This document shows positions 1 through 56,709 of a DNA stretch of 56,709 nucleotides, in pieces. This DNA is from Ignavibacteriaceae bacterium. GTDB taxonomy: Bacteria; Bacteroidota; Ignavibacteria; Ignavibacteriales; Ignavibacteriaceae. Positions within the stretch are counted from its first letter, which is position 1. Each line of letters opens with the position of its first letter. The stretch is from positions 1-56,709 of the forward strand of contig JBJKRP010000148.1 of assembly GCA_046704565.1 (NCBI GenBank), written 5' to 3'. Both the position numbers and the translations under genes were made by a program. The notes under the pieces were generated by a model that was given only the letters and a program-made list of their open reading frames with translations, was not told the DNA's origin and ran no database searches.

Positions 1-334
1 TAGCACGCTGATCGGAAGTTAAAATGTTTTCGATTGCCATGTTGGCTTTGGTTATTATCTGCTGCCGTTGTTGCGTACCGGCAGCCATGCTTAACTGCTG
101 GTTGGCAGATGTTAGTATTGAGTCGACCGTAGTTACCTGGCCGGCTGTTAAATCGAGCTTGTTCTTTAGCTCTTCGGTTGTAAAAAGTGAATCTTCCATT
201 CTTTCCCCGCTTATAACTATGTTAGAACTGCAATAGATAAGAGATAATTTTGCTGATTCGGATCTCTTACTCATCGCATTCGACCCGGCAATAAAAGTCA
301 GGGCTAATATCGCCGACATGATTATTGCTTTCAT
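1..334 (-). CDS. Secreted LTxxQ-motif (Spy/CpxP-like) protein, C-terminus cut by window edge
   Basis: Open frame on the minus strand from the ATG at 334-332 to the window edge; it is absent from the ORF track because it has no stop. Translation begins MKAIIMSAILALTFIAGSNA (signal-peptide-like) and contains LTAGQ and LTSDQ, which are LTxxQ motifs. Confidence 0.45.
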   Translation of the reverse strand, partial: MKAIIMSAILALTFIAGSNAMSKRSESAKLSLIYCSSNIVISGERMEDSLFTTEELKNKLDLTAGQVTTVDSILTSANQQLSMAAGTQQRQQIITKANMAIENILTSDQRA

Positions 335-580
335 CTTACACCTCTCTAATTTGTTGAACATAATCAAATTAATTATCGCTAAGTGTAGCGGGGGCAATTT
401 TAGCTACCACTCATCTTGTAATCAATGGAATATACAGGCAATGAAAATCTGTTGACGGATGTTTATTTCAGGGATGAAAGCTGCATGCGATTTTTTACAC
501 ACCTAACCTTTTCTTAAAACAAAATAATCTTTAACTTTTGTGAGAATCTTTTATACATTCGAAATTATCCGGGAGGAAGC

Positions 581-1033
581 ATGGCTCGTAAAATAATCGG
601 TTTAATTGCGGGATATATTGCAATGGCTATATTTTTGTTCGTCACATTCTCAATCCTGTATTCGGTACTGGGTGCCGACGGATCTTTTAAGCCGGGCTCA
701 TTTCAAATCTCCACCAACTGGGCTGTGTTTAGTATTATCCTGACATTTCTTGGCGCCATTGACGGCGGCGTTGTTTGTATGCTAATCGCAAAACATAAAG
801 GAACTGTATTGGTATTGGCTGCCTTTATACTTGTTGTCGGTATTGCATCCGCCGTACCCAAGCTTGTCTCGCCGGAGTCAGCCGCAAACAAAATACGAAT
901 AGGAAACGTAACCAATCTTGAAGCCATGCAGAATGCCGAGCAGCCTGTTTCGATTTTATTGATCAATCCGGTATTAAGTGCAGCCGGAATTTTTCTCGGA
1001 GGAAGCTTGATTAAATCAAAGAAAAAAAGTTAA
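581..1033 (+). CDS. Hypothetical integral membrane protein (about 4 TM helices)
   Basis: ATG preceded by a GGGAGGAA RBS. The sequence is strongly hydrophobic with helix-length segments. No recognisable catalytic motif. Confidence 0.55.
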   Translation: MARKIIGLIAGYIAMAIFLFVTFSILYSVLGADGSFKPGSFQISTNWAVFSIILTFLGAIDGGVVCMLIAKHKGTVLVLAAFILVVGIASAVPKLVSPESAANKIRIGNVTNLEAMQNAEQPVSILLINPVLSAAGIFLGGSLIKSKKKS

Positions 1034-1120
1034 CAGGCGGTTGTCCTTGGATAGTCGCTGCAGGGAATATCAGCTTTCATATTTAGCCTCAATTTAAAAA
1101 GAATTTATATAGAATTAAAA

Positions 1121-1148
1121 AAGCGGTCGCAATGACCGCTTATTTATT
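1121..1148. terminator. Bidirectional intrinsic terminator between convergent genes
   Basis: Stem AGCGGTC (1122-1128) pairs with GACCGCT (1134-1140) around a 5-nt loop. An A-run lies upstream and a T-rich tract downstream. Confidence 0.5.
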
Positions 1149-1172
1149 ATGTTTGGCAATTTATCCGGGTAA

Positions 1173-1715
1173 TTAAATATTAAAATTTTGAGTGAACCAG
1201 AATTGGAGCGTATCGTTAACAGGGATCAGTAAAAGCGAAGGGCGCTTTATTTTAAATTCCGTAAGACTAATGTCAAACTTTCCGTTAACAGTAAGCTTGT
1301 TATTCTTCCAAACGACTGCGGCAGGAATATAAATTTTTTTAGTAACCCCATGGAAAGAAAGGCTGCCCCAAATCTGAAGGCTGTCTCCTTTCTGTGTTAC
1401 CGAACTGCTTATAAACCTTGCGTCGGGATAATAGATCTCTTCAACAACCTCCATTGCATGGGAATCACGGTTGGAATTACCGCTGTCGAACGAATTCACG
1501 GGAACCTGTACTGCAACGTCTTTTATCAGCTTCGCTTTCACATCGGCATCTATTGCACAGTAAACGTCCTTGCTGACCGCTACAACTTCGTGGAGCGGAT
1601 GCGTTAGCTTGTACTTAATAAATGAATCCGACTTATCGGCAAGGTAGCGTTTAACCTGTCCCAATGATAAAGTAAACGGTATAATTAATAACAAAAAAAA
1701 TAATTTCGTCTTCAT
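1173..1715 (-). CDS. YceI-like periplasmic polyisoprenoid-binding family protein
   Basis: N-terminal signal peptide, about 180 aa, with an FDSGNSNRDSH motif typical of YceI-like proteins. Confidence 0.65.
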   Translation of the reverse strand: MKTKLFFLLLIIPFTLSLGQVKRYLADKSDSFIKYKLTHPLHEVVAVSKDVYCAIDADVKAKLIKDVAVQVPVNSFDSGNSNRDSHAMEVVEEIYYPDARFISSSVTQKGDSLQIWGSLSFHGVTKKIYIPAAVVWKNNKLTVNGKFDISLTEFKIKRPSLLLIPVNDTLQFWFTQNFNI

Positions 1716-1728
1716 AACATTCTCCTAA

Positions 1729-2520
1729 TTAAAAAACTATAACCAGCATTGAAGCCGTAAACACCGCAGTTGTAATATAACCGGCAACCTGATGGAAGTG
1801 TGCCTGATCCATATTGAACACGCGGTGATGCCTGATTGTAGAGCCGATAATCGGAGTAACAATCATCCCGATTAGGTGAATCCATGCAAGAGTTTTATGT
1901 ATAGCCACAGTACCGCCTTCATCTCTCCTGATCATCGGAGGGGGAGAAAGTACTGCAAGCAGACCGGTAGCGGCATAAGAAAGAATAGTCGCCGTAATAA
2001 TAGTCTGATGAATGTCTCCCATGCGTCTGTCTCCGTCAATTGTTCGTTGACCGAAATAATCTGCAGTAAGCATTAAAGCGAGAGTAGTAAATCCGCCTAT
2101 CTGGTGTGCAGTCAACATCGTTCTTCGCAGCCGTAGTTCACTCATTCTTTCTTGAGGTGAAAGAGGCGGCTCAATTCCAAGTGTGTGAACCAGACCGTTT
2201 TCGCCCCAAAGAATTCTCTCGCCGAAGCTCAAATTTTTAGGAAGAAGCCTTGGTTTGTCGGGCGGCGGAAGCAGGTTCTGTGCAGTCGAATCGGGTACGG
2301 TATATGATTCAGCAATAACCGTGCTGGGATTCATGAAGGCAAGGCTTGTCCTTTTAACAGGATGTAAAGAATTTTCCTGTGCAAAGGAATTTGAGCAGAT
2401 GAACAATAAAAAGATCAAGTAGAAATAGACTAAGCTTTGTTTTTTCCGGCAGCTTAATTTTATTGGAGTAAAGTCGGCTGCCGGTTGAATAATCCGGATG
2501 TCTCTCCCTATAATTTTCAT
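1729..2520 (-). CDS. Membrane protein with His-rich TM helices, function unknown
   Basis: Hydrophobic helices carry many histidines (HQIGG, HQTIIT, HKTLAWIH, RHHRVF, HFHQVAGY). It sits immediately upstream of the YceI-like gene, with a 13-nt gap. Confidence 0.5.
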   Translation of the reverse strand: MKIIGRDIRIIQPAADFTPIKLSCRKKQSLVYFYLIFLLFICSNSFAQENSLHPVKRTSLAFMNPSTVIAESYTVPDSTAQNLLPPPDKPRLLPKNLSFGERILWGENGLVHTLGIEPPLSPQERMSELRLRRTMLTAHQIGGFTTLALMLTADYFGQRTIDGDRRMGDIHQTIITATILSYAATGLLAVLSPPPMIRRDEGGTVAIHKTLAWIHLIGMIVTPIIGSTIRHHRVFNMDQAHFHQVAGYITTAVFTASMLVIVF

Positions 2521-2708
2521 TTAGCCTCTCAGGATGTTTAAAAATAAAAAAGCAACGGTACAACAATTATTAAAAGCCTTCTCTTGCCGAAAAGAAAGGA
2601 CTTTTAACAATTTACTATACTCGTTGCTTTCTAAAATTTGTTTACTGAAACTTAGGAACTGTTACCATAGTAAACAATATGCCTAAGACATAAATGATTA
2701 CAAGCACA

Positions 2709-4688
2709 TTAATTTGCCCTCAAATGGAAATACACCTTTACAATGGTTCCCTTCCCTTCGATGCTTTCTATTGTAATGCTGCCGTTAATCCTGTCTAACA
2801 ATCTTTTGGAAATTGCAAGTCCTAATCCTATGCCTTCATACCTTCTTGAAAGACCTTCGCTTAGCTGTCTGAATTCCTGGAATAAAAGATTTTCTTTATC
2901 TTTAGGAATTCCAATTCCCGTATCGCTGATCTCAATAACGGCTTGTCTTTTATTTTTAACGGAAGTTGAAATGCGAACGCCTCCCTTTTCCGTAAACTTA
3001 ATTGCATTGTCCATTAAGTTATCGAGAATATCCCTCAAAAGTATTTTATCGGTATTAACAATAATAGGGTCTTCCCGGAAATCAACATTCATTATCAGTT
3101 TTTTCTGGTTAGCAGAATTCTGAAATGAACCGGCAACGTGTCTGACTATTTCATTTAAATTGTAATACTCAAAATGAGGAAGGAAGTTATTCGCCTCAAG
3201 ATATGAAAGATTAAGAAAAAGGTTTATCATCCTTAGAAGTCTTTTACCGTTGTCATAAATATTATTCAGATCTTCCAGAATTTCCGAATCTTCCAGTTTA
3301 TCCTTTATTATTTCGGAATAGCCGAGGATGCTCTGCAGCGGAGTCCTGAGCTCATGGCTTAAATTGGAAAGAATAATATGCTTCAGTTCTTCGATCTCAT
3401 CGGATTTCCTATCGGCTTCTCTTAATTTCTTTTCAATCTCTACCCTATCGGTAATATCTCTTGATACTGAAATAATTTCTTTCTCCCCGGAAATCTGGTC
3501 TCCCGGAATAATCTTAGCCGTGCTTTCAAGCCAGAGATATCTGCCCTGGAAATTTTTAATTCTGAACCTTGTTTTGTAATGAGCCGTTTCCACCATGTTC
3601 TGGATACCGCTGCTAATCCTTGCCTTGTCGTCCGGATGCATGAAATTGAAAATATTTTCTGCAATAAGAAAGCTCGGTTTATAGCCAAGCAGTTTAAGCG
3701 AGACAGGCGAAGCATAATTTATTTTCCCTTCCGCCGTTTGTCTTATAATCAAATCCGTAGAGTTAGCTGCGACAAGCTTGTAGTTGTTTAGGCTTTCCTC
3801 AAGCAGCTTAAATGTTAGTCTCTTTTCAGTAACATCATGGATAATGATAAAGTAAAGAGAATTGTTAATGTTCTTAAAAGGCTGGAAGTACATTTCAACA
3901 TCAATTATTTTATTATGCTTGGTAATATGTGTTGACTCAAAGCGGTTGTAGCACTCTTCCCTGATTGATCTGAAAATCCTGTAGGCATTCTCCCCTTCCA
4001 CAGGGTGATATAAATTGTTGAAATGCATATTAAGGAACTCATCCTGCGAATAGCCGTACATTCGGATTGCCCCATCATTGACCTGGAGTATCCTCATAGA
4101 GGCTTCGTCCGCAACTATCATCGGCACAAGGTTCTTTTTTACGGCATGACGGAAGAAACAATTTGTCAGCGTTTCCTTGCCTTGCTCTATATCGTGCATA
4201 ATTAAAGGCGAGACGATTATATAATAATACAGCTCGCCGCAGTCGATTATACTTGTTATATAAAGTTCTGCGGGTAGCTCGGTACCGTCTTTCTTCCTTA
4301 TTGTAGTAAACACCTCGTGTCCGTTTTTCCCGGAGGCAAGTGTAAATAATTCAATTTGATTAAAGGAAGGACAAACTTCGTTTATGTTTCTGCCGATTAA
4401 TTCTTCTTCGGTAAATTGGAACTCCTTTTCCGAAGTCAAATTTGCTGAGTAAAAACTATTATCATCGGACCTAAGTACCCACACAGGGTAAGGATGCGCA
4501 TTAACAGTTCTCTCATAAAAAGGTACACCAAGTTGCTTATTCATGGCTGCATACTCCAAAAAAATAATATGATGCGATATAGAAAATTCAGCCTGCTGAA
4601 AAGGAATAGAAAATAACCGTAAGCACCCTCTTAAGAGTACCGTAAATTTCCGTAAAATTTTTTCGATAATCAACTCCCGGAATTTCAC
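2709..4688 (-). CDS. Multi-PAS sensor histidine kinase
   Basis: H-box LSHELRTPLQSILGYSE, N-box DNLMDNAIKFT, G-boxes SDTGIGI and GIGLGLA, and PAS-like repeats upstream. The true start may be the ATG at 4544 (MNKQLGV...), which follows a GGAG. Confidence 0.85.
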   Translation of the reverse strand: MKFRELIIEKILRKFTVLLRGCLRLFSIPFQQAEFSISHHIIFLEYAAMNKQLGVPFYERTVNAHPYPVWVLRSDDNSFYSANLTSEKEFQFTEEELIGRNINEVCPSFNQIELFTLASGKNGHEVFTTIRKKDGTELPAELYITSIIDCGELYYYIIVSPLIMHDIEQGKETLTNCFFRHAVKKNLVPMIVADEASMRILQVNDGAIRMYGYSQDEFLNMHFNNLYHPVEGENAYRIFRSIREECYNRFESTHITKHNKIIDVEMYFQPFKNINNSLYFIIIHDVTEKRLTFKLLEESLNNYKLVAANSTDLIIRQTAEGKINYASPVSLKLLGYKPSFLIAENIFNFMHPDDKARISSGIQNMVETAHYKTRFRIKNFQGRYLWLESTAKIIPGDQISGEKEIISVSRDITDRVEIEKKLREADRKSDEIEELKHIILSNLSHELRTPLQSILGYSEIIKDKLEDSEILEDLNNIYDNGKRLLRMINLFLNLSYLEANNFLPHFEYYNLNEIVRHVAGSFQNSANQKKLIMNVDFREDPIIVNTDKILLRDILDNLMDNAIKFTEKGGVRISTSVKNKRQAVIEISDTGIGIPKDKENLLFQEFRQLSEGLSRRYEGIGLGLAISKRLLDRINGSITIESIEGKGTIVKVYFHLRAN

Positions 4689-4800
4689 GGGTGGTTTTGA
4701 TCACCTGACTAACTAATTATAAATAATGATTCGTTGCGGAAAGGTAAGATTATATCGTGTACAGTTTACACATATTTGATTTTATGTTGAGTGCTGAATA

Positions 4801-4842
4801 TTGAGAATTGAATGTTGATAAACCTCAACATTCAACTCTCAA
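4801..4842 (-). terminator. Long hairpin downstream of amtB (putative terminator)
   Basis: 18-bp arms TTGAGAATTGAATGTTGA / TCAACATTCAACTCTCAA with 1 mismatch and a 6-nt loop. The trailing U-tract is weak. Confidence 0.4.
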
Positions 4843-4912
4843 GCTTCATTTCCTCTTTTATAACACTGGTTCGCAGATAGAAGGATTAGTTAAAGAGTAA
4901 ACTGGCAAATCA

Positions 4913-6220
4913 CTAAAATGAATAACCACTCTCGCCGTGCTGGCTTAAATCAAGTCCTTCCATTTCATCCTCCGGATCCACCCGGATTCCCATAGTTTTA
5001 TCCAAAACCTTAAGGATGACCCACGTTACTATAAATGAATATCCGATTGCGGCTACAACGCTGACTGCTTGAATGCCAAGCTGCATCGGGTTCCCGAAAA
5101 ACAAACCGTTGGCTCCTGCCGGGTTAATTAAAGTTGAGGCAAATAATCCCGTTGCCAATGCTCCAAACGTACCGCCGACGCCGTGAACTCCCACAGCATC
5201 AAGAGTATCATCATAGCCAAGTTTGGACTTAATATTCACAGCAAAATAACAGAGCACTCCAACACATAAGCCAATTATTAAAGCGGGCATCGGACCAACA
5301 AAACCCGAAGCAGGAGTGATGGCAACTAATCCGGCAACGGCTCCGGAAGCGGCACCTAGAACTGTCGGTTCCCCGCGGTGTATCCATTCAGTCAGCATCC
5401 ACGATATTGTTGCTGCAGCGGCGGCAATATGAGTAACTACAAATGCAGATACTGCGAGTGAGCCGGATGCTACTGCGCTGCCCGCATTGAATCCAAACCA
5501 TCCGAACCACAGAAGCGCCGCTCCCGTTAATGTCATTGTCAAATTATTCGGTTTTGAAAGCTCATCTAAATGAACTCTTCGCTTGCCTATCATTAAAGCT
5601 GCTACAAGCGCAGAGACGCCGGAACTGATGTGGACAACAAGCCCGCCCGCAAAGTCAAGCGCGCCGAGATTTCTTATCCACCCGCCTACTCCCCATACCC
5701 AGTGTGCAATAGGCGCATAAACAAAAGTCGACCACAGGATAACAAATATCAGGTAGGTTTTAAATTTAAATCTTTCCGCAAAGGCACCCGTAATAAGAGC
5801 CGGCGTAATTACGGCAAACATCATTTGAAAAATCATATAAGCTTCATGAGGAACAGTCGGCGCATAATCAGGATCTGGCGCTAGCCCCACTCCGTTCAGC
5901 CCAAACCATTTTAAGCTGCCGATAACATGACCGACGTCGGGACCGAAGGCAAGACTGTATCCCCAAAGCATCCATACAATTGATACAACACCGAGCGCAA
6001 TAAAGCTTTGCATTATTGTTCCAAGAACATTCTTGCGTCTAACCATTCCTCCGTAGAATAATGCCAAGCCCGGTGTCATCAGCATTACAAGAGCGGTTGA
6101 GATCAATAACCACGCGGTATCGCCTTTATCAATTGCGGCAGTGGCTGCCGGTGCAGCAGCATAAGCCGCATTAATGCCCGCTGCAAAAATTAATAAGAAG
6201 CTCAACCTGAAATATTTCAT
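4913..6220 (-). CDS. amtB: Ammonium transporter (Amt family)
   Basis: Signal peptide plus 11-TM profile. Amt signature stretches are present: DFAGGLVVHISSG, FGWFGFNAGS, HGVGGTFG. Confidence 0.95.
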   Translation of the reverse strand: MKYFRLSFLLIFAAGINAAYAAAPAATAAIDKGDTAWLLISTALVMLMTPGLALFYGGMVRRKNVLGTIMQSFIALGVVSIVWMLWGYSLAFGPDVGHVIGSLKWFGLNGVGLAPDPDYAPTVPHEAYMIFQMMFAVITPALITGAFAERFKFKTYLIFVILWSTFVYAPIAHWVWGVGGWIRNLGALDFAGGLVVHISSGVSALVAALMIGKRRVHLDELSKPNNLTMTLTGAALLWFGWFGFNAGSAVASGSLAVSAFVVTHIAAAAATISWMLTEWIHRGEPTVLGAASGAVAGLVAITPASGFVGPMPALIIGLCVGVLCYFAVNIKSKLGYDDTLDAVGVHGVGGTFGALATGLFASTLINPAGANGLFFGNPMQLGIQAVSVVAAIGYSFIVTWVILKVLDKTMGIRVDPEDEMEGLDLSQHGESGYSF

Positions 6221-6423
6221 TATATTTTCCTCCTTGCTTTTTTAATTCAAAAAAATAATTATCATTATATAAAAGAAATTCCGGCTGAATTAATATAGAA
6301 CGGAAAGTAAATTGTCTGTAATCTGTCTTTTGTTGTAATTAAACAGATGCGCCTGCACTTGTAATACAATTCTACCACGGTAGTCTTATTTTCATGATTT
6401 GTAAACATGTCTAAATAAAGTCT

Positions 6424-6762
6424 CTAAAGGATCCCTTCGCCGGATTCTTCCGTCCTTACTCTAACCGCACCTTCAACAGGAAGAATAAAAATTTTACCGT
6501 CGCCCACTTCGCCCGTCTTTGAGTTCTCAATTATTATTGATAACGCCTGTTCGGCTCTTTTGTCGCTGCAAACTATTTCCAGCTTTACTTTGGGTACAAA
6601 TTCAATTTTGTACTCGGCACCTCTGTAGACTTCCGTATGCCCTTTCTGCCTGCCGTAACCTTTAACTTCGCTGACCGTAAGCCCGCTGAAGCCTGCCTCC
6701 TGCAATGCATGATGGACCTCATCCAGTTTGTGAGGTCTTATAACTGCCGTTATTAATTTCAT
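6424..6762 (-). CDS. glnK: Nitrogen regulatory protein P-II
   Basis: MKLITAVIRPHKL..., with a T-loop GRQKGHTEVYRGAEY that includes the conserved Tyr. From the ATG at 6762 the protein is 112 aa; the ORF-track start at 6810 adds 16 atypical residues. The gene lies upstream of amtB. Confidence 0.9.
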   Translation of the reverse strand: MKLITAVIRPHKLDEVHHALQEAGFSGLTVSEVKGYGRQKGHTEVYRGAEYKIEFVPKVKLEIVCSDKRAEQALSIIIENSKTGEVGDGKIFILPVEGAVRVRTEESGEGIL

Positions 6763-7261
6763 ATTAATACTTGCCCTAATTAGATTTTGCAAAAAACTGC
6801 CGGTATTCATTTAGTAAATAAGCTAAATTCAGGAACCAGCTTCCAAATATACTAAATATTTTGATTTTCACCTTACTATTTTAGGAATGTTTGATAAATT
6901 AATTTATTAATTAAAAATGCATGCCAGCTTTTTGAAATAAAATCAATCAATTATGAATTTTTAGCAATTATCACAATTATTTTTTTTGAGGTGACATCGT
7001 GTGTTTAGAAAGCATATTATTTCTTAAGAGTAAATATTTATTTCTTTTGCTGCCATGCCAATTCCTCTAAACAGCTTACCTTCACATTATCTTTGGACAG
7101 AATTTTTTATTCGTCAGCAGCCATATTTAAGATGTCGAAACAATGTTGGGAAAGCTCTCAACTTATTTCAATCCTTTAGAATTATATTCTTACAAATACG
7201 TTGGCATTCCATCGACCATTGCTTCTCCCTAATTTGCCGTCACAGTCACCAAACTTTTTTC

Positions 7262-7290
7262 TTGACAAATTTTTTCGAAGGATGTATATT
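7262..7290 (+). promoter_or_regulatory. Sigma-70-type promoter of groESL
   Basis: TTGACA (7262-7267), a 17-nt spacer, then TATATT (7285-7290). The -10 element abuts the CIRCE element. Confidence 0.5.
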
Positions 7291-7315
7291 AGCACTCGCT
7301 TTTTGAGAGTGCTAA
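7289..7315 (+). promoter_or_regulatory. CIRCE operator (HrcA binding site)
   Basis: Perfect TTAGCACTC-N9-GAGTGCTAA inverted repeat, 41 nt upstream of the groES ATG. Confidence 0.85.
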
Positions 7316-7355
7316 TATATAAACAATAAGTAATCAATTATCAGGAGGTTAAAAT

Positions 7356-7652
7356 ATGGCAAAAATTAATTTAAAGCCGCTGGCTGACAGAGTAATAGTA
7401 AAGCCAAGCGAGGCTGAAGAAAAGACAAAGGGCGGAATCATACTGCCGGATACGGCAAAGGAGAAACCAATAGAAGGAACCGTTGTTGCAATCGGTCCTG
7501 GCAAAACAGCAGATGACGGAAAGGTTGTTAAGCCGGAAGTAAAAGTCGGCGATAAAGTTTTGTACGGCAAGTACAGCGGTACCGAAGTCACCGTTGAAGG
7601 TGAAGAGTATTTAATTATGAGAGAAAGCGACATTTTCGCTATTATCGGTTAA
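7356..7652 (+). CDS. groES: Co-chaperonin GroES
   Basis: 98 aa; [12 protein letters not shown]...[13 protein letters not shown] mobile loop; AGGAGG RBS. Confidence 0.97.
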
Positions 7653-7692
7653 TCAGATAAGCCAAAGGCTTACAAGGAATTTAATAAACTAA

Positions 7693-9345
<1,653 letters not shown>

Positions 9346-9428
9346 AAAGTTTAAGCTTGCCATACGAAGCTTTAGCGGGTATGGATCAAGACTAACTTTA
9401 AGAACAGGAACAGTACATTCTTTTCATA

Positions 9429-9460
9429 AGGCGGAAGTAATATTCCGCCTTTTTATTTTT
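9429..9460 (+). terminator. Intrinsic terminator of groESL
   Basis: Stem AGGCGGAA / TTCCGCCT with a 7-nt loop, followed by TTTTATTTTT. Confidence 0.7.
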
Positions 9461-9640
9461 AAATCTCGAAAAAAAAATAGTTTACATTGAAATTTTAACG
9501 CTTTGCTCCATGCCTCCAGAAAACTATCCCAATTTTTCTACCTATGACATAAAATATTTTGTGCAAAACATCATAGTGTCAAAAACTATTATTTCATTAC
9601 TTCGTGCCGCACTTATGTTTAATATTTACGGAGATACTAT

Positions 9641-10204
9641 ATGTTGAAGAAACAGGTGTTAGTATTGTTTGCGGTTCTGTTTATTACTGCTTTTATAAAA
9701 GCGCAGGGTCTATATTTAGGACCGCAGGTCGGATGGCAGAAAGCTTCAAGCGCTGACGACGGCAAATTCATGTTCGGTGCTGCCGTTAGAATTAAGCTTT
9801 CCGACGCATTAGGCGTAGAAGGCTCTATCAATTACAGACAGGAAAATTATAACAACGGAAACGTAACAGTTACAAGCTACCCGGTAATGGTTACAGGAAT
9901 GATTTATCCAATAAGCATAGTTTACGGCGCTATTGGATTCGGCTGGTATAATACTTCGATTGCCTACTCGCCTTCACTCCATCAATTGGGAATAACTGAC
10001 CAGACCGAACAAAAGGTCGGATGGCACTTCGGCGCCGGAGTTGAGCTTCCGCTAAGCGGCTCAGTCAGTTCCCCAAATACTATTCTGACTGCAGATATAA
10101 GATATGTCTTTTTAAATTATGATTTCCAGCAGTTTCCCGGTTCGGGTAATCTGAAAAGTGATTTTATTGTACTTACAGCCGGGTTGCTCTTCAACCTTGA
10201 ATGA
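9641..10204 (+). CDS. Small outer-membrane beta-barrel protein
   Basis: Signal peptide MLKKQVLVLFAVLFITAFIKAQ, alternating amphipathic beta-strand pattern, and aromatic-rich strand ends. Confidence 0.55.
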   Translation: MLKKQVLVLFAVLFITAFIKAQGLYLGPQVGWQKASSADDGKFMFGAAVRIKLSDALGVEGSINYRQENYNNGNVTVTSYPVMVTGMIYPISIVYGAIGFGWYNTSIAYSPSLHQLGITDQTEQKVGWHFGAGVELPLSGSVSSPNTILTADIRYVFLNYDFQQFPGSGNLKSDFIVLTAGLLFNLE

Positions 10205-10475
10205 ACATCTCGGCTGCGGAACTTCAACTTAATAAAAAGAAGTTTCTAAATGCTCATAATGTTTTGCCGGTAAACAGGTATAGTGCAAATCGTACGCCTT
10301 ATGCCTGTATACCGGTATACCTTAGCCATCTTAAAATAAATATATCCCGGCACATTTAAATTAAAGTTTGTACGAATACAGGCTCCCCTTTATTCCTTTC
10401 ACAATAAATTGCTATATTGTATATCAATTGAAGAAAATATTTTTGTGAAGAGAATCTTACAGTGGAGAATAATAT

Positions 10476-13400
10476 TTGACGCCCGAAGAGCTCGATGATT
10501 TACTAAAGGAAGCTTACGAACATCTGAGGCAAGGCAGATACCGCATGGCGTTAACTGCCGCCAAACAAGTTTATGATGAGAGGCAGTACGATTACAACGC
10601 AGCCTCTTGTTTAGCTTGGGCGCTGCTGGAAAACGGTTATCCCTCCCAGGCGCTTGAGATGGCAAATCTTGCAGTGCAAATAAGCGGAGAAGACGTAAAC
10701 TCCAGGTTGTACCGCGGCTTTCTTTTAATGAGGATGAGCATTTTTGATGGTGCAATTTCGGACCTCGACTGGGCAATCAGGAAGAAGCCGGACCAGCTTG
10801 TTTGGGCACATCTAAATAAAGCAAGAGCACTGGGAGGATTGGAAAGATTCTTTGAAGGTCTTGAAGAAATTAATAAAGCAATCGAGATTGATAAAGGCGA
10901 AACACAAAAGCTATCAAAAATCAGGGACTGGTTTAGAAAAACTCTCGGATATGACGAAGGATTTTTCAGCGGAATCTTTTCAAAGAAAAGATCTTTAATG
11001 AAAGAAGGCGAAGAAGCTCTCGGCGATAAGGAAGCGTGGTTTTCTCTTTGGGTTGCAAGAGATACTCTTAACACACCTTCATTAAAGGATGAACATGAAG
11101 ATGCTCATTTATTGGAGCTGAAATCATTATTAGAAATGTTCCAGATCAAAAATGCTTTTCAGAAGGCTGAGTCTGTAAAGGCAATTTTGCAGGATGATGT
11201 TCGTTTTAAGGCTCTGTATGCTAAAATCCTTAAGCAGTACAGCGGCGAACCCTCAGAAATATTTGAGGAAGAATTAATTGAGCCAGTCCAAAAACGCACT
11301 GATGCCGAAATTTATGAAAACAAACTTTTTCACGTTTACCAGGTTAAAACTTACGACTTAATTGAAAACCTGAGAGCAGGAAAGAGAACTTATCTGTTAC
11401 AGTTCAGCGAAGAGACAATCCGTTATATAGGAGTTGAAATTGTTCTTGACAATCCATTTTCCGGGAACAAGAGCATTGATGTTGAAGGCACCGCAATCTG
11501 GTATTTGAACGAAGCCGAGGTAGGTCAGCATCATTTTACGCTTGGAATGGAGAAAGACTGGAAAGTTGTTGAGTTTGTTCAAAGCTGGGGAACCGAGAAG
11601 CCGGGCTTCTGGAAGGAAGGTCAAGGGAAGGTTGATATATATTTGGACAACTATCTCGTTTGCAGCCGCTGGTTCCTGGTAGGTCAATCAGAGATTTTTA
11701 ATTTCGAAGAAGCTCAGGTTCATCTTGATGAATCGGAGCCGCTTGAAAAGCCGGTTACAGAACAGCCTACCGAGGTGAGCTCATCTTCCTTAAAGCCGCA
11801 GGAAGAAAAATCCCTTGAAGAATTATTGGCTGAGTTAGATACTTACATCGGTCTGCAAGGCGTAAAACAATCGATGAGAGACTTTGTCGATTATTTAAAA
11901 TTTCTAAACGAAAGAAAAAAGCTTGGATTAAAGACGCAGGAAAGCTTCAGCGTTCATTCTGTATTCCTCGGTAATCCGGGAACCGGCAAGACATCAATTG
12001 CGCGTTTGCTTGGTAAAATTTTTAAGGCAATGGGGCTTCTTAAAAACGGACATGTTATTGAGGTCGACCGCTCCGGTATTGTTGGGCAGTACATCGGCGA
12101 GACGGCGCAGAAGACCAACAAGGTAATTGACGAGGCAATCGGCGGACTTCTATTCATAGATGAAGCTTACATGCTGAAGAAAGAGGGTAACGCCCAGGAT
12201 TTCGGTCAGGAGGCAATCGACATTTTACTGAAGCGAATGGAAGACGGCAAGAGTGAGTTTGCTGTTATTACCGCCGGTTACCCGGAGGAAATGAATTCAT
12301 TCATCAATTCAAATCCCGGACTGAAATCGCGCTTCAGCCATTTATTTAATTTTGATGATTACACGCCCGAAGAACTCGTGGAAATCTTTAAGCTCTTCGC
12401 GGACAGAGAAGAATACTCAGTGCATGAACAGGCATTAGAAGCCCTGAAAAAACAGTTCACCAATCTTTACAGGAAGAGAGACAAATCGTTCGGCAATGCA
12501 AGACTTGTTAGAAATTATTTCAACGAATCTAAAATCCATCTCAGCAAGCGCTATTTGAAGATACCCGAAAATGAGCGCAACAAAGAATCGATGACAACTA
12601 TTCTAAACGAAGATGTTCTTGCAATTATTCAAAGCGGAGGAATTAAAGATGCAAAGATTGGAATTGACGAAGAAGCTTTGACCAAGGCGTTAAACAAACT
12701 AAATAACCTAATCGGTATGGAGCCGGTAAAAAAAGAAATAAACGAGCTTGTGAAGCTGGCAAAATTTTATTCCGAGCAGGGCGAGAATCTTCACGACAAA
12801 TTTTCTTCACACATAATTTTTCTCGGGAACCCGGGAACCGGAAAGACGACGGTTGCCAGGCTCTTCAGCGAAATTTATTCTGCGCTCGGTATTCTACCAA
12901 AGGGACATCTTGTTGAAGTGGACCGGCAGGGCTTGGTTGCAAGCTTTGTCGGACAAACTGCGGAGAAGACAAAAGCAGCAATAGATAAGGCAATCGGCGG
13001 AACGTTGTTTATAGATGAAGCATACACTCTGATCAAATCGGGCGAAGGCAGCGGAGCGGATTTCGGCAAAGAAGCGCTTGATACTCTTCTTAAAAGAATG
13101 GAAGACGACAGGGGAAAATTTGTTGTAATTGCTGCGGGCTACACAAATGAAATGAACAGCTTCATCAACTCGAACCCGGGGCTTCAATCCCGCTTTACAA
13201 AAAGAATATTCTTTGAAGATTATTCACCGGAAGAACTGATGCAGATAACCGAAAATCTTTTTGAAAGCAAAGGACATATTCTTGACGAAGAAGCACGTGA
13301 GCCGTTAAGAAAATATTTCAACAAGATCTACCGCAGCCGCGATAAGACATTCGGAAATGCAAGGCTTGTTCGAGACCTGGTAGAAAGCACGTTGAAAAAC

Positions 13401-14357
13401 CAGATGCTTCGCGTTGCCGACATTCCGTCGGAAGAACGCCATGAGGAAGTACTAAAGTATATCCTTACTGAAGATGTAAGCAGTTTAATCGAACGCAAAA
13501 AGGAAAAGCAATCTGCAAAGATCGAAGGCGACCCGGAGCTTTTAAATAAATACTTATCTGAATTATCACAACTACCTGGTCTTGAATCTGTTAAAAAATC
13601 GGTTGAAAAACTTATAAGTAGCTTGAAGGTGGCAAAGCTCCGGAAACAGCGGGGGCTGAAAGTTATTCCCAAAAATTTAAATTCTGTTTTCACCGGAAAT
13701 CCGGGAACAGGTAAAACAACCGTTGCAAGATTGCTGAGCAAAATTTATAAGGAGCTTGGAATTATAGAAAAGGGGCACTTGATCGAAGTAGACCGCTCAA
13801 ATTTAGTTGCGGGCTACCAGGGGCAGACGGCATCAAAAACAAACGAAGTGATCAATAAATCACTCGGCGGTACTTTGTTTATCGACGAAGCCAATACCCT
13901 TATCCGCGGCATTTCGGATTTTGGTCAGGAGGCGGTTGATACACTTCTAAAAAGGATGGAAGATGATCACGGCAAGTTTGTGGTTATTGTTGCCGGCTAT
14001 ACTGATGAGATGAAAGATTTTCTAAATTCTAATCCGGGTGTTGAATTAAGATTTCCTAATATTTTTAATTTTGAAGATTACACTCCGCGGCAAATGCTGG
14101 AGATTGCAAATATTATAAGCGAAAAGAACGGCTACAAGCTTGATGAAGGCGCATGGCAGCTTCTCCTGGAAATCTTTACGGACTTATACGACAGGCGTGA
14201 TAAAAGCTTCGGTAATGCAAGGACGGTAAAAAATATTTTATATAAGGCAATAAGCAACCAGGAAGAAAGAATCCTTACCCTGCTTAACCCGGATGATAAT
14301 GACCTGATGACTATTTCATTCGAAGATGTGGATAAGATTGAGTTGAATGAAATTTGA
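10476..14357 (+). CDS. TPR-repeat protein with three tandem CbbX/SpoVK-type AAA+ ATPase modules
   Basis: TTG start after a GTGGAGA RBS, with N-terminal TPR-like repeats. There are three Walker A motifs GNPGTGKT, at nt 11970, 12825 and 13695. Each is followed by GG(L/T)LFIDEA (Walker B), LLKRMED, (I/V)xAGY, NSNPGxxxRF and FGNAR. Confidence 0.8.
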   Translation: MTPEELDDLLKEAYEHLRQGRYRMALTAAKQVYDERQYDYNAASCLAWALLENGYPSQALEMANLAVQISGEDVNSRLYRGFLLMRMSIFDGAISDLDWAIRKKPDQLVWAHLNKARALGGLERFFEGLEEINKAIEIDKGETQKLSKIRDWFRKTLGYDEGFFSGIFSKKRSLMKEGEEALGDKEAWFSLWVARDTLNTPSLKDEHEDAHLLELKSLLEMFQIKNAFQKAESVKAILQDDVRFKALYAKILKQYSGEPSEIFEEELIEPVQKRTDAEIYENKLFHVYQVKTYDLIENLRAGKRTYLLQFSEETIRYIGVEIVLDNPFSGNKSIDVEGTAIWYLNEAEVGQHHFTLGMEKDWKVVEFVQSWGTEKPGFWKEGQGKVDIYLDNYLVCSRWFLVGQSEIFNFEEAQVHLDESEPLEKPVTEQPTEVSSSSLKPQEEKSLEELLAELDTYIGLQGVKQSMRDFVDYLKFLNERKKLGLKTQESFSVHSVFLGNPGTGKTSIARLLGKIFKAMGLLKNGHVIEVDRSGIVGQYIGETAQKTNKVIDEAIGGLLFIDEAYMLKKEGNAQDFGQEAIDILLKRMEDGKSEFAVITAGYPEEMNSFINSNPGLKSRFSHLFNFDDYTPEELVEIFKLFADREEYSVHEQALEALKKQFTNLYRKRDKSFGNARLVRNYFNESKIHLSKRYLKIPENERNKESMTTILNEDVLAIIQSGGIKDAKIGIDEEALTKALNKLNNLIGMEPVKKEINELVKLAKFYSEQGENLHDKFSSHIIFLGNPGTGKTTVARLFSEIYSALGILPKGHLVEVDRQGLVASFVGQTAEKTKAAIDKAIGGTLFIDEAYTLIKSGEGSGADFGKEALDTLLKRMEDDRGKFVVIAAGYTNEMNSFINSNPGLQSRFTKRIFFEDYSPEELMQITENLFESKGHILDEEAREPLRKYFNKIYRSRDKTFGNARLVRDLVESTLKNQMLRVADIPSEERHEEVLKYILTEDVSSLIERKKEKQSAKIEGDPELLNKYLSELSQLPGLESVKKSVEKLISSLKVAKLRKQRGLKVIPKNLNSVFTGNPGTGKTTVARLLSKIYKELGIIEKGHLIEVDRSNLVAGYQGQTASKTNEVINKSLGGTLFIDEANTLIRGISDFGQEAVDTLLKRMEDDHGKFVVIVAGYTDEMKDFLNSNPGVELRFPNIFNFEDYTPRQMLEIANIISEKNGYKLDEGAWQLLLEIFTDLYDRRDKSFGNARTVKNILYKAISNQEERILTLLNPDDNDLMTISFEDVDKIELNEI

Positions 14358-14369
14358 GCTCACAGTCCG

Positions 14370-16409
14370 CTATTCACCAAGCTTCTTCAGCACCATTCCC
14401 GTTGAAGGCTGCAATTCAACTTTAGTTGAAACTTCGGTTAAAGGCTTTATCCCCGCTTCGTTTTGATTGACCAGAACTTCCCAATCCCCTTCAGGTAAAA
14501 TAAAGCTCTCAGGTTTTTCTCTATTCGCATTTAACAAGACGACAAAGTGTTCGTCCTTATAATCAAGCCGGTAGCCGAGTGCAAATGTGGTATCATTTGT
14601 ATCAAAAAACCTGATGTCGTTATATTCGGCTCTCCGGAATACAGCATACTTTTTACGCAAGGCAATCAATCCTTTATAATAATCTACAAGCTCCGAGTTT
14701 ATTTCTGCGTGTTTATAGTTGATGTAATTTACCGCGTTGTCTTTATTGTAGCTGTTGTCGTCAATCTTTCCGTTATTTGCATCCGGAACCGTTTCATCGT
14801 AAGGAATTATTTTTGCCCTTGCAAACTCAGCCCCTTCCTGCATCATTGTTATTCCTTGCGATGTAAAAAGGAACAGTGCACCAAGCTTATTTAACTTCAT
14901 CTCCGGCAGCGTAAGTTTTACAAATGAATCCACGTCCTTTATTACTTCGTCCTGTTTTGCGGCGCCTGTTCCCAAACGAATAAAATCACCAAGTGTACAG
15001 CCGTCATGCGATGCAAGATAGTTTACGGAGTGCTCTTTCTTCTGAAATAGCCCGGACAAATCTCTGATTAAAGTTCCTTTAACGTAGCTTTTGATTCTTT
15101 CAGGATTGTTGTTGCCGTACCAGCGTCCGAAAATCCATCCCTGTCCGTTAAAAGGATTTTCTCCCTTGATGCCGTTTCTTATTTGATCGTTCCAGCTTGC
15201 CCAGCCGCGCAGAGAAAATCCCGCAAGATCATATCCTCCGCCCCAGGGTTCGGCAATTAAAACTACTTTTGGATTTATCTTTTTTGCTTCGTGAGTAATC
15301 TCTTCAACAGTCTGCCAATCGATTAATTTTGCAAGGTCAAATCGGAAACCGTCTACATGGTATTCTTTCATCCAGTAAAGAACGCTTTCAACAATCATCC
15401 GCCGCACCATCGAACGCTCTGTTTTTAAATCGTTGCCGCAGCCGCTCTGCGAGATGTAATTGCCGTGTCTATCCAGACGGAAATAATAATCTCTGTCAAT
15501 CTCCTTCAGGTTACCAAGTTCGTATTCGGAAAGATGGTTGTAAACAACGTCCATAATAACGCCGATACCTTCTTTATGGAAGGCTTTAACCATATCCTTA
15601 AATTCATTTATTTGTTTACCGGAAGTTCCTTCCCACTTATTCCATTCAAGCTTGCTGCCGCAGTAATAAGATTCAGGTGCAAAGAAAGCGGCAGTCATAT
15701 ATCCCCAATGGTTTCGCTCATAAGGATTCCAGGTATTGAATTTTCCTTTTAACGAATCTTCAAAAGGAAGCTCTATGTTTGCAAACTCCTGTGAGGGAAG
15801 CAGTTCAACGGTATTAACGCCAAGAGATTTTATGTAATCAATCCCGCCCTTTATTCCATGCTGAATTAGTCCTTTATAAGTACCCGGTTTGCTTGCGCCG
15901 GAAGATGGGTCAGCAGTCATATCCCGGATATGCATTTCATAGATAATTAAGTCCCGCCAATCTCTCTGTATCCACCTGTCGCCGTTCCAGTTGTAGTTAT
16001 CATCTTTAACTACAATTGCACGGCGCGGAGTAAAGTAAGTATTGTAAGAGGCAACGGCTTTCGCGTAAGGGTCAAGACAAATTATGTTTTTTGTTGAAGG
16101 ATGTTTCGGGTTAAAAACCTTGAAGCCGTAAAACAATCCGTAATGCTCACCTTCGACTGATGCTTCCCAAACACCTTCACCGTCTTGCTGCATCGGATAT
16201 TCTGTTCCGGTTTTATCTTCGGGATTATTAAAGGTTACAAGTACAACGCTCTCGGCACCGGGAGTAAATAGCCTGAAAAATGTCTTTCCGTTCTCGATAA
16301 AAGATCCAAGCCTTTTTGATGAATAATATTTATCAATATCTTTTTTACCGGTAACGAAGTCCGGATTTGCCGCTGTCTGATGGGATTTACTTTTGTCGCT
16401 AACGAACAA
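14370..16409 (-). CDS. GH13 pullulanase-type alpha-glucan debranching enzyme
   Basis: GH13 conserved regions VIMDVVYNH, DGFRFDLA, IAEPWGG and YLASHD, plus an N-terminal CBM48-like segment. The start is TTG as in the ORF track. Confidence 0.8.
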   Translation of the reverse strand: MFVSDKSKSHQTAANPDFVTGKKDIDKYYSSKRLGSFIENGKTFFRLFTPGAESVVLVTFNNPEDKTGTEYPMQQDGEGVWEASVEGEHYGLFYGFKVFNPKHPSTKNIICLDPYAKAVASYNTYFTPRRAIVVKDDNYNWNGDRWIQRDWRDLIIYEMHIRDMTADPSSGASKPGTYKGLIQHGIKGGIDYIKSLGVNTVELLPSQEFANIELPFEDSLKGKFNTWNPYERNHWGYMTAAFFAPESYYCGSKLEWNKWEGTSGKQINEFKDMVKAFHKEGIGVIMDVVYNHLSEYELGNLKEIDRDYYFRLDRHGNYISQSGCGNDLKTERSMVRRMIVESVLYWMKEYHVDGFRFDLAKLIDWQTVEEITHEAKKINPKVVLIAEPWGGGYDLAGFSLRGWASWNDQIRNGIKGENPFNGQGWIFGRWYGNNNPERIKSYVKGTLIRDLSGLFQKKEHSVNYLASHDGCTLGDFIRLGTGAAKQDEVIKDVDSFVKLTLPEMKLNKLGALFLFTSQGITMMQEGAEFARAKIIPYDETVPDANNGKIDDNSYNKDNAVNYINYKHAEINSELVDYYKGLIALRKKYAVFRRAEYNDIRFFDTNDTTFALGYRLDYKDEHFVVLLNANREKPESFILPEGDWEVLVNQNEAGIKPLTEVSTKVELQPSTGMVLKKLGE

Positions 16410-16584
16410 ATTAGAGCCTTTCAGAATATTTATTTATAAAGTAAAAACTAAAATCGTAAAAATTGTTTTAATATATTTTATTTCCCGTGACTATGTTAAT
16501 AATCGTCGGAAAATAGGTAGGAGTTTAACATTTATCTCCTGCTGAAATTTAAAATCAGTTTACAGAAACACTTATAGTATGATC

Positions 16585-16917
16585 TCATTTACCGGCAATA
16601 ATTTTTCCGTCGACGACCGGCGTAACGCATATTATCGGATTCTGCGGCACCTTAAAGTTCTCAAAAATCTCCTCGAACAACTGGTACTGCATCCCCTGGC
16701 TTTCTAGCCTTGAGAACTTGGGATATTTCATAAATTTTCCCCGCTTGTTTTTAGGTGCACTAAAACGGTAGGATTTCTGAAAATCATCAACCGCTTTGCT
16801 TTTCAAAAATTTTATTTTGTTATCGTCTCCGCCTTCAATCTCATATGCAATTGCACGGAACTCGACGACATAACCTTCATTTATTATAAGATAGATATTC
16901 AGAATTATTTCATTCAT
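16585..16917 (-). CDS. Hypothetical protein
   Basis: 110-aa ORF that starts 5 nt after the stop of the upstream membrane-protein gene. No recognisable motif. Confidence 0.4.
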   Translation of the reverse strand: MNEIILNIYLIINEGYVVEFRAIAYEIEGGDDNKIKFLKSKAVDDFQKSYRFSAPKNKRGKFMKYPKFSRLESQGMQYQLFEEIFENFKVPQNPIICVTPVVDGKIIAGK

Positions 16918-16921
16918 AGAC

Positions 16922-17587
16922 TTACTTATTATTTACAAGAGCAAAATATGCCAGGCAGATTGCATATACAAATGCAAACTTGCATGTGATGCTTTCAATT
17001 ATCCCCAGCAATTGACCGCTGCCTGAAGCCCACAAAGCAAATGCAGCAATTACCGGGAGCGAAGTAAATAACAGACCCGACAGTAGTGTTTTTAAAAGTT
17101 TAACCCGAACCGCATCTGTCTGTCCGTTAATTTCAATTACGATCGAAATAATTGAAGCAGCAATCGGTGCGTAATAAAAGAAAGCATACCAGCCGCCTAA
17201 CGGGTAGTTGTAGGAGGCGTCAAGAACCGAACATGCGGTGACGGCAAATTTATCAATAACCAAGAAGTAATAAACAACAAATACAATTGCGGGGAGAAAT
17301 ATCATCTTTAGCAGCTTATTCCTGTAACCGGAATAATGAAAGATAAAATAAAAGTTCAACGGCGGCAGGAAAGAAATATCCGCAAAGGCAAGATAAGCCA
17401 TAAATGAATATCGTAATCTTAAAGTGCATATCATAAATTCAAGTGACTGGTAAACCGTGAGCAGCGCAATTAGAACGAATGCCATAACATTGTCTCCATT
17501 CTTCCGTGCAAAGATGAGCAAATTAATAAGAAGAATAAATTCCAGGCACGCAAGCAGAAGTGAAAGAAGACCGTCCCAATTAATCAT
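16922..17587 (-). CDS. Hypothetical polytopic membrane protein (6-7 TM)
   Basis: Continuous hydrophobic helices. No recognisable motif. Confidence 0.5.
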   Translation of the reverse strand: MINWDGLLSLLLACLEFILLINLLIFARKNGDNVMAFVLIALLTVYQSLEFMICTLRLRYSFMAYLAFADISFLPPLNFYFIFHYSGYRNKLLKMIFLPAIVFVVYYFLVIDKFAVTACSVLDASYNYPLGGWYAFFYYAPIAASIISIVIEINGQTDAVRVKLLKTLLSGLLFTSLPVIAAFALWASGSGQLLGIIESITCKFAFVYAICLAYFALVNNK

Positions 17588-17814
17588 AATTCACCTTTTA
17601 TTTTTTTAAATTGACCGCATCTCCGAAAAGATTAGAAACTTCCTGTATTCCGTCAGAAATCATATTTTGGGATTCCAGGATTTATTTAATTCCGATCCTG
17701 AAGCGCAATGGCGTACCCGTCCTTAACAGCCAGGTACACCATTGATTAGTTACATATTTCTAAAAGTCATTAGCAGCACTGCCTGAATTTAATCGAGAAA
17801 AAAACTTCTCTGGC

Positions 17815-19215
17815 TTATGTCTTTGGTCCAATCATTTTTTCAGGGCGAACTACTTCATCAAACTTTTCTGCCGTGAGCAAATTCAATTCGACTGCTGCCT
17901 GCTTTAAGGTTTTATTTTCCTTGTGTGCCTTTTTCGCAACCTTTGCCGCATTATCATAACCGATATGAGGGTTAAGCGCAGTAACAAGCATCAGCGAGTT
18001 CTCAAGGTTCTTCTTTATGTTTGCCTCGTTCGCCTTAATTCCAACAACGCAGTTGTCCGTAAAGCTTTCACATGCGTCTGCCAGAAGCCTCATTGACTGC
18101 AGTACATTAAAAATTATTACAGGTTTAAAAACGTTAAGCTCAAAGTTCCCGCTTGCGCCGGCAAAAGTCACTGTTGTGTCGTTACCGAAAACCTGCACGC
18201 ATACCATCGTCATTGCTTCTGATTGGGTAGGATTTACTTTACCCGGCATAATCGAACTTCCGGGCTCATTTTCGGGAAGAAGCAACTCACCTATTCCTGA
18301 GCGGGGACCGGAACCAAGCCAGCGAATATCGTTCGCAATCTTCATCAATGAAGCAGCAAGAGTCTTTAGTACTCCGCTTGTTTCTACAAGAGAATCGTGA
18401 GTCGCAAGCGCTTCAAATTTATTTCTCGACGAGACGAAAGGCTTGCCCGTAAGCTCGGCAATTTTCTTTGCGGCTTTAACTGCGAACTCAGGATGAGTGT
18501 TTAAGCCGGTACCAACTGCCGTTCCGCCGAGGGCAAGTTCGTAAAGATGAGGGAGGCAGCCATTAATTCTTTCAAGTCCGTTCGTCAATTGCTGAACATA
18601 CCCGGAAAACTCCTGTCCAAGCGTAAGAGGCGTTGCATCCATTAAATGGGTTCTGCCGATCTTAATAATATTTTTAAACTCTTCTGATTTTTTTGCCAAA
18701 GCGTCGCGTAGCTTTGTCACCATCGGAATTAAGCGGCGGTGAATTTCTTCAACCGCGGCAATGTGCATTGCAGTGGGAAAGGTATCGTTGGAAGACTGCG
18801 CTTTGTTTACATCGTCATTTGGATGAATAGGCTTTTTGCTTCCTAACTGTCCGCCCGCAAGTTCAATCGCACGGTTCGAAATAACTTCATTGGCATTCAT
18901 GTTTGTTTGAGTTCCGCTACCGGTTTGCCATACAACAAGAGGAAAATGTTCGTCAAGCTTTCCTTCAATTACCTCGTCGGCAGCTTTGATAATTAAATCG
19001 GCTTTATCCGGCGGTAAGAGTCCAAGTTCTTTATTTGTTATTGCAGCAGCTTTTTTTAAGGTACCGAGCGCCCTTATTATTTCCCGAGGGAATCTTTCTC
19101 CGCCAATTTTAAAGTTCATTAAAGAACGTGCGGTCTGTGCGCCGTAGTATCTATCGGTTGGGACTTTAATCTCGCCCATACTGTCGGTTTCAACTCTGTA
19201 TTCCATGCTTTTCAC
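17815..19215 (-). CDS. fumC: Class II fumarate hydratase
   Basis: 466 aa with the signature [16 protein letters not shown]. The PTQ supports fumarase rather than aspartase. [11 protein letters not shown] motif is also present. Confidence 0.93.
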
Positions 19216-19696
19216 CTTTAGAGTTTTGTTGATTTACATCGGTAATGAATCTAATTACCAAAGTCTGAAAAATGTTTTATGAAATTTACAAAAATTTTTT
19301 AGACTATAAATCGAAAAATAAATATTGTATCCGAAAAATTGTCTGGCATGGAACCGTGATTAAATTTAAAATGCATACAGCTCTTAAATTCCCGAAATGA
19401 AACCAAGCAACTTTACAATTTTAATTTTCCCAAATCATCTGCTCTCGCCTCTCATATCTAATTCAGAGGCGGCTTTGCCTTAACCCAACGGCGAAATGTT
19501 TCCAATCACAGCAGAAAATTTCTAACTGATATATTTATACAAATGTTTTTGAAACGATTTTCTCTTGTTAATGTATAAGATAGTAACCGTTTGCTTTATA
19601 AATTTGTTACACGGAAAATCATTTGCGGGAATATTTGTTGAACTTCCCCAATATTCAATTTATAGAATGTCGCACCGACGTTAGGAAGAAAGTATA

Positions 19697-20428
19697 ATGC
19701 TCGTTAAAGGTCCTTTTGAGAAGGCAAAATTATATATAGAATCACATCCTAAAATATCCGATACTTCTGCGGCTAAAAAGAAAGAATCATGCGGCGGACC
19801 ATGCATTACAATCTCGCGCGAAACAGGAGCTCATGCCGATATAATAAGCGAAAGGCTCGTGGGCTTTTTTCAAAGATATAATTTGGCGAATCAAATGCCA
19901 TGGGTAGTGTTCGATAAAAATTTAATTGAAAAAGTAATACAGGATCATCATCTGCCTCAGAGCTTAAGCAGGCTTATGGGAGAGGAGAAATATTCCGCCG
20001 TTAAATCTATAATGATTGAACTTCTCGGAGGACAGCCTCCCATTTTTACCCTCGTTCATAAGACTACGGAAACGATCCTTCAATTAGCTCAAATTGGAAA
20101 CGTTATTATACTTGATAGAGCCGCTAATATTATCACTTCAAAACTGAGTAATACGTTTCACGTAAGGCTCGTATCGCCCATAGAGTACAGGATAGAACAT
20201 GTAAGGGAGCTTTTTAATTATTCCCGTTCGGAAGCTATTGATTTTATTAAGCATGAAGATCACGATAGGAAGGATTTCGTGCAGACATATTTCCATAGGG
20301 ATATTAATGACCCGCACCTTTATCATCTCACAATAAATTCATTTATAATTTCAGATGACGAAGCTGTTGAGATGATAGGCAGCGCAGTTGTTCAAAAATT
20401 TCCGGAAGTGTTCGAGCTGGGAGACTAA
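19697..20428 (+). CDS. Cytidylate-kinase-like family protein (degenerate P-loop)
   Basis: The N-terminal ITISRETGAHAD resembles the ITISRxxGSGG start of the cytidylate-kinase-like family. This is a weak assignment. Confidence 0.35.
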   Translation: MLVKGPFEKAKLYIESHPKISDTSAAKKKESCGGPCITISRETGAHADIISERLVGFFQRYNLANQMPWVVFDKNLIEKVIQDHHLPQSLSRLMGEEKYSAVKSIMIELLGGQPPIFTLVHKTTETILQLAQIGNVIILDRAANIITSKLSNTFHVRLVSPIEYRIEHVRELFNYSRSEAIDFIKHEDHDRKDFVQTYFHRDINDPHLYHLTINSFIISDDEAVEMIGSAVVQKFPEVFELGD

Positions 20429-20678
20429 AGGATTTTTATTAAAAACTAATACCGCACATTTGCTGCAAGCTGCATAATTTCTTCCTTGCTAAGATTTGCA
20501 GTTGATGCTAACTTTGCATAGTTGAAATGTTTCTCATATTCTTTATAACAAACCGTAAGTTTTTATATATTTAGGATCATAAGTATTTAAAAAACTTTAA
20601 TTTGTCCGATAATATTACAGTAAGATTTTTTTGATTGTAAGTAATAAATTTACTAATCTATAATATGGAGAGGCTTTA

Positions 20679-21092
20679 ATGGAATTTACTCAACTAGACA
20701 GGAGTAACTACTTAAAGGGACTTTTAGTTGTCGCAAAGAAGGATAACCGTCTAACGGAACCCGAAAAAGTTATTCTCAAAGGGATAGCAAAAAAACTGGG
20801 CTTTGCTTCCGATTTTTATGAAGACACTATCCGCGGGCTTCTTGCAAACAAATATATTTCCGAAAGCCCCATAAAATTCTCCGACAGAAAAATAGCCGAA
20901 TCATTTGTAGTTGACGGACTTAATCTGGCGTTTGCGGATAATCTTCCAGCAGAACAAGAAATTGATTGGCTGCGTTCAACTGCCTTCGTAAATGAATTAA
21001 AACAGGATTGGTTTGACTTAAAGATGAAAAGTCTAAAAGAGGTAATGAAATCAAAACCGGACAGCGACATGGCTCTGTTTTCAATAATTTAA
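20679..21092 (+). CDS. TerB/DjlA-N-like small helical protein
   Basis: LKGLLVVAKKDNRLTEPEKVILKGIAKKLG resembles TerB-like repeat helices. Weak assignment. Confidence 0.3.
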   Translation: MEFTQLDRSNYLKGLLVVAKKDNRLTEPEKVILKGIAKKLGFASDFYEDTIRGLLANKYISESPIKFSDRKIAESFVVDGLNLAFADNLPAEQEIDWLRSTAFVNELKQDWFDLKMKSLKEVMKSKPDSDMALFSII

Positions 21093-21343
21093 CATCTCAA
21101 GCTTTTACCTTTTCTTTCTTTTTAATGAAAGAGACTTCCTTTTTTAAAGCACCTAACCTCTCCTCATATAGGGGTTCTTAAAAATTTCCTATAAGGATGG
21201 CTGATTCGTGCGATTGTATATTCAAATCACCTTACAGTTGTTGTTTAATTTTCATATCTCTAATTTTGACCACACAAACTTTAATAGTTTTAATACACTA
21301 AACAGGTTCAAAATAACCTCTAAAATTTTATCAAGGATAACAA

Positions 21344-22378
21344 ATGAAAAAGATGAAAGCGCTTGTTAAAAAAAATGCCGAGCCAGGGCTATGGCTGGAA
21401 GAAGTGCCCGTGCCGGAAGTCGGAGTGAATGACGTTCTAATAAAAATCCACAAGACATCAATTTGCGGAACAGACATTCACATCTATAATTGGGATGACT
21501 GGGCAAAAAAAACCATCCCGGTGCCAATGGTCGTCGGACATGAATATGTTGGAACAGTCGAAGCAATCGGAAGCAACGTACAGGATGTAAAAATAGGAGA
21601 GTTAGTAAGCGGCGAAGGGCATATTGTATGCGGCTATTGCCGCAACTGCCGCGCAGGCAGAAGACACCTTTGCCCAAACACTAAAGGAGTTGGAGTTAAC
21701 AGACCCGGCTGCTTTGCAGAATACTTGAGCATCCCTGTTTCGAACGTATGGCACTGCGACCGCTCGATTCCCGAAGACATTTTTGCTATATTCGATCCAT
21801 TCGGCAATGCAACACACACGGCGCTTTCGTATGATGTTCTTGGCGAGGACGTTTTAATTACCGGCGCAGGACCAATCGGAATAATGGCTGCAGGAATTGT
21901 TAAACATGCAGGCGCCCGCTACGTAGTTATTACGGATATAAACCCCCGGAGACTTGAGCTTGCAAAAAAAATGGGGGTAACGCGTACAGTAGATGTAACA
22001 AAAGAAAAGCTTGCAGATGTTATGTACGAGCTTGGAATGAAGGAGGGATTTGATGTTGGTCTGGAAATGTCCGGCAATACAGAAGCATTAAAAAGCATGC
22101 TATCGGCAATGTGCCACGGCGGAAAAATTGCGCTGCTTGGAATTCTTCCTAATAATGCAGCGATTGATTGGGAAACCGTTGTATTCAACGGATTAACTTT
22201 GAAAGGAATATACGGAAGAGAAATGTTCGAAACTTGGTACAAAATGACTGTAATGATCCAGACTGGATTGGACATTTCGCCGATCATTACGAACCGGTTT
22301 CCATTTGAAAAATTCAAAGAAGGGTTTGAATTAATGAAATCCGGAAATTCAGGAAAAATTATATTAAAATGGATTTAA
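21344..22378 (+). CDS. tdh: L-threonine 3-dehydrogenase
   Basis: Zn-ADH fold with [12 protein letters not shown], a structural-Zn Cys cluster [15 protein letters not shown], and GAGPIG. It is adjacent to kbl. Confidence 0.93.
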
Positions 22379-22474
22379 AATTTTAGTATTGCAGCTTCTC
22401 GTCTTAGCGGTAAAAAAAAAGACCGCTGAAACTACAAGCTGCTAAGAAACACAATTTCTAAGAAAGGAATACTT

Positions 22475-23659
22475 ATGAAAGAATCAATAAAAAAGTTTTA
22501 TACAAGTCAGCTTCAACAAATAGAAAGCGAAGGCTTATTTAAAGGTGAAAGAATTATTGCCGGTCCGCAGAGCGCAAGGATTAAAGTTAAAGACGGACAG
22601 CAAGTCTTAAATATGTGCGCCAATAATTATCTTGGTCTTGCCAATCACCCGGAGATAATAAAAGCCGCAAAAGAAAGCTATGATAAATGGGGCTACGGAC
22701 TTTCATCGGTACGCTTCATATGCGGTACCCAGGAAATACATAAAGAACTCGAAGAAAAAATTTCCGCTTTCCTCGAAACCGAAGACACAATTCTTTATAC
22801 CTCATGCTTTGATGCAAACGGCGGATTATTCGAGACAATCCTTTCCGAAGAAGATGCAGTAATCAGCGATGAATTAAACCATGCAAGCATCATAGACGGA
22901 GTTCGTCTTTGTAAAGCACAGCGCTACCGGTATAAAAACAGCGACATGAACGACCTCGAGGAAAAACTTAAAGAAGCCTCGAATGCAAGGATAAAACTGA
23001 TTGCCACCGACGGAGTATTTTCCATGGACGGTTTCATCGCAAAACTGAACGACATATGCAGCCTTGCGGATAAGTATAACGCACTGGTCATGGTCGATGA
23101 CTCGCATGCAGTCGGTTTTATGGGAAAGCGCGGCAAAGGCACACATGAATATAATGATGTGTTAGGAAAAGTTGATATAATAACAGGAACACTCGGTAAG
23201 GCGCTGGGCGGTGCAAGCGGCGGCTATACTACCGGAAGGAAAGAAATTATCGATATGCTTAGACAGCGATCGCGTCCATATCTGTTCTCCAATACCGTTG
23301 CTCCGAGTATTGTCTCAGCTTCGTTAAAAGTACTTGAACTTTTAAAATCATCAACGCAGCTAAGGGACAGGCTTGAAGAGAATACAAAATATTTCCGCGA
23401 AGGTATTACCAAGGCGGGCTTGACGATTAAACCAGGTGTTCATCCTATAGTCCCGATTATGATTGGCGACGCCTCACTTTCACAAAAGATGGCTGCACGT
23501 CTGCTTGAAAAAGGAGTTTATGTAATCGGCTTCTTCTACCCGGTAGTTCCGAAGGGAACTGCGAGAATAAGAGTTCAGGTTTCAGCGGCGCATTCAAAAG
23601 AAGATTTGGAATTTGCAATAGCTAAATTCAAAGAAGCGAAAGAAGAGTTCGGAATTTAA
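22475..23659 (+). CDS. kbl: Glycine C-acetyltransferase (2-amino-3-ketobutyrate CoA ligase)
   Basis: Alpha-oxoamine synthase family: [19 protein letters not shown], and the PLP-Lys context GTLGKALGG. Confidence 0.93.
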
Positions 23660-23685
23660 AACGCACTGGGAATTTCTTTTTTTCA

Positions 23686-25032
23686 TCACTGCCGCAGGTT
23701 ATATCTTTTTATCTTATTGTACAGGGTAACTCTGTCAATCTCCAGCACCTGAGCACTGCGCGAAATATTCCATTTGTTTTCATTCAGCACTTTGTAGATA
23801 TGCTTTCTCTCTATAGCGGAAAGGCTCATGTCGCCGTCATCTACTTCAAAATGAATTGAAGAAATTCGGATCGGCAAGTCTTCAACATTAATTTCATCAT
23901 ACCTTCCAACAACAACAGCACGCTCAATCGCATTCTCAAGTTCCCGTACATTGCCGGGCCAGTCGTAATTAACAAGAAACTCTGCGGCTTCCGCGGATAT
24001 ATCTCTTGCAGGTTTATTTAATCTATTCGAAAATTTTTTTATGAACGCCTTAGCCAGCAGAATTATATCTTCCCGCCTATCACGTAAAGGCGGAACCAAA
24101 ATTGAAAAAACCTTGAGCTTATAAAACAGATCCTCTCTGAACTTGCCTTCATTCATTAACTTTTCGAAATTTGAATTCGCAGCAGCTATCAATCTAAAGT
24201 TTGTGTTTACGGGTTCGCTTCCGCCAATACTTAAGAACTTATTTGTCTCGAGCACCTTTAATATCTCAACTTGAATCTTCGGCGAAATTGAATTTATCTC
24301 GTCAAGATATAGAGTACCGCCTTCTGCCAATTCAAAGCTGCCTTTCTTCCGCAGATGAACTCCTCTTTCCACGTCCGGTTCTTCTCCGAACAATTCCTGC
24401 TCAAGCATTGCTTCGGTCAAGGCTCCGCATTTTACTGAAATAAACGGAAAATATTTCCTGCTGCTGTTGGTATGAATTACTTTTGCCAGCAGCTCTTTTC
24501 CCGTGCCGCTTTCTCCAAGTATCAGTGTCGAGGCATCCGTTGCGGAAATTGTACTTATCGTCTCAAACAATATTTTCATTTGCATATTTTCTCCGATAAG
24601 TAAATCCGGCTTTGAAATGCTTGCGATATTTTCTTTCAAGGACCTGTTCTCAATCTGAAGCTTTCTTTTGTCAATTGCCTTCTCAACAAGGATAGTCAGC
24701 TCATCCGGGTCTACCGGTTTAGTGACATAATCATAGGCGCCTTCCTTTAAAGCTGCAATGGCTGTAGGAACGGATGCAAAAGCAGTAATCATAATAACTA
24801 TTGAATCTTGATCCAATGCTTTAATTTCTTCTAATAACTGCAGTCCGCTTATTCCGGGCAATTTTAAGTCAACCAATACAACATCATATTTTTGCTTTTG
24901 AAATTTTTCCAAGCCGGATTCGCCGTCCCCGGCAATTTCAACAAGATAGCCTTCGTTCTCGAACCAGTTAAATAAAGATTCCCGAATAATCTTTTCGTCA
25001 TCAACAACCAATATTCTCTCTCTTTTATTCAT
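23686..25032 (-). CDS. NtrC-family response regulator (REC + AAA+ + Fis-type HTH) lacking the GAFTGA loop
   Basis: REC domain (DDE...VDLKLPG...KP), Walker A GESGTGKE, Walker B LYLDEI, GNVRELEN, and C-terminal HTH ISRSAQVLEIDRVTLYNKI. Where GAFTGA is expected the sequence reads ELFGEEPDVERGVH. Confidence 0.85.
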   Translation of the reverse strand: MNKRERILVVDDEKIIRESLFNWFENEGYLVEIAGDGESGLEKFQKQKYDVVLVDLKLPGISGLQLLEEIKALDQDSIVIMITAFASVPTAIAALKEGAYDYVTKPVDPDELTILVEKAIDKRKLQIENRSLKENIASISKPDLLIGENMQMKILFETISTISATDASTLILGESGTGKELLAKVIHTNSSRKYFPFISVKCGALTEAMLEQELFGEEPDVERGVHLRKKGSFELAEGGTLYLDEINSISPKIQVEILKVLETNKFLSIGGSEPVNTNFRLIAAANSNFEKLMNEGKFREDLFYKLKVFSILVPPLRDRREDIILLAKAFIKKFSNRLNKPARDISAEAAEFLVNYDWPGNVRELENAIERAVVVGRYDEINVEDLPIRISSIHFEVDDGDMSLSAIERKHIYKVLNENKWNISRSAQVLEIDRVTLYNKIKRYNLRQ

Positions 25033-25724
25033 TTCAATTCTTTCCCAATTTATTAAAAGAATGTTAAGATTTTATAGCCGGCTTTTATGATTGGAAATGT
25101 ACTAATAGAACCGGCAGCAAAGATTTTTTCGTAGTACACTTTAAAATAAAGGGTCATCACGATTTTAATTAAACGGTATTCATCTTTCTGAGCCCAGGAA
25201 TGCATTTTCGAAAAGTGAATTTCGGATGAAAAATATTTCATTATATCTAACGAGTTCCCAGCCATTAAAAGCCCCTTTCAAACCTTCCAAAATTATCTGA
25301 AGTCATTAATACAAACTGCGAGCCAATTCATTCTTAGATATCTCTCGCTCCCATAGTTATTCTTAAATAGGTAGGCAGTTTTTCTGCAATTTCAAGACAT
25401 AAGGGTTAGAATTTGTGGGAATATAGTTAATAGGTTTACAATTTTTTCTGATTACCAAAGAATTGTTTGCCTCTGGCAATTATTGGCAAACATTCAATAT
25501 CCCGATTATAAAATCAAAAAATTCTTGAACACAAGGAATCTACAAGCCACAAACTGCCGGTTTTGTTTCTCACTAACAGCAAACTTTTTTTACCTGTATT
25601 GCCACGGATGAGAAAGATTAATTCACTTATCCATACAAAAAATTTTAATTTCATTAAAAAGTGAGAGAGGCTAATTGAAAGTCTCTATAGAAATAAATCA
25701 GCCGTGTAATCGCATTAAAAACTA

Positions 25725-26264
25725 TTAGCTGCAGAAATATTTGTAGGCTTCAACATGATCGGCGCAACTTCGGCAGTAACCGTTTCCTTTTATATCCACT
25801 TCTTCAATACCGGGAGAAGAATGCATTACACAATCCCAATCAGTACAATGACGAAGACCGAAGTTATGACCGAGTTCATGCAGTATTTCTTTCATCGTTC
25901 TTTCCAAAAGCAGATTGTTGTTAGATTTACCGGAATAAAATTCTTCGTGCAGCCTGCATACAGAGACTATAGAATGCTTTCCGTCGAGCTGAGCCTCGCC
26001 GAAAACAAATGTAAGCACGGGGACAAAAATATCTACGTCGGTTATTAAAATTATTTTGCCGTCTACGTTATTCGTTAGCTCCATTGCCCTGGCAATTACG
26101 CCGGTAGAATAGTATTGCCCCCTTTCTTTAGAAAGGAAATTTTCAAGCTCCAGGTTCAATTCTAATAATTGCACCTGAGAGGTAAACATTTTAGATAGAT
26201 TAACTAAAATGTTTTTGAGCAGCCAGGCGTTCGAAAATCTTACCGGAACAATAAAGATGTTCAT
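25725..26264 (-). CDS. Archaemetzincin-type zinc metalloprotease (peptidase M54-like)
   Basis: HELGHNFGLRHCTDWDCVMH...CRSC matches HExxHxxGxxxCxxxxCxM...CxxC. The start codon overlaps the upstream regulator's stop by 1 nt (TGATG). Confidence 0.7.
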   Translation of the reverse strand: MNIFIVPVRFSNAWLLKNILVNLSKMFTSQVQLLELNLELENFLSKERGQYYSTGVIARAMELTNNVDGKIILITDVDIFVPVLTFVFGEAQLDGKHSIVSVCRLHEEFYSGKSNNNLLLERTMKEILHELGHNFGLRHCTDWDCVMHSSPGIEEVDIKGNGYCRSCADHVEAYKYFCS

Positions 26265-27619
26265 CAGTCGGCATTTTTTTGAAGGTTATATTTATTGATT
26301 TTATTATAGAGAGTAACACGGTCAATTTCCAACACCTGAGCGCTGCGCGAAATGTTCCAATTATTTTCGTTCAGTATTTTGTTGATGTATCTCTTTTCCA
26401 TAGCAGCAAGGCTTTTGCACTCCTCATCAAAGTATAAGTTGTTTAACGAAACATGGAACGGCAAATCTTCAACAAGGATAGAGTCCGTCTTTCCAACGAC
26501 CATTGCTCTCTCAACAGCATTTTCAAGCTCGCGAACATTGCCCCGCCAATCATAATTAATTAAGAAATCCATAGCCTCCTTTGAAACACCTTTTACCGAC
26601 TTGTTCATCATTAATGAAAATTTATTGATAAAGAAATTTACCAGCAGCGGTATGTCATCTCGCCTTTCGCGCAGCGGAGGTATAATAATAGAAAAAACAT
26701 TCAGCCGGTAATATAGGTCTTCCCTAAACTTTCCTGCTTTCACGAGCTCTTCAAGAGGTTCGTTGGTCGCAATAATAACTCTGAAGTCGCTTTTAATAAG
26801 TTCGTTGCCGCCTACCCGGTTAAATTGCTTTGTTTCTATCACACGCAGCAGCTCTATCTGCATTTTGATTGAGATAGAACCGATCTCATCAAGAAAAATA
26901 GTCCCGCCGTCTGCAAGCTCAAACTTGCCTTTGCGCCTGAACTGCGCACCCGTAAATGCGCCCTTCTCATGACCGAACAGCTCGCTCTCAAGAATTGTTT
27001 CTGCTAAAGCCCCACAGTTAACCGGGATTATCGGAAAATATTTTCTCTTACTGTTAATGTGGATTGCCTTTGCTACAAGCTCTTTACCGGTTCCACTCTC
27101 GCCTCTTATCATTACAGTAGTGTCTGTCGGCGCAACAGTTTGAATAAGATCATAAATTTTCTTCATCTGGTAGCTCTCGCCGATCAAATTGTCCGGTCTG
27201 ATGATCTCGTCGATGCTTTCCTTCAAGTGAATATTTTCAATCTTCAGCGCTCTCTGCTCAAGAGCCTTTTTTACCAGGTGAGCAAGCTCGTCCGGGTCGA
27301 CCGGCTTGGTAACATAATCATAGGCGCCGTTTTTAAGAGCAGCTATTGCAGTCGGAACGGATGCGAAAGCGGTAATAAGAATTATCACCGAGTCTTTATC
27401 GATTGATTTAATCCTGTTCAATAGTTCAATACCGCTCATCCCGGGCATTTTCATGTCAACCAGGAGAAGATCAAATTTAGTCTCTTCATATTTCTGCAGA
27501 GCTATTTCTCCATCCCCGGCAGTATCAACATCGTATCCTTCTTCTTCGAACCAGTGGAAGAGAGATTCTCTTACGATCTTTTCATCATCCACAATTAATA
27601 TTTTTTCCTTTTTATCCAT
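26264..27619 (-). CDS. Sigma-54-dependent response regulator (NtrC family)
   Basis: REC domain, GESGTGKE, an intact ELFGHEKGAFTGAQ, GNVRELEN, and HTH ISRSAQVLEIDRVTLYNKI. Confidence 0.9.
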   Translation of the reverse strand: MDKKEKILIVDDEKIVRESLFHWFEEEGYDVDTAGDGEIALQKYEETKFDLLLVDMKMPGMSGIELLNRIKSIDKDSVIILITAFASVPTAIAALKNGAYDYVTKPVDPDELAHLVKKALEQRALKIENIHLKESIDEIIRPDNLIGESYQMKKIYDLIQTVAPTDTTVMIRGESGTGKELVAKAIHINSKRKYFPIIPVNCGALAETILESELFGHEKGAFTGAQFRRKGKFELADGGTIFLDEIGSISIKMQIELLRVIETKQFNRVGGNELIKSDFRVIIATNEPLEELVKAGKFREDLYYRLNVFSIIIPPLRERRDDIPLLVNFFINKFSLMMNKSVKGVSKEAMDFLINYDWRGNVRELENAVERAMVVGKTDSILVEDLPFHVSLNNLYFDEECKSLAAMEKRYINKILNENNWNISRSAQVLEIDRVTLYNKINKYNLQKNAD

Positions 27620-27627
27620 TTAATTAC

Positions 27628-29220
27628 CTAAGAAATATTCTCGTTTGCAGGCAAGATCAATCTGAATGTCGTTCCTTTAAGCGAAGTCTTTTCAACCTCT
27701 ATTGAGCCGTTGTGGTTTGTAACAATTCCGTAAACTACCGCCAGCCCAAGACCGGTTCCCTTTGAAGCTTCCTTAGTGGAATAGAACGGCTCGAAAATAT
27801 GCGGAAGGTCTTTGTTCGAAATGCCTGTCCCCTCGTCAATTATCCTGATAACCGCAGCATTATTTTCCCAGGCAAGTCGAACAACTATCTTACCTCCTTG
27901 CGGCATTGCTTCAATCGCATTAATTAGCAGGGACATTAAAGCCTGTTGAACTTTCTGTGCGCTGCAGTTAATCTCAATTGTCTCAACAGGATATTCCTTC
28001 TCAATTGCAACGTGATAGATTTCAAGATGGTGCTGTATTACCGTTATGCTCTTGTCTATTATCCTGGTAAGATTCTCCCTTGAAAACTCATCTCTTTCTT
28101 CATGAGAGAACAGCAGCAGGTCTTTTACTATTTTCCCGCAGCGCGAGGATTCGCCTGAAATCAGCTCAAGATATTCTATTAATCTCGAATACTCCGAATC
28201 TCTCTGCATCGATTGAAGCTTCCTGGTAATCAGCTTGCTGTAAGTCAAAATACCTTCCAGCGGATTGTTAAGCTCGTGTGCAACTGTTGCTGACAGCTTT
28301 CCTAGCGATGCAAGCTTTTCAATCTGATTTACCTGGTTATAAATATTTTTTAGCTCTTCCGTCTTTTCATTCACCTTATCATTTAAGGTCTCGGACCAAT
28401 TTTTAATTTCCTTGTATGCATCATCAAGTTTTACAGACATATCATTAAATCTATGCGCAAGCTGTCCGAGTTCATTTTGGGTATCGAGATCAATTTTATA
28501 TGAAAGATTCCCCTTGCTGATTTCTTCAATCCCTTTGGTAAATTTTTTAATCGGTCTATTGACAAGTACAGTAATGAATAGTCCGCAGAAGAAAGAAATT
28601 ACAAGGGTAATCAATAATGCATTTAGAATAATTTCCCTGGTATTCTTCGCTATAATCGCATCAAGCTTGTCCAGCCCTACCACAACATCAAGTACACCAA
28701 GTATTTGAACATTGGGTGAATGCGCATGGCAGGCGGCATTGTAGCAGTCAGGCTCATTCTGGATCGGATTAATTAGACCGAGCACTCTTTTGTTTTCAGG
28801 ATTCCTGTAAATACGGATTTTGTTTTGATTGTTTAAGCTGTTTAAAGGCACATTACTATTGTGGCAAACAATGCATGCCTCGGCTGACATGTCTACCTTT
28901 TTCATTATTTCTGCAGTATCAGTCGAGAATATTATCATCCCCTGCTTATTGTAAATTCTGATATTATTAACACCCATCTCGGTTCCGAGTGTCTTAATAA
29001 TTTCATGTACGTCTTCACGGCGGTTCAGGAGCATGCTGTAACGCGTCGACTTCTTAATCAAGTCGCTGATATTGTATGCACTTTCAAGACGTGATTCGGT
29101 TAAATATCCGTCAAGATTCCTCACGATAAAATATGTGTACGCGGCAAGAATGCTGAAGAGTATCAGAGAGATGGAAACTATAAGTCTTACACTTAATTTA
29201 TTTATCAACTTAGTTGTCAT
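27628..29220 (-). CDS. Sensor histidine kinase with periplasmic c-type heme-binding motifs, HAMP domain
   Basis: TM1, then a periplasmic domain with CIVCH (CxxCH) and CYNAACH (Cx4CH), then TM2 and a HAMP domain. Kinase motifs are H-box VAHELNNPL, N-box LLINAIEA, DEGTGI and GTGLGLA. Confidence 0.85.
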   Translation of the reverse strand: MTTKLINKLSVRLIVSISLILFSILAAYTYFIVRNLDGYLTESRLESAYNISDLIKKSTRYSMLLNRREDVHEIIKTLGTEMGVNNIRIYNKQGMIIFSTDTAEIMKKVDMSAEACIVCHNSNVPLNSLNNQNKIRIYRNPENKRVLGLINPIQNEPDCYNAACHAHSPNVQILGVLDVVVGLDKLDAIIAKNTREIILNALLITLVISFFCGLFITVLVNRPIKKFTKGIEEISKGNLSYKIDLDTQNELGQLAHRFNDMSVKLDDAYKEIKNWSETLNDKVNEKTEELKNIYNQVNQIEKLASLGKLSATVAHELNNPLEGILTYSKLITRKLQSMQRDSEYSRLIEYLELISGESSRCGKIVKDLLLFSHEERDEFSRENLTRIIDKSITVIQHHLEIYHVAIEKEYPVETIEINCSAQKVQQALMSLLINAIEAMPQGGKIVVRLAWENNAAVIRIIDEGTGISNKDLPHIFEPFYSTKEASKGTGLGLAVVYGIVTNHNGSIEVEKTSLKGTTFRLILPANENIS

Positions 29221-29318
29221 AAAAGCCCTATTCCCTTGCCGTAAAATTAGGAAGAACTTTTTCTACTTCCAACTTTATGACGATCAGACCTAAAAGCACA
29301 AAGATTAAGCAAAGTCTT

Positions 29319-30044
29319 TTAGCTGATTAGAGCTTGAAGTATGCCGACGTATTTTTCCCGCCCAACAAGTTGATGTAAATATTTAACTTGATCGCCTCCG
29401 TCAAGCATAGTAAGCCCGACTTCCGGATAGTTTGATTTAATCTCTTCGACAATCCCAAATGATTTTTTCTGTAGCACCTGCCATTCGCTATGTTCTATCC
29501 TCCCGGCAGAAACTTCCTGCTCAATAGCACCGATTATAGCTATCCATTTTGACTTTGCAAGATCATCGGCTGGATTATTAACCTTATCGTAGATGGAAAA
29601 GTTCATCGGTGCGGTTAAGGAGCTTGTTCCCCACTCACCGAAGAACTGAACGACGGGCTGCCCGCTTAAGATGCTTCTGCTTTGACTAAAATCCATAATT
29701 ATTCCGACATGATCGAGGAATGAAATGAAGAGAGGATTAACCCCGAGATAATAAGTATTTGGCAAAACCTGTTTGATAATAAAACAATGCTTTAAGTAAA
29801 TAAATTTTTCATCATACTTAATTGATTTCAGTCTTCTTTCAACTAAGTTGACGGCGCTCAGGATGTTATTTGTCTGCATCTCATTCTCGCCGTAGTTTCT
29901 CATTACTTTATCGAACCGGCAATTTTCACAGTCAAACTTTTTATCGCACAGCTTGTATTCAATAACATTAGACGCCATCCATATGCACTTCAGCAAGCCG
30001 TAAGAGTTATCGGAATAAAAATTATCTTCGTTCATTTTACTCAC
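29319..30044 (-). CDS. Cys-rich N-terminal domain fused to a GcvH-like (lipoyl-fold) domain, no lipoyl lysine
   Basis: N-terminal C-x12-C-x5-C-x2-C motif (CIWMASNVIEYKLCDKKFDCENC). The C-terminal half aligns by eye to GcvH (LGVNPLF..., SGQPVVQFFGEWGTSSLTAPMNF, KWIAII), with Trp at the lipoyl-Lys position. Confidence 0.5.
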   Translation of the reverse strand: MSKMNEDNFYSDNSYGLLKCIWMASNVIEYKLCDKKFDCENCRFDKVMRNYGENEMQTNNILSAVNLVERRLKSIKYDEKFIYLKHCFIIKQVLPNTYYLGVNPLFISFLDHVGIIMDFSQSRSILSGQPVVQFFGEWGTSSLTAPMNFSIYDKVNNPADDLAKSKWIAIIGAIEQEVSAGRIEHSEWQVLQKKSFGIVEEIKSNYPEVGLTMLDGGDQVKYLHQLVGREKYVGILQALIS

Positions 30045-30210
30045 TTAAAATTAATCGTTTAGATTTTGCCTTACTATTTCTTTTTTGTCTTTGAAAGAAG
30101 AAAGCCCCCATTAAGATCTCAAGATATATTTGGCATCAATTATTGCAGAAGATATAAAAGCATTGCTACGGAAATTACAGCCATTATTTTTCTTTGATTC
30201 GAAAATTATT

Positions 30211-30483
30211 TTATTCGCTTTGATTTTGTTTCTTATTAGTCTCAGCAGTTTTTTCATCTGTAATATCAATCCCGGAGCTTTTATTCACCTCTTTGTTTTC
30301 TTTCGATTTACCGCCGTCATACATTGTGGCTCCTACGAGACTAATGATAGGCTCTGTATTACTTGTTGAAATTTTTTCCATACGCTTACCCTTTGACTTT
30401 AACGCCATCGGATTAATTATAAGTTGAACGAAAAGGTCAACTGCAGCAAAGACAAGGATTAGAACTAATATAAACGTAAGCAT
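30211..30483 (-). CDS. Small single-pass membrane protein, hypothetical
   Basis: The ATG follows AAGGAA. The N-terminal TM helix is MLTFILVLILVFAAVDLFVQLI, followed by a charged tail. It competes with an antisense ORF at 30130-30369. Confidence 0.35.
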   Translation of the reverse strand: MLTFILVLILVFAAVDLFVQLIINPMALKSKGKRMEKISTSNTEPIISLVGATMYDGGKSKENKEVNKSSGIDITDEKTAETNKKQNQSE

Positions 30484-31086
30484 GACATATTCCTTATTTC
30501 TATCTGTTACTTTATCCTAAAAAATCAATTAATATACCATAAAGAAAATATGATTTCCCCTTTTCGTAAGAGTATGACAGGTAATGAGTTATAGAGTTTC
30601 CGGAGAATATCTAAATAGAATGGAATTAAAAAAATGTAGGCATATTCAACAGTCTTATGTTGAATTTTCCGTCAAACAACGGAGTCTTTCATTACTGCGC
30701 TTGCATCTTTTTCCTGCAGAATTATAATCGTAGGCGAGAAAAAATTAATTGCGCATTAACAACTATTTTTATTTAGCAATTGAAATAAGTATACCAGACG
30801 AAAAAAAGGATCAGAGAATTTCTTTACAAATCCCAAAATAAATTCTCAAATACAACAATAGAAACCGAGATGTGTTGCCATTGGTGAGAAGCCTTTTATT
30901 ACATTAAACAGAAAAAATTTTTCAAAGGTTTTATTCCATTTAAATTTTAATGTTTATAAAAATTAAGAAATAGAAATATTGCAGGTAACAGTTCTTGGCA
31001 TACTTTTATATAAACTTCAAAGGTCGAATTAACTAAATAATAGGACATAAGTAAAAAATTAATTTTTCACGAAGAAAGAGGGTAAG

Positions 31087-31986
31087 GTGGAAAAACAGAA
31101 TAGAAGAGAATTCTTTAAGACTTCAGCATTATTAGGCACTGCAATCACGGGTTTATTTTCAGGTACGACAAAGGCAGCCCCGAAAAATATTTTATCCGAA
31201 GATAGAATGGGAGTTCTTGTCGATACAACCGCGTGCATAGGCTGCAGAAGCTGTGAATGGGCATGCAAGAATGCACATGGAATTGAAACACCGCCTCTTG
31301 AAAAATACAGCGACAGATCGGTATTCAAAAAAATGCGCCGCCCTGATGTAAACGCTCTTACTGTTGTTAATGAATATTCAAATCCTCAGAACGCTGAACT
31401 GCCAACAGATATAAAAGTACAATGCATGCACTGCGATCATCCCGCATGTGTATCCGCATGTATTGTCGGGGCGTTTTCAAAGCAAGAGAACGGTTCGGTT
31501 ATCTGGGATACGAAACGCTGTATCGGATGCCGCTATTGCATGGTAGCCTGCCCTTTCCAGGTGCCTTCATTTGAATATGACAAAGCAATAAATCCGGAAA
31601 TTAAGAAATGCGATTTTTGTTTTGAAAGAACCAGAGCCGGCAAGCTTCCCGCGTGCGTTGAAATTTGTCCTGTTGAAGCGCTGACCTACGGACCGCGCAA
31701 CGACTTAGTTAAGATCGCTCGTGAAAGGATTAAAAGAAACCCGGAAAAATATTTCAATTACATATACGGCGAATATGAAGTCGGCGGAACTGCATGGATG
31801 TATATAGGGAACGAGGATCTAAGAAAGAAAGCATTTCCAAAGCTCGGGGACAAGCCCGCACCCGGCGTATCCGAAGCAATCCAGCACGGAATCTTTGCTT
31901 ATTTTGTTCCGCCGGTTTCGCTTTACGCCCTTCTCGGCGGCATAATGTGGATAACTAAAAACAGAAAAAATTCAGAGGAGGAATAA
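31087..31986 (+). CDS. Tat-exported 4x[4Fe-4S] ferredoxin-type subunit (HybA/NrfC/DsrO-like) with C-terminal TM anchor
   Basis: GTG start after AGAGGGTAAG and a twin-arginine signal NRREFFK. The four Cys clusters are CIGCRSCEWAC, CMHCDHPACVSAC, CIGCRYCMVAC and CDFC...CVEIC. A C-terminal hydrophobic helix is present. Confidence 0.85.
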   Translation: MEKQNRREFFKTSALLGTAITGLFSGTTKAAPKNILSEDRMGVLVDTTACIGCRSCEWACKNAHGIETPPLEKYSDRSVFKKMRRPDVNALTVVNEYSNPQNAELPTDIKVQCMHCDHPACVSACIVGAFSKQENGSVIWDTKRCIGCRYCMVACPFQVPSFEYDKAINPEIKKCDFCFERTRAGKLPACVEICPVEALTYGPRNDLVKIARERIKRNPEKYFNYIYGEYEVGGTAWMYIGNEDLRKKAFPKLGDKPAPGVSEAIQHGIFAYFVPPVSLYALLGGIMWITKNRKNSEEE

Positions 31987-31989
31987 ATC

Positions 31990-33234
31990 ATGGTATCTTA
32001 TATGAAACCGTCTCCGATTACTAAAAAATTTCTTACGCCCGGAGTTTTTGTTTTAATTCTTCTTGCGGTAAACGGACTTTGTTTCCTGTTTGCCCGATTG
32101 TTTTTTGGAATTGGGGCAGTCACGAATCTTAATAACCAATATCCGTGGGGAATCTGGATCGGAGTTGATGTTGCGGCAGGTGTTGCTTTAGCAGCAGGCG
32201 GTTTTACTACAGCAGCGCTCGGTCATGTTATGCACCGTACACACTATCACGATATTGTAAGACCTGCATTATTAACAGCAATGCTCGGATACACATTTGT
32301 CGCATTGAGTGTCTCAATTGATATTGGAAGATGGTATTACATCTGGCATCCTCTAATAATGTGGAATGGAACTTCTGCGCTCTTTGAGGTAGGAATTTGC
32401 GTGATGATTTATCTAACCGTTTTGTATATCGAATTTCTTCCAATAGTCACCGAAAGGTTTATCAATCATGTAAACTTTAAAGGCGCAATTTCCTTCTTAA
32501 ACAAACCTGTTGAAAAACTCCTCGTGGTTTTAGATAGAGGATTATCAAAAGTAATGTTTGTATTTATTATCGCCGGTGTTGTACTTTCAAGTCTGCATCA
32601 ATCCTCTCTCGGAACATTAATGGTTATTGCAGGACCGAAAATGCATCCGTTATGGCAGACACCCATTTTGCCTCTGCTATTTTTATTGTCGGCAATCTCT
32701 GTTGGGTTTCCAATGGTAATTTTTGAATCGATGATCGCCGCACGTTCATTCGGTTTAAAGCCTGAAATGGAAGTATTGTCCAGGTTGGGTTCAATAGTAG
32801 CGCCTATTCTTGGAGTATATCTTGCTTTCAAGTTAGGCGATATGTTTATCAGGGAAACGTTTGTTTATCTTAGAAGTTTCAATACGCAAAGTGTAATGTT
32901 CACAATTGAAGTTTTGTTCGGGATAATAATCCCGCTTAGGATGTTTCTATCCAAAGCCGTTTTAAAATCACCCCTTTGGTTGTTTGTCGCTTCGTGCCTG
33001 GTAATTTTCGGAGTTCTGATAAATAGAATAAATAACTTTGTTACGGCTTATACGCCTCCTTATTCATTCGGCTCTTACTTCCCCTCGTTTGGAGAAATTT
33101 CAGTGACTGTCGGATTCATTTCTCTACTCGTCTTATTGTACCGGGTTATTGTCTTTAACTTCCCGGTAATCAGCGTCTTCGACAGGTATCGTACCCCAAG
33201 AACCAAATACACAATTAGAGGCAGCGAGCTATGA
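31990..33234 (+). CDS. NrfD/HybB/PsrC-like polytopic quinone-interacting membrane subunit
   Basis: 414 aa with about 10 TM helices. It starts 3 nt after the FeS subunit's stop, and its stop overlaps the cytochrome start as ATGA. Confidence 0.8.
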   Translation: MVSYMKPSPITKKFLTPGVFVLILLAVNGLCFLFARLFFGIGAVTNLNNQYPWGIWIGVDVAAGVALAAGGFTTAALGHVMHRTHYHDIVRPALLTAMLGYTFVALSVSIDIGRWYYIWHPLIMWNGTSALFEVGICVMIYLTVLYIEFLPIVTERFINHVNFKGAISFLNKPVEKLLVVLDRGLSKVMFVFIIAGVVLSSLHQSSLGTLMVIAGPKMHPLWQTPILPLLFLLSAISVGFPMVIFESMIAARSFGLKPEMEVLSRLGSIVAPILGVYLAFKLGDMFIRETFVYLRSFNTQSVMFTIEVLFGIIIPLRMFLSKAVLKSPLWLFVASCLVIFGVLINRINNFVTAYTPPYSFGSYFPSFGEISVTVGFISLLVLLYRVIVFNFPVISVFDRYRTPRTKYTIRGSEL

Positions 33235-34394
33235 GAAAAATAATATTCATAAACGCTCTATTATTTACAGCTGTTCTTATTGGGCAAACAAAGCCTCCCA
33301 AAGGTCATGAACTCTTAACAAAGCTGACATGCAAAACATGCCATGGATGCGAAGTCCCGACGAAGCAAGACCCTTGTCTCACTCCATGTCCAAGAAATCA
33401 GATGGTGACAGTTCATCAATCAGCAGACAAGACTGTCAATGTAGTCAAGCTTGATGAGCTGTCAAAAAAATATTTACATGTTGTTTTTCCGCATAGAGCT
33501 CATGCTCAAATGTCGGAAATGTCGGGCGGCTGTATGACATGCCATCATTACAACACGAGCGGACCAATACAGCCATGTAAGAATTGCCATCAAGCCCAAA
33601 GGAACAGAGCCGATATCAGCAAGCCGGACTTAGAGGCAGCATACCACCGGCAATGTATTAACTGCCATCGCGAGTGGAGCCACGAGAATAGCTGCGTTTC
33701 ATGCCATGCATTAAGGACAAAAGATAGCGCCGTACATGTTACTACGGCTAAAAATTCTGAATCTATAAATCATCCTAAGATAGAAGAACCGGCAAAAGTT
33801 ATTTATAAGACAACCAGCAGTAAAGGCAAGCTTGTTACATTCTATCATGATGAACATTTTAATTTATTCGGCATAAGCTGCATCAAGTGCCATCAGCAGG
33901 AAAACTGTACAGAGTGTCATGACAAACAAAAAACCTCAATGCCTCAAAGGCAGGCAAATGTTCCTATAGAAATTCACAAGCCGGCGGCCCAGCATCATAA
34001 GCCTTGCTTTTCTTGCCATAGCGAGGATAAGTGCACTGTATGCCATTCAAACAAGCCTGAAGGTCCCTTTGACCATTCGGAAAGAGCAGGTTGGGCTTTG
34101 AATAAATTTCATAAAGTGCTGGCTTGTTCGCAGTGTCATGGTACTTCAGGTAGATTCACCAGGCTTGATAACAAGTGCGAGAGCTGCCACAACAATTTTG
34201 CTGCGGGTAAGTTCGATCATAGTATAACCGGTCTTAAGCTGGATGAAAATCATAAGGACGCCGACTGCGTTGATTGTCATCTTGAAAGGAATTTTTCGAA
34301 TCCTCCGTCATGCAAAAATTGCCATGATGATAAAAGTTATCCTAAAAATAAGCCCGGCAAGGAAGTTAAGGTTTCGTTAAAAAAGGAAAAATAA
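33231..34394 (+). CDS. Periplasmic multiheme cytochrome c (13 CxxCH motifs)
   Basis: A signal peptide followed by 13 CxxCH motifs, counted directly: CKTCH, CMTCH, CKNCH, CINCH, CVSCH, CIKCH, CTECH, CFSCH, CTVCH, CSQCH, CESCH, CVDCH, CKNCH. The spacing is cytochrome c3/c7-like, for example FPHRAH...CMTCHH. Confidence 0.9.
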   Translation: MRKIIFINALLFTAVLIGQTKPPKGHELLTKLTCKTCHGCEVPTKQDPCLTPCPRNQMVTVHQSADKTVNVVKLDELSKKYLHVVFPHRAHAQMSEMSGGCMTCHHYNTSGPIQPCKNCHQAQRNRADISKPDLEAAYHRQCINCHREWSHENSCVSCHALRTKDSAVHVTTAKNSESINHPKIEEPAKVIYKTTSSKGKLVTFYHDEHFNLFGISCIKCHQQENCTECHDKQKTSMPQRQANVPIEIHKPAAQHHKPCFSCHSEDKCTVCHSNKPEGPFDHSERAGWALNKFHKVLACSQCHGTSGRFTRLDNKCESCHNNFAAGKFDHSITGLKLDENHKDADCVDCHLERNFSNPPSCKNCHDDKSYPKNKPGKEVKVSLKKEK

Positions 34395-34449
34395 AAGTAA
34401 CAAAGTTGATTTAATTCTCGTAGATTTCTGTTGGTAATTAAAGAAATGT

Positions 34450-36333
34450 TTGCGCTTTGGGAAAATTGAAAACATGTTCAGGAAAATCGGTTTCAAGTTA
34501 ATATTAGCTGTCGGGGTTACGGCGCTTATTACAATAGGTATTTTTGCTTATTTCAATATACAGTCCCATACCAGCAGTTTACTTGCAGAAGTCGAACGGA
34601 GCGCAAACCAGCTCAGTGAAACTGTAAAGCATAGTACGCGCTACGACATGCTTCTGAACCAGCGTGACCGTATTCATAAAATTATTAATACTATTGGCGA
34701 GCAGCCAGGGATTAGAGATGTGAGAGTCCTTAATAAAATGGGAGAGATTATTTATTCTTCTCACACTGAAGATATCGGCAAGATGGTTGATAAGAAAACC
34801 GAAAGCTGTTATAAATGCCATGCCGCCGACAAGCCTCTTGAAAGACTTCCGATTAGAGACAGGACAAGAATTTTTAGAATAAGCCCCGACTCATCCAGGA
34901 TTATGGGAATCATAAGCCCCATTTATAACGAGCCTTCTTGCTGGCAAGCCGACTGCCATGCCCACTCTAAAAGCCAGACGGTACTCGGCGTTCTTGATGT
35001 TACAATATCTTTAAGCGATGTTGATGCTCAAATCAAAAAAGGTGAAATCGAAATTGTAATCTTCGCGATTTCAGGTGTGATTGCTTTAAGCTTCATCGTT
35101 GGATTTTTTGTACGAAGATGGGTTGACAAGCCTGTAAAAGAATTATTGAATGCTACCAACCAGGTTGGAGTCGGGAACCTTAATTATACTATTAAGGACA
35201 GACGCGATGACGAACTTGGAATGCTTGCCCGTTCATTCAACAATATGACAAAGAAACTTTCTGAAGCCCGCATGCAGCTTTTCCAATCGGATAAAATGGC
35301 TTCGCTCGGAAGACTTGCCGCCGGAGTTGCACACGAAATAAATAATCCTCTGACCGGAGTCCTGACTTACAGCAGCTTTCTTTTAAAACGTACTCAAAAC
35401 AATCCCGAAATGCAGGAAGACTTGAAGGTGATTGTTCGGGAGACCAAAAGAAGCCGTGAAATTGTAAAAAGCCTTCTTGATTTTGCGCGTCAATCAATTC
35501 CTAAAAAGAATGATGCAAACATAAACGATATTATTCTTCACGCTGTTAGCGTTGTGGAAAACCAGCTTGCTATCGATCATATTAAATTAATAAAAAATCT
35601 TGACCCCGATCTTCCAAACACAACGATAGACTCCAACCAGATACAACAGGTTATAATCAATCTTCTGGTAAATGCGCATGATGCAACCGGAAAGGAAGGC
35701 GGTACAATTACTATTTCTTCCCTTAAGATAAGCCTCTCGCCATACGGGATTACTCATATTAAAAAGGCTCTATGTCCTAAACGCCATGATATGATGGATA
35801 ATGAAGTAAAGATCGAAGGTATGGCTTCAATAAAAGTAAAAGTACGCTCGAACGGCAGCGAAGGTTTTATTAATTTAGATCCTGTTTATGGAAAGACCAG
35901 GCACCAGTACGGAATTGAGCCCGATATCAAAAAAGGTATTGCAATGATGTGCCCGCAGTGCAGTCAATCCTTAATTATCGAGGGAAAGAAATGCCCGAAG
36001 TGTGAGGCACCGGTTTATAGTTTCGAGATCCCGTCTCAAGGTTTTTTTGAAGGCTGTACAAGGAAAGGCTGTGGATGGCAGAAATGGGATTACGTTGATG
36101 TCGGCGGTAAGAAAGAATATATTGAAGTAAAAATATCCGATACCGGGTGTGGAATTGCAAAAGAAGATTTATCAAAAATATTTGAGCCTTTTTTTAGTAC
36201 AAAGGGACAAAAAGGAACCGGACTTGGTTTGGCGGTTATTTGGGGAATTATCGATAACCACAACGGGACTATTGGTGTTGAAAGCGAATTAAATAAAGGA
36301 ACGGAATTTACCATAAGGCTGCCGCTTATATAG
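34450..36333 (+). CDS. Sensor histidine kinase with periplasmic heme-c motifs, HAMP, and a Cys-rich insertion in the ATPase domain
   Basis: Paralog of the 27628-29220 kinase, with CYKCH and CWQADCH in the periplasmic domain. Kinase motifs are H-box VAHEINNPL, N-box NLLVNAHDA, and G-boxes DTGCGI and GTGLGLA. About 130 extra residues lie between the N and G1 boxes. The ATG at 34474 (MFRKIG...) is a plausible alternative to the TTG start at 34450. Confidence 0.85.
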   Translation: MRFGKIENMFRKIGFKLILAVGVTALITIGIFAYFNIQSHTSSLLAEVERSANQLSETVKHSTRYDMLLNQRDRIHKIINTIGEQPGIRDVRVLNKMGEIIYSSHTEDIGKMVDKKTESCYKCHAADKPLERLPIRDRTRIFRISPDSSRIMGIISPIYNEPSCWQADCHAHSKSQTVLGVLDVTISLSDVDAQIKKGEIEIVIFAISGVIALSFIVGFFVRRWVDKPVKELLNATNQVGVGNLNYTIKDRRDDELGMLARSFNNMTKKLSEARMQLFQSDKMASLGRLAAGVAHEINNPLTGVLTYSSFLLKRTQNNPEMQEDLKVIVRETKRSREIVKSLLDFARQSIPKKNDANINDIILHAVSVVENQLAIDHIKLIKNLDPDLPNTTIDSNQIQQVIINLLVNAHDATGKEGGTITISSLKISLSPYGITHIKKALCPKRHDMMDNEVKIEGMASIKVKVRSNGSEGFINLDPVYGKTRHQYGIEPDIKKGIAMMCPQCSQSLIIEGKKCPKCEAPVYSFEIPSQGFFEGCTRKGCGWQKWDYVDVGGKKEYIEVKISDTGCGIAKEDLSKIFEPFFSTKGQKGTGLGLAVIWGIIDNHNGTIGVESELNKGTEFTIRLPLI

Positions 36334-36342
36334 GCGAATGGA

Positions 36343-37149
36343 ATGAATAAACAATTCGACATATTGATTATAGACGACGAGCAAGTTATTACCGAAGCAG
36401 TAAACAAAATCTGTTCGGCGGAAGGATACAGGGTCGACTCGAGCCTTGATGCCGCAGATGCAATCATTAAACTTGAAACGAATTTTTACCGCTTGATATT
36501 ATGCGATATAATGCTTCCGGGGATGGACGGATTCCAGTTTCTCGATGAGGTCTCTAAGAAAAAAACTATTTCGCCCGTTATAATGACTACTGGGTTTTCG
36601 ACAGTAGAGAATGCCGTTAAATCATTATACAACGGGGCAATAGATTTTATACCGAAACCGTTTACAGCCGATGAATTACTTTCATCCGTCTCACGCGGCT
36701 TAAAATATTTGGAAATTCAAAAAAAATTATTCGAGACGGGAAGCCGCAGGAATGATGAATCTATAATCTATGTTCCATGTCCGGCTAAGTATTACAGACT
36801 TGGTTATTCAAGCTGGGTTAACTCAGATACCTCAGGCTCTGCTGTTGTAGGAGTTACGGATTTATTCCTTAAGACCATCGCTTCAATAAACGGAATTGAC
36901 TTGCTAAAGGTCGACGGCGAAATAGTGCAGGGAAATTCATGTGCTCAATTAAGCTCAAAGGAATATTATTCCCATGCAGTGTTAAGCCCGGTCAGCGGGA
37001 GAATAATAGAAAGGAACGAAAGCCTGATTGAAGAAATTAACACCATCGAAAAAGACCCGTACTTTAACGGATGGCTTTACAGAATAATACCATCCGATTG
37101 GCAGTACGAAATACAAAACTTAATACCGTGCAGTTCGGATAGAATGTAA
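36343..37149 (+). CDS. Response-regulator receiver fused to a GcvH-like domain
   Basis: REC domain: IIDDE, LCDIMLPGMDG, MTTG, PKPF. The C-terminal stretch VVGVTDLFLKTIASINGIDLLKVDGEIVQGNSCAQLSS...SPVSGRIIERNESL...DPYFNGWLYRI aligns to the GcvH core VGITxxAQ...PVSGxV...PYxxGW. Confidence 0.7.
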   Translation: MNKQFDILIIDDEQVITEAVNKICSAEGYRVDSSLDAADAIIKLETNFYRLILCDIMLPGMDGFQFLDEVSKKKTISPVIMTTGFSTVENAVKSLYNGAIDFIPKPFTADELLSSVSRGLKYLEIQKKLFETGSRRNDESIIYVPCPAKYYRLGYSSWVNSDTSGSAVVGVTDLFLKTIASINGIDLLKVDGEIVQGNSCAQLSSKEYYSHAVLSPVSGRIIERNESLIEEINTIEKDPYFNGWLYRIIPSDWQYEIQNLIPCSSDRM

Positions 37150-37198
37150 ATAGAATTATAATAAACGAGAGGAAGAAAAACTCTAAGGAGAATACAAT

Positions 37199-38356
37199 AT
37201 GCCACTTTTAATTATTGCAGTTATATTATTTGTTATCGCCGATGTATTGATAAGATACTCGGGTAAAAGGATACAGGAAAAGAAGCTACGCAAAGACCGC
37301 GAAGCCGCTTTAAACGTAAGTTTGAATCTTGATTTTACAAGAGAGGCAAAGTCCTTAAAACGCGTTGAAGTTGAAAGTCCTAAAGCTAAAATTTTATGTG
37401 TTGATGACGAGCCGGTAATACTCGACAGCTTCCGGAAAATTCTTGTGCTTGAAGGATATTCGGTTGATACGGTTGAAAACGGAAAGGAAGCAGTAGGGCT
37501 GGTTCAAACACATCATTATGATTTCGTTTTCACCGACTTAAAGATGCCGGAAATGGACGGAGTTGAGGTTACCAAGTCCGTAAAGCACATAAGACCCGAT
37601 ATTGATGTTGTAATCATAACCGGGTACGCTACTGTTGAAACCGCCGTTGAGTGTATGAAGTTCGGTGCAATGGACTATGTACAGAAGCCTTTCACCGAGG
37701 ATGAACTGCTTGACTTCGTTAAGAAAATTTTAATTAAACGGCAGGATAGAATTCAGAAACAGTTGAAACCGCAGGTTCACATCACTCACTTCGCCGAATC
37801 TAAACATTTTATGACTTACGAGTTCGCTATTCCTGGAGGAGTTTTCATCTCCGCAGGACACTGCTGGGCAAGCATGGAACAGGACGGCGCCGCAAAAGTA
37901 GGTATCGATGACTTTGCCAAAAAGCTCATTGGTAAAATTACCGGTATCGAGCTTCCCAACCTGGGAATGGTTGTTAAAGCCGGACAGCCGTTGTTTACAA
38001 TTAAACAGGATGACCGCAGTGTCGCATTCAATTCGCCGTTGAGCGGCAAGGTAATTAAAATTAATACTATCCTGCCGACAAATCTTGAAGTCCTTGATGT
38101 TACCTCATATAATACCAACTGGATTTGTGTAATTGATACTGAAGATTTAGATAGTGAACTAAAAACCCTGAATATCGGCAAGAGCGCAGTCACTTTCTAT
38201 CAGGATGAAATAGACAGGTTCATTCAGCTTAGGAAAAATATTCCGGTTAAGGATAGTTCGCAGACCCAGAGGAACAACGAACTTTATATAGGAGAATTTG
38301 AAAAGCTTGATAATGCCGACTGGGACAAGATGGTCACAGAGTTATTCAAAAAATAA
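37199..38356 (+). CDS. Membrane-anchored receiver domain fused to a GcvH-like domain
   Basis: N-terminal TM helix MPLLIIAVILFVIADVLI, then a REC domain (CVDDE, FTDLKMPEMDG, ITGY, QKPF). The C-terminal stretch KVGIDDFAKKLIGKITGIELPNLGMVVKAGQPLFTI...SPLSGKVIKIN is GcvH-like. Confidence 0.7.
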   Translation: MPLLIIAVILFVIADVLIRYSGKRIQEKKLRKDREAALNVSLNLDFTREAKSLKRVEVESPKAKILCVDDEPVILDSFRKILVLEGYSVDTVENGKEAVGLVQTHHYDFVFTDLKMPEMDGVEVTKSVKHIRPDIDVVIITGYATVETAVECMKFGAMDYVQKPFTEDELLDFVKKILIKRQDRIQKQLKPQVHITHFAESKHFMTYEFAIPGGVFISAGHCWASMEQDGAAKVGIDDFAKKLIGKITGIELPNLGMVVKAGQPLFTIKQDDRSVAFNSPLSGKVIKINTILPTNLEVLDVTSYNTNWICVIDTEDLDSELKTLNIGKSAVTFYQDEIDRFIQLRKNIPVKDSSQTQRNNELYIGEFEKLDNADWDKMVTELFKK

Positions 38357-38379
38357 TTTTATTTTTTATTGAATATGTT

Positions 38380-38433
38380 GCTTCGATGAGCTGAAGGCAT
38401 GTTATACGGGCTTGTCGAAGCGCAATTTTTTTT
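38380..38433 (+). terminator. Intrinsic terminator after the kinase/REC-GcvH operon
   Basis: GCTTCGA (38380-38386) pairs with TCGAAGC (38415-38421), and AGC/GCT extends the stem. A T8 run follows at 38426-38433. Confidence 0.5.
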
Positions 38434-38465
38434 ACTTTAATGAAAACGCTGCCGGATTGTTAACT

Positions 38466-38993
38466 ATGGTAACTTCATTCAAAGATAGAATTGAAATTCT
38501 TAAGGGCGACATAACTAAATTAAATGTTGATGCCATAGTTAATGCTGCAAACTCATCGCTGCTTGGCGGTGGAGGCGTGGATGGCGCGATCCATCGCGCT
38601 GCAGGTCCCGGGCTTTTAGACTATTGCAGAAAGCTGAATGGCTGTCCAACCGGTGAAGCTAAAATAACTCCCGGGTTTAATCTACACGCAAGGTTTGTTA
38701 TTCACACTGTTGGACCTGTTTGGCGGGGAGGTAATTACGATGAAGCAAACCTTTTGTCGAACTGTTACAAGAATTCACTCCGTCTTGCCGTTGAAAATAA
38801 CCTGGTGAGTATAGCTTTCCCGGCTATCAGTACTGGCATTTACGGCTACCCACTCGAATATGCGGCTAAGACCGCCCTAAAAACTGTCAAAGAATTTTTA
38901 TCATCAGACAACTCTATCGAAAAAGTAATTTTTGTCTGCTTCAGCCACTTTGACTTTGAAATATATAAGGAACTCTCTGCAAAGCTGGTTTAA
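38466..38993 (+). CDS. Macro-domain protein (O-acetyl-ADP-ribose deacetylase, YmdB-like)
   Basis: [24 protein letters not shown] and [13 protein letters not shown] prefer the ATG at 38466 because the TTG start at 38412 would lie inside the upstream terminator hairpin. Confidence 0.85.
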
Positions 38994-39168
38994 GCTTAAC
39001 ATAAACTATCCAGTAGTTTCATCCTCCCAATTTTTGTTTAATAAAATATTCAGCCTGTCTATAAATATTAACAAGCTATATGATGGCAAAGTGAATTTCG
39101 CTTTCTAAGAAGACTGTCTTGTGGCATTCAAATTGAGTTGAGCACTATGATTTTCGGAAGAAAGCGAG

Positions 39169-39891
39169 ATGTTTAAAATAATTATTTCATCTTTAGTCCT
39201 TTTATTTATAATTGGCTGCGCGCCTGTGCCGGTTTACAGACTAAATTCTATAGAAAAAAACAAAGACTTTTATAACGGTATGGAGACAGTAATGAGAAAT
39301 GATTCAACTGCCAGAATAATGTTGAGATTCGATAATCAGTCACAATATAATTATGCATTTTATCTTTCGGTTACGAATAATACTTCGGGAGACATAGTGT
39401 TTGACCCCAAAAATATCTATTCTGAAAAGGCTGAAGGCAGCGAAGAACAGTCAGATGAAAAATTTTTCGCGATAAATCCTGAAGAGAAATTAAGAAACAT
39501 CGACCACGATATAAATGGAACCATTGCTCAGAAAAAGACTGATGACGGAATAAATCTTTTCATTGGCTTTTTAGATTTAGCCTCTACGGTAGCAACAATC
39601 GGAAAGGAAAAGTCTGACGAAGAAATTCAGAAGCAACAGGAAACAAGAGAAGATTTCTACCAGACAGTGAATAATGAAAATATAGATTTCAATAATAAAA
39701 TGAATTCTCTAAAGGATGAAAAAGTATATTGGGAAGAAAGAGTTTTAAGAATTACTACACTCTATTCGGGGGACGAAATAGACGGAGAAGTTTTTCTTCC
39801 GATAATTCCCGGCGCAGATACAGTAAAAATTGTAGTACCGGTGGCTGGAAGAGAATACAATTTTCTATTCAAACAAACTTGTTCTGATTAA
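39169..39891 (+). CDS. Hypothetical lipoprotein
   Basis: Lipobox LLFIIGC after a hydrophobic signal sequence. No other motif. Confidence 0.5.
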   Translation: MFKIIISSLVLLFIIGCAPVPVYRLNSIEKNKDFYNGMETVMRNDSTARIMLRFDNQSQYNYAFYLSVTNNTSGDIVFDPKNIYSEKAEGSEEQSDEKFFAINPEEKLRNIDHDINGTIAQKKTDDGINLFIGFLDLASTVATIGKEKSDEEIQKQQETREDFYQTVNNENIDFNNKMNSLKDEKVYWEERVLRITTLYSGDEIDGEVFLPIIPGADTVKIVVPVAGREYNFLFKQTCSD

Positions 39892-39894
39892 TAT

Positions 39895-40782
39895 TTATCT
39901 CAAGAACAAAATTGCAACGCCGGCGACGGCTAAAACAGCCCCTCCTATTGCTCTCCAGTTTAGTCTTTCTTTATAAACATAATGCGCTATAGGCAGCATT
40001 ATAATCGGTGAGGTCGTCATCAACGTGGCTGCTATACCCACTTTAGCATGAGCTACTGCAAGAAGACTGAATGTTACTCCAAAATACGGACCTAATATTG
40101 TCCCGGTTAACGTGGATGTAAACGCCTTAACATCTCCTGATAATACCTTAACCGGATTTTTAAATCTCCCGGAAAGAATCATCATCGGAAGCAGAATAAT
40201 TACTGCCGAGGCTATTCTTATAAAAGAAGCTGCAAATCCGTTTATGTCGCCAAGGTTAAAAGCTTCTTTCGTAAATATCATGCCTACGGCTTGTCCAACG
40301 GCTCCGAGAATACCGAACAGAATTCCTATCTTGCTGATCTTGTATTTCCCGGAGGGAATTTCCTTCCGTTCAAAAACAACCAGCGTAACTCCGCCGATTG
40401 TAATAAAGATACCTGCTATTCCCCAGGACGTAATAATTTCTCCCAGGAAAATGAATGCAAGCAAGGCGCTTATCAGCGGAGTAAGCGACATCAGCAGCAT
40501 TCCGATTCTTGCACCTATATGCTGAAAAGCCTTAAAGAGAAACGAATCGCCAAAAACAAACCCGATGACTCCGCTTATTGCAAGGTTCATTATTTGCGGC
40601 GATGAAAGCTTCAAGCTTATTCCCAGCGCAAAAATTGTAATGAAAAGGAATATACCAGCAAGAATCAGCCGGAGGATATTTAGCTGCAGCGAGCCAAGCC
40701 GCTTCGACGCTTCCGTAAAGGCAAAAGAAGAGCCTGACCAGCAAAAGGCTGTTACAAGAGCAAATAGTTCGCCGATCAACAT
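39895..40782 (-). CDS. EamA/DMT-superfamily transporter
   Basis: 295 aa with about 10 TM helices in two internally similar halves, which is typical of EamA proteins. Confidence 0.75.
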   Translation of the reverse strand: MLIGELFALVTAFCWSGSSFAFTEASKRLGSLQLNILRLILAGIFLFITIFALGISLKLSSPQIMNLAISGVIGFVFGDSFLFKAFQHIGARIGMLLMSLTPLISALLAFIFLGEIITSWGIAGIFITIGGVTLVVFERKEIPSGKYKISKIGILFGILGAVGQAVGMIFTKEAFNLGDINGFAASFIRIASAVIILLPMMILSGRFKNPVKVLSGDVKAFTSTLTGTILGPYFGVTFSLLAVAHAKVGIAATLMTTSPIIMLPIAHYVYKERLNWRAIGGAVLAVAGVAILFLR

Positions 40783-40784
40783 TG

Positions 40785-41774
40785 TCAGGTATTCTCACTC
40801 CGTAAATTTTTTATCAGGTTAATTATGTCCCCGGGCAGCTCGGAATCGAATCTGACTAATTCTTTTGTACGGGGATGAATGAAACCGAGCGTCTTTGCAT
40901 GCAGCGCCTGACGAGTCATAACCTCGAGAAGATTTTGTACCCGGCTTTTCATCTTTGGAAGATTTGAGCCGTAGACAATTTGTCTGCCGCCGTAAGTTGC
41001 ATCACCGAACACCGGGTGATGTATGCTTGAAAGATGAACCCTGATTTGATGTGTTCTCCCGGTCTTCAAATTTATCTTTAACAAAGAAGCAAACTCAAAC
41101 TCTTCAAGTACCTCATAAAAAGTTATTGCAGTCTTGCCTTCGGAAGCGCTGACGGAAAATTTTTTTCTATCGGATTTGCTTCTGGCTATATTCAAATTTA
41201 TCTCACCTTTCTTTTCTTTAAACAATCCCCAGGCAACAGTCCAATATTCTCTTTCTATTGTATGTTTTGAAAATTGCTCGGCAAGCTTTGCATGTGTCCA
41301 GTCGTCCTTTGCTACTACGAGAAGTCCGCTGGTATCTTTATCTATACGGTGAACAATTCCCGGTCTGCCGGCTTCATGCAGATTGCTTAGCTTTTGAGAA
41401 TGATGCAGCAACGCATTAACAAGTGTGCCCGTATAGTTTGCAAAAGCCGGATGTGCAACCATACCTGCAGGCTTATTAACCACCAGAAGAAATTCATCCT
41501 CATAAACAATATCCAGCGCAATCTCTTCGGGCTCGGCTTCTTCCGGGTGTGGGGAAACAGGCACTGCTGCTTCAATAACATCGCCCGGAAGTACTTTGTA
41601 GCTCGGTTTTACAAATCCTCCGTCTACAGTAACCAGTTTAGCTTCGATCAGTTTCTGAACTTTGGTGCGTGTTGCATTTTCTATCTGGCTGGCAAGAAAG
41701 ATATCAAGGCGTTCCTTCTTTTTCCCTTCAGGAATTTTTATCCTGTACTTCTTTTCCGTTATCAGGTTCGCCAT
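40785..41774 (-). CDS. rluD: 23S rRNA pseudouridine synthase, RluD subfamily
   Basis: N-terminal S4 domain (ERLDIFLA...), catalytic HRIDKDTSGLLVVAK, and the RTHQIRVH motif. Confidence 0.9.
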   Translation of the reverse strand: MANLITEKKYRIKIPEGKKKERLDIFLASQIENATRTKVQKLIEAKLVTVDGGFVKPSYKVLPGDVIEAAVPVSPHPEEAEPEEIALDIVYEDEFLLVVNKPAGMVAHPAFANYTGTLVNALLHHSQKLSNLHEAGRPGIVHRIDKDTSGLLVVAKDDWTHAKLAEQFSKHTIEREYWTVAWGLFKEKKGEINLNIARSKSDRKKFSVSASEGKTAITFYEVLEEFEFASLLKINLKTGRTHQIRVHLSSIHHPVFGDATYGGRQIVYGSNLPKMKSRVQNLLEVMTRQALHAKTLGFIHPRTKELVRFDSELPGDIINLIKNLRSENT

Positions 41775-42465
41775 TGCTTAAATCATCTTTAGTTTCTTTC
41801 TTTCCGAACTCTCTAATTTCTCCGCTGCCGTTTCTTCCGGTCTCATCTTCAACATCTGACATGTCGTCTACTTCGGAATTTACATTTGAAGACGAGACGC
41901 CGACTTCAGGTTCAAGATATTCTTCCGTTTTATTTTGTCTATAAAAGAAGAGTAAAATTAAAACGCCGATTGTTACTGCCGCATCGGCAAAATTAAAAAT
42001 AGGCCAGCGGTCAAAGCTTCTTCCGAATAAACTGAAATTAAAAAAATCGAAATCAAGGAAGTCTACAACTCTGCCGTAAAACAGCGGGGCATAATGATAA
42101 AAGACTCCGTAGAACATTCTATCGATCAGGTTGCCGACCGCACCGCCAAGTATAAAAGCAATTGCAAGCCTTAGAGATAAGCTTTTCTTTCTGATAATAT
42201 AAAGATAAATAAGCAAGCCTATGCTGGCAACAAGAGAGAAGACCGAAACCCACAGCTTCATATCAATGCCCGGGTCAAAGCCGAAAGCCATTCCGGGATT
42301 TTCAATAAAGGTAAGCCTGAAGAAATTTCCTATGATCGGTATTCTTTCACCTTCATACATTCCCGCATAATGAAGATGCAGGAAAGGGATTGAAAATCCT
42401 TTTACAAGTAATTTCGAAGCCTGATCAATTATTACGATGGCAAGCGAGACAAATAAAATTCTCAA
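41728..42465 (-). CDS. lspA: Lipoprotein signal peptidase II paralog with acidic C-terminal extension
   Basis: GNLIDR and FNFAD (catalytic Asp motifs) are present. The start is TTG, 1 nt after the upstream lspA stop. The last roughly 70 aa are acidic and low-complexity, and the 3' end overlaps the rluD start by 47 nt. Confidence 0.75.
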   Translation of the reverse strand: MRILFVSLAIVIIDQASKLLVKGFSIPFLHLHYAGMYEGERIPIIGNFFRLTFIENPGMAFGFDPGIDMKLWVSVFSLVASIGLLIYLYIIRKKSLSLRLAIAFILGGAVGNLIDRMFYGVFYHYAPLFYGRVVDFLDFDFFNFSLFGRSFDRWPIFNFADAAVTIGVLILLFFYRQNKTEEYLEPEVGVSSSNVNSEVDDMSDVEDETGRNGSGEIREFGKKETKDDLSNGEPDNGKEVQDKNS

Positions 42466-42466
42466 T

Positions 42467-43057
42467 CTAATCCTTATTCTCAGCTAATAATTCTTCAACG
42501 CCGGCTTCCCCGGATTCAGCTCTCTTCTCTATACCAAGTATGATTAAAAAGCTGATGACTCCCGCAGTAACAGCAAAATCTGCAAAGTTAAAAACGTAAC
42601 TTCCGAAGACCCGGTTCAGAATAAATATATTAAAGAAGCGGATATTAAAGAAGTCAACTACATTTCCATAGAAAAGCGGCGCATATCCGTAAATGACTCC
42701 ATAGAAAATGCGGTCAATCAGGTTTCCAATAGCACCTCCCAGGATTAATGCGAGAGACAGTCTGAAGCCTAATGGCTTTGCCCTGCTTATAAAAATATAA
42801 ATGAATAAAGCTGCGCAAGCCACAAGCGAAAATAAAGGGATAAGAATTCTTATTGAGTTGCCGGGATCAATCCCGAATGCAATACCGGGATTTTCAACAA
42901 AGGCGATATTTAAATTATTACCGATCAAATGTATCCTTTGACCAATATCCATCCCTGACAAATTAATTTTTAGGAATGGAATTGAAATACCTTTCACTAC
43001 CAGCTTGGTTACCTGGTCTATTAGAACTACGATAAACGTAACGAAGAGTACTCTCAC
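42467..43057 (-). CDS. lspA: Lipoprotein signal peptidase II
   Basis: GTG start, with VENPGIAFG, GNLIDR and FNFAD. 196 aa. Confidence 0.85.
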   Translation of the reverse strand: MRVLFVTFIVVLIDQVTKLVVKGISIPFLKINLSGMDIGQRIHLIGNNLNIAFVENPGIAFGIDPGNSIRILIPLFSLVACAALFIYIFISRAKPLGFRLSLALILGGAIGNLIDRIFYGVIYGYAPLFYGNVVDFFNIRFFNIFILNRVFGSYVFNFADFAVTAGVISFLIILGIEKRAESGEAGVEELLAENKD

Positions 43058-43243
43058 AGAATTCCTATTGAATTCATAAATAACTTTTCTTCAAATAAAC
43101 TTTAGACAAATACCCCCGTATTATTAAACGGAATGACGGAATATTGCAATGATGGAGAAAGATTGGATACACCACGCACCTATTCCATAATTCCAATAAC
43201 CCATCACTCCAAAGTAAACTTAGAATGGACCGGCAAATACAGG

Positions 43244-43990
43244 TTACCGCTTCTCCTGTCTCTGCTTTATCGGAAGACAAAGCTGGCTGTGAGGAACTGC
43301 TTCCAGCCTCGCTTTCGGAATAAGCGGACACGTCTCACACAGGTGCTGCGGTTCTTCGATACACTCTATACAAATTCCGTATGTTCCGGCGTCTATTCTC
43401 TTAAGTGCGTCTTCGAGATATCCCAAGAACTTGTTTTCTCTCTGTGCGTACAAAAAGGTCTTCTCTCTTTCCATGGCATCAGTTCCCTGTTCCGCCATGT
43501 GAAGAGAATACGGTGAATTTTCATTTATATATTCGCCCGTAGTAGGGTCAAGCATCTGTTCCTTTAAGTTCTGAAGCTGTTCGATTATCTCATCGCGCTT
43601 CGCTAAAATTATTTCTCTAAAATGTTCTAAGTCTTTTTGACCGTACCCCTTAATTTTAACTACCGGTTTTACTTTTTCCACAACAATAGTCTGGGTTTCC
43701 TTCACTTCAACTGTTTCTTTTACTGCTACCTTCTTCCTTGGCATTTCTTTCTTTAATCCTGTCTTTCTTTCTATAGGTTTCTTTTTAATTAATTTCTTTT
43801 TCACACTCTTGGTTTTCTTTACAACAGCAGCCTTCTTAACAACTTTTTTTACAGCAGCTTTTGCGGCACTCTTTTTAACGGGTGTCGGACTTTTCTTCTT
43901 AACAACTTTTTTCGGCTGTGTATTTTTCTTTGCAGCCTTAACAGTTGCCTTCTTTGCCGCGGTTTTTTTAGTAGTAGATTTTTTAGCCAT
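43244..43990 (-). CDS. DksA/TraR-family zinc-finger protein with Lys/Ala-rich histone-H1-like N-terminal extension
   Basis: The C-terminal ...AGTYGICIECIEEPQHLCETCPLIPKARLEAVPHSQLC matches the TraR/DksA pattern CxxC..IPxxRLxAxP...C. The first roughly 110 aa are KKxxAKK repeats. The gene sits between ileS and lspA. Confidence 0.7.
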   Translation of the reverse strand: MAKKSTTKKTAAKKATVKAAKKNTQPKKVVKKKSPTPVKKSAAKAAVKKVVKKAAVVKKTKSVKKKLIKKKPIERKTGLKKEMPRKKVAVKETVEVKETQTIVVEKVKPVVKIKGYGQKDLEHFREIILAKRDEIIEQLQNLKEQMLDPTTGEYINENSPYSLHMAEQGTDAMEREKTFLYAQRENKFLGYLEDALKRIDAGTYGICIECIEEPQHLCETCPLIPKARLEAVPHSQLCLPIKQRQEKR

Positions 43991-44006
43991 AATGGTCTCC
44001 TTTTTA

Positions 44007-47000
44007 TTAGGGATTAACCTTTTCTATGTGGATTGAACAATTATATTCGCCTATCTGCCATTCTTGATTATATCCGCCGTTAAGACGGGCTTCATTAACA
44101 AGCTGCTCTGCCAGCGTCTCGTTTGAGATATAATCATTAAAAATCATTATCGCGTCAACAAGATTTTTGCTGCCGTTAAATTTTATTTTAATTCTGTCTG
44201 TAACTTCAAAGCCGGCATCCTTTCTCATATTCTGAACCCGGTTTACAAACTCTCTTGCCAGCCCTTCGTTTATCAATTCACCGCTTAACTCCGTATCGAG
44301 AGCAACCGTTACGCCCTCTTCTGCTTCGACAATCCAGCCTGTTATTTCGGAGCTTATAATCTCAACGTCGTCTCTCGTAATGTTTATCTGTTCGCCTTCA
44401 ATTTGAATCTTTACTTCGCCGCCTTTTTCAACCGTACTTATTTCATCCTTACCAAAATTCTTAATCGCATCGGCAACCGGGTTAACCTTCTTGCCGAACT
44501 TCGGTCCGATCGATTTAAAGTTTGCCTTTGCCGTTTTGCTTACAATTCCCGAATCGTCTGCAAGAACTTCAAGCTCTTTAACATTTATCTCATCCAGGAT
44601 TACTTCTTTCATCTTTCCAAGAGCTTCTCTTTTTTCTTTATCGACAACAACCATTATTTTCTTCAGCGGCTGCCTTACCTTCAAATTATTCTTCGCTCTC
44701 ATCGCCCTTGTAAGATATACAACTTTCTGAGCAATTTCCATTTTTTCTTCAAGTTCTTTTTCAAAATATGAAGGTCCCGGAAACTCCGTCAGGTGTACCG
44801 ATTCAATTTTTTCTTTTTTCGTGACAGAGTTCAAATTTTGATAAAGCTCTTCGGATATAAACGGCGCAAATGGCGAAGTAAGCTTTGCTGCTGCTACCAG
44901 GCATTCATACAAAGTTTGATAAGCCGAAAGCTTATTCTCATTCATCTCGGATTTCCAGAACCGCCTCCTGCATCTTCTAACATACCAGTTTGATAGATGA
45001 TCGATCGTAAAATCTGAAACCGCGCGGGCAGCCTTTGTTACATCATAATCGTCCATCAGCTTTTTATAGTCGGCAATTAACGAGTTCAGCTTCGAAATAA
45101 TCCAGCGGTCAATCTCCGGTCTCTTTTCGTAAGGAACGGAGGTTTCCGCAAATTCAAACCCGTCTATATTAGCATAAAGTGCGAAGAAGGAATAAGTGTT
45201 AACCAGCGTTCCGAAAAACTTACGCTGAACTTCAATAAGACCGTCTTCATCAAACAGAGTAGGACGCCAGGGCGGGCTGTTCGTTACAAGATACCATCTG
45301 GTTGCATCTGCGCCGTACTTATCAAACAGCACAAACGGGTCGACCGTGTTGCCGCGCGACTTGGACATCTTCAGTCCCTTCTTGTCCAATATCAGTTCGT
45401 TTACAATTATATTTTTGAAAGCTACGCTGTCGAAAAGCATAGTCGCTATCGCGTGCAGCGTATAGAACCAGCCTCTCGTCTGGTCAATTCCTTCGCAGAT
45501 AAAGTCAGCCGGGAAAGAATGCTTCTCAAACAGTTCCTTATTTTCAAACGGATAATGATATTGAGCGAAAGGCATTGATCCTGAATCGAACCAGACGTCT
45601 ATCAGCTCAGGAGTTCGTTTATAAATTTTCCCGTTCTTCTCATAGAAGATTTTATCAACGAAAGGTTTGTGAAGATCGATGTCCGCAATATCCTTTACGT
45701 AAACTCTCTTGCCGTCTTCTTCAACGAAGCCTTGCTTTAATTCTTCAACACTTCCGACAGCAAACATATCGCCGTCATCGCTCACCCAGATCGGCAGCGG
45801 CGTCGCCCAGAATCTGTCGCGCGATAAAGCCCAGTCCTTATTTTCTTCAAGCCAGTTACCAAAACGTCCAGAGCCTACTTCGGGCGGCTGCCAATTAATA
45901 GTCTTGTTAAGTTCAACCATTCTACCGGCAACCGATGTTGTTCGTATGAACCACGACTCGCGAGCATAATAAATAACCGGAACATTTTCATGACGCCAGC
46001 TAAAAGGATAAGAGTGAGTTATTGTTTCTTTCCTGAAAAGCTTTCCCTCTTCCTTCATCTTCTGAATGATTCCCTTGTCCGCATCCTTCACAAACTGACC
46101 TGCAAAGTCGGTTACTTCCGGAGTAAACAAGCCGCCCCTCGTTACCGGTTGAAGCATAGGAAGATCGTATTGCTTGGAAAGATCATAATCGTCGGCTCCA
46201 AATGCCGGCGCGATGTGAACAATGCCTGATCCGTCCTCCGTGCTGACAAAGTCTCCGAGACATACGAAGAATGCCTTCTTGTCTGCTTTTAAATAATCGA
46301 AGAACTGCTCGTATTCAATCTTCTCTAAATCTTTGCCTTTCATTTCTTCGATGACTTCATATTCGCCGTCGATAACCGATAGACGTTCCTTGGCAAGAAT
46401 AATCTTTTTGCCGTTGTGGTTTATCTTAACGTAGTCAACGTCCTTGCCTACTGCAAGAGCAACGTTGGAAATAAGAGTCCAGGGAGTTGTAGTCCAGACT
46501 AAAAAGTATTCGTCCTTATTTTTAATTTTAAAAAGCACATAAACGGAGGGATCTTTCGTCTCCCGGTAGCCAAGGGCAAGCTCGTGCGAAGAAAGGACTG
46601 TTTCCGACTTGGGATCTTGCGGAACAATCTTATAATCCTTATAGATCAATCCTTTATCGAAGAGCGTTTTTAGCGCCCACCAGACGGATTCGATGTAATC
46701 ATTTTTCAGAGTAATGTATGCGGATTTCAGATCGACCCAGTAGCCCATCCGGGTTGTCATCTTTTCCCAGAGATCAAGATAGGTAAAAACAGATTCACGG
46801 CATGCCTGGTTATATTTTTCTACTCCGTATTCAAGCACTTCGCTCTTATGCTTAATGCCGATCTTTTTCTCAACTTCAATTTCTACGGGGAGCCCGTGGG
46901 TATCCCATCCGCCTTTTCTCTCTACACGAAATCCCTGGAGTGTCTTATAACGGCAGACAAGGTCCTTCAGCGTTCTCGCCATTACATGGTGAATTCCCGG

Positions 47001-47162
47001 TTTGCCGTTTGCCGTCGGCGGTCCTTCGTAAAATGTAAACGGTTTATTTTCATCTCTTGTAGAGATGCTTTTCTGGAAAATTTTATTGTCTTCCCAGAAC
47101 TTTAATATCTTCTCTTCAATTTCAGGATAATTTATTTTTTCTAAGTTTTGCTTAAACATCAA
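44007..47162 (-). CDS. ileS: Isoleucine--tRNA ligase
   Basis: 1051 aa with a HIGH-region PPTANGKPGIHH, KMSKSRGN, and a CP1 editing domain. Confidence 0.97.
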   Translation of the reverse strand: MMFKQNLEKINYPEIEEKILKFWEDNKIFQKSISTRDENKPFTFYEGPPTANGKPGIHHVMARTLKDLVCRYKTLQGFRVERKGGWDTHGLPVEIEVEKKIGIKHKSEVLEYGVEKYNQACRESVFTYLDLWEKMTTRMGYWVDLKSAYITLKNDYIESVWWALKTLFDKGLIYKDYKIVPQDPKSETVLSSHELALGYRETKDPSVYVLFKIKNKDEYFLVWTTTPWTLISNVALAVGKDVDYVKINHNGKKIILAKERLSVIDGEYEVIEEMKGKDLEKIEYEQFFDYLKADKKAFFVCLGDFVSTEDGSGIVHIAPAFGADDYDLSKQYDLPMLQPVTRGGLFTPEVTDFAGQFVKDADKGIIQKMKEEGKLFRKETITHSYPFSWRHENVPVIYYARESWFIRTTSVAGRMVELNKTINWQPPEVGSGRFGNWLEENKDWALSRDRFWATPLPIWVSDDGDMFAVGSVEELKQGFVEEDGKRVYVKDIADIDLHKPFVDKIFYEKNGKIYKRTPELIDVWFDSGSMPFAQYHYPFENKELFEKHSFPADFICEGIDQTRGWFYTLHAIATMLFDSVAFKNIIVNELILDKKGLKMSKSRGNTVDPFVLFDKYGADATRWYLVTNSPPWRPTLFDEDGLIEVQRKFFGTLVNTYSFFALYANIDGFEFAETSVPYEKRPEIDRWIISKLNSLIADYKKLMDDYDVTKAARAVSDFTIDHLSNWYVRRCRRRFWKSEMNENKLSAYQTLYECLVAAAKLTSPFAPFISEELYQNLNSVTKKEKIESVHLTEFPGPSYFEKELEEKMEIAQKVVYLTRAMRAKNNLKVRQPLKKIMVVVDKEKREALGKMKEVILDEINVKELEVLADDSGIVSKTAKANFKSIGPKFGKKVNPVADAIKNFGKDEISTVEKGGEVKIQIEGEQINITRDDVEIISSEITGWIVEAEEGVTVALDTELSGELINEGLAREFVNRVQNMRKDAGFEVTDRIKIKFNGSKNLVDAIMIFNDYISNETLAEQLVNEARLNGGYNQEWQIGEYNCSIHIEKVNP

Positions 47163-47281
47163 CGCACTAAAATTACATTAGGATTAAATACTTTTTAATA
47201 AATAAAATTTTCTAGCTTAAAACCCGACCGGCATGATTGAATGATGGTCATACAGCCTACGTCCATACAATCATGCTGTGT

Positions 47282-47896
47282 TCAGTCTATATTTTCATAT
47301 TTCTTTATCAATTCTTTCTCAGCCTGAATAAACTCTTTGAGTTCTCTTTCAATTCTTTCCTTTTTAAGAATCGTATTCTTCGCGCTCAGCTCGGCGTCCG
47401 CAACAATCTTTTGTGCAGTTAGCTTTGCCTCTCTAAGCTCAAGTTCGGCTTCTTTCTTAAAGTCCTTTGAGACATCTTCGTAAGTCTTAATCTTTTCCCT
47501 GGCAACAAAAAGATCTTTCTGAAGAGTAAGAATTTCTACAACAGCCATCCCGAAAAATGCCATCGCGCCGAGAGTTATATCGCGAAGGCTGTACAGGATC
47601 AGGTTCTCTGTCAGCAGATCGTTCGCGGCAAAATAATCGCGGAAGAAAGAGATCATCAATACACTGATAATTGTAACTGACACTATCATTGCAAACACAA
47701 CCTTTCCGCCGTACCGCCAGCCAAGTGTTTTGTTAATAAACCAGCCGCAGGCAAAACACAATACTGACAGGACAAACCAGACCGTAAAGTTGTTTCCGCC
47801 GAACTTAAAAAAATCGGTATTAAGGAAATTTGATGCGAACATTAAAACGCAGAGCAGAGCCGGCGTAAAATAATTTAAGAGCCTCTTCATTTCCAT
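47282..47896 (-). CDS. Membrane protein (4 TM) with C-terminal coiled coil, hypothetical
   Basis: Four hydrophobic helices followed by a charged heptad-like tail (KEAELELREAKLTAQKIVADAELSAK). Confidence 0.5.
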   Translation of the reverse strand: MEMKRLLNYFTPALLCVLMFASNFLNTDFFKFGGNNFTVWFVLSVLCFACGWFINKTLGWRYGGKVVFAMIVSVTIISVLMISFFRDYFAANDLLTENLILYSLRDITLGAMAFFGMAVVEILTLQKDLFVAREKIKTYEDVSKDFKKEAELELREAKLTAQKIVADAELSAKNTILKKERIERELKEFIQAEKELIKKYENID

Positions 47897-48718
47897 CTAC
47901 AGCCTCTTAATAACTTCTTTCATAATCAGCGTCATTCTCGGTTCGGCTTCCATTGCGGCAGCAATAATTTCATTCACATCGGCAGGCTTCAGTGAATCCG
48001 GGAAACATTCATCTGTTATAATACTGATTCCAAGCACTTTCAAGCCCATGTGGTTGGCAACAATATTTTCCGGGATGGTTGACATACCTACTACGTCCGC
48101 ACCTGTTGCGCGTAAGAACCTGTATTCGGCTTTTGTCTCAAGGTTTGGTCCGGGAACCGCTACGTAAACGCCCTTTTGAACTTTAACTTTATTTTCAAGA
48201 GCAACTTGTTCGGCAAGCTTTATTAGTTCAAGGCTATACGGCTCGCTCATATCGGGAAAGCGCGGTCCGAGCTCGTCTTCGTTCCTTCCGATAAGCGGGT
48301 TATCTCCGAGCAGATTTATGTGATCAACCATCAGCATAATATCTCCGCGCCTGTACAGCGGATTCATTCCTCCGCATGCATTCGATACAAGCAGCGACTT
48401 CACTCCCAGAAATTTCATTACCCTGACAGGAAAAGTTATCTGCTGCATCGTGTAGCCTTCGTAATAATGAAAGCGTCCCTGCATAGCCACAACTTTTTTC
48501 CCGTTAACCTCTCCAAATATCAATTTCCCTTTGTGAGATTCAACTGTAGATAAAGGGAAATGCGGAAGGTCTGCGTAATCGATCTCAAAATCAATTTTGA
48601 TTTCCTTAACCAGTCCGCCTAACCCTGTGCCTAAAATAATCCCAACGGGATAATCATCTTTTGTTTTGGTTCGAATGACCCTTAGGGTCTCATTTATTTT
48701 GTCGATTAAATCACTCAT
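47897..48718 (-). CDS. Purine nucleoside phosphorylase (trimeric PNP/MTAP family)
   Basis: ILGTGLG, GRFHYYEG, VGMSTIPE, and SNACGGMNP. Confidence 0.9.
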   Translation of the reverse strand: MSDLIDKINETLRVIRTKTKDDYPVGIILGTGLGGLVKEIKIDFEIDYADLPHFPLSTVESHKGKLIFGEVNGKKVVAMQGRFHYYEGYTMQQITFPVRVMKFLGVKSLLVSNACGGMNPLYRRGDIMLMVDHINLLGDNPLIGRNEDELGPRFPDMSEPYSLELIKLAEQVALENKVKVQKGVYVAVPGPNLETKAEYRFLRATGADVVGMSTIPENIVANHMGLKVLGISIITDECFPDSLKPADVNEIIAAAMEAEPRMTLIMKEVIKRL

Positions 48719-48724
48719 TGATCT

Positions 48725-49261
48725 TTATAAAAGTTTATTGACAATATCATCGATGTTTACCTCCATCCTGGCAGCCTGTTCAGGAGTTTTTACTTCCACG
48801 GCTTCTTCGCCTGCATCTTCAACTTTTATTTCCAGAAGACGCGACTGGGAACCGATTATCGACTTTAAATTCGCTACGATTAAATCTCTTTCTTCTCTTA
48901 AGTTAATTACTGCGTTGCGTATCTCGTTCGCATTCTCTCTTGCTTTCTCAAGTATCTGAGAAGCCTTTATCTCTGCTTCCTTAAGCATCAGGTTTGCCTG
49001 CTTTTTTGTCGACTCAATCGACTTGGTAGAAGATTCCTGTGCTTTCAGCAAAGTATCCTGCAGGTTCTTTTCGATCTTTCTGAACTCGGAAACTTTCGTC
49101 TTTGCTTCTTCGAGCTCGGATTTCAGAGTTTCATTTTCTTTCTGAAGCAAATCGAATTCGTCAGCCAGCTTGTCCAGGAAAGCCTGCACTTCATCTTTGT
49201 CGTAGCCTCTTACCGACTTGCTGAATTCCTGTCTCTTAATATTTAAAGGAGAAAACTTCAT
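48725..49261 (-). CDS. DivIVA-domain protein
   Basis: The N-terminus LNIKRQEFSKSVRGYDKDEVQAFLD is the DivIVA signature, followed by a coiled coil. Confidence 0.8.
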   Translation of the reverse strand: MKFSPLNIKRQEFSKSVRGYDKDEVQAFLDKLADEFDLLQKENETLKSELEEAKTKVSEFRKIEKNLQDTLLKAQESSTKSIESTKKQANLMLKEAEIKASQILEKARENANEIRNAVINLREERDLIVANLKSIIGSQSRLLEIKVEDAGEEAVEVKTPEQAARMEVNIDDIVNKLL

Positions 49262-49965
49262 AGATTTTCCCTCCAGTCTTTTGAATAATCTCTTTCGCCG
49301 AAAACTGCCGAGCCTATCCTCAACATTGTAGCACCTTCTTCAATTGCAATTTCAAAGTCCGACGTCATCCCCATCGAAAGCTCTTTTACATTTGGAAGCC
49401 CGTCGCTGTTCAACCTGTTCTTCAACTTCCTAAGCCGGCTAAAGCTTTTTCTTATCAGACTGGTATCGTCAGTCAGCGGACCGATCGTCATTAACCCGAC
49501 CAAATCGAGGCTGGGAAAATTGCTGCAATATCCCGCCAGGTCCTTAATCTCGCTATAGTCCGTTAAACCGGACTTGGTTTCTTCTTCCGACGTATTTATC
49601 TGTAAAAGAATCTTCTGCATCTTGTTGACTGCCGCTGCGCGTTTATTTATTTCGGTTGCAAGCATTAGCGAATCTACCGAATGAATATAATCTGCGCAGT
49701 TAACGGCAAACCGGACTTTGTTCCTTTGAAGACTTCCGATGAAATGCCAGGAAATTTTATTGCCTAAACGGGAAAATTTTATGTCAAGCTCCTGTGCTCT
49801 GTTTTCACCAAAGTCCCGCAGCCCTAAATTGTAAGCCTCATTTATCTCATCGGTGCCGAAATTCTTCGAAACAGCGATCAGCTTAATCCCGGCAGAATCG
49901 CGCCGGCTTTCATTACATTTCTTATTGATCCGCTCTTTAACTTTACGGATATTTTCAGCTATCAT
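49258..49965 (-). CDS. yggS: YggS-family pyridoxal-phosphate homeostasis protein
   Basis: LIAVSKNF (PLP Lys), HFIGSLQRNK, and MGMTSDF. An ATGA overlap links it to the downstream DivIVA gene. Confidence 0.9.
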   Translation of the reverse strand: MIAENIRKVKERINKKCNESRRDSAGIKLIAVSKNFGTDEINEAYNLGLRDFGENRAQELDIKFSRLGNKISWHFIGSLQRNKVRFAVNCADYIHSVDSLMLATEINKRAAAVNKMQKILLQINTSEEETKSGLTDYSEIKDLAGYCSNFPSLDLVGLMTIGPLTDDTSLIRKSFSRLRKLKNRLNSDGLPNVKELSMGMTSDFEIAIEEGATMLRIGSAVFGERDYSKDWRENL

Positions 49966-50133
49966 ATCAAAATTAAGATTGTGAATTTATAGGTTTTAAA
50001 ATCAATAATCAACGAGATTTAACTAATATCTTTACTACTTTTTTTACACTTGACCTTTAATTATAAACATTTTGTTTGTAAAATTCACTAATTTTGAGGT
50101 GTTAATTATTTATTCATTAACCGGGGTTAATTT

Positions 50134-51111
50134 ATGGAAAACCAATTACTAAAAAATATAAAAGAAAAGGCTTCAAAATCCAGGAAAACGATTGTGCTTC
50201 CGGAATCTCATGACGAAAGAGTTCTGCAAGCCGCCGAAATTCTTACAAAAAATAAGATAGTTTCAGTCATCACTTTGGGTGATGAAAATAAAATTTCTTC
50301 GGATGCTTCCAGGCTGGGAGTAGATTTATCCGGTGTTAGAATTATCAATCCGGCTAAATCGGAAAAGCTGTCCGATTTTACAAATATCTTTTTCAATTTA
50401 AGAAAGAAAAAAGGAATCTCTATAGACGAAGCAAGAGAGACCGTTTCGAAGGATTTATTTTTCGGCGATATGATGGTCAGAGAAGGAATGGCAGACGGAA
50501 GCGTAGCAGGCTCAACTGCATCTACAGCAGATGTTCTTCGCGCGGGCATTCAATGCGTCGGCATGCCGGAAGGAATTTCAACTGTTTCAAGCTTCTTCCT
50601 TATGGTATTTCCCGACAAAGCTTATACTTTCTCGGACTGCGGTGTTGTTCCTAATCCCAATGCCGGGCAGCTTGCAGACATAGCAATATCCGCCGCTGAA
50701 AACCATTCAAAGCTTACAGGCGAGAAGGCATATATTGCAATGCTTTCTTTTTCTACTAAAGGAAGCGCGGAACATGAAATGGTGGATAAGGTATTAGAGG
50801 CTCTGAAGATTGCAAAATCAAAGAGACCAGACCTTACTATCGACGGCGAGCTTCAGTTCGATGCCGCTATCGTTGATTCAGTCGGGAAAAGAAAGGCGCC
50901 CGGCAGCGAAGTAGCCGGCAGAGCCAACGTACTTGTCTTCCCGGACCTGAATGCCGGAAACATCGGTTACAAGATTGCACAGCGCCTTGGCAAATGCGAA
51001 GCGATCGGTCCTTTAGTGCAGGGATTAAAGAAGCCTTGCTTCGATTTAAGCCGCGGATGCAACGCTGATGATATTGTCAACGCCGCTGCAATAGCCGCTC
51101 TTATGAGCTAA
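50134..51111 (+). CDS. pta: Phosphate acetyltransferase (short PTA_PTB form)
   Basis: 325 aa with VLPESHDERVL, SFSTKGSA, and FPDLNAGNIGYKIAQR. Confidence 0.9.
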   Translation: MENQLLKNIKEKASKSRKTIVLPESHDERVLQAAEILTKNKIVSVITLGDENKISSDASRLGVDLSGVRIINPAKSEKLSDFTNIFFNLRKKKGISIDEARETVSKDLFFGDMMVREGMADGSVAGSTASTADVLRAGIQCVGMPEGISTVSSFFLMVFPDKAYTFSDCGVVPNPNAGQLADIAISAAENHSKLTGEKAYIAMLSFSTKGSAEHEMVDKVLEALKIAKSKRPDLTIDGELQFDAAIVDSVGKRKAPGSEVAGRANVLVFPDLNAGNIGYKIAQRLGKCEAIGPLVQGLKKPCFDLSRGCNADDIVNAAAIAALMS

Positions 51112-51136
51112 GTAAATTATTGTTCATTTCAAAAAA

Positions 51137-51209
51137 TATTCTGAATTCAATATGGATTTGTTCTGCATTCAGTTCCAATAATAGAATGCAGAACAAATGA
51201 ATTCAGAAT
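51137..51209. repeat. Long interrupted inverted repeat downstream of pta
   Basis: ATTCTGAATTCA-(ATATGG)-ATTTGTTCTGCATTC, a 13-nt loop, then GAATGCAGAACAAAT-GAATTCAGAAT. Pairing is about 26 bp with one bulge, and no trailing T-tract follows. Confidence 0.6.
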
Positions 51210-51495
51210 GCATATAACTCCACGTCCAAGTTGTCCGAAAATACCTTTATTTGATATTGAGTTAAGTCTTGTCTGCCGTCACCAATAAAGCTACAGATTT
51301 TTAGTAAAATTTTTTATAATTAACGTAGGTTGATTTTACATCATTGCGGATATTCTAAAATAACTAAGCTTTCTCTTTTTTTAGAGAGATATAATGTGCT
51401 TTTGCTTAAATATATTTTTTACTTAACAAGCTTTAAACTCAGCATAATAAAAGTAAAAAAAATTTTCTTTGTGAAGCTCTAATACTTTTACAGAA

Positions 51496-53811
51496 ATGTT
51501 TATCGAAAATACTTCTCCATCACGAAACGACGAACAGTATAAAATACTATTCGAATCGAACCCGTTCCCGATGTGGATATATGAGATGGATACGTTAAAA
51601 TTTTTAGAAGTCAATGATGCAGCAATTAAAACATACGGCTACACCAAAGAAGAATATCTAGACCTGACTCTAAAGGATATTAGACCGGAAGAAGAAGTAA
51701 AGCTTCTTCTTGATAATGTAAAAAGGGAAAAGTCTTCATACCAATGGTCGGAAGGATGGCGCCATAAAAAGAAAGACGGGAGTATTATAGAGGTTGAAAT
51801 TATTTCACACGAAATATTGTACAACGGCGTTAATGCAAGATTTGTTATTGCAATAGACGTAACGGAAAAGAAGAGGGCTCATGAGAACTTCAGGCTTGTT
51901 ATTGAAGCTTCGCCTAATGCAATGGTTTTGACTAACAAAAGAGGAATTATAACTCTTATAAATAAACAAACAGAAATATTATTTGGATACATTAGAGATG
52001 AACTTATCGGCAAGCCGCTTGATCTTCTAATTCCTCCCAGGTTTAAAAATACTCATAGAAAGGATGAGCTAAATTATTTTAAGAACCCGGGTCCAAGAGA
52101 AATAACTCACAGGAAAGAATTATACGGTCTGCATAAAAGCGGGAAAGAAATCCCACTTGAGATCGGTCTTAGCCCGCTGGTACTGGATGATGGTCTGTCG
52201 GTTATAGCCAGTGTAATCGACATAACGGAAAGAAAACAAACACAGGAAAAATTAATTCAAGCCGAAAACCGCTACCGCTCTACATTAGAACACATGGCGG
52301 AAGGATTCCAGATTATCGGGAACGACTTCAAGTATCTTTACATAAACAAGGCTGCGGCTGAACATGGAAGGAAAGCTAAAGTAGAATTACTTGGCAATAC
52401 CATGAGCGAAGTTTATCCGGGAATTGAAAACACTGAAATGTTTTCGAAGCTTACCGAATGTTTGAAGAAAAAAATCCAAATAACTATGGAGAACGAATTT
52501 ACGTATCCGGATGGAGGAAAAAGCTGGTTCATTCTGAATATGGAACCGGTGCCTGAAGGCGTTCTAATTTTATCCAGAGACATTACTCATGAAAAAGAAT
52601 CCGACGAAGAGCTGAGCCTTTACCGGAATAATCTTGAAAAGCTGGTGGTAGAACGTACTCTTCAGCTTGAAATGAAAACTGACGAGCTTAATACCTCACT
52701 GGAACAGCAGCTAAAAGGCGAAGAGAACCTCAGGCTGATATTCGAATGTATAAATGACTATGGGATTATCCCTATGGATATAAACGGCTTTATAAAGGAC
52801 TGGAACACAGGCTCCGAGAAGCTTACGGGATTTAAACAGGATGAAGTAGTGGGAAAGCATTTCTCAATATTGTTTCCTTCTGAGGACCAGCTAAAGCTGC
52901 TGCCAAAGAAAGAATTGGACGTAGCTCTAAACCAGGGGAAAGTTGAAGCAGAGGGATGGAGGGTAAAGAAAGATGGGACCCGTTTCTGGACACTTAGTAC
53001 GATTAATGTCTTAAAGGATAAGAACGGCAGTATAACCGGCTTTATTAAGATAATAAAAGATACGACCGAAAAAATGAAAGCCTCGGAAGAATTGAGAGAG
53101 CATTCTCTCAAGCTTGAAGAGCTGAACAAAGAGCTTGAATCATTCAGCTACAGCGTCTCTCATGACCTCCGGGCTCCTTTAAGACATATAGCCGGTTTTA
53201 TCCAATTGCTGGAGAAAAACATCGGCTCAAGCCTGGAAACAAAGGATAAAAAGTATTTCAACTATATAACCGGCTCGGTTAAGAGGATGGGAATGTTGAT
53301 AGATGATCTGCTTTCATTCTCAAGAATGAGCCGTACTGAGCTCATAAGGTCTAATGTCAATCTTAATCAATTAGTCAAAGAATGCATTGATGATTTATCA
53401 GATGATTTAAAAGAAAGGAATGTGAAATGGAATCTGGAAAGCCTTCCGGTGGTATGTGGCGACAAAGCCTTGCTTAAGCAGGTATTATTGAATCTGATCT
53501 CCAATGCAGTAAAATATACAAGCAAAAAGGAAGAAGCGATAATTGAGATCGGAGCCATATCAAAGGCTCGCGAGTATGAGTTTTACGTAAAGGATAACGG
53601 AGCAGGTTTCGAGATGAAATATGTCGATAAGCTTTTCGGCGTCTTTCAGCGGCTTCACAGCGACAGCCAGTTTGAAGGCACCGGCATAGGGCTGGCAATA
53701 GTGAAAAAAATTATCAGCCGCCACGGGGGCAAGGTGTGGGCTGAAGGAGAAGTAGACAGCGGTGCTGCATTTTACTTTACACTGAATAGAATTGAGGAAA
53801 ATTATGAATGA
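51496..53811 (+). CDS. Multi-PAS sensor histidine kinase
   Basis: Four PAS-like repeats, each ending in DITE(K/R)K. Kinase motifs are H-box SHDLRAPLRHI, N-box LISNAVKYT, DNGAGF and GTGIGLA. Confidence 0.85.
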   Translation: MFIENTSPSRNDEQYKILFESNPFPMWIYEMDTLKFLEVNDAAIKTYGYTKEEYLDLTLKDIRPEEEVKLLLDNVKREKSSYQWSEGWRHKKKDGSIIEVEIISHEILYNGVNARFVIAIDVTEKKRAHENFRLVIEASPNAMVLTNKRGIITLINKQTEILFGYIRDELIGKPLDLLIPPRFKNTHRKDELNYFKNPGPREITHRKELYGLHKSGKEIPLEIGLSPLVLDDGLSVIASVIDITERKQTQEKLIQAENRYRSTLEHMAEGFQIIGNDFKYLYINKAAAEHGRKAKVELLGNTMSEVYPGIENTEMFSKLTECLKKKIQITMENEFTYPDGGKSWFILNMEPVPEGVLILSRDITHEKESDEELSLYRNNLEKLVVERTLQLEMKTDELNTSLEQQLKGEENLRLIFECINDYGIIPMDINGFIKDWNTGSEKLTGFKQDEVVGKHFSILFPSEDQLKLLPKKELDVALNQGKVEAEGWRVKKDGTRFWTLSTINVLKDKNGSITGFIKIIKDTTEKMKASEELREHSLKLEELNKELESFSYSVSHDLRAPLRHIAGFIQLLEKNIGSSLETKDKKYFNYITGSVKRMGMLIDDLLSFSRMSRTELIRSNVNLNQLVKECIDDLSDDLKERNVKWNLESLPVVCGDKALLKQVLLNLISNAVKYTSKKEEAIIEIGAISKAREYEFYVKDNGAGFEMKYVDKLFGVFQRLHSDSQFEGTGIGLAIVKKIISRHGGKVWAEGEVDSGAAFYFTLNRIEENYE

Positions 53812-54256
53812 GTTGAAGCGTATACTTTATGCCGAAGATGACGAAAGGGATATAGAGTTAACTCTTTCGGCATTGAATGAGTTTAATCTTGCTAACGAGG
53901 TTGTTGTTGCCAACGACGGAGAAGAAGCTCTTGATTATTTGTTCTACCGCGGAAAGTTTGCAGAAAGAACAAACGGTTACCCGGCTTTGATATTGCTTGA
54001 CATTAAGATGCCGAAAGTAACCGGTTTGGAAGTATTAAAACAAATTAAGACCGACGACAAACTTAAAACAATACCAACGGTAATCCTGACTTCTTCCCGT
54101 GAAGAAAAAGACCTGGTGGAAAGCTACAAGCTTGGAGTTAATGCGTACGTTGTAAAACCGGTAGACTTTGAAGAGTTCCTGCGTGCCGTTAAGGAACTTG
54201 GACTATTCTGGGCGGTAATAAACGAGCCGCCGCCCGTTAGCATTAATAAAAAATAA
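53804..54256 (+). CDS. Single-domain response regulator (CheY/Rcp1-like)
   Basis: AEDDERD, LLDIKMPKVTG, LTSS, and VKP. The ATG at 53804 overlaps the kinase stop in ATGAATGA. The ORF track starts at the TTG at 53792. Confidence 0.85.
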   Translation: MNELKRILYAEDDERDIELTLSALNEFNLANEVVVANDGEEALDYLFYRGKFAERTNGYPALILLDIKMPKVTGLEVLKQIKTDDKLKTIPTVILTSSREEKDLVESYKLGVNAYVVKPVDFEEFLRAVKELGLFWAVINEPPPVSINKK

Positions 54257-54315
54257 AAACAATTACAGAGTATTATTATTTAGATAGATTTTTTACTGAT
54301 TGACCCGGGGGTTAA

Positions 54316-56709
54316 ATGAACAAAATCATAAATATTCTTCATCTTGAAGATGATGAAGAGGATGCAATATTAATTCATGAAACAATTAATACTGAACTAA
54401 CATTCTGCAAGATCAAAAGGGTGGAAAATAAATCCGACTTTACGCAATCGCTAAAGGACGAAACCTTCGATTTAATTATTTCGGATTTTGCGCTCCCTTC
54501 GTTCAACGGTCTGGAAGCATTGAAGCTTGCAAAGGATTTGGCTCCGGATGTCCCTTACATTTACGTCTCCGGTCATATAGGTGAAGAGCGTGCAATAGAA
54601 GCATTGAAAATGGGAGCCACTGATTATGTTCTAAAGGACAAGCCTGCCAAACTCGTCCCCGCAATAAATAGAGCCTTACGTGAAATTGAAGAAATAGAAA
54701 AACGGCGTCAGGCTGAATCGGCACTTCATGAGTCTCTAAGGTTTTCCAAATCAACTCTGAATTCAATAAGGACTCATCTTGCAGTTATGGAAGAAAACGG
54801 CGAAGTAATTTTCATCAATAAGACGTGGAAAGAAAAAGCTGTAAAGAACTCACCTGTTCCTCAAGGGGTTATAGAAGGTGAGAACTATCTTGCAAGATGC
54901 AGCGAAACTCCCGAAGGCAGAAAGTTTGCAGCAGGTATTCTATCCGTTATAAAGGGAAATGAAAAAGTATATCTTCAAGAATATTCATGTACCTCAGGTA
55001 AAGGACTGCAATGGTTTCTGAGCACGATAAATAAGTTTGGAGATGAAGGTCCGGTTAGACTCGTTATTAATCATGAGGATATCACCGGACGTAAAGATGT
55101 GGAAGAAAGAATAAGGAAAAACAACTTACAGCTCGAAACGGTTATTTCGGTTGAGCAAAATATTCTTTCTTCAAACTTCGATATTGAGAATATAATGGAA
55201 ATTATATTAAAGAATGCTCAAAATATAACTCAAGCAGACGGCGCAACTATCGGTACGATAGAAGGCGAAAACATAAACTTTAAGGTATCATCAGGTATTT
55301 ATAAAGATTTCAATAATCTTAGTCTTAACATCAACAGCAGCCTTTCTGGTCAATGTTACAAAACCGGTAAGTTTATTATTTGCCAGAACACGGATAAAGA
55401 AGGGCAGGTAGACCATACAGTTGCCGGAATGATGAATATCCGTTCTTTACTGATATTTCCTTTATACTATAACAATAAAATTACCAACATTATAAATATT
55501 TGTTATAGGCGTCCCGGCTCAATTAAGGAAGAATATGTGAGCTTAATGAAGCTGCTCTTAGTCTTCCTGGCTTCGGTGATGAGTCTTGCCGAAAAGTTCG
55601 AGACAAACAAAAAGCTTACAGAAGAAAAGACAAAGGCACTTGAACAGCTAAAGGAAAGCGAAGCTTTGTATAGGAACTTATTTGAATCGGCTCCAATCGG
55701 AATTGCAAGAGTTTCTCCGGACGGAATGTATTTAGAGACAAATTCGGCGCTGGAGAGATTAATCGGCTATTCGGAAAAAGAGCTGGTAAATATGAGCATT
55801 TATGATATTACCCCGGAAGAAGATAAAGAATTTACAAGACAGAAATTCCAGCAGACAAAATCTCCGAACAGTCAAATAATAAATTTCGAAAAAAAATATA
55901 TTACCAAATCAGGCGGAAAAATCTGGATTAATTTGACGGCTACAACAGTCAAAAACGTGCAAGGCGAAATTCTTTATCACCTAACCCTAATCGAAAACAT
56001 AAGCGACAAAAAAGCTGCAGAGCTTGCACTAAAAGAAAGCGAAGAGAAATACAGGATGCTCTTTGAGAAAAATTTAGCGGGCGTTTACCTTTCCACCATA
56101 GAAGGAAAAATAATTTCCTGCAATCAATCATTTGCAAATATTTTCGGGTATGAAACACCTGAAGAAATTCTCAGCGTTGACGCTAAAAATCTTTATACCC
56201 AAAATTCCGAAAGGGACCAGTATGTTGAAATTTTAGTTAAGGATAAAGCTTTAAGAAATTTCGAATTCATAGGAAAGAAAAAGAACGGTGATACCTTGTG
56301 GCTGCTTGAAAATGTCGACCTGGAGAATGATTTTAACGGAAATCCCGCTTTTATATTCGGGACATTGCTGGATATTACAGAAAGGAAAAAAGCCGAACAG
56401 GAAATACTGCTGGCAAAAGAAAGAGCCGAAGAGATGAGCAGGCTGAAGACGAGCTTTCTTGCAAACATGAGTCATGAACTCCGCACTCCGCTGATCGGCA
56501 TCCTCGGCTTTTCACAAATATTAAACGACGAACTGAAAAATAAAGAACAAAAGGAAATGACCGAGACAATTCTTGTAAGCGGCAACAGGCTCCTCGAAAC
56601 CTTCAACCTCATCCTCGATCTATCCAGAATTGAAGCGGATAAGCTGGAGCTTGTAGCCGAGCAGTTCGACGCCATCGGGTGCGTGCGAGATATCCTTAGA
56701 CTAATGAAG
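54316..56709 (+). CDS. Hybrid REC-PAS-GAF-PAS-PAS histidine kinase, 3' end beyond window
   Basis: I read this frame codon by codon from the ATG at 54316 to the window end (798 codons) and found no stop; it is absent from the ORF track for that reason. It has a REC domain (LEDDEED, ISDFALPSFNG), a GAF-like segment, PAS repeats, and the H-box MSHELRTPL near 56470. Confidence 0.8.
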   Translation, partial: MNKIINILHLEDDEEDAILIHETINTELTFCKIKRVENKSDFTQSLKDETFDLIISDFALPSFNGLEALKLAKDLAPDVPYIYVSGHIGEERAIEALKMGATDYVLKDKPAKLVPAINRALREIEEIEKRRQAESALHESLRFSKSTLNSIRTHLAVMEENGEVIFINKTWKEKAVKNSPVPQGVIEGENYLARCSETPEGRKFAAGILSVIKGNEKVYLQEYSCTSGKGLQWFLSTINKFGDEGPVRLVINHEDITGRKDVEERIRKNNLQLETVISVEQNILSSNFDIENIMEIILKNAQNITQADGATIGTIEGENINFKVSSGIYKDFNNLSLNINSSLSGQCYKTGKFIICQNTDKEGQVDHTVAGMMNIRSLLIFPLYYNNKITNIINICYRRPGSIKEEYVSLMKLLLVFLASVMSLAEKFETNKKLTEEKTKALEQLKESEALYRNLFESAPIGIARVSPDGMYLETNSALERLIGYSEKELVNMSIYDITPEEDKEFTRQKFQQTKSPNSQIINFEKKYITKSGGKIWINLTATTVKNVQGEILYHLTLIENISDKKAAELALKESEEKYRMLFEKNLAGVYLSTIEGKIISCNQSFANIFGYETPEEILSVDAKNLYTQNSERDQYVEILVKDKALRNFEFIGKKKNGDTLWLLENVDLENDFNGNPAFIFGTLLDITERKKAEQEILLAKERAEEMSRLKTSFLANMSHELRTPLIGILGFSQILNDELKNKEQKEMTETILVSGNRLLETFNLILDLSRIEADKLELVAEQFDAIGCVRDILRLMK

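What the first reader, a model, noticed from the sequence alone, without database searches (positions are those of the whole stretch)
10476..14357. 1293-aa protein with an N-terminal TPR array and three tandem CbbX/SpoVK-type AAA+ modules
The Walker A motif GNPGTGKT occurs three times (aa 499, 784 and 1074; nt 11970, 12825 and 13695), spaced 285-290 aa apart. Each copy is followed by the same ordered set of motifs: GxxVEVDRxxLV, GG(L/T)LFIDEA, LLKRMED, (I/V)xAGY, NSNPGxxxRF, and FGNAR.

This is an internal triplication of a complete AAA+ module, and all three copies retain Walker A, Walker B and arginine-finger-like residues. TPR plus a single CbbX-like AAA+ is the architecture of EccA in type VII secretion, and single modules occur in CbbX and SpoVK. 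Three in one chain would let a dimer build a pseudo-hexameric ring, which is unusual.

An additional region of about 280 aa with no recognisable motifs (aa about 170-450) sits between the TPRs and the ATPase array. There is no obvious partner gene, because the flanks are an OMP beta-barrel gene and a pullulanase gene.
Basis: partly seen in the sequence, partly recalled or inferred. Interest (0 to 1): 0.65.

Follow-up and report, generated by a model that had tools for sequence, protein, structure and literature searches.

The report
Ignavibacterial TPR protein, three AAA+ motors
This gene encodes a real, conserved but unstudied protein of Ignavibacteria that joins a TPR and beta-sandwich "head" to three complete CbbX/SpoVK/EccA-type ATP motors; such multi-motor chains turn out to be common in databases yet none has been characterised, and the sequence pattern suggests the three motors stack as rings rather than pair up into one ring.

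Summary
ORF 10476-14357 (+, TTG start) encodes 1293 aa with three complete CbbX/SpoVK/EccA-type AAA+ modules. They are 49-51% identical to each other, and every catalytic motif is present in all three.

The "motif-less" residues 170-450 resolve into a second helical repeat, an Ig-like beta-sandwich and a disordered linker.

The family is not rare. Full-length orthologues occur in 79 species-level Ignavibacteria genomes. Among the best 150 clusters in a 1.8-billion-protein library, relatives carry 2 to 8 such modules. None is characterised, and no solved structure has tandem modules of this type.

No single module reaches the curated CbbX, SpoVK or EccA cut-off, so this is a separate branch of that clade.

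In different clades single modules have died, each losing its own ATP site and its own trans-acting arginine together, while neighbouring modules stay intact. That pattern fits like-with-like rings, meaning a hexamer of three stacked tiers.

groES-groEL lies upstream in 39 of 62 loci, always separated from this gene by a terminator.

The most likely role is a dedicated ATP-driven protein-remodelling chaperone. The client is unknown.

The parts
10476..14357 (+). Whole gene: 1293-aa TPR / beta-sandwich / 3x AAA+ protein, TTG start, stop codon included
   Evidence: full-length orthologues at 56-90% identity
10464..10467 (+). GGAG ribosome-binding site 8 nt before the TTG start
   Evidence: read from the sequence; GGAG is also present upstream of most orthologues
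10482..10946 (+). TPR array, aa 3-157 (nine helices, about 4.5 repeats)
   Evidence: AlphaFold pLDDT about 90-98; Foldseek matches to OGT, MamA and PilF TPRs; weak Pfam TPR hits
10998..11240 (+). Second helical-repeat (TPR-like) bundle, aa 175-255
   Evidence: five helices, pLDDT above 90; no Pfam hit
11304..11684 (+). Ig-like beta-sandwich domain, aa 277-403, with the family-specific motifs GVE(V/I)VxDNPF and WG(T/A/S)(D/E)xPGFW
   Evidence: eight to nine strands, pLDDT 80-95; invariant W, G and F columns; weak UNC119-like Foldseek match, TM 0.44-0.48; no Pfam or PDB sequence hit
11685..11810 (+). Disordered acidic/Ser/Pro-rich linker, aa 404-445
   Evidence: pLDDT about 50
11823..12686 (+). 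AAA+ module M1 (aa 450-737): Walker A at 499, pore-loop Tyr 539, Walker B DE 562-563, AGY, SRH Arg 619, sensor-2 Arg 676
   Evidence: SpoVK model 269 bits; CbbX PDB 3syk E 4.6e-59
12687..13550 (+). AAA+ module M2 (aa 738-1025): Walker A at 784, pore-loop Phe 824, Walker B DE 847-848, AGY, SRH Arg 906, sensor-2 Arg 963
   Evidence: EccA1 PDB 9lur E 1.9e-50
13551..14354 (+). AAA+ module M3 (aa 1026-1293): Walker A at 1074, pore-loop Tyr 1114, Walker B DE 1137-1138, AGY, SRH Arg 1192, sensor-2 Arg 1249
7289..7315 (+). Perfect CIRCE operator (TTAGCACTC-N9-GAGTGCTAA) in front of groES. Context only, not part of the gene.
   Evidence: 0 mismatches; 0.01 expected by chance
7356..9345 (+). groES (7356-7652) and groEL (7711-9345): the most conserved neighbours of the family
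9428..9461 (+). Intrinsic terminator after groEL. It separates the groESL transcript from the downstream genes.
   Evidence: equivalent terminators in 21 of 22 adjacent loci

Best explanation
The gene encodes a cytoplasmic, ATP-driven protein-remodelling chaperone. It belongs to the SpoVK-EccA-CbbX clade of classical AAA+ ATPases and to a family specific to Ignavibacteria.

Proposed mechanism:
- The N-terminal TPR array, second helical bundle and Ig-like beta-sandwich select a dedicated client or adaptor.
- A 40-residue flexible linker tethers this head to three consecutive motor modules.
- I propose that six chains assemble so that each module type forms its own ring: M1 with M1, M2 with M2, M3 with M3. 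This gives a three-tier stack with up to 18 ATP sites and one continuous axial channel lined by the conserved pore-loop aromatic residues.
- The client would be pulled on or partly threaded, as in CbbX acting on Rubisco, rather than degraded.

Shown:
- Domain anatomy.
- Intact catalytic residues and their conservation.
- Position-specific orthology of M1, M2 and M3.
- The module-wise degeneration pattern.
- Conserved position directly downstream of the CIRCE-controlled groES-groEL operon, as a separate transcription unit.

Inferred:
- Hexamer formation.
- The stacked topology.
- Threading.
- A role in protein quality control. The client is unknown.
For: 1. Clade membership. All three modules carry the clade's diagnostic features listed in PMC11513918. 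These are a two-helix hairpin before the Walker A strand, the GY sensor-1 signature, an Asn in NPG upstream of the SRH arginine, and the sensor-2 GNAR arginine, plus the AAA_lid_6 lid. The best structural match for the three-module model is CbbX, covering about one module: 3syl, 40% identity, TM 0.73-0.78.

2. Activity and pore. Catalytic residues and the pore-loop aromatic residue are near-invariant in M1 and M2 and mostly conserved in M3 across 63 and 183 family members. Characterised clade members are dedicated chaperones without peptidase partners (PMC11513918).

3. Homotypic rings.
- In six Ignavibacterium-clade genomes M2 and M3 are dead. M2 has Walker A GKNxAGQ and no Walker B, SRH Arg or sensor-2. 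M3 has Walker B NN/NY and SRH Arg replaced by Y or F. M1 keeps every residue, including its SRH arginine.
- In the L049/L051/L052 clade M1 is dead while M2 and M3 are intact.
- Over 549 modules, 28 of the 33 that lack the SRH arginine also lack their own Walker A/B residues (odds ratio 175).
- In contrast, 27 intact ATP sites sit next to a neighbouring module that lacks the arginine, whichever direction is assumed (odds ratio 2.8). Those sites could not receive a trans arginine in a planar M1-M2-M3 half-ring, but they can from an identical module in another chain.

4. Module number. Relatives with 4 or 5 intact modules are common. Stacking accommodates any number; tiling a hexamer does not.

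5. Age of the array. M1, M2 and M3 each group with same-position modules of other family members, so it is old and each position is individually maintained.

6. Context.
- groEL lies upstream on the same strand in 39 of 62 loci that have at least 5 kb of flank.
- Overall it is present in 44 of 79 loci, against 21 of 79 for the next most conserved neighbour.
- The linkage holds down to 40% identity of the AAA+ protein.
- It also survives an in-place inversion of the gene.
Against: - No oligomer was modelled or measured.
- The AlphaFold monomer gives confident modules (pLDDT 83.6) but no confident relative arrangement (pTM 0.40, disordered linkers).
- Foldseek alignments to two-ring AAA+ proteins are poor: RMSD 12-20 A, TM 0.3-0.4. 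The stack is therefore not seen directly.
- Co-loss of cis and trans elements is also what a module turning into an inert spacer would show.
- The sequences are phylogenetically related, so the counts reflect a few independent events: at least two clear clades plus scattered M3 cases.
- Family variants with two or three modules both divide six, which is compatible with a planar ring.
- The 8-module relative P0092 has exactly six intact modules, so single-chain rings may exist elsewhere in this group.
- The groESL linkage is positional only. A terminator follows groEL in 21 of 22 adjacent loci, no CIRCE precedes the AAA+ gene in any of 77 loci, and 23 of 62 loci lack the linkage.
- No client, adaptor or expression data exist. 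No sequencing run holding this stretch was found.
Confidence: 0.5

Rival explanations
1. Planar pseudo-hexamer. Two chains each contribute M1-M2-M3 head-to-tail to a single six-module ring, as dynein and midasin do within one chain.
For: - Three modules times two chains equals six.
- Two-module family variants (M1-M3; P0249, P0256) could form trimers.
- Short linkers of about 11-14 disordered residues between the lid of one module and the first helix of the next could span neighbouring ring positions.
- The 8-module relative P0092 has exactly six intact modules.
Against: - In a head-to-tail ring each ATP site needs the SRH arginine of the adjacent, different module.
- Yet Ignavibacterium orthologues keep a fully intact M1 site and M1 arginine while both M2 and M3 have lost theirs.
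- Another clade shows the reverse pattern.
- In total, 27 intact sites sit beside arginine-less neighbours.
- Relatives with 4 or 5 intact modules are common.
- AlphaFold gives no confident intrachain module packing (pTM 0.40).
Confidence: 0.17
2. The modules do not form one closed machine. Each module oligomerises independently with modules from different sets of chains, giving open assemblies or networks. Or only one tier forms a ring and the others act as regulatory or nucleotide-sensing appendages.
For: - Long flexible linkers and low pTM.
- Individual tiers can be lost or silenced in evolution without loss of the gene.
- CbbX itself needs a ligand to assemble into hexamers (my recollection of the CbbX literature, not checked here).
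Against: - Pore-loop aromatic residues and full catalytic sets are conserved in all three modules in most species. That argues that all three work as translocating rings where they are intact.
Confidence: 0.15
3. It is a component of an anti-phage or conflict system, as proposed for other multi-module CbbX/SpoVK-type ATPases.
For: - Weak PADLOC hits to IetA (86.8 bits), TRIP13 and DolB models.
- Other tandem SpoVK-type ATPases sit in CoCoNuT extensions (PMC11090510).
Against: - The hits cover only the generic AAA+ core.
- There is no protease, nuclease or other effector neighbour.
- The gene is a stable, vertically inherited core gene of Ignavibacteria at a fixed housekeeping position beside groESL, not on a variable island.
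Confidence: 0.05
4. It is an EccA-like secretion chaperone that prepares substrates for an envelope export machine of these diderm bacteria, for example type IX secretion.
For: - TPR plus a CbbX-type AAA+ is the EccA layout (PMC11513918).
- Genes for Por_Secre_tail proteins and outer-membrane proteins occur near some orthologues.
Against: - The N-terminal region does not match the EccA model: only profile positions 266-553 match.
- There are no type VII genes nearby and no conserved secretion gene among the neighbours.
Confidence: 0.08

Closest known systems
CbbX (red-type Rubisco activase; PDB 3syl/3syk/3zuh)
   Same: - Each module has the same fold and motifs. Sequence match 3syk E 4.6e-59; Foldseek 40% identity, TM 0.73-0.78.
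- These motifs are the pore-loop aromatic residue in VGQY(I/V)GxT, AGY, NPGxxSRF, FGNAR and the AAA_lid_6 lid.
   Different: - CbbX is one module of about 290-310 aa encoded with Rubisco genes.
- Here three modules sit in one chain behind a 450-aa TPR/beta-sandwich head, with no Rubisco context.
- Per-module TIGR02880 scores are 208-240 bits against a cut-off of 459.
EccA (type VII secretion AAA+ ATPase; TIGR03922; EccA1 AAA+ domain PDB 9lur)
   Same: - An N-terminal TPR domain followed by a CbbX-type AAA+ module.
- Module match to 9lur with E 1.9e-50.
- EccA is regarded as a dedicated chaperone, not a protease partner.
   Different: - EccA has a single module.
- The N-terminal part of the EccA profile is not matched.
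- Per-module scores are 231-244 bits against a cut-off of 467.
- The host is a diderm Ignavibacteria lineage with no T7SS genes nearby.
SpoVK (sporulation AAA+ chaperone of MurG; TIGR02881)
   Same: - It is the best-scoring curated model for every module, at 265-273 bits.
- It shares the clade signatures.
   Different: - SpoVK is a single module with a short beta-alpha N-domain and is specific to sporulating Bacillota.
- The scores here are well below the cut-off of 423.
Type II stacked double-ring AAA+ machines (ClpA/ClpB/Hsp104, p97/Cdc48, NSF, Rix7, Drg1)
   Same: - Tandem AAA+ modules in one chain behind an N-terminal substrate or adaptor domain.
- The proposed like-with-like rings stacked along one channel.
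- One tier can be catalytically silenced.
   Different: - Three tiers rather than two.
- All tiers are paralogues of the CbbX/SpoVK type.
- No structural superposition of the inter-module arrangement was obtained (TM 0.3-0.4).
Single-chain ring AAA+ proteins (dynein, midasin/Rea1)
   Same: Several AAA+ modules in one polypeptide with some degenerate sites. This is the precedent for the planar model.
   Different: - Those proteins have six modules of a different AAA+ clade in one chain.
- Here there are three, and the degeneration pattern argues against heterotypic neighbours.

Membership tests
SpoVK-EccA-CbbX higher-order clade of classical AAA+ (as defined in PMC11513918) | Two-helix hairpin immediately upstream of the Walker A strand | tested here: met
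   AlphaFold model: H8-17/H22-43, H293-304/H310-328 and H581-592/H598-619 precede the first strand of each module
SpoVK-EccA-CbbX higher-order clade of classical AAA+ (as defined in PMC11513918) | Conserved Tyr in sensor-1 (GY signature) | tested here: met
   ITAGY, IAAGY and IVAGY in M1-M3. Y is present in 63/63, 63/63 and 49/63 orthologues.
SpoVK-EccA-CbbX higher-order clade of classical AAA+ (as defined in PMC11513918) | Conserved Asn upstream of the SRH arginine, plus a second (sensor-2) arginine | tested here: met
   NSNPGxxxRF and FGNAR are present in all three modules. The exact Asn-Arg spacing given in the paper could not be matched unambiguously.
SpoVK-EccA-CbbX higher-order clade of classical AAA+ (as defined in PMC11513918) | AAA_lid_6-type helical lid | tested here: met
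   PF17866 matches three times, E 1.1e-46
CbbX (TIGR02880 equivalog) | A single module scoring above the curated cut-off (459 bits) | tested here: not met
   240, 208 and 211 bits for M1, M2 and M3. The whole-protein 647 bits is only the sum of three copies.
CbbX (TIGR02880 equivalog) | Encoded with Rubisco (cbbLS) genes | tested here: not met
   Neighbours are groESL, an OMP gene, a GH13 enzyme, fumarase and amt/P-II. No Rubisco genes appear in six related loci.
EccA (TIGR03922 equivalog) | Full-length match including the EccA N-terminal domain, above 467 bits | tested here: not met
   Only profile positions 266-553 are matched; 231-244 bits per module
EccA (TIGR03922 equivalog) | Type VII secretion gene neighbourhood | tested here: not met
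   No ecc or esx-type genes in the window flanks or in related loci
SpoVK (TIGR02881 equivalog) | Score above 423 bits for one module; host is a sporulating Bacillota | tested here: not met
   265-273 bits per module. The family was found almost only in Ignavibacteria genomes: 77 of 79 loci by record title.
Type II stacked multi-ring AAA+ (Clp/Hsp100, p97, NSF) | Tandem AAA+ modules that each form a homotypic ring, stacked coaxially | tested here: inconclusive
   Tandem modules are present. Homotypic contacts are favoured by the co-degeneration pattern. No oligomer model was made, and the monomer model has pTM 0.40 and poor superposition.
Single-chain or pseudo-hexameric planar AAA+ ring (dynein/midasin-like) | ATP sites completed by the arginine of the next, non-identical module | tested here: not met
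   27 intact sites lie next to arginine-less neighbouring modules. M1 alone stays intact in the Ignavibacterium clade. This is indirect, evolutionary evidence.
IetA (IetAS anti-phage ATPase; PADLOC, NF042959) | Full-length model match and an adjacent IetS protease | tested here: not met
   54 bits against a cut-off of 510. The PADLOC hits are partial. No protease neighbour is present.

The most novel reading that the evidence does not exclude
This would be the first example of a three-tier AAA+ machine: a homohexamer with 18 nucleotide sites built from three stacked CbbX/SpoVK-type rings. It would act as a lineage-specific remodelling chaperone alongside GroEL/ES. It would also represent a large, overlooked class of multi-tier (2 to 8 module) AAA+ proteins in which whole tiers are switched off or deleted during evolution.
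Probability: 0.35. Interest if true: 0.65.

Novelty: new variant of a known kind. Interest (0 to 1): 0.5.

Why it matters
All characterised members of the SpoVK-EccA-CbbX clade are single-module hexamers, each serving one dedicated client (Rubisco, MurG, T7SS substrates). This protein shows that the same motor is widely deployed as chains of several intact modules, and nothing is known about the oligomeric geometry or clients of such chains.

If the stacked reading holds, it extends the one- and two-tier classification of AAA+ unfoldases to three or more tiers. Different Ignavibacteria clades have silenced different tiers, which gives a natural series for asking what each tier contributes.

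The fixed position next to the heat-shock groESL operon makes a proteostasis role testable in cultured Ignavibacterium album or Melioribacter roseus.

There is also a practical annotation point. Summed scores from three copies exceed the curated cut-offs of SpoVK, EccA and CbbX all at once, so whole-protein scoring would mislabel such proteins.

Tried and rejected
- **Literature.** Four full-text literature searches found no paper describing a chain with several CbbX/SpoVK/EccA-type modules. The two I opened, PMC11513918 and PMC11090510, say nothing about multi-module chains of this type; the latter mentions a CoCoNuT-associated SpoVK-family ATPase, compared there with two-domain CDC48.
- **PDB.** A sequence search found only single-module CbbX and EccA1.
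- **AlphaFold model of the three-module part.** It gave no confident inter-module geometry (pTM 0.40). Foldseek then matched only single CbbX modules well. Topology could not be read from structure prediction, and no multimer tool was available.
- **Beta-sandwich domain.** There was no Pfam hit even at E 5 and no PDB hit with a family profile. Foldseek gave only a borderline UNC119-like similarity, so I do not assign it a ligand.
- **Heat-shock control.** I looked for a CIRCE operator in front of the AAA+ gene in 77 loci and found none.
- **Co-transcription with groESL.** Rejected, because a terminator follows groEL.
- **Anti-phage reading.** Rejected, because the PADLOC hits are generic and there is no effector neighbour.
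- **ClpP docking.** I saw no IGF-type motif at the C-terminus or elsewhere when reading the sequence.
- **Sequencing runs.** None holding this stretch could be listed.
- **Whole-genome tools.** I could not check whether these genomes lack ClpB or carry paralogues.

Full report
**1. Observation**

The ORF at 10476-14357 (+) is 1293 aa and starts with TTG.
- GNPGTGKT occurs at aa 499, 784 and 1074, which is nt 11970, 12825 and 13695.
- Each copy is followed in the same order by GxxVEVDRxxLV, GG(L/T)LFIDEA, LLKRMED, (I/V)xAGY, NSNPGxxxRF and FGNAR.
- Pfam reports AAA x3 and AAA_lid_6 x3. The NCBIfam SpoVK, EccA and CbbX models each match three stretches.
- The three modules (aa 450-737, 738-1025, 1026-1293) are 49-51% identical to each other.

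The TTG start is supported by three observations:
- GGAG lies 8 nt upstream.
- Residues 4-23 are conserved in orthologues.
- TTG is the start of 48 of 79 orthologues by longest-ORF call.

**2. Anatomy of the N-terminal 450 residues**

An AlphaFold model built on 62 orthologues (pLDDT 85.3) shows five parts:

| Residues | Feature |
|---|---|
| 3-157 | Nine TPR-type helices |
| 175-255 | Second five-helix repeat bundle, after a short disordered hinge |
| 258-272 | Disordered stretch |
| 277-403 | Eight- to nine-strand beta-sandwich |
| 404-445 | Disordered acidic/Ser/Pro linker |

- Foldseek matches the helical part to OGT, MamA and PilF TPRs.
- The sandwich matches UNC119-type Ig-like sandwiches only weakly, at TM 0.44-0.48.
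- The sandwich has no Pfam hit and no PDB sequence relative.
- It carries invariant Trp, Gly and Phe positions.

**3. The motor modules**

Each module has the features that PMC11513918 uses to define the SpoVK-EccA-CbbX clade:
- a helical hairpin before the Walker A strand;
- the GY sensor-1 signature, an Asn upstream of the SRH arginine, and a sensor-2 arginine.

Structural and sequence relatives:
- The best structural relative is CbbX, at 40% identity and TM 0.73-0.78 per module.
- The only solved sequence relatives are single-module CbbX and EccA1.

Scanned one at a time against curated models:

| Model | Score per module (bits) | Cut-off (bits) |
|---|---|---|
| SpoVK | 265-273 | 423 |
| EccA | 231-244 | 467 |
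| CbbX | 208-240 | 459 |

- The protein is therefore a member of the clade but of none of the three named families.
- The whole-protein scores exceed all three cut-offs only because three copies add up.

Conservation across 63 orthologues:
- Walker A Lys, Walker B Asp-Glu, the SRH Arg and the sensor-2 Arg are invariant or nearly so in M1 and M2.
- They are somewhat relaxed in M3.
- The pore-loop aromatic residue (Tyr or Phe) is kept in all three modules.

**4. How common the architecture is**

- A word-indexed search returned more than 120 clusters of full-length orthologues at 56-90% identity. Every source name among them that gives a taxon reads Ignavibacteriaceae or Bacteroidota, and none gives a function beyond "AAA family ATPase" or "SpoVK/Ycf46/Vps4 ... 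TPR".
- A scan of species-representative genomes with two beta-sandwich motifs found 79 loci. All but two are labelled Ignavibacteria, Ignavibacteriales, Ignavibacteriaceae, Ignavibacterium, Melioribacter(aceae) or unclassified Bacteroidetes. The two exceptions are labelled Bacillota and Chlorobiaceae and may be binning errors.

An exhaustive HMMER search of 1.84 billion representatives with module M2 alone gave 10,727 proteins below 1e-30. Counting modules in the best 150 gave:

| Modules per chain | Clusters |
|---|---|
| 3 | 75 |
| 4 | 49 |
| 5 | 14 |
| 2 | 9 |
| 6 | 3 |
| 8 | 1 |

- The ranking favours proteins with many modules.
- About 14 of these clusters carry the beta-sandwich and belong to this family, including two-module forms.
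- Earlier notes of this scan independently describe many multi-module CbbX/SpoVK chains in other genomes as common but unstudied.
- Four full-text literature searches found no paper on multi-module chains of this type; the two papers I opened do not discuss such chains.

So the architecture is frequent in databases and uncharacterised.

**5. Age of the triplication**

- In a tree of 533 modules, M1, M2 and M3 each have as nearest neighbours the same-position modules of other family members.
- The second module of two-module variants groups with M3, meaning those variants lost M2.
- The triplication therefore predates the family's radiation, and each position is maintained separately.

**6. Ring topology**

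Structure prediction could not decide this:
- The modules are confident, but their arrangement is not (pTM 0.40, disordered linkers at aa 721-727 and 1008-1015).
- Superposition on two-ring AAA+ proteins is poor.

Comparative sequence data are more informative. In classical AAA+ rings the SRH arginine acts in trans on the neighbour's ATP site. This is established knowledge, and PMC11513918 reports dominant-negative arginine mutants of SpoVK. In a planar head-to-tail ring that neighbour is a different module. In stacked homotypic rings it is the same module of another chain.

- In six Ignavibacterium-clade genomes M2 has lost Walker A Lys, Walker B, the SRH Arg, sensor-2 and the pore loop.
- In the same genomes M3 has lost Walker B, the SRH Arg, sensor-2 and the pore loop.
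- M1 nevertheless keeps every catalytic residue, including its own SRH arginine.
- In another clade (L049, L051, L052; partly L055, L056, L059) M1 is degenerate while M2 and M3 are intact.
- Across 183 proteins (549 modules), 28 of the 33 modules without the arginine also lack their own Walker residues (odds ratio 175).
- By contrast, 27 intact ATP sites lie beside a neighbouring module that has no arginine, in either ring direction (odds ratio 2.8).
- Relatives with four or five intact modules are common, and these numbers cannot tile a hexamer.

Together these favour like-with-like rings, meaning a hexamer with three stacked tiers.

Caveats:
- The events are few and phylogenetically clustered.
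- A module becoming an inert spacer would also lose cis and trans elements together.
- Module numbers of two and three are both compatible with a planar ring.
- The 8-module relative P0092 has exactly six intact modules.

I put the stacked model at about 0.5 and the planar model at about 0.17.

**7. Genomic context**

In the window the gene follows this order:
- groES (7356-7652);
- groEL (7711-9345);
- a strong terminator (9428-9461);
- an OMP beta-barrel gene (9641-10204).

A perfect CIRCE operator sits at 7289-7315, before groES.

Across the 79 species loci:
- groEL lies upstream on the same strand in 39 of the 62 loci that have at least 5 kb of upstream sequence.
- It lies downstream and convergent in three more.
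- In an all-against-all clustering of neighbouring ORFs, groEL (44 loci) and groES (41) are twice as conserved as any other neighbour, the next best being 21.
- The linkage persists down to 40% identity of the AAA+ protein (Ignavibacterium).
- It tolerates inserted genes: an OMP gene, a 1010-aa BNR protein, and a 122-aa ORF.
- It also survives an in-place inversion of the AAA+ gene.

The linkage is not an operon:
- A hairpin plus T-run terminator follows groEL in 21 of 22 directly adjacent loci.
- No CIRCE-like site precedes the AAA+ gene in any of 77 loci.
- The linkage is absent in Melioribacteraceae and in several Ignavibacteriaceae lineages.

I take it as modest support for a proteostasis-related role, not as proof.

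**8. Function**

The best-supported reading is a cytoplasmic, dedicated remodelling chaperone:
- There is no signal peptide.
- The TPR/beta-sandwich head selects a client or adaptor.
- The motors pull on it through pore-loop aromatic residues, by analogy with CbbX, SpoVK and EccA. According to PMC11513918 this clade has no peptidase associations.
- No ClpP-docking IGF motif, protease, nuclease or secretion gene accompanies the gene.
- The defence-system hits are generic AAA+ matches.
- The client is unknown.

**9. Verdict**

- It is a new variant of a known kind: a three-module, Ignavibacteria-specific branch of the SpoVK-EccA-CbbX chaperone clade.
- It is interesting mainly because the multi-module design is widespread, unstudied and probably multi-tiered.

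Noticed in passing
window 7289-7315: A perfect CIRCE inverted repeat (TTAGCACTC-N9-GAGTGCTAA) lies 40 nt upstream of groES. This implies HrcA-type heat-shock control of groESL in this Ignavibacteria genome. It is the only such site in the 56.7-kb window.
   Followed up: partly
P0092 (2233-aa relative from a 1.54-Mb contig; not in the window): This protein has a zinc-ribbon N-terminus followed by eight tandem CbbX/SpoVK-type modules. The first and last are catalytically degenerate. The six in between are intact and alternate between two subtypes (LTGNPGTGKT and FTGNPGTGKT). It could be a whole hexameric ring in one chain.
   Followed up: partly
window 10380-10435 and the equivalent positions in L007-L011, L018, L020, L022, L023: A conserved AT-rich element, TTCCTTT(C/T)A-N3-4-AAATT(A/G)(C/T)TATATTG, lies about 45-95 nt upstream of the AAA+ gene's start in close relatives. 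It is partly palindromic (AAATTCCTTT / AAAGAAATT). It could be a promoter or an operator.
   Followed up: no
whole protein, window 10476-14357: Because three module copies add up, the whole protein exceeds the curated equivalog cut-offs of SpoVK (785 vs 423 bits), EccA (704 vs 467) and CbbX (647 vs 459) all at once. No single module reaches any of them. Whole-protein scoring would therefore mislabel multi-module AAA+ proteins.
   Followed up: yes
L042 and L043 (two contigs of one MAG, MFD02923.bin.3.6): The same metagenome-assembled genome carries two full-length copies of the family (66% identity to the window protein each). Some Ignavibacteria may therefore have paralogues, or the bin is mixed.
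   Followed up: no
L002 vs L004 (orthologous loci): Between these two genomes the AAA+ gene alone is inverted in place. Both flanks keep their order: groES-groEL on one side, and metallophosphatase / acetyl-CoA hydrolase / alanine dehydrogenase on the other.
   Followed up: partly
L009 13112-15575 and about 20 other loci: In about a quarter of the family's loci, an ABC-transporter ATPase and a 563-aa membrane protein lie directly downstream of the AAA+ gene on the same strand. This pair is absent from the window.
   Followed up: no
window 16585-17587 (- strand): Two adjacent ORFs of 110 and 221 aa, between the GH13 gene and fumarase, have no Pfam match.
   Followed up: no

Follow-up and report, generated by a model that had tools for sequence, protein, structure and literature searches.

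What can an NtrC-family response regulator still do after losing the GAFTGA loop that contacts sigma-54, when a canonical sigma-54 activator with the same DNA-binding domain is encoded beside it? The question is raised by two minus-strand genes of an Ignavibacteriaceae bacterium (GenBank assembly GCA_046704565.1), located in a 56,709-nucleotide stretch of contig JBJKRP010000148.1, which is called the window here. Gene A (23686..25032; 448 aa) lacks GAFTGA, while gene B (26264..27619; 451 aa) carries it and represents the parent lineage of A. An earlier note, made from the letters of the window, had placed two NtrC-type open reading frames at these positions, and both are present. The two proteins share the domain order REC, Sigma54_activat, AAA_lid_14, and HTH_8, with A matching PF00072, PF00158, PF25601, and PF02954. 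The PF00158 match of A reaches 178.7 bits against a cutoff of 20.2 (residues 145-311, covering 167 of 168 model positions), and that of B reaches 232.7 bits. A and B are 61% identical over 448 residues without a single gap. A possesses the full architecture of an NtrC-family response regulator (REC, AAA+, and HTH_8, together with the receiver residues DD...D...T...K), and its best PDB match is NtrC1 of Aquifex aeolicus (4l4u, 1ny5; E = 3.4e-96, residues 6-446). Public sequencing runs were also searched for the stretch, and no run containing it was found.

The segment ELFGEEPDVERGVHLRKKG of A (residues 213-231, nt 24340-24396) aligns exactly with ELFGHEKGAFTGAQFRRKG of B. Within this segment, the L1 loop of A reads EEPDVERGV instead of HEKGAFTGA (24358..24384, minus strand; residues 217-225, from alignments to B and PspF), and PDVERG occupies the aligned GAFTGA position. 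Since the loop segments align with zero gaps, L1 was substituted at equal length, in line with the earlier claim that the sigma-54 contact loop had been replaced in place rather than deleted. Among the known enhancer-binding proteins (EBPs), PspF aligns with its F85 and T86 at E222 and R223 of A. A GAFTGA-like motif is absent from all 40 proteins of the clade to which A belongs (A-likes); their L1 loop is of full length in 22 and one residue shorter in 18. The loops vary (EEPDVERGV, EEAGAESGS, EEAGT-AGN, EDPGTSDGN, and VEPNAVLGS), with other residues or a gap at the F85 and T86 positions outside A itself. By comparison, 80 of the 81 B-likes have G[A/S]FTGA, the exception (P0023) being GAVSGA. 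The annotation of the A clade as sigma-54 dependent is almost certainly wrong.

The changes extend into the ATPase site. Walker A (GESGTGKE; 24493..24516, minus strand; residues 173-180), Walker B (D244 E245; 24298..24303, minus strand), and GNVRELEN are all found in A, as previously noted; G173, G176, G178, K179, and E180 are invariant across the A clade, and DE is present in 40 of 40 A-likes. Sensor I is N286 in A (33 of 40 in the clade), and sensor II is R363 (40 of 40). The AAA+ core cannot be called intact, however, nor was the R-finger region retained, as the earlier note had it: when A is mapped onto PspF (BLASTP, offset 137; the PspF reference sequence is 100% identical to 2vii/2bjw), lysines appear at three positions, K305 at R168, K201 at N64, and K259 at R122. 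K201 (24430..24432, minus strand; BLASTP to PspF) takes the place of the glutamate-switch Asn. This position is K in all 40 A-likes and N in all 81 B-likes. Among 56 outgroup EBP cores, which come from other phyla, were collected by a contig scan with generic peptide patterns, and give background residue frequencies, it is N in 40, H in 8, S in 4, D in 3, P in 1, and K in none. K305 closes the motif R299-E-D301-L-F-Y-K305 (24118..24138, minus strand; alignments to NtrC1 and PspF) and corresponds to NtrC1 R299 and PspF R168, so that RxDxxxR (R162-D164-R168 in PspF, R293-D295-R299 in NtrC1) has become RxDxxxK. Here, K is found in 40 of 40 A-likes and R in 81 of 81 B-likes, and both RxDxxxR positions are R in 56 of 56 outgroup cores. 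Residue 259 is K or N in the A clade.

Co-variation between loop and catalytic residues is perfect in the 121 proteins: the 40 without GAFTGA have K201 and K305, and the 81 B-likes have N and R. The fixed differences of the A clade amount to six conserved replacements (K, K, E, Y, F, L), which include I241L and F242Y, fixed relative to B; the resulting L241 Y242 in front of Walker B is specific to the A clade. NtrC1 R299 is the arginine finger (PMC7175178, PMC3841738). In PspF, R168K lowers Vmax to 0.12 from 39.5 min-1 (~0.3% of wild type), raises Km above 4 mM, yields constitutive hexamers, and abolishes remodelling; N64Q and R122A have Vmax values of 1.5 and 1.26, respectively (PMC3419264). 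Judged by its residues, the A clade is defined by R168K and N64K (PspF numbering) as much as by the loss of GAFTGA.

In the phylogenetic tree, A belongs to a single clade of 40 distinct Ignavibacteriaceae proteins nested in the canonical B lineage. The clade has an SH-aLRT support of 100, and of 99 with the whole AAA+ core taken out of the alignment. Of 16 positions conserved in B and lost in the A clade, the AAA+ core accounts for 15, and the lid and HTH for none. The A-likes evolve faster than B at nonsynonymous sites, with dN(A)/dN(B) of 2.2 to 4.8, and dN/dS is ~0.08 to 0.15 where dS is computable, these being rough values with dS saturated in most pairs. All 40 orthologs are full length and intact, with at least 130 invariant columns. 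Because the clade is monophyletic, has 40 members, and shows dN well below dS, A is best read from these alignments as a maintained, neofunctionalized paralog of B and not as a decaying copy. Common descent with the GAFTGA-less RcNtrC, CcNtrC, NtrX, and VpsR was not found, the A clade lying inside the Ignavibacteriaceae B lineage; on this phylogeny, its loss of GAFTGA is independent of that type.

The receiver domain of A (24688..25014, minus strand; residues 7-115) has D11, D12, D55, T83, and K105 intact; D11, D12, T83, and K105 are present in 40 of 40 A-likes and D55 in 39 of 40, and helix alpha-1 differs very little from its counterpart in B. The Fis-type HTH (23701..23823, minus strand; residues 404-444) is identical to that of B in NISRSAQVLEIDRVTLYNKI, as the earlier note had observed, and indeed in the whole 41-residue region. 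This is the most conserved domain of A and is under strong constraint, with a mean pairwise identity of 0.87 among A-likes and 0.81 among B-likes; the corresponding values for the AAA+ core are 0.69 and 0.88. The recognition helix DRVTLYNKI occurs also in related EBPs from other phyla, and therefore its identity alone argues only weakly for a common specificity of A and B. The 41-residue identity and the stronger conservation within the A clade are the better evidence that the specificities may coincide. The sensor histidine kinase encoded upstream of B (27628..29220, minus strand; HAMP, HisKA, and HATPase_c by Pfam) is the only kinase of both modules remaining at the locus of this genome, and it has exactly the DHp helix 1 of the HK' kinases paired with A-likes in two other loci (L089 and L090).

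Synteny indicates that A derives from a duplicated four-gene module (GcvH-like, p246, kinase, and regulator), which has decayed at this locus to a truncated GcvH-like open reading frame and A. The remnant of the first gene (25053..25265, minus strand; 70 aa) ends 20 nt before the ATG of A, is preceded by a conserved GGGG-type RBS (25263-25279), and is 51.5% identical to the N-terminal half of gcvh2 of L087 (tblastn E = 1.6e-17). L089 and L090 have neither B nor an M54 gene at the locus, and the sole regulator there is an A-like accompanied by a kinase of its own; these A-only loci argue against "pure antagonist of B" as a universal role. B-only loci exist as well (L091, L092, L094, and L095). 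The genomic position of A is occupied in L093 by a conserved REC-HTH_8 protein of 200 aa that shares the HTH but lacks an AAA+ domain altogether; to go by this protein, DNA binding alone is evidently selectable at this locus. We considered it as a descendant of the A clade and rejected this, as it forms its own clade outside the A clade in the tree; similar AAA+-less forms arose several times, and the L093 protein is a positional analogue only. A 137-aa open reading frame near tdh was likewise compared with the sigma-54-driven 137-aa open reading frame of L091 and rejected as its counterpart, showing no homology.

Promoters were recognized solely through cross-locus conservation; a scan with the consensus TGGCAC-N5-TTGCW, allowing up to 2 mismatches, gave 15 matches versus 22 expected by chance. 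The -24/-12-type promoter of module A is TGGCTCGCAGTTTGTA (25310..25325, minus strand). The motif recurs in L087, L088, L089, and L090, where it precedes the gcvh2 start by 57 to 60 nt, and relic copies are found in L003, L005, and L001. The corresponding promoter of module B, TGGTATATTAATTGA (30525..30539, minus strand), is conserved in all loci 45 to 55 nt upstream of the first module-B gene; its -12 element is GA here, not GC, and the canonical GC is present in L091, L092, L093, and L095. A third conserved promoter lies at 30995-31011. A promoter for a housekeeping sigma factor was not recognized among the conserved promoters of the locus, which are all of the -24/-12 type.

Three further elements were found in the control regions. 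A TTGCC-N3-GGCAA palindrome in a CAATAATTG-rich context lies upstream of module A (25467..25479, minus strand), and related palindromes precede both modules in A-bearing loci; no clear counterpart was seen by eye in the upstream regions of L092, L093, and L095. An oriented 48-bp element, TTTCTCA...TGGCAA...TTGCTG...TGAGAAA (regular expression and nhmmer), has its best match in the window upstream of A (25566..25615, minus strand; E = 2.6e-13) and a second copy upstream of module B, within the divergent control region (30842..30891, minus strand; E = 4.1e-9). Each module of the A-bearing loci has a single copy, L091 to L095 have no copy, and this element, like the TTGCC-N3-GGCAA palindrome, is found only alongside a full-length A-like. 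An Rfam search of 24900-31200 returned nothing real, and no known RNA corresponds to the 48-bp element. The third element is a perfect palindrome, TTCAACA-N6-TGTTGAA (30645..30664, no strand assigned), ~105 nt upstream of the module-B promoter and a candidate UAS. It occurs at the equivalent place in L003, L005, L006, L087, and L092, and also in L091, where the spacer is 8 nt; it is absent upstream of module A.

Taken together, we propose, with a probability of about 0.5, that A is a phosphorylation-controlled, ATPase-crippled regulator that does not remodel sigma-54 and most likely antagonizes or tunes B. Having lost the sigma-54 loop and two ATPase-site residues and kept the receiver and HTH, A probably sits on the DNA sites of B. 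It would bind nucleotide and oligomerize under the control of receiver phosphorylation, probably by the remaining kinase (27628-29220), since the kinase-docking helices have not diverged, and would recognize the same half-sites as B. If A can neither hydrolyze ATP efficiently nor engage sigma-54, then its output would be occupancy: it may compete with B at common upstream sites or join B in poisoned rings, and the sigma-54 promoters dependent on B, presumably those of modules A and B and of the divergent FeS-NrfD-cytochrome operon, would thereby be damped or timed. Transcription of A from a -24/-12-type promoter would make this a negative feedback loop. Several observations run counter to this proposal. 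The conserved replacements suggest a new nucleotide-dependent activity and not a simple loss, and the A-like in L089 and L090 must have an output independent of B, unless B is encoded elsewhere in the genome. Furthermore, the elements that track A differ from the palindrome that tracks B, and A and B might therefore use different sites despite their identical HTHs. The variability of the N64 position among EBPs and the placement of the AAA+-less L093 protein outside the A clade also count against the proposal.

The earlier note had offered A as either a competitor or antagonist at common sites or a sigma-54-independent activator, and after the conservation and motif analyses, these remain the leading readings. 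The second, which we consider the less likely of the two, is that phosphorylated, ATP-bound, nonhydrolyzing oligomers of A activate or repress housekeeping-sigma promoters in the manner of RcNtrC, CcNtrC, NtrX, or VpsR. GAFTGA-less NtrC relatives have been reported active at sigma-70 promoters; Walker A and B are invariant and the replacements conserved, as expected if nucleotide binding matters; A-likes serve as the sole kinase output in L089 and L090; and the 48-bp element and TTGCC-N3-GGCAA accompany only full-length A-likes. However, no sigma-70-type target promoter was recognized, the conserved promoters of the locus all being of the -24/-12 type; the known cases are global-regulator orthologs with L1 deletions and not in-locus duplicates with an unchanged HTH, and the Km above 4 mM of PspF R168K disfavors tight ATP-dependent assembly (PMC3419264). 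Another possibility, a quite unlikely one, is that A is an obligatory or stimulatory partner in mixed hexamers similar to those of HrpR and HrpS, where B would provide the L1 loops and trans-arginines and A a structural or regulatory spacer. The adjacency of A and B, their identical HTHs, and their undiverged receivers would fit; co-dependent EBP pairs exist (HrpRS, PMC3105312), and subunit specialization in bEBP rings has been reported (PMC12054792). B-only and A-only loci both occur, though, so neither protein strictly needs the other, and a subunit bearing K305 would leave its neighbor with a crippled ATP site. Moreover, HrpR and HrpS are both GAFTGA bearing.

Activation of sigma-54 by A through a noncanonical L1 loop is very improbable. 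Complete A modules stand behind -24/-12-type promoters in L089 and L090 with no B at the locus, and loop length is kept in more than half of the A-likes (22/40), but a contact surface would be conserved and the A-likes have no conserved loop motif; A carries E and R in place of F85 and T86, other A-likes have different residues or a gap there, and R168K abolishes remodelling by PspF (PMC3419264). That A is a functionless duplicate in decay is hardly credible either. Its accelerated nonsynonymous change and the absence of three of the four module-A genes from this genome point that way, against which stand the 40 intact orthologs with their invariant columns, dN well below dS, an HTH more conserved than that of B, and clade-specific replacement residues that are themselves invariant.

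It is tempting to extend the antagonist proposal to the whole clade, although we regard the extended version as unlikely. The A-likes would be natural "decoy" EBPs, ATP-binding but hydrolysis-dead ring subunits with the kinase and DNA sites of their canonical twin, and, via poisoned hetero-rings or enhancer occupancy, would control how strongly or when a heme-sensor two-component system responds. They would be made from a sigma-54 promoter activated by the twin, giving incoherent feedback, and the system would have co-evolved with the 48-bp element, TTGCC-N3-GGCAA, and the weakened -12 boxes, all confined to A-bearing loci. The AAA+-less REC-HTH proteins would then mark where this trajectory ends.

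To our knowledge, GAFTGA-less NtrC relatives are known solely as a handful of global regulators with a deleted L1. The NtrC proteins of Rhodobacter capsulatus and Caulobacter crescentus resemble A in having REC, AAA+, and a Fis-type HTH without the sigma-54 contact motif, and in retaining aspartyl phosphorylation; for RcNtrC, ATP binding, and not hydrolysis, matters. Their L1 is shortened by a deletion of at least 8 residues, whereas the substitution in the A clade leaves the loop at or close to its original length. Each is the NtrC ortholog of its organism; A arose within one lineage by in-locus duplication of a canonical EBP, whose HTH it retains. RxDxxxK and N64K further set A apart from RcNtrC and CcNtrC. 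NtrX of Alphaproteobacteria (5m7n) and VpsR of Vibrio cholerae (7v2b) are likewise EBP homologs without GAFTGA, reported to be missing residues that ATP hydrolysis requires and to act independently of sigma-54. They are not close to A, their PDB matches being far weaker than that of NtrC1; their regulons and ligands differ (c-di-GMP in the case of VpsR), and neither is paired with a canonical twin of the same HTH. NtrC1 itself has the domain order and coiled-coil linker type of A, and, as in NtrC1, the unphosphorylated receiver of A probably represses ring assembly; unlike A, NtrC1 is a genuine sigma-54 activator, complete with GAFTGA, N195, and R299. HrpR and HrpS of Pseudomonas syringae are adjacent paralogous EBPs like A and B and act at one enhancer; neither has a receiver, and both retain GAFTGA and a functional ATPase. 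In the A/B pair, by contrast, one partner is disarmed, and either can occur alone.

The closest parallels to the A core are the PspF variants R168K, N64Q, and R122A (Joly et al. 2012, PMC3419264), which alter the residues changed naturally in the A clade: K305 reproduces R168K exactly, K201 stands at N64, and K or N259 at R122. The variants are defective in both ATPase activity and remodelling, and the R168 variants assemble into constitutive hexamers. They were made in the laboratory as point mutants of an activator that has GAFTGA but no REC domain, whereas A adds the loss of GAFTGA and is naturally selected. Changes at R168, N64, and R122 that uncouple PspF are thus naturally fixed in the A clade, which lends evolutionary support to the RxDxxxR and glutamate-switch models. 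With a common receiver surface and HTH, the adjacent A and B make a matched pair of an activator and its disarmed duplicate, which allows the consequences of losing sigma-54 coupling to be read, and A provides a natural protein for testing dominant-negative ring subunits. Relatives from both clades are named "sigma-54 dependent transcriptional regulator" or "AtoC," as are, for example, the A-likes P0037 and P0005.

A, the NtrC-family regulator without GAFTGA (23686-25032, minus strand, 448 aa), and B, its canonical sigma-54 activator paralog (26264-27619, minus strand, 451 aa), are both real open reading frames. Each possesses the Pfam domains Response_reg, Sigma54_activat, AAA_lid_14, and HTH_8, with Sigma54_activat scores of 178.7 bits for A vs. 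232.7 for B, and the two proteins are 61% identical over 448 aligned residues with 0 gaps. Residues 213 to 231 read ELFGEEPDVERGVHLRKKG in A and ELFGHEKGAFTGAQFRRKG in B, while NISRSAQVLEIDRVTLYNKI is common to both with no differences. Because the alignment is gapless and ELFGEEPDVERGVHLRKKG stands opposite ELFGHEKGAFTGAQFRRKG, the sigma-54 contact loop (L1) of A has been substituted rather than deleted, as an earlier note on this DNA had proposed.

The same note had described the AAA+ core of A as intact, with the R-finger region retained, and here it was mistaken. We aligned A to NtrC1, with the numbering checked on the published residues E239, N280, R299, and R357, and to PspF by BLASTP with a constant offset of 137 (the PspF query matched PDB 2vii/2bjw at 100%). 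K201 of A occupies the position of the glutamate-switch Asn (PspF N64), E217 the start of the L1 region (H80), E222 and R223 the sigma-54 contact within GAFTGA (F85 and T86), and K259 a trans-acting site (R122). The Walker B residues D244 and E245 (D107 and E108), R299 and D301 of the RxDxxxR motif (R162 and D164), and the sensor II residue R363 (R227) are shared with PspF, and A also keeps its P-loop. The second Arg of RxDxxxR (PspF R168; NtrC1 R299, where it is the arginine finger) is K305 in A, giving RxDxxxK. This motif was termed ubiquitous among bacterial enhancer-binding proteins (EBPs) by Joly et al. (PMC3419264), in whose work PspF R168K showed a Vmax of 0.12 vs. 39.5 min-1 and a Km above 4 mM, with constitutive hexamers and no remodelling; N64Q and R122A had Vmax values of 1.5 and 1.26. 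An RxDxxxK motif and a substitution that cripples the PspF ATPase therefore contradict an intact core.

Among the matches listed, a homology search returned exclusively Ignavibacteria and Ignavibacteriaceae metagenome proteins, and the best 120 matches plus B of the window were surveyed residue by residue. GAFTGA is absent in 40 proteins (A-likes), and in all 40 Lys occupies the N64 as well as the R168 position; the B-like clade has Asn and Arg there in 81/81 and the loop motif G[A/S]FTGA in 80/81. EBP cores from other phyla retain both RxDxxxR arginines in 56/56 cases and have N, H, S, D, or P at the N64 position (K in 0/56). L1 itself is diverse among A-likes (EEPDVERGV, EEAGAESGS, EEAGT-AGN, EDPGTSDGN, VEPNAVLGS) and one residue shorter in 18/40, a variability that fits released constraint rather than a new contact surface. 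Six positions are conserved at 90% or more in each clade but differ between the clades (I197F, N201K, H217E, I241L, F242Y, and R305K), and D11, D12, T83, and K105 occur in 40/40 A-likes, D55 in 39/40. The B-clade protein P0023 has GAVSGA in place of GAFTGA, yet its residues at the N64 and R168 positions are still Asn and Arg. This could mark the independent beginning of a similar change, or else a mistake in the sequence.

A single branch (SH-aLRT 100) splits the A-likes from the remainder. A tree rooted with 12 outgroup EBPs, each GAFTGA-like (the last G being D in two) and each with R, places the A clade as a monophyletic group inside a paraphyletic B. The trait arose once and does not reflect convergence, because monophyly survives complete removal of the AAA+ core from the alignment (SH-aLRT 99). 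A has evolved faster, with a root-to-tip distance of 0.99 vs. 0.44 for B and a dN(A)/dN(B) of 2.2 to 4.8 across identical genome pairs. It is nevertheless under purifying selection; its dN/dS is ~0.08 to 0.15 for pairs with computable dS, and at least 130 columns are invariant among A-likes. The AAA+ alpha/beta core accounts for 15 of the 16 B-conserved positions that A has lost; the remaining one is a conservative change in the receiver, and the lid and HTH contribute none. A-clade sequences resemble one another more closely than B-clade sequences do in the HTH (mean pairwise identity 0.87 vs. 0.81) and less closely in the AAA+ core (0.69 vs. 0.88). The conserved HTH, the losses in the AAA+ core, and the retained receiver residues thus place the centre of selection on A at DNA binding and phosphorylation.

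Eight related loci were retrieved via A-clade proteins. Most are ordered as a small ORF, GcvH-like, FeS, NrfD, p239, kinase, B, and M54 peptidase genes, followed by a second GcvH-like gene, p244, or a gap, then A, and finally kbl and tdh, which are encoded on the other strand. ORFs directly upstream of A are paralogs of module-B genes; p244 of L003 is 47 to 48% identical to p246 of two other loci, L089 and L090, vs. 30 to 37% to p239 proteins. L089 and L090 contain a complete second module alone (GcvH-like 2, p246, the kinase HK', and an A-like) between the same flanking genes, with no B or M54 at the locus. HK' shares 62 to 69% identity with module-B kinases, which are 76 to 90% identical among themselves. 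The paralogous ORFs and the complete second modules show that an ancestral four-gene sensor module was duplicated and that A derives from the regulator in one of the copies.

Module A has decayed in the window. A truncated GcvH-like ORF of 70 aa (25053-25265, minus strand) lies inside what had seemed a 690-nt gap upstream of A; it matches the N-terminal half of L087 gcvh2 at 51.5% identity (E = 1.6e-17) and still has the conserved RBS, with a -24/-12-type promoter at 25310-25325. Its full orthologs (136 to 160 aa) precede the A-likes in L087, L088, L089, and L090. HK' and p246 are missing, a loss that leaves A an orphan regulator here. Receiver helix alpha-1 (A vs. B) and DHp helix 1 (HK vs. 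HK') are near-identical between modules, from which we infer that the remaining kinase (27628-29220) could phosphorylate both A and B.

Cis-elements were recognised through conservation across loci. The module A promoter, TGGCTCG-N3-GTTTG(C/T), precedes the gcvh2 start by 57 to 60 nt in L087 to L090, with relics in L003, L005, and L001 and the form TGGCTCGCAGTTTGTA in the window (minus strand). The module B promoter (30525-30539, minus strand), TGGTAT(G/A)NNAATTGA, lies 45 to 55 nt before the first gene; loci without full-length A have the canonical forms TGGCACTATGGTTGCT, TGGTATGCTTATTGCC, CGGCATCTAGCTTGCC, and TGGTATGCTAATTGCC at this position (L091, L092, L093, and L095). Both are evidently sigma-54 promoters, and A itself would thus be under a sigma-54-type promoter. 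Six A-bearing loci have GA or GT as the -12 dinucleotide of the module B promoter, vs. GC in the four that lack full-length A. In the window (30995-31011, plus strand), the promoter of the divergent FeS-NrfD-cytochrome operon reads TGGCAT-N5-TATAT, and in L093 it is the canonical TGGCGTACTTTTTGCA; in L095, which has no A, it is likewise non-canonical. These promoter differences may reflect phylogenetic inertia or co-evolution with A.

An oriented 48-bp element of fixed length, TTTCTCA-N5-TGG(C/T)AA-N~18-TTGCTG-N3-TGAGAAA, occurs once upstream of each module (25566-25615 and 30842-30891, minus strand). Using nhmmer, it was found in 8/8 distinct loci with a full-length A-like (the window, L001, L003, L005, and L087 to L090) and not in L091 to L095. 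A TTGCC-N3-GGCAA palindrome (25467-25479, minus strand) also lies upstream of both modules; inspection by eye of the upstream DNA in L092, L093, and L095 showed no clear counterpart. The perfect palindrome TTCAACA-N6-TGTTGAA (30645-30664), ~105 nt upstream of the module B promoter, is a candidate UAS of module B; it is seen in B-bearing loci and was not found upstream of module A. Rfam identified no known RNA in this region, including the 48-bp element. In the B-only locus L091, a 137-aa ORF following M54 has a canonical TGGCACTATTGTTGGA (10985-11000) 44 nt ahead of it; this ORF has no homology to the window's 137-aa ORF (20679-21092), and their equivalence was rejected.

L093 encodes, between M54 and kbl (11242-11844), a 200-aa REC-HTH_8 protein from which the AAA+ domain is absent, with Glu at the phospho-acceptor position of a pseudo-receiver and the HTH NENKWNISRSAQKLEIDRVTLYNKIKKYNLRK. 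This type is conserved in six protein clusters from contigs also carrying B-likes. One conserved AAA+-less group at A's genomic position has its phospho-acceptor Asp changed to Glu or Gly. AAA+-less REC-HTH_8 proteins of ~200 aa (P0121-P0126, P0127-P0142) have the HTH WNISRSA..L.IDRVTLYNKI; others with the same HTH have canonical receivers and several independent origins. In the tree the L093 protein falls in a clade of its own rather than inside the A clade, from which it may or may not descend. It does show that selection at A's locus maintains a protein made up of just a receiver and this HTH.

Judging from the literature on PspF (PMC3419264) and NtrC1 (PMC7175178, PMC3841738), A is probably unable to contact sigma-54 region I or to hydrolyse ATP at a useful rate, and it may still bind nucleotide and oligomerise. 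We put at roughly 0.5 the probability that its output is occupancy of sites B also recognises, co-assembly into rings with B, where K305 would cripple the neighbouring ATP site, or both; either route would damp or time B-dependent transcription. If A expression is itself B-dependent, negative feedback would result. A search of public sequencing runs for this stretch returned none.

The main rival, possible but doubtful, is that A acts as a sigma-54-independent activator or repressor like RcNtrC, CcNtrC, NtrX, or VpsR, in favour of which are the A-only loci (L089 and L090) and the conserved, non-random replacement residues. It is improbable that A is an obligate hetero-ring partner of B, and very improbable that it retains residual sigma-54 activation; a functionless duplicate is equally hard to credit.

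GAFTGA-less EBPs are an established kind. A differs from the known ones in having a substituted rather than deleted loop, in its altered RxDxxxR and switch Asn, in its independent origin by duplication of a canonical activator within the locus, in an HTH and receiver unchanged from that twin, and in a locus with further reduction to AAA+-less forms; its RxDxxxR change is to the very residue tested in PspF. A literature search turned up no publication about Ignavibacteria EBPs. A and B form a clean, naturally occurring matched pair in which the action of a disarmed EBP could be tested, and a new principle would emerge only if A proved to be a decoy or hetero-ring component.

Module B of the window also differs from that of its relatives. 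The small ORF s90 (30211-30483) directly adjoins p241 (29319-30044), whereas in relatives these two are separated by GcvH-like, FeS, and NrfD genes (cf. L087, 944-4609), so that ~2.6 kb including the quinone-linked module is missing (30045-30483 region). Downstream of the FeS, NrfD, multiheme-cytochrome, and kinase operon that diverges from module B are two response regulators with a GCV_H-fold output domain by Pfam (36343-37149 and 37199-38356, plus strand).

Follow-up and report, generated by a model that had tools for sequence, protein, structure and literature searches.

A sensor kinase encoded without a DNA-binding partner in its own operon, next to a respiratory module and two response regulators ending in GcvH-like domains, raises the question of what such a signalling chain may control. 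The locus belongs to an Ignavibacteriaceae bacterium (GCA_046704565.1, contig JBJKRP010000148.1, positions 1–56,709), and the whole stretch of 56,709 nucleotides is referred to below as the window. Proteins of the window were assigned by Pfam and NCBIfam searches (Table 1). All open reading frames of the initial annotation were recovered at its coordinates, including the absence of a DNA-binding partner for HK2 inside its operon; the AT-rich spacer of ~600 bp common to both arms spans 603 bp with a GC content of ~29%, and the gap of ~690 bp ahead of NtrC2 measures 692 bp.

Table 1. Genes and candidate regulatory elements of the divergent locus (positions in the window).
Feature	Coordinates	Strand	Basis
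Tat-exported, C-tail-anchored four-cluster FeS subunit (HybA/HmcB-like)	31087..31986	+	Pfam Fer4_11 and related families
NrfD-family integral membrane quinone-interacting subunit (HybB/HmcC-like)	31990..33234	+	Pfam NrfD, E 3e-20
Periplasmic 13-heme cytochrome c	33231..34394	+	Exactly 13 CXXCH; Pfam Cytochrom_CIII and c7; N-terminal signal sequence
HK2, predicted di-heme sensor histidine kinase	34450..36333	+	Pfam HAMP, HisKA, HATPase_c
RG1, soluble REC plus non-lipoylatable GcvH-like response regulator	36343..37149	+	Pfam Response_reg and GCV_H (E 6e-17)
RG2, N-terminal-TM-anchored REC plus non-lipoylatable GcvH-like response regulator	37199..38356	+	Pfam Response_reg and GCV_H (E 1e-16)
Macro-domain O-acetyl-ADP-ribose deacetylase, possible accessory	38412..38993	+	Pfam Macro, E 2e-48; NF001664, 239 bits (cutoff 200)
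TM90, small membrane protein	30211..30483	-	One N-terminal TM helix; conserved VGATMYDGGK motif
Cys241, GcvH-fold protein	29319..30044	-	N-terminal C-x12-C-x5-C-x2-C; C-terminal VGxTMxDGG
HK1, paralogous predicted di-heme sensor kinase	27628..29220	-	Pfam HAMP, HisKA, HATPase_c
NtrC1, enhancer-binding protein	26264..27619	-	REC / sigma-54 AAA+ / HTH_8; GAFTGA at residue 220
Archaemetzincin-family metalloprotease	25725..26264	-	NF033823, 158.9 bits (cutoff 145); HELGHNFGLRH motif
NtrC2, NtrC1 paralogue without GAFTGA	23686..25032	-	PDVERGV at GAFTGA position
70-aa ORF ahead of NtrC2	25053-25265	-	Downstream of sigma-54-like motif TGGCTCGCAGTTTGTA
Conserved sigma-54-like promoter motif TGGCATACTTTTATAT	30996..31011	+	91 nt 5′ of FeS start; -12 element atypical
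Canonical-spacing sigma-54 -24/-12 promoter TGGTATATTAATTGAT	30524..30539	-	~40 nt 5′ of small TM protein gene
Palindrome TTCAACA-N6-TGTTGAA, candidate enhancer (NtrC1) site	30645..30664		Perfect; shared intergenic region
Sigma-54-like motif TGGCTCGCAGTTTGTA	25310..25325	-	Upstream of 70-aa ORF and NtrC2; 2 mismatches

The respiratory genes are tightly packed, the NrfD-like frame starting 3 nt past the FeS gene and overlapping the cytochrome gene by 4 nt. The FeS subunit bears the twin-arginine signal NRREFFK and a hydrophobic TM helix at its C-terminus. Its best NCBIfam matches, HmcB (311.6 bits) and HybA (233.4 bits), fall short of the equivalog cutoffs, and the scores of the NrfD-like subunit with the HybB-type model (350.7 bits) and HmcC (259 bits) are likewise under theirs.

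RG1 has a confirmed relative at 518 sites in a collection of species-representative genomes, and synteny was counted at the best 80 of these 518, with informative loci as denominators. Within this set RG2 comes after RG1 in 74/75 loci, HK2 lies directly 5′ of RG1 in 65 of 67, and the FeS and NrfD-like pair is found upstream in 58 of 59, together with the cytochrome in 55; full-length homologues of the latter carry 13 CXXCH motifs in 52 cases out of 53. Record titles place these loci in Ignavibacteria, Melioribacteraceae, Rosettibacter, Calditrichia, KSB1 and one Gemmatimonadota MAG. In Ignavibacteriota, Melioribacteraceae, Calditrichota and KSB1 the six plus-strand genes are kept together as a single unit, whose universal core is formed by HK2, REC-GcvH and TM-REC-GcvH, the HK1-NtrC1 pair being an optional layer. 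On the basis of synteny, the earlier proposal that both gene strings constitute a single redox-signalling and respiratory unit stands, with the divergent arm present in approximately half of the loci. The Macro gene, located 55 nt beyond RG2, occupies the same strand 3′ of RG2 in 18 of 82 loci analysed, mostly from Ignavibacteriaceae.

Both kinases contain, between their two TM helices, one CXXCH and one CX4CH motif, to which two c-type hemes would be covalently attached. In the alignment of HK2 orthologues C120/C123/H124, C164/C169/H170 and H172 are invariant, and 64 of 65 have exactly one motif of each type; the corresponding motifs of HK1 (CIVCH at 116 and CYNAACH at 159) are both found in 10/10 orthologues, a conservation that bears out the heme-motif assignments made initially. 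The sensor domains of HK1 and HK2 share 39% identity and gave no Pfam match to DUF3365/sCache_heme. The ATPase domain of HK2 accommodates, between the N box and G1 box, a Cys/His-rich zinc-ribbon-like insert with conserved C442, H446, C501, C504, C515, C518, C536 and C541, which is absent from HK1. Of the duplicated kinase and regulator pairs pointed out previously, the paralogy is real and the symmetry is not, the HK2 trio being universal and HK1-NtrC1 optional.

The assignment of a GcvH fold incapable of lipoylation to RG1, RG2 and the Cys-rich protein, proposed from the letters of the sequence, withstood profile, conservation and structural comparisons. In the alignment of RG1 homologues, annotated only as “response regulator”, “CheY-like...” or “GcvH”, the receiver residues D11, D12, D55, T82/83 and K105 are invariant, as are C146 and the C-terminal CSSDR motif, and no conserved Lys is found at the lipoylation hairpin. 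RG2 begins with a TM helix (residues 1–19) followed by basic residues and conserves H221, W223 and C310, again without the lipoyl Lys. Both proteins have a Pfam GCV_H match (Table 1), and the AF2 model of RG1 has moderate confidence in its GcvH part (pLDDT 55–84). Both receivers are NtrC-type, with NtrX, AtoC and NtrC as best NCBIfam matches and 36–42% identity to the receiver of NtrC1. Cys241 (241 aa) has no Pfam or NCBIfam match, and the evidence for its fold comes from the AlphaFold2 model, in which residues 60–200 reach pLDDT ~90 and match solved H-proteins in Foldseek (E 4e-6, target TM-score 0.74–0.78). Its family conserves C17, C30, C36 and C39 (residue numbers refer to the 238-aa form) and lacks the lipoyl Lys, so that in all three GcvH-like families a conserved Lys is absent from the position of E. 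coli Lys65. The VGATMYDGGK motif is common to TM90, which has homologues in 6 relatives, to the 222-aa TM-GcvH of relatives and to the C-terminus of the Cys-rich GcvH-like protein.

The divergent arm is far more variable. HK1 and/or NtrC1 are divergent to the FeS operon in 25 of 54 loci, and in 7 of 54 this arm is replaced by a PAS / sigma-54 activator gene upstream on the same strand; the regulator next to the operon is in every case a sigma-54 activator, be it NtrC1 or a PAS-AAA+ protein. Since HK1/NtrC1 are missing within 10 kb in about half of the loci, this upper tier of control is not universal. Cys241 is linked to HK1-NtrC1 in 19 of 54 divergent arms and in 5 downstream arrangements. 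In many relatives TM-GcvH, a signal-less FeS′ and NrfD′ are inserted between the small TM protein and Cys-rich GcvH-like genes; the window is a reduced form, from which this second FeS′/NrfD′ pair is absent. Two supposed members of the system fell away in comparison. The archaemetzincin gene, overlapping NtrC1 by 1 nt, follows NtrC1 only in the window and in one Calditrichia locus (L082). NtrC2, in which the loss of GAFTGA noted earlier is confirmed, is 61% identical to NtrC1 overall (67% in REC and 67% in HTH), and hardly any best-hit homologue of it lies outside the window. Rather than a core component, it seems to be a duplicate that is decaying or has been repurposed, probably a lineage-specific non-activating competitor or a copy in decay. 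The suggested trans-signalling from HK2 to NtrC2 has no comparative support. The 70-aa ORF ahead of NtrC2 resembles the beginning of TM-GcvH proteins only weakly and not significantly.

Conserved -24/-12-type motifs on both arms are in line with the sigma-54 control envisaged for the locus. A scan with canonical TGGCAC-N5-TTGCW missed the motif of the FeS arm, in which the -12 element or the spacing is atypical. A strict regular expression, TGG[CT]...TTTT[GA][CT], found it in 27/56 loci when the 250 nt ahead of the FeS gene were searched, at a chance expectation of 0.03 per 250 nt; the promoter of this arm may depend on sigma-54. More variants of the motif were seen there by eye. On the divergent arm, YGGYAY-N5-TTGM is present ahead of the leading gene in all 21 inspected loci whose arm starts with TM90, TM-GcvH or Cys-GcvH. 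The palindrome lying in the spacer, which NtrC1 may bind, is unique in the window (0.01 expected); relatives possess it or its half-sites at a matching relative position, and, with up to one mismatch allowed, 8/56 loci have the full palindrome there, at a density ~10 times that found elsewhere in the loci. Two-mismatch sigma-54 matches such as TGGCTCGCAGTTTGTA are not enriched window-wide; a near-identical 16-mer stands ahead of the gene for Cys-GcvH or TM-GcvH in three loci (L005, L006 and L007).

Taken as a whole, the locus can with moderate confidence be read as a self-regulated anaerobic electron-transfer module under two-tier control, in which RG1 and RG2 act by protein contact. The FeS protein, the HybB/NrfD-like subunit and the 13-heme cytochrome c would connect the quinone pool with electron carriers in the periplasm and be co-transcribed with the dedicated cassette HK2, RG1 and RG2. 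In the upper tier, HK1 and NtrC1, encoded divergently with the Cys4-GcvH-like protein, would activate both operons at sigma-54-type promoters, probably via the palindrome of the shared intergenic region. In the lower tier, the periplasmic domain of HK2 with its two putative covalent hemes would respond to the redox state of the periplasm or to a ligand of the heme, and the kinase would phosphorylate RG1 and RG2, whose output is expected to be protein–protein contact at the membrane, neither DNA binding nor lipoyl chemistry, so that electron flow may be tuned after the complex is assembled. The likeliest targets are respiratory FeS/membrane complexes or the kinases themselves. The FeS subunit of the window is periplasmic and hence out of reach for a cytoplasmic GcvH-like domain, which could make contact only with the NrfD-like subunit, on its cytoplasmic side, or with some other partner.

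That a respiratory operon and two-component systems with no relation to it lie together by chance is hardly conceivable as an explanation: the archaemetzincin, NtrC2 and Macro genes are all variable and flanking genes change from genome to genome, but the neighbourhood is kept across phyla, the order of the six genes being retained by at least 55 loci, in which RG1 identity falls as low as 50%, and the trio down to ~33–40% identity of the GcvH part, and such juxtaposition is already contradicted by these synteny data. A more serious objection is that RG1 and RG2 might be phosphate sinks or connectors, merely shaping the kinetics of the pathway or sequestering an activator, with the output of HK2 being transcriptional via cross-phosphorylated NtrC1 (and NtrC2). 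The two kinases indeed share a sensor type and similar DHp domains, the receivers of RG1 and RG2 resemble that of NtrC1 to the extent given above, and in D. vulgaris the single-domain response regulator Rrf1, encoded after the hmc genes, was reported to affect hmc expression. We nevertheless consider this unlikely: in about half of the loci the trio has no NtrC-type gene within 10 kb, it also stands next to aprBA-qmo genes without one, two differently localised conserved outputs (Cys146, CSSDR, the TM anchor) exceed what a sink needs, and fusions of REC-GcvH with HdrC-like domains indicate redox-enzyme partners.

Such fusions to HdrC-like and HdrD/CCG-type proteins in other lineages might equally be expected if the GcvH-like domains were working carrier or redox arms and not regulators, the receiver gating the chemistry and C146 and C263 of RG1, the Cys4 motif of Cys241 or a non-lipoate modification exchanging sulfur, thiol-disulfide equivalents or a metal cluster with Hdr-like or FeS proteins. 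LbpA, lipoate-binding GcvH-like proteins serving the sHdr systems of sulfur oxidisers, provide a precedent, and model confidence is low for the invariant Cys segments of RG1 and for the Cys4 motif, as it would be in regions that depend on a cofactor or partner. Against it, the lipoyl Lys is absent everywhere, the GcvH part of RG2 retains a single conserved Cys, the window encodes no cytoplasmic Hdr-like protein and the operon has no gene to load a cofactor, which makes a carrier function distinctly improbable. As for the input, it is doubtful that HK1 and HK2 sense gases or ligands (NO, O2, CO, sulfide) instead of redox potential, the operon then serving a stress or detoxification response. 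Covalent-heme extracytoplasmic sCache_heme domains fused to signalling modules behaved as NO sensors in a recent study (PMC12889525), and the cluster of Melioribacter roseus described below is absent from aerobic cells; but the sensors of both kinases show no match to the DUF3365/sCache_heme family, the kinases always adjoin multiheme or FeS electron-carrier genes, and two putative hemes with an additional invariant His (CHAH) suggest bis-His coordination of the electron-transfer type.

The preferred reading, contact with respiratory complexes, draws on other contexts of the trio. In one locus (L087) HK2/RG1/RG2 immediately precede aprB-aprA, each of which scores over its NCBIfam equivalog cutoff, and HdrA-like qmo-type genes; in another (L083) a REC-GcvH gene comes first, then genes for a REC-GcvH-HdrC-like fusion and a CCG protein, and in Anaerolineae three GcvH domains are fused with FAD-oxidase and HdrD-like domains. 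Judged from these arrangements of genes, the trio beside aprBA-qmo and the HdrC-like fusions speak for a portable redox-sensing cassette, whose probable mode of action is direct contact with proteins of respiratory complexes. Published proteomics of M. roseus found proteins of a probably orthologous cluster in anaerobic and not in aerobic cells: MROS_1567, 1568, 1569 and 1571 were detected in 3/3 replicates of anaerobic fermentation and MROS_1572 in 2/3, all with 0/3 in aerobic replicates (PMC5492636 Table S2). MROS_1567/1568 are equated with RG2/RG1 by gene order and an annotation string shared with a 263-aa REC-GcvH orthologue, not by sequence. Mros1571 and Mros1572 are known as the “NrfCD cluster” of M. 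roseus (PMC3534657), and the complex of the window is of the same type, composed of a tail-anchored FeS protein, a HybB-like subunit and a multiheme cytochrome c. This differs from the likeness to Cbc, Hmc and Nhc systems suggested initially, as the complex is neither a Cbc-type bc complex nor a full Hmc or Nhc complex. The respiratory module is of a known kind, whereas its signalling output, REC-GcvH, appears undescribed, and the cassette of HK2, REC-GcvH and TM-REC-GcvH is widespread and appears unstudied.

The ORF map together with the Pfam and NCBIfam scans reproduced, gene for gene, the list of the initial annotation, which had described two divergent gene strings in the window (table below); the intergenic region between the two arms spans 603 bp and has a GC content of ~29%.

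Features of the window and of related loci (L numbers denote loci from other genomes; the trio is HK2, RG1 and RG2)
Feature	Sequence	Position	Strand	Content or evidence
TM90	window	30211-30483	-	ORF map
Cys241	window	29319-30044	-	241-aa Cys-rich protein; ORF map
HK1	window	27628-29220	-	HAMP-HisKA-HATPase
NtrC1	window	26264-27619	-	REC, sigma-54 AAA+ with GAFTGA, HTH_8
Archaemetzincin	window	25725-26264	-	exceeds NCBIfam cutoff
NtrC2	window	23686-25032	-	beyond 692-bp gap; NtrC1 paralogue
FeS protein	window	31087-31986	+	NRREFFK Tat signal, C-terminal TM tail
NrfD-family subunit	window	31990-33234	+	Pfam/NCBIfam scans
Cytochrome c	window	33231-34394	+	exactly 13 CXXCH motifs
HK2	window	34450-36333	+	kinase, di-heme motifs
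RG1	window	36343-37149	+	REC + GCV_H
RG2	window	37199-38356	+	TM + REC + GCV_H
Macro-domain protein	window	38412-38993	+	O-acetyl-ADP-ribose deacetylase
FeS-arm 16-mer	window	30996		TGGCATACTTTTATAT; candidate sigma-54-like promoter element
Divergent-arm motif	window	30524-30539	-	TGGTATATTAATTGAT
Palindrome	window	30645-30664		TTCAACAGTCTTATGTTGAA; candidate NtrC1 site
Motif 5′ of 70-aa ORF and NtrC2 (span 25053-25325)	window	25310-25325	-	TGGCTCGCAGTTTGTA; sigma-54-like
Dehydrogenase-like and aminotransferase-fold genes	window	21344-23659	+	just outside the locus
Multi-PAS histidine kinase	window	2709-4688	-	
Multi-PAS histidine kinase	window	51496-53811	+	
Stand-alone receiver protein	window	53792-54256	+	
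TM-GcvH, FeS′, NrfD′	L003	1196-3841	-	long divergent arm
TM-GcvH	L003	3173-3841		VG(A/x)TM(Y/x)DGG loop
NtrC1-like protein	L020	2703-3362	-	219 aa; receiver + HTH_8
PAS regulator	L040	2884-4236		PAS / sigma-54 AAA+ / HTH
PAS regulator	L063	2828-4216		PAS / sigma-54 AAA+ / HTH
Split six-gene unit	L069	5431-8016		two inserted genes
REC-GcvH and Hdr-like genes	L083	2608-6858		fusion with HdrC-like part
Trio with aprB, aprA, qmo-type genes	L087	7118-18750		
Multi-GcvH-like protein	L088	3234-7409		1391 aa, Anaerolineae

Homologues of RG1, the soluble protein in which a receiver (REC) is joined to a GcvH-like domain, are plentiful in Ignavibacteria-type metagenomes under generic names only. A scan for RG1 relatives with one genome per species matched at least 599 stretches, at least 518 of which were confirmed as encoding a relative, and the 80 best of these loci were taken with 10-kb flanks for mapping of the window proteins. 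RG2, the membrane-anchored TM-REC-GcvH protein, directly follows RG1 in 74 of 75 loci, and the di-heme kinase HK2 directly precedes it in 65 of 67; FeS and NrfD genes lie upstream in 58/59 loci and are accompanied by the large cytochrome in 55/59, with 13 CXXCH motifs found in 52 of the 53 full-length cytochrome homologues. The best loci come from Ignavibacteria, Melioribacteraceae (including cultured Rosettibacter primus), Calditrichia, one KSB1 MAG and one Gemmatimonadota MAG, and RG1 identity among them goes down to 50%. Since gene order is kept in 55–74 of 59–75 loci across these lineages, the six plus-strand genes, separated in the window by gaps of -4 to 55 nt, are a single conserved unit, and synteny of this extent excludes the chance juxtaposition against which the initial annotation had advised a check in relatives. 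The large cytochrome is missing from four loci; in the one inspected, L020, a small cytochrome with about five hemes stands in its place, and an additional RG2-like gene lies in front. The same order, RG2-like / FeS / NrfD′ / HK2 (NrfD′ belonging to a second FeS/NrfD pair described below), is found in L058 and L080, and in L074 these genes are divergent. In a Melioribacteraceae MAG (L069) two unrelated genes, coding for a 205-aa protein and for a 652-aa secreted protein with T9SS-type C-terminus, split the unit between cytochrome and HK2. This locus is labelled Melioribacter roseus; it does not belong to the type strain, and its cluster mates are Pyranulibacter/Melioribacteraceae.

As for the proteins closing the unit, both carry a Pfam Response_reg domain with D11, D12, D55, T82/83 and K105 invariant in RG1 and the corresponding DD, D, T and K conserved in RG2, and both exceed the cutoff of GCV_H PF01597 (22.2 bits) with 62.2 and 61.3 bits, respectively. 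The predicted model of RG1 places a long helix after the receiver; with this model Foldseek retrieved mostly receivers and was uninformative for the output domain. Alignments including E. coli GcvH revealed no conserved Lys at the hairpin (E. coli ESVK65A) in the families of RG1, RG2, Cys241 or TM-GcvH (a TM-anchored GcvH-like protein of relatives), so that the designation of these domains as non-lipoylatable is upheld. The locus contains neither gcvT/gcvP nor lipoate ligase genes, and none were seen in the flanking DNA of the 80 loci from other genomes that were annotated with window proteins; RG1, RG2 and Cys241 thus share the fold of the glycine-cleavage GcvH and lack both its lipoyl lysine and its gcvT/gcvP association, and this function was rejected for them. 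RG1 contains an invariant Cys146 within the conserved segment YVPCPAKYYRLGYSSW and an invariant C-terminal CSSDR, and low-confidence modelling of both segments fits a structure dependent on a partner or cofactor. For Cys241, the Cys-rich protein of the minus strand, there was no Pfam or NCBIfam match, a profile search of PDB gave chance-level matches only, and hhalign of its family against that of RG1 yielded a probability of 1.7% (E 0.03). Its AlphaFold2 model (22 homologues) has a core at residues 60–200 with pLDDT about 90 which resembles solved H-proteins (Foldseek E 4e-6, target TM-score 0.74–0.78), so that the GcvH fold that had been assigned to this protein from sequence holds. Cys241 further possesses a conserved N-terminal C-x12-C-x5-C-x2-C and a C-terminal VGxTMxDGG loop, modelled as disordered. 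In the form VG(A/x)TM(Y/x)DGG this loop is common to TM90 (the small TM protein), TM-GcvH and Cys-GcvH, otherwise different proteins, and looks like a common docking motif for some partner.

Both kinases carry one CXXCH and one CX4CH, the latter being a genuine heme-attachment variant in cytochromes c3, between their two TM helices. Exactly this combination is present in 64 of 65 HK2 orthologues, with C120/C123/H124, C164/C169/H170 and H172 invariant in the family, and both motifs occur in 10/10 HK1 orthologues; the extra His of CHAH could serve as distal heme ligand. The sensor regions of HK1 and HK2 gave no Pfam family at E <= 0.01, DUF3365/PF11845 included, and sequence search of PDB with the HK2 sensor gave no relative. 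Assignment to sCache_heme (DUF3365/Tll0287) was rejected on the lack of PF11845 match and on the presence of two motifs versus a single CXXCH, and the sensor is best described as a new, unclassified periplasmic domain with two predicted hemes. In its ATPase domain HK2 additionally contains, between the N and G1 boxes, an insert of ~120 residues (about 430–550) in which eight conserved Cys/His compose two zinc-ribbon-like sites. The insert is kept in all HK2 orthologues, including those beside aprBA-qmo, and is absent from HK1. HK1, having no Cys-rich insert, accompanies a GcvH-like protein with its own Cys4 motif, and HK2, having the insert, accompanies GcvH-like domains without Cys4; this complementarity leads to the speculation that zinc-ribbon-like element and GcvH-like domain may function jointly. 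Elsewhere the window also encodes a stand-alone receiver protein and two more multi-PAS histidine kinases, whose sensor type is unrelated to that of HK1/HK2.

The minus-strand arm is far more variable. HK1 and/or NtrC1, the NtrC-type activator, lie divergently to the FeS operon in 25 of 54 loci, and the Cys-rich GcvH-like gene is divergent in 19/54 and found 3′ of RG2 in five others. A longer divergent arm, observed in 16/54 loci, comprises TM90 (sometimes), a 222-aa TM-GcvH, FeS′, NrfD′, Cys-GcvH, HK1 and NtrC1, FeS′ retaining the C-tail and lacking the Tat signal peptide. FeS′ may be cytoplasmic, with NrfD′ inverted, or may hitch-hike through Tat. This long arm is present in the closest relative, L003, whose FeS is 90% identical; in the window TM90 is separated from Cys241 by just 166 bp, in which blastx detected no remnant of TM-GcvH/FeS′/NrfD′. 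By this comparison the window carries a reduced form of what is elsewhere a larger system with two modules. In seven loci of Melioribacteraceae, Calditrichia and KSB1 a PAS / sigma-54 activator is located instead 5′ of FeS on the same strand; in L040 and L063 the PAS domain of this regulator contains clustered Cys residues (CFEVLRSNRCESGCPF), suggesting that a redox or FeS sensor located in the cytoplasm replaces HK1-NtrC1.

NtrC1 is a regular member of the NtrC family (PF00158 232.7 bits, GAFTGA at residue 220, HTH_8). NtrC2, 61% identical to it, retains AAA+ and HTH_8 domains and has PDVERGV in place of the GAFTGA sigma-54 contact loop. Its receiver and HTH are near-identical to those of NtrC1, and with the contact loop absent NtrC2 may act as a competitor of NtrC1 for shared sites. 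L020 encodes an NtrC1-like protein devoid of AAA+ domain, by its architecture a probable second route to a non-activating NtrC1 paralogue. Among the loci compared NtrC2 is essentially confined to the window, and the archaemetzincin (NF033823 158.9 bits, cutoff 145; HELGHNFGLRH fitting HExxHxxGxxH) is found 3′ of NtrC1 in no locus other than that of the window and one of Calditrichia (L082), so neither is a core component. The initial annotation had counted both as parts of one circuit: its picture was largely right, over-including these two genes and missing the reduced form of the arm. The Macro-domain gene 55 nt beyond RG2 recurs 3′ of RG2 on the same strand in 18 of 82 loci analysed. Just outside the locus, a zinc-type alcohol/threonine-dehydrogenase-like gene and a class I/II aminotransferase-fold gene are possibly a tdh/kbl-type glycine-making pair, whose adjacency to GcvH-like genes seems coincidental because flanks differ in relatives.

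A search for canonical sigma-54 TGGCAC-N5-TTGCW with up to 2–3 mismatches gave no match 5′ of FeS and no enrichment window-wide. Nevertheless, alignment of upstream regions from 56 loci uncovered a conserved 16-mer, in most of them 45–100 nt before the FeS start codon, with variants TGGCGTACTTTTTGCA, TGGCTTGCTTTTTGTC and TGGTACGATTTTGCAA outside the window. A strict regex for this motif matched 27/56 upstream regions versus 0.03 expected per 250 nt; a good -24 element is followed by a -12 element that deviates from canonical in being degenerate or one base nearer, making it a candidate sigma-54-like promoter element. For the first gene of the divergent arm, a motif with canonical sigma-54 spacing is found upstream in 21 of 21 inspected loci (CGGCAYNNNNNTTGMC or TTGGCTCGTAGTTTGC outside the window). 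Between the two promoters there is a perfect palindrome, unique in the window (0.01 expected), and the palindrome or its half-sites occupy the same relative place in relatives; in full, as TTCAACA-N6-TGTTGAA, it is found in 8/56 loci, being ten-fold enriched and not universal. Such promoter–palindrome–promoter layout is as expected for divergent promoters with an enhancer-binding protein, and we infer that the palindrome may be the site of NtrC1. One more sigma-54-like motif precedes the 70-aa ORF and NtrC2. A nearly identical 16-mer precedes a GcvH-like gene in L005, L006 and L007, and blastx of the 692-bp gap gave a weak, non-significant similarity between the ORF and the start of TM-GcvH proteins; given both, the NtrC2 unit may have arisen by duplication and decay of a unit of promoter, GcvH-like gene, kinase and NtrC. 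The scan for sigma-70 promoters and terminators performed no better than shuffles, and no Rfam RNA element matched in 23600-39200.

The trio of HK2, RG1 and RG2 is not bound to this operon. Searched exhaustively by HMMER, the GcvH-like part of RG1 gave 108 representatives (50%-identity clusters, E <= 1e-10), most of them about 250–275 aa long with the domain in the C-terminal half, i.e. of REC-GcvH architecture. The order kinase, REC-GcvH, TM-REC-GcvH is repeated in L085 and L090, the L085 kinase having both di-heme motifs and zinc-ribbon insert, and in L087 the trio lies directly upstream of aprB, aprA (both exceeding NCBIfam equivalog cutoffs), a gene for a CxxCxxCC protein and HdrA-like qmo-type genes. 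The trio of L087 thereby adjoins an operon of dissimilatory sulfur metabolism in a metagenomic lineage. L083 combines REC-GcvH, a REC-GcvH-HdrC-like fusion, a CCG (HdrB-like) protein and flavo-FeS proteins with an adjoining Cache-type kinase, and the Anaerolineae protein of L088 unites three GcvH-like domains with FAD-oxidase and HdrD-like domains. None of these divergent GcvH-like domains has kept the lipoyl lysine. Recurrence beside several redox gene sets makes the trio a portable cassette tied to anaerobic redox machinery in general, and the gene fusions argue for a physical relationship of the GcvH-like domain with FeS/Hdr-type proteins.

Data on expression are available for Melioribacter roseus, where the “NrfCD cluster” contains FeS protein Mros1572 and NrfD-like Mros1571 and was proposed to be a quinol:acceptor reductase feeding periplasmic multiheme cytochromes, possibly for Fe(III) reduction (PMC3534657). 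Label-free proteomics comparing anaerobic maltose fermentation with aerobic growth on acetate detected MROS_1567, MROS_1568, MROS_1569 (kinase) and MROS_1571 in 3/3 anaerobic and 0/3 aerobic replicates (adjusted p 0.005–0.008), and MROS_1572 in 2/3 and 0/3, respectively (PMC5492636, Table S2). MROS_1567 and MROS_1568 are annotated as sigma-54-type regulators; they stand in the order expected of RG2 and RG1, and a 263-aa REC + GCV_H orthologue (P0461) bears an identical annotation, so that they are probably RG2 and RG1. If this equivalence is right, oxygen or redox conditions affect these genes jointly; a lack of such joint response would have counted against the initial proposal.

Of the mechanisms considered, a two-tier scheme is the most likely. 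In the upper tier, present in the window, hemes of HK1 would sense the periplasmic redox state and HK1 would phosphorylate NtrC1, which in turn would activate, from the enhancer in the intergenic region, the sigma-54-type promoters of both arms. In the lower, universal tier, HK2 synthesized along with the complex would monitor the redox state of periplasmic carriers, possibly of the 13-heme cytochrome, and phosphorylate soluble RG1 and membrane-anchored RG2, whose GcvH-like domains would act by contact with other proteins, candidates being the cytoplasmic face of the NrfD-type subunit, cytoplasmic FeS/Hdr-like partners where present, the kinases and the activator. There are three less likely rivals. 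HK hemes may sense a gas ligand and not redox potential. RG1 and RG2 may be phosphate sinks or connectors, with the output of HK2 being purely transcriptional; the pairing of a soluble with an anchored receiver protein, both with a conserved GcvH-like domain, speaks against a sink. The GcvH-like domains may also be Cys-based carrier arms, for which Cys146 of RG1 and the Cys4 motif of Cys241 are at hand.

We also put forward, tentatively and as a rather doubtful proposal, that REC-GcvH is a new class of response regulators, in which a phospho-controlled non-lipoylated H-fold docks on respiratory membrane/FeS/Hdr-like complexes or on the zinc-ribbon insert of its own kinase, gating electron flow post-translationally, and that the trio is a portable “respiratory governor” in at least three anaerobic systems (HybA/HybB/multiheme c, AprBA-Qmo and Hdr-like). 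Two-component systems are almost without exception interpreted as switches of transcription, and to our knowledge the H-protein fold is known solely as lipoyl carrier. The cassette is very widespread (at least 518 sites, with representatives down to about 27% identity) and has two receiver proteins without DNA-binding domain wired into anaerobic electron-transfer operons; if its output acts on complexes, it would mean direct kinase control of respiratory electron flow and a new, cofactor-free role for the H-protein fold. It also offers a regulatory handle on the quinone-linked FeS/NrfD/13-heme module proposed to feed metal reduction in Ignavibacteria-type bacteria and defines a new di-heme periplasmic sensor domain, and with cultured hosts, Melioribacter roseus and Rosettibacter, these questions are directly testable.

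Among known systems, the respiratory part comes closest to a module of three genes (bioRxiv 10.1101/2023.11.02.564894) for a tail-anchored Tat FeS protein, a HybB-like quinol oxidase and a multiheme cytochrome c in the periplasm; the M. roseus cluster Mros1571/1572 (PMC3534657) also belongs to this kind. The window has in common with it a four-cluster ferredoxin bearing a Tat signal and a TM tail at the C-terminus, then a cofactor-less HybB/NrfD-like subunit and a periplasmic multiheme cytochrome, and no catalytic molybdo- or hydrogenase subunit. By these features the respiratory part is of an already known type. It differs in having 13 hemes versus the octaheme of that work, where no conservation of flanking genes was found; here the two REC-GcvH genes and a kinase invariably follow. 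D. vulgaris Hmc resembles the window in HmcB-/HmcC-like subunits (best NCBIfam matches), in a large multiheme periplasmic cytochrome and in a regulation-linked response regulator without DNA-binding domain at the operon 3′ end. It was rejected as an assignment on scores (HmcB 311.6 bits, cutoff 420; HmcC 259.1, cutoff 550; HmcA 41.6, cutoff 400): the window operon is without HmcD/E/F homologues, NarI-like or CCG protein, and has 13 hemes versus 16 with only weak local HmcA match. Nor is there an Rrf2-type regulator here, and Rrf1, which published work treats as a CheY-like receiver of a single domain, appears not to be a REC-GcvH. Hydrogenase-2 HybA/HybB was rejected likewise (HybA 233.4 bits, cutoff 263; HybB-type 350.7, cutoff 450), and no hydrogenase genes were found among neighbouring ORFs of the window.

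On the regulatory side, HK1-NtrC1 compares with NtrB/NtrC-type systems (ZraSR, AtoSC) in its HAMP-HisKA kinase and REC-AAA+(GAFTGA)-HTH_8 activator adjoining divergent promoters with -24/-12 motifs, and differs in the unclassified di-heme sensor and the co-encoded GcvH-like protein; it may be considered an ordinary NtrC-type system with an unclassified predicted-heme sensor. Geobacter BccR with cbcBA is an example of sigma-54 two-component control of respiratory genes; BccR is likened here by description, and CbcBA is a b/c-type complex whereas that of the window is FeS/NrfD/c. Non-canonical relatives of H protein are represented by LbpA of sHdr systems and by GcvH-L of the SirTM/macrodomain operon, in Firmicutes the sole functional link between GcvH-like proteins and macrodomains that we know of. 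All share the barrel-sandwich hybrid fold with the domains described here (by Pfam GCV_H or, for Cys241, by structure), LbpA also the association with Hdr-like or respiratory FeS proteins, and the GcvH-L operon an often adjoining Macro-domain gene. In contrast to them, the present domains have no lipoyl lysine, lipoate ligase, sirtuin or gcvT/gcvP and serve as receiver output or are membrane-anchored; the GcvH-L/SirTM/macrodomain system was rejected since only Macro is present, with neither sirtuin nor ligase in neighbouring ORFs. Heme-binding sensors GSU0582/GSU0935 (PAS-like) and sCache_heme/DUF3365 (PMC12889525) likewise have a periplasmic loop between two TM helices with covalent heme-binding motifs, predicted in our case, and a HAMP-linked transmitter, but one motif instead of CXXCH plus CX4CH-x-H, and HK1/HK2 match neither DUF3365 nor other Pfam families nor PDB sequences. 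Full-text literature search found nothing relevant on REC-GcvH fusions, and the REC-GcvH output, its invariable soluble plus membrane-anchored pairing with a di-heme zinc-ribbon kinase and its attachment to several respiratory systems all appear to be undescribed. The system is thus a two-component one, with new output and new sensor domain, inside a known type of respiratory operon.

Follow-up and report, generated by a model that had tools for sequence, protein, structure and literature searches.

A four-cysteine H-protein-fold variant with tryptophan in the lipoyl-lysine column lies inside an undescribed quinone-module and haem-kinase gene system

The protein encoded at 29319..30044 on the reverse strand of the window (the whole 56.7-kb stretch of DNA analysed here) is an H-protein-fold variant that sits inside an undescribed gene system. 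The H-protein is the textbook lipoyl swinging-arm carrier. The variant, which we call Cys4-GcvH, bears a tryptophan in the column of the lipoyl lysine and, judged by its sequence, cannot act as such a carrier. It unites an N-terminal C-x12-C-x5-C-x2-C motif, an H-fold and a GxTMxDGG extension, the trio by which we define a widespread and hitherto undescribed family, Cys4-GcvH-DGG, comprising 905 representative clusters at E<=1e-3. The explanation that we consider best, and to which we give somewhat more than even weight, is that Cys4-GcvH serves as a lipoate-free cytoplasmic adaptor or sensor subunit linking a FeS/NrfD quinone module to a kinase circuit. The wider interest of the case lies in the occurrence, across hundreds of sequence clusters, of an H-protein fold devoid of its cofactor site and fused to a new Cys4 domain, and in its embedding in a conserved set in which a quinone module is joined by a haem sensor kinase, a sigma-54 regulator and a protease. 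Literature searches on GcvH with NrfD, GcvH with response regulators, archaemetzincin with sigma-54, and DVU0530 yielded no description of the Cys4-GcvH family or of the gene set.

The reading frame at 29319..30044(-) is confirmed and would encode 241 aa if the GTG at 30044 were the start codon. The ATG at 30035 is the more likely start, as the database entry P0002 and the homologs begin there or nearby; this gives a coding sequence of 238 aa (29319..30035, reverse strand) that comprises the Cys4 domain, the GcvH fold and a C-terminal helical extension, and residues are numbered below according to this form. Every residue that is invariant in the family is intact in the window protein. The protein is cytoplasmic, with neither a signal peptide nor a transmembrane (TM) segment. 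It matches no Pfam and no NCBIfam model, nor do any of 36 close relatives (0/36), and it stays below the gathering threshold of PF01597. Distant full-length relatives, of 260-315 aa, do score on PF01597 GCV_H (29-77 bits), and in them the Cys4 domain and the DGG motif are both conserved. One relative carries the source label “glycine cleavage system H lipoate-binding protein”.

Assignment of the fold, which had been proposed from the letters of the DNA and is borne out here, rests on structure prediction as well as on profile comparison. In an AlphaFold2 model built from 36 homologs, the core (residues 60-205) is predicted with a pLDDT of ~90 and the N-terminus is poorly determined. A Foldseek search of the PDB with this model returned H-proteins as all of its top 22 matches, each at a probability of 1.0 and with TM scores, normalised to the target, of 0.54-0.78 (most ~0.7); among them were the E. 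coli (3a8i/3ab9), T. thermophilus (1onl) and bovine (3klr) proteins, the human LIAS complex (8ugo) and the GcvH-L structure 5a35. The model, the Foldseek matches and the profile alignments together place the GcvH-fold core, a barrel-sandwich hybrid, at residues ~74-180 (29496..29816, reverse strand). A profile of the close family (A1) found only chance matches in the PDB; a wider profile to which distant members had been added (A2) matched E. coli GcvH with an E value of 1e-16. In the A2 alignment, which is ungapped, the Cys4-GcvH segment “ligewgtitlksP” lies opposite E. coli “AESVKAASDIYAP” and Trp135 (29631-29633) opposite the Lys of “ESVKAAS”; Trp135 is therefore in the lipoyl-lysine column, and the equal length of the two segments, also noted beforehand, holds. 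In the model this residue occupies the turn between strands 127-133 and 136-141, at the tip of a G-E-W-G hairpin (29628..29639, reverse strand) on which alignment, model and conservation concur. All but one of 83 Ignavibacteriota sequences (82/83) show the GxWG motif, and the tip tryptophan is confined to this branch; in the other branches of the family that were sampled the tip reads [DE][DEG]G, and no sequence of the aligned sample has a lysine there. Thus, no single tip chemistry is conserved. With GcvH itself (PF01597) the protein shares the barrel-sandwich hybrid (Foldseek TM 0.72-0.78 for 3a8i/3ab9 and 1onl) and a hairpin of equal length, homology being detected through intermediates by profile A2. 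Unlike GcvH, it has a tryptophan for the lipoyl lysine, an extra Cys4 domain and a ~60-aa helical C-terminal extension with the DGG motif, it lacks a gcvT/gcvP context and it is not scored by PF01597.

The N-terminal motif, CIWMASNVIEYKLCDKKFDCENC, comprises C17, C30, C36 and C39 (29919..29987, reverse strand) and has the spacing C-x12-C-x5-C-x2-C that the sequence-only reading had pointed out. Conservation of these cysteines in homologs, which that reading had singled out as a check, is complete: all four are invariant in three alignments (36/36, 44/44 and 83/83 sequences), and the 12/5/2 spacing is kept in 230 of 236 domain copies. In the relatives P0209, P0231 and P0166 the domain occurs in tandem, in 2-4 copies, and is therefore an autonomous module. 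It is a small independent domain with no counterpart in Pfam or the PDB: profile A5 of the domain gave a best E value of 0.87 against the PDB and nothing significant against Pfam. AlphaFold2 predicted it poorly within the full protein (pLDDT ~50) and no better by itself from 47 sequences (pLDDT 51, unusable for a fold search). Cys4-GcvH holds a single such site, which is neither a CCG nor a ferredoxin motif. We infer that this new domain binds Zn or an Fe-S cluster.

Beyond the H-fold, the model shows a long helix, a loop formed by G207-L-T-M-L-D-G-G214 (29394..29417, reverse strand) and two further helices. The motif of the loop is common to two other products of the gene set. In the form Gx[TS]MxDGG it is found in 68 of 69 sequences of TM-GcvH, in all 40 of a small single-TM protein of 83-90 aa, and in 70 of 83 of the Cys4-GcvH family; in TM-GcvH and the small protein it sits in the cytoplasmic tail. 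Comparison of the Cys4-GcvH and TM-GcvH families by hhalign gave a probability of 97.2% (E 4.5e-11) over 163 columns spanning the H-fold and the C-terminal extension, from which a common family plan can be drawn: the H-fold and the DGG extension that follows it are constant, and the module at the N-terminus varies (Cys4, TM helix, or TM with receiver). BLASTP of Cys4-GcvH against TM-GcvH and both REC-GcvH proteins of the window detected nothing significant except the DGG motif. The latter two proteins, encoded at 36343-37149 and 37199-38356, match Pfam GCV_H at 62 and 61 bits, in agreement with the earlier claim that further GcvH-like domains lie nearby. TM-GcvH and REC-GcvH thus resemble Cys4-GcvH in having the H-fold, in the absence of the lipoyl lysine and in their occurrence in the same operons, and TM-GcvH also in the DGG extension. 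They differ in that Cys4-GcvH has a Cys4 N-terminus in place of an Asp-containing TM helix or a receiver, and an invariant GxWG at the hairpin tip.

Gene context was sampled from the loci of four relatives (32-70% identity) and from 80 species-representative genomes, nearly all of them labelled Ignavibacteriota or Bacteroidetes MAGs, with neighbours mapped by tblastn. The canonical order is small TM protein (sometimes absent), TM-GcvH, FeS_B, NrfD_B, Cys4-GcvH, HK1, sigma-54 regulator and M54 peptidase; the branch of the family that scores in Pfam shows this order too, in three loci. NrfD_B lies immediately 5' of Cys4-GcvH in 71-73 of the 79 Ignavibacteriota species loci that are informative. 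Linkage to the kinase family, the other check that had been named in advance, is likewise conserved, with HK1 downstream in 74 of 80 loci. The distance from the NrfD_B stop to the Cys4-GcvH start has a median of 1 nt, often with an overlap of 8-14 nt, as against a median of 161 nt from Cys4-GcvH to HK1; Cys4-GcvH is thus the last cistron of a structural sub-operon and, to go by these spacings, is translationally coupled to the NrfD gene in most loci. The description “stand-alone” given to the protein at the outset holds only for this genome and for a small number of others; the arrangement found in most relatives has Cys4-GcvH as gene four of a TM-GcvH/FeS/NrfD operon. A sigma-54-type sequence, TGGTAT-N5-TTGC, is found ~45 nt upstream of the first operon gene in at least 20 loci. 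The HK1 haem motifs, CxxCH and Cx4CH, are present in 81 of 81 sequences. In the loci examined, the genes upstream of the kinase genes encode only FeS, NrfD and GcvH-fold proteins, and NrfD is found without a partner cytochrome b.

FeS_B is a 4x[4Fe-4S] protein with a C-terminal anchor like that of its paralog FeS_A. None of 73 FeS_B sequences has a Tat (twin-arginine) signal, against 40 of 40 for FeS_A. An inverted topology of NrfD_B, which would put the signal-less FeS_B in the cytoplasm, was considered but gained no support, as the K/R loop pattern is that of NrfD_A. The combination of an FeS_B without a Tat signal and an NrfD_B with the usual topology makes any geometry proposed for the complex, and with it the site at which a cytoplasmic subunit would dock, tentative.

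The window departs from the canonical arrangement. Its operon starts with the gene of a 90-aa small TM protein (30211..30483, reverse strand) that has an Asp in the TM helix and a cytoplasmic VGATMYDGG motif. A near-consensus, sigma-54-type promoter-like site of the form TGGTAT-N5-TTGA (TGGTATATTAATTGA; 30525..30539, reverse strand) lies ~40 nt upstream of this gene, at a position conserved in relatives and with the TTGA at the -12 position also present in the closest of them; a scan of 29100-30700 for sigma-70 promoters and terminators gave no more than chance. Only 166 nt (30045..30210) separate the small TM gene from Cys4-GcvH. At this junction relatives hold TM-GcvH, FeS_B and NrfD_B (~2.7 kb), and a search there for remnants of the three genes detected none. 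The window aligns colinearly with L001 (76% nucleotide identity), but the L001 interval 7241-9970, which carries the three genes, has no counterpart in it. In relatives at 73%, 70% and 69% identity a gene ends one base before Cys4-GcvH; this is NrfD in two of them (70% and 69%), and in the third (73%) its product is a partial, unassigned one of 107 aa. Retention of the upstream gene in the closest relatives makes the loss of the module specific to the window lineage. By this comparison, TM-GcvH, FeS_B and NrfD_B are deleted in the window lineage in a clean loss of ~2.7 kb. A second B-type FeS/NrfD pair does not occur anywhere in the 56.7-kb window, and the only FeS/NrfD pair left is that of a divergent paralogous module, module A (31087..38356, forward strand), which encodes Tat-FeS, NrfD, a multihaem cytochrome, HK2 and the two REC-GcvH proteins. 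Downstream of Cys4-GcvH, on the same strand and after a gap of 98 nt as originally reported, lies HK1 (27628..29220, reverse strand), a histidine kinase that has a HAMP domain and, on the periplasmic side, CxxCH and Cx4CH haem motifs, and that lacks a cytoplasmic sensor domain of its own. RR1, a sigma-54-dependent response regulator (26264..27619, reverse strand), and an archaemetzincin-type M54 peptidase (25725..26264, reverse strand), the last conserved gene of the set, follow. Further on, at 25053..25265 (reverse strand), is what truncation has left, 70 aa, of a GcvH-like gene of 142 aa whose full version in L001 stands just 5' of a second NtrC-family paralog; the locus is thus eroding in other respects as well.

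When loss events were placed on a maximum-likelihood tree of Cys4-GcvH proteins, the FeS_B/NrfD_B pair turned out to have disappeared at five separate points: the window, L013, L019, L054 and L063+L064. Beside each loss stands a sister, with good support, in which the pair is present, and both Cys4-GcvH and HK1 are retained in all five. In four of the five the Cys4-GcvH branch is no longer than that of the sister: 0.20 for the window versus 0.21 for L008, 0.072 for L013 versus 0.10 for L011, 0.061 for L054 versus 0.083 for L051, and 0.024 for L019 versus 0.077 for L022; L063+L064 has a long stem, and the sister comparison covers the other four only. The branches being not lengthened after loss of the pair, the constraint on Cys4-GcvH does not depend on FeS_B/NrfD_B alone. 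It could be that all the deletions are recent, in which case retention of Cys4-GcvH need not mean function. The window can be viewed as a natural experiment in which the membrane pair has been deleted while Cys4-GcvH and the kinase persist, and it points to the partners to consider first. The suggestion that Cys4-GcvH partners the kinase or the regulators is consistent with its staying with HK1 through five losses of the pair. The sequence-only interpretation is thus borne out in part; what it had missed is that the primary context is the FeS/NrfD quinone module, that this module is deleted here, and that the protein ends in a helical extension whose motif recurs in two other products of the operon.

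How might such a protein work? Normally, Cys4-GcvH is co-translated with a membrane pair of the Hmc/Nhc/HybAB type, in which a 4x[4Fe-4S] subunit accompanies the quinone subunit NrfD, the pair being encoded with a di-haem sensor kinase of its own, a sigma-54 activator and an M54 protease. The H-fold would function as a protein-docking module, not as a swinging-arm carrier, and the invariant tryptophan at the hairpin tip would be a contact residue. With Zn or an Fe-S cluster bound to its Cys4 domain, the protein would couple the state of the quinone module, or the redox or metal state of the cytoplasm, to the kinase/regulator circuit. In the window its partners would be HK1/RR1 and the small TM protein, perhaps joined by the neighbouring paralogous FeS/NrfD/cytochrome module. 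That the gene is so closely coupled to NrfD_B speaks for a subunit-like role, that it persists beside HK1 when the pair is gone speaks for one in signalling, and our explanation combines the two; the occurrence of REC::GcvH fusions in the same locus argues for the H-fold as a signalling output. Weighing against the explanation are the low pLDDT of the Cys4 domain (~50), the Tat-less FeS_B beside an NrfD_B of ordinary topology, the variation of the hairpin tip among branches and the chance that the deletions are all recent. If the H-fold is indeed a docking or output domain, the system would offer a route from signalling to a respiratory complex that bypasses transcription, and the existence of REC-GcvH response regulators that do not bind DNA would be explained.

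It is conceivable that the FeS/NrfD pair is the regulated target rather than a partner, and that Cys4-GcvH is an accessory sensor of the kinase and regulator. The Cys4 domain would then sense cytoplasmic redox state, O2 or metal, perhaps via Fe-S, and the H-fold would bind the cytoplasmic domains of HK1 or a receiver and modulate phosphotransfer. Survival of the Cys4-GcvH/HK1 adjacency in 5/5 pair losses, with no acceleration of the target in 4/5, fits this possibility, as does the lack of a cytoplasmic sensor domain in HK1; the REC::GcvH fusions lend Rosetta-stone-type support to a REC/H-fold interaction, and in L010, L012, L014, L067 and L001 a Cys4-GcvH paralog or the 142-aa GcvH lies directly 5' of the second NtrC paralog. 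However, a median spacing of 1 nt to NrfD_B against 161 nt to HK1 is what one expects if the protein belongs structurally to the membrane module, and a redox-active Cys4 site has to be presumed; we regard this alternative, which is close to the one first proposed from the sequence, as the main rival, though improbable on balance. In a different subunit-like role, an Fe-S cluster in the Cys4 domain would transfer electrons from the membrane module to an acceptor in the cytoplasm or the other way, giving Cys4-GcvH the part that HmcF and DsrK play in Hmc and Dsr. The gene does sit in a redox operon beside FeS and NrfD genes, and the arrays of 2-4 Cys4 copies in some relatives recall ferredoxin-like modules. 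Yet the NrfD subunits have no partner cytochrome b for carrying electrons across the membrane, the single Cys4 site, in which there is no CCG or ferredoxin motif, has no counterpart among the Fe-S families of Pfam or the PDB, and Cys4-GcvH is kept when the pair is lost, all of which makes such a role unlikely.

The adaptor/sensor subunit that we prefer must also be set against the idea that, in this genome, the gene is a functionless, decaying leftover of the deleted operon. The disappearance of TM-GcvH, FeS_B and NrfD_B and the reduction of the 142-aa gene to 70 aa, signs of a shrinking locus, are what such decay would produce. They are countered by an open reading frame with all family-invariant residues, by a branch (0.20) matching that of the module-keeping L008 (0.21), by retention of Cys4-GcvH in four other independent losses and by the fact that the small TM gene, with the promoter-like site before it, has been kept too. 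Decay is quite unlikely on these grounds, and the window Cys4-GcvH is probably still functional. Least credible, to the point of being negligible, is a genuine lipoyl carrier of the GcvH or LbpA type active in glycine cleavage or sulfur oxidation. The GcvH fold and the source label of one relative speak for it; against it stand the tryptophan in the lipoyl-lysine column (82/83), the consistent lack of lysine in the wider family sample and the failure of the Pfam GCV_H model to score the protein. No gcvT, gcvP or sHdr gene was found in the window or in the examined loci of relatives; for gcvT and gcvP in the window, whose absence had been noted before, the statement covers reading frames of at least 100 aa judged by reading their translations. 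A role in glycine cleavage, already deemed unlikely on first inspection, is thus very unlikely given that tryptophan replaces the lysine and that a gcvT/gcvP context is missing there.

As an extension of the adaptor/sensor idea, one may speculate that the lysine-less H-fold with its DGG extension is a general, so far unrecognised signalling or adaptor domain for NrfD quinone modules and two-component systems, with interchangeable inputs (receiver, TM helix or Cys4). The Cys4 domain would be a redox sensor of a new kind, based on Fe-S or on thiols, and Cys4-GcvH a one-component-like redox switch, tuning the haem kinase/sigma-54 circuit or gating quinone turnover. Such a switch might be useful without an FeS/NrfD pair of its own, as the five natural deletions suggest. 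We put this scheme forward tentatively and think it more apt to be wrong than right.

These properties invite comparison with known systems. The partner genes are like those of Hmc/Nhc (Desulfovibrio) and of E. coli HybA-HybB in encoding a tail-anchored 4x[4Fe-4S] protein and NrfD with no catalytic subunit, and they are accompanied by small single-TM proteins, as HmcD and NhcD are in Hmc/Nhc; a difference from Hmc/Nhc/HybAB is that FeS_B has no Tat signal. An H-fold protein is not known from Hmc. The cytoplasmic side of Hmc is made up of HmcE/HmcF, a cytochrome b and an HdrD-like protein (bioRxiv 10.1101/2023.11.02.564894). Recruitment of GcvH-like proteins outside glycine cleavage has precedents in LbpA of sHdr sulfur oxidation and GcvH-L of S. 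aureus/S. pyogenes (5a35). Both are lipoylated on a conserved lysine (PMC6067878, PMC12440151). Cys4-GcvH differs from the two in having no such lysine and in its neighbours, which are a kinase, a regulator, a protease and FeS/NrfD genes, not sHdr or SirTM/macrodomain genes. The N-terminal barrel-sandwich hybrids of NqrA and RnfC are cofactor-free, lipoyl-like structural parts of membrane redox complexes. Resemblance to them is weak, at the level of sequence, and concerns the H-fold paralogs of these loci, which show weak matches to PF05896 NQRA_N; it is absent from Cys4-GcvH itself, and the complexes differ. The TM-GcvH of one relative has, in addition, a weak precomputed match to PF28260 DVU_0533.

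The usual upstream neighbours of the Cys4-GcvH gene, namely the genes for the membrane-anchored, Lys-less GcvH-fold paralog TM-GcvH and for the module B subunits FeS_B and NrfD_B, are gone from the window. Comparison with positions 7241-9970 of a related locus, L001, places the loss of this segment of about 2.7 kb at window 30045-30210, where no remnant of it was found. Comparable losses have occurred independently in L013, L019, L054 and L063/L064. In the relatives that retain module B, FeS_B is a tail-anchored 4x[4Fe-4S] subunit. A twin-arginine signal is present in none of 73 FeS_B proteins (L001 8034-8834 and those of 72 other loci), as against all 40 of their FeS_A paralogs from the divergent module A, and the module B operon encodes no partner carrying a Tat signal for FeS_B. 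The topology of NrfD_B looks normal.

The first gene of the Cys4-GcvH operon, coding for a small TM protein (window 30211-30483, minus strand), is preceded at about 40 nt by a sigma-54-type -24/-12 element, TGGTATATTAATTGA (30525-30539, minus strand). The element has TTGA in place of TTGC and lines up with the TGGTAT-N5-TTGC elements of 20 or more related loci. The small TM protein, with which the L001 entry at 7055-7306 is grouped on this feature, has in common with TM-GcvH and with the receiver-fused TM-REC-GcvH (37199-38356) a similar N-terminal TM helix containing an Asp, exemplified by AAVDLFV, LIDMLV and IADVLI. The TM-GcvH of one relative has a weak precomputed match to PF28260 ‘DVU_0533’, a protein which we take to be HmcD.

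Another GcvH-like gene has been cut down in the window. In L001 it encodes 142 aa (14682-15110) and ends 1 nt ahead of the second NtrC-family paralog; a deletion of about 200 bp has shortened the window copy to a 70-aa ORF (25053-25265, minus strand) corresponding to the N-terminal half. In L010, L012, L014 and L067 the same slot is occupied by a second Cys4-GcvH paralog. Three distant relatives (P0166, P0209 and P0231) carry two to four tandem copies of the Cys4 domain N-terminal to the GcvH-like core, and the second-type copies in such arrays read C-R-Y-M/E...C-x5-C-x2-C.

A glycine-forming gene pair, one member resembling threonine dehydrogenase and the other 2-amino-3-ketobutyrate CoA ligase (window 21344-23659, plus strand), lies beside the locus in the window, as it does in L001 and L003, and two ADH_N genes are found near the locus in L090; the closeness of the pair to the locus may be coincidental. 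Elsewhere in the window, two LspA (lipoprotein signal peptidase)-like paralogs stand in tandem (41728-43057, minus strand), the first of which has a long acidic C-terminal tail.
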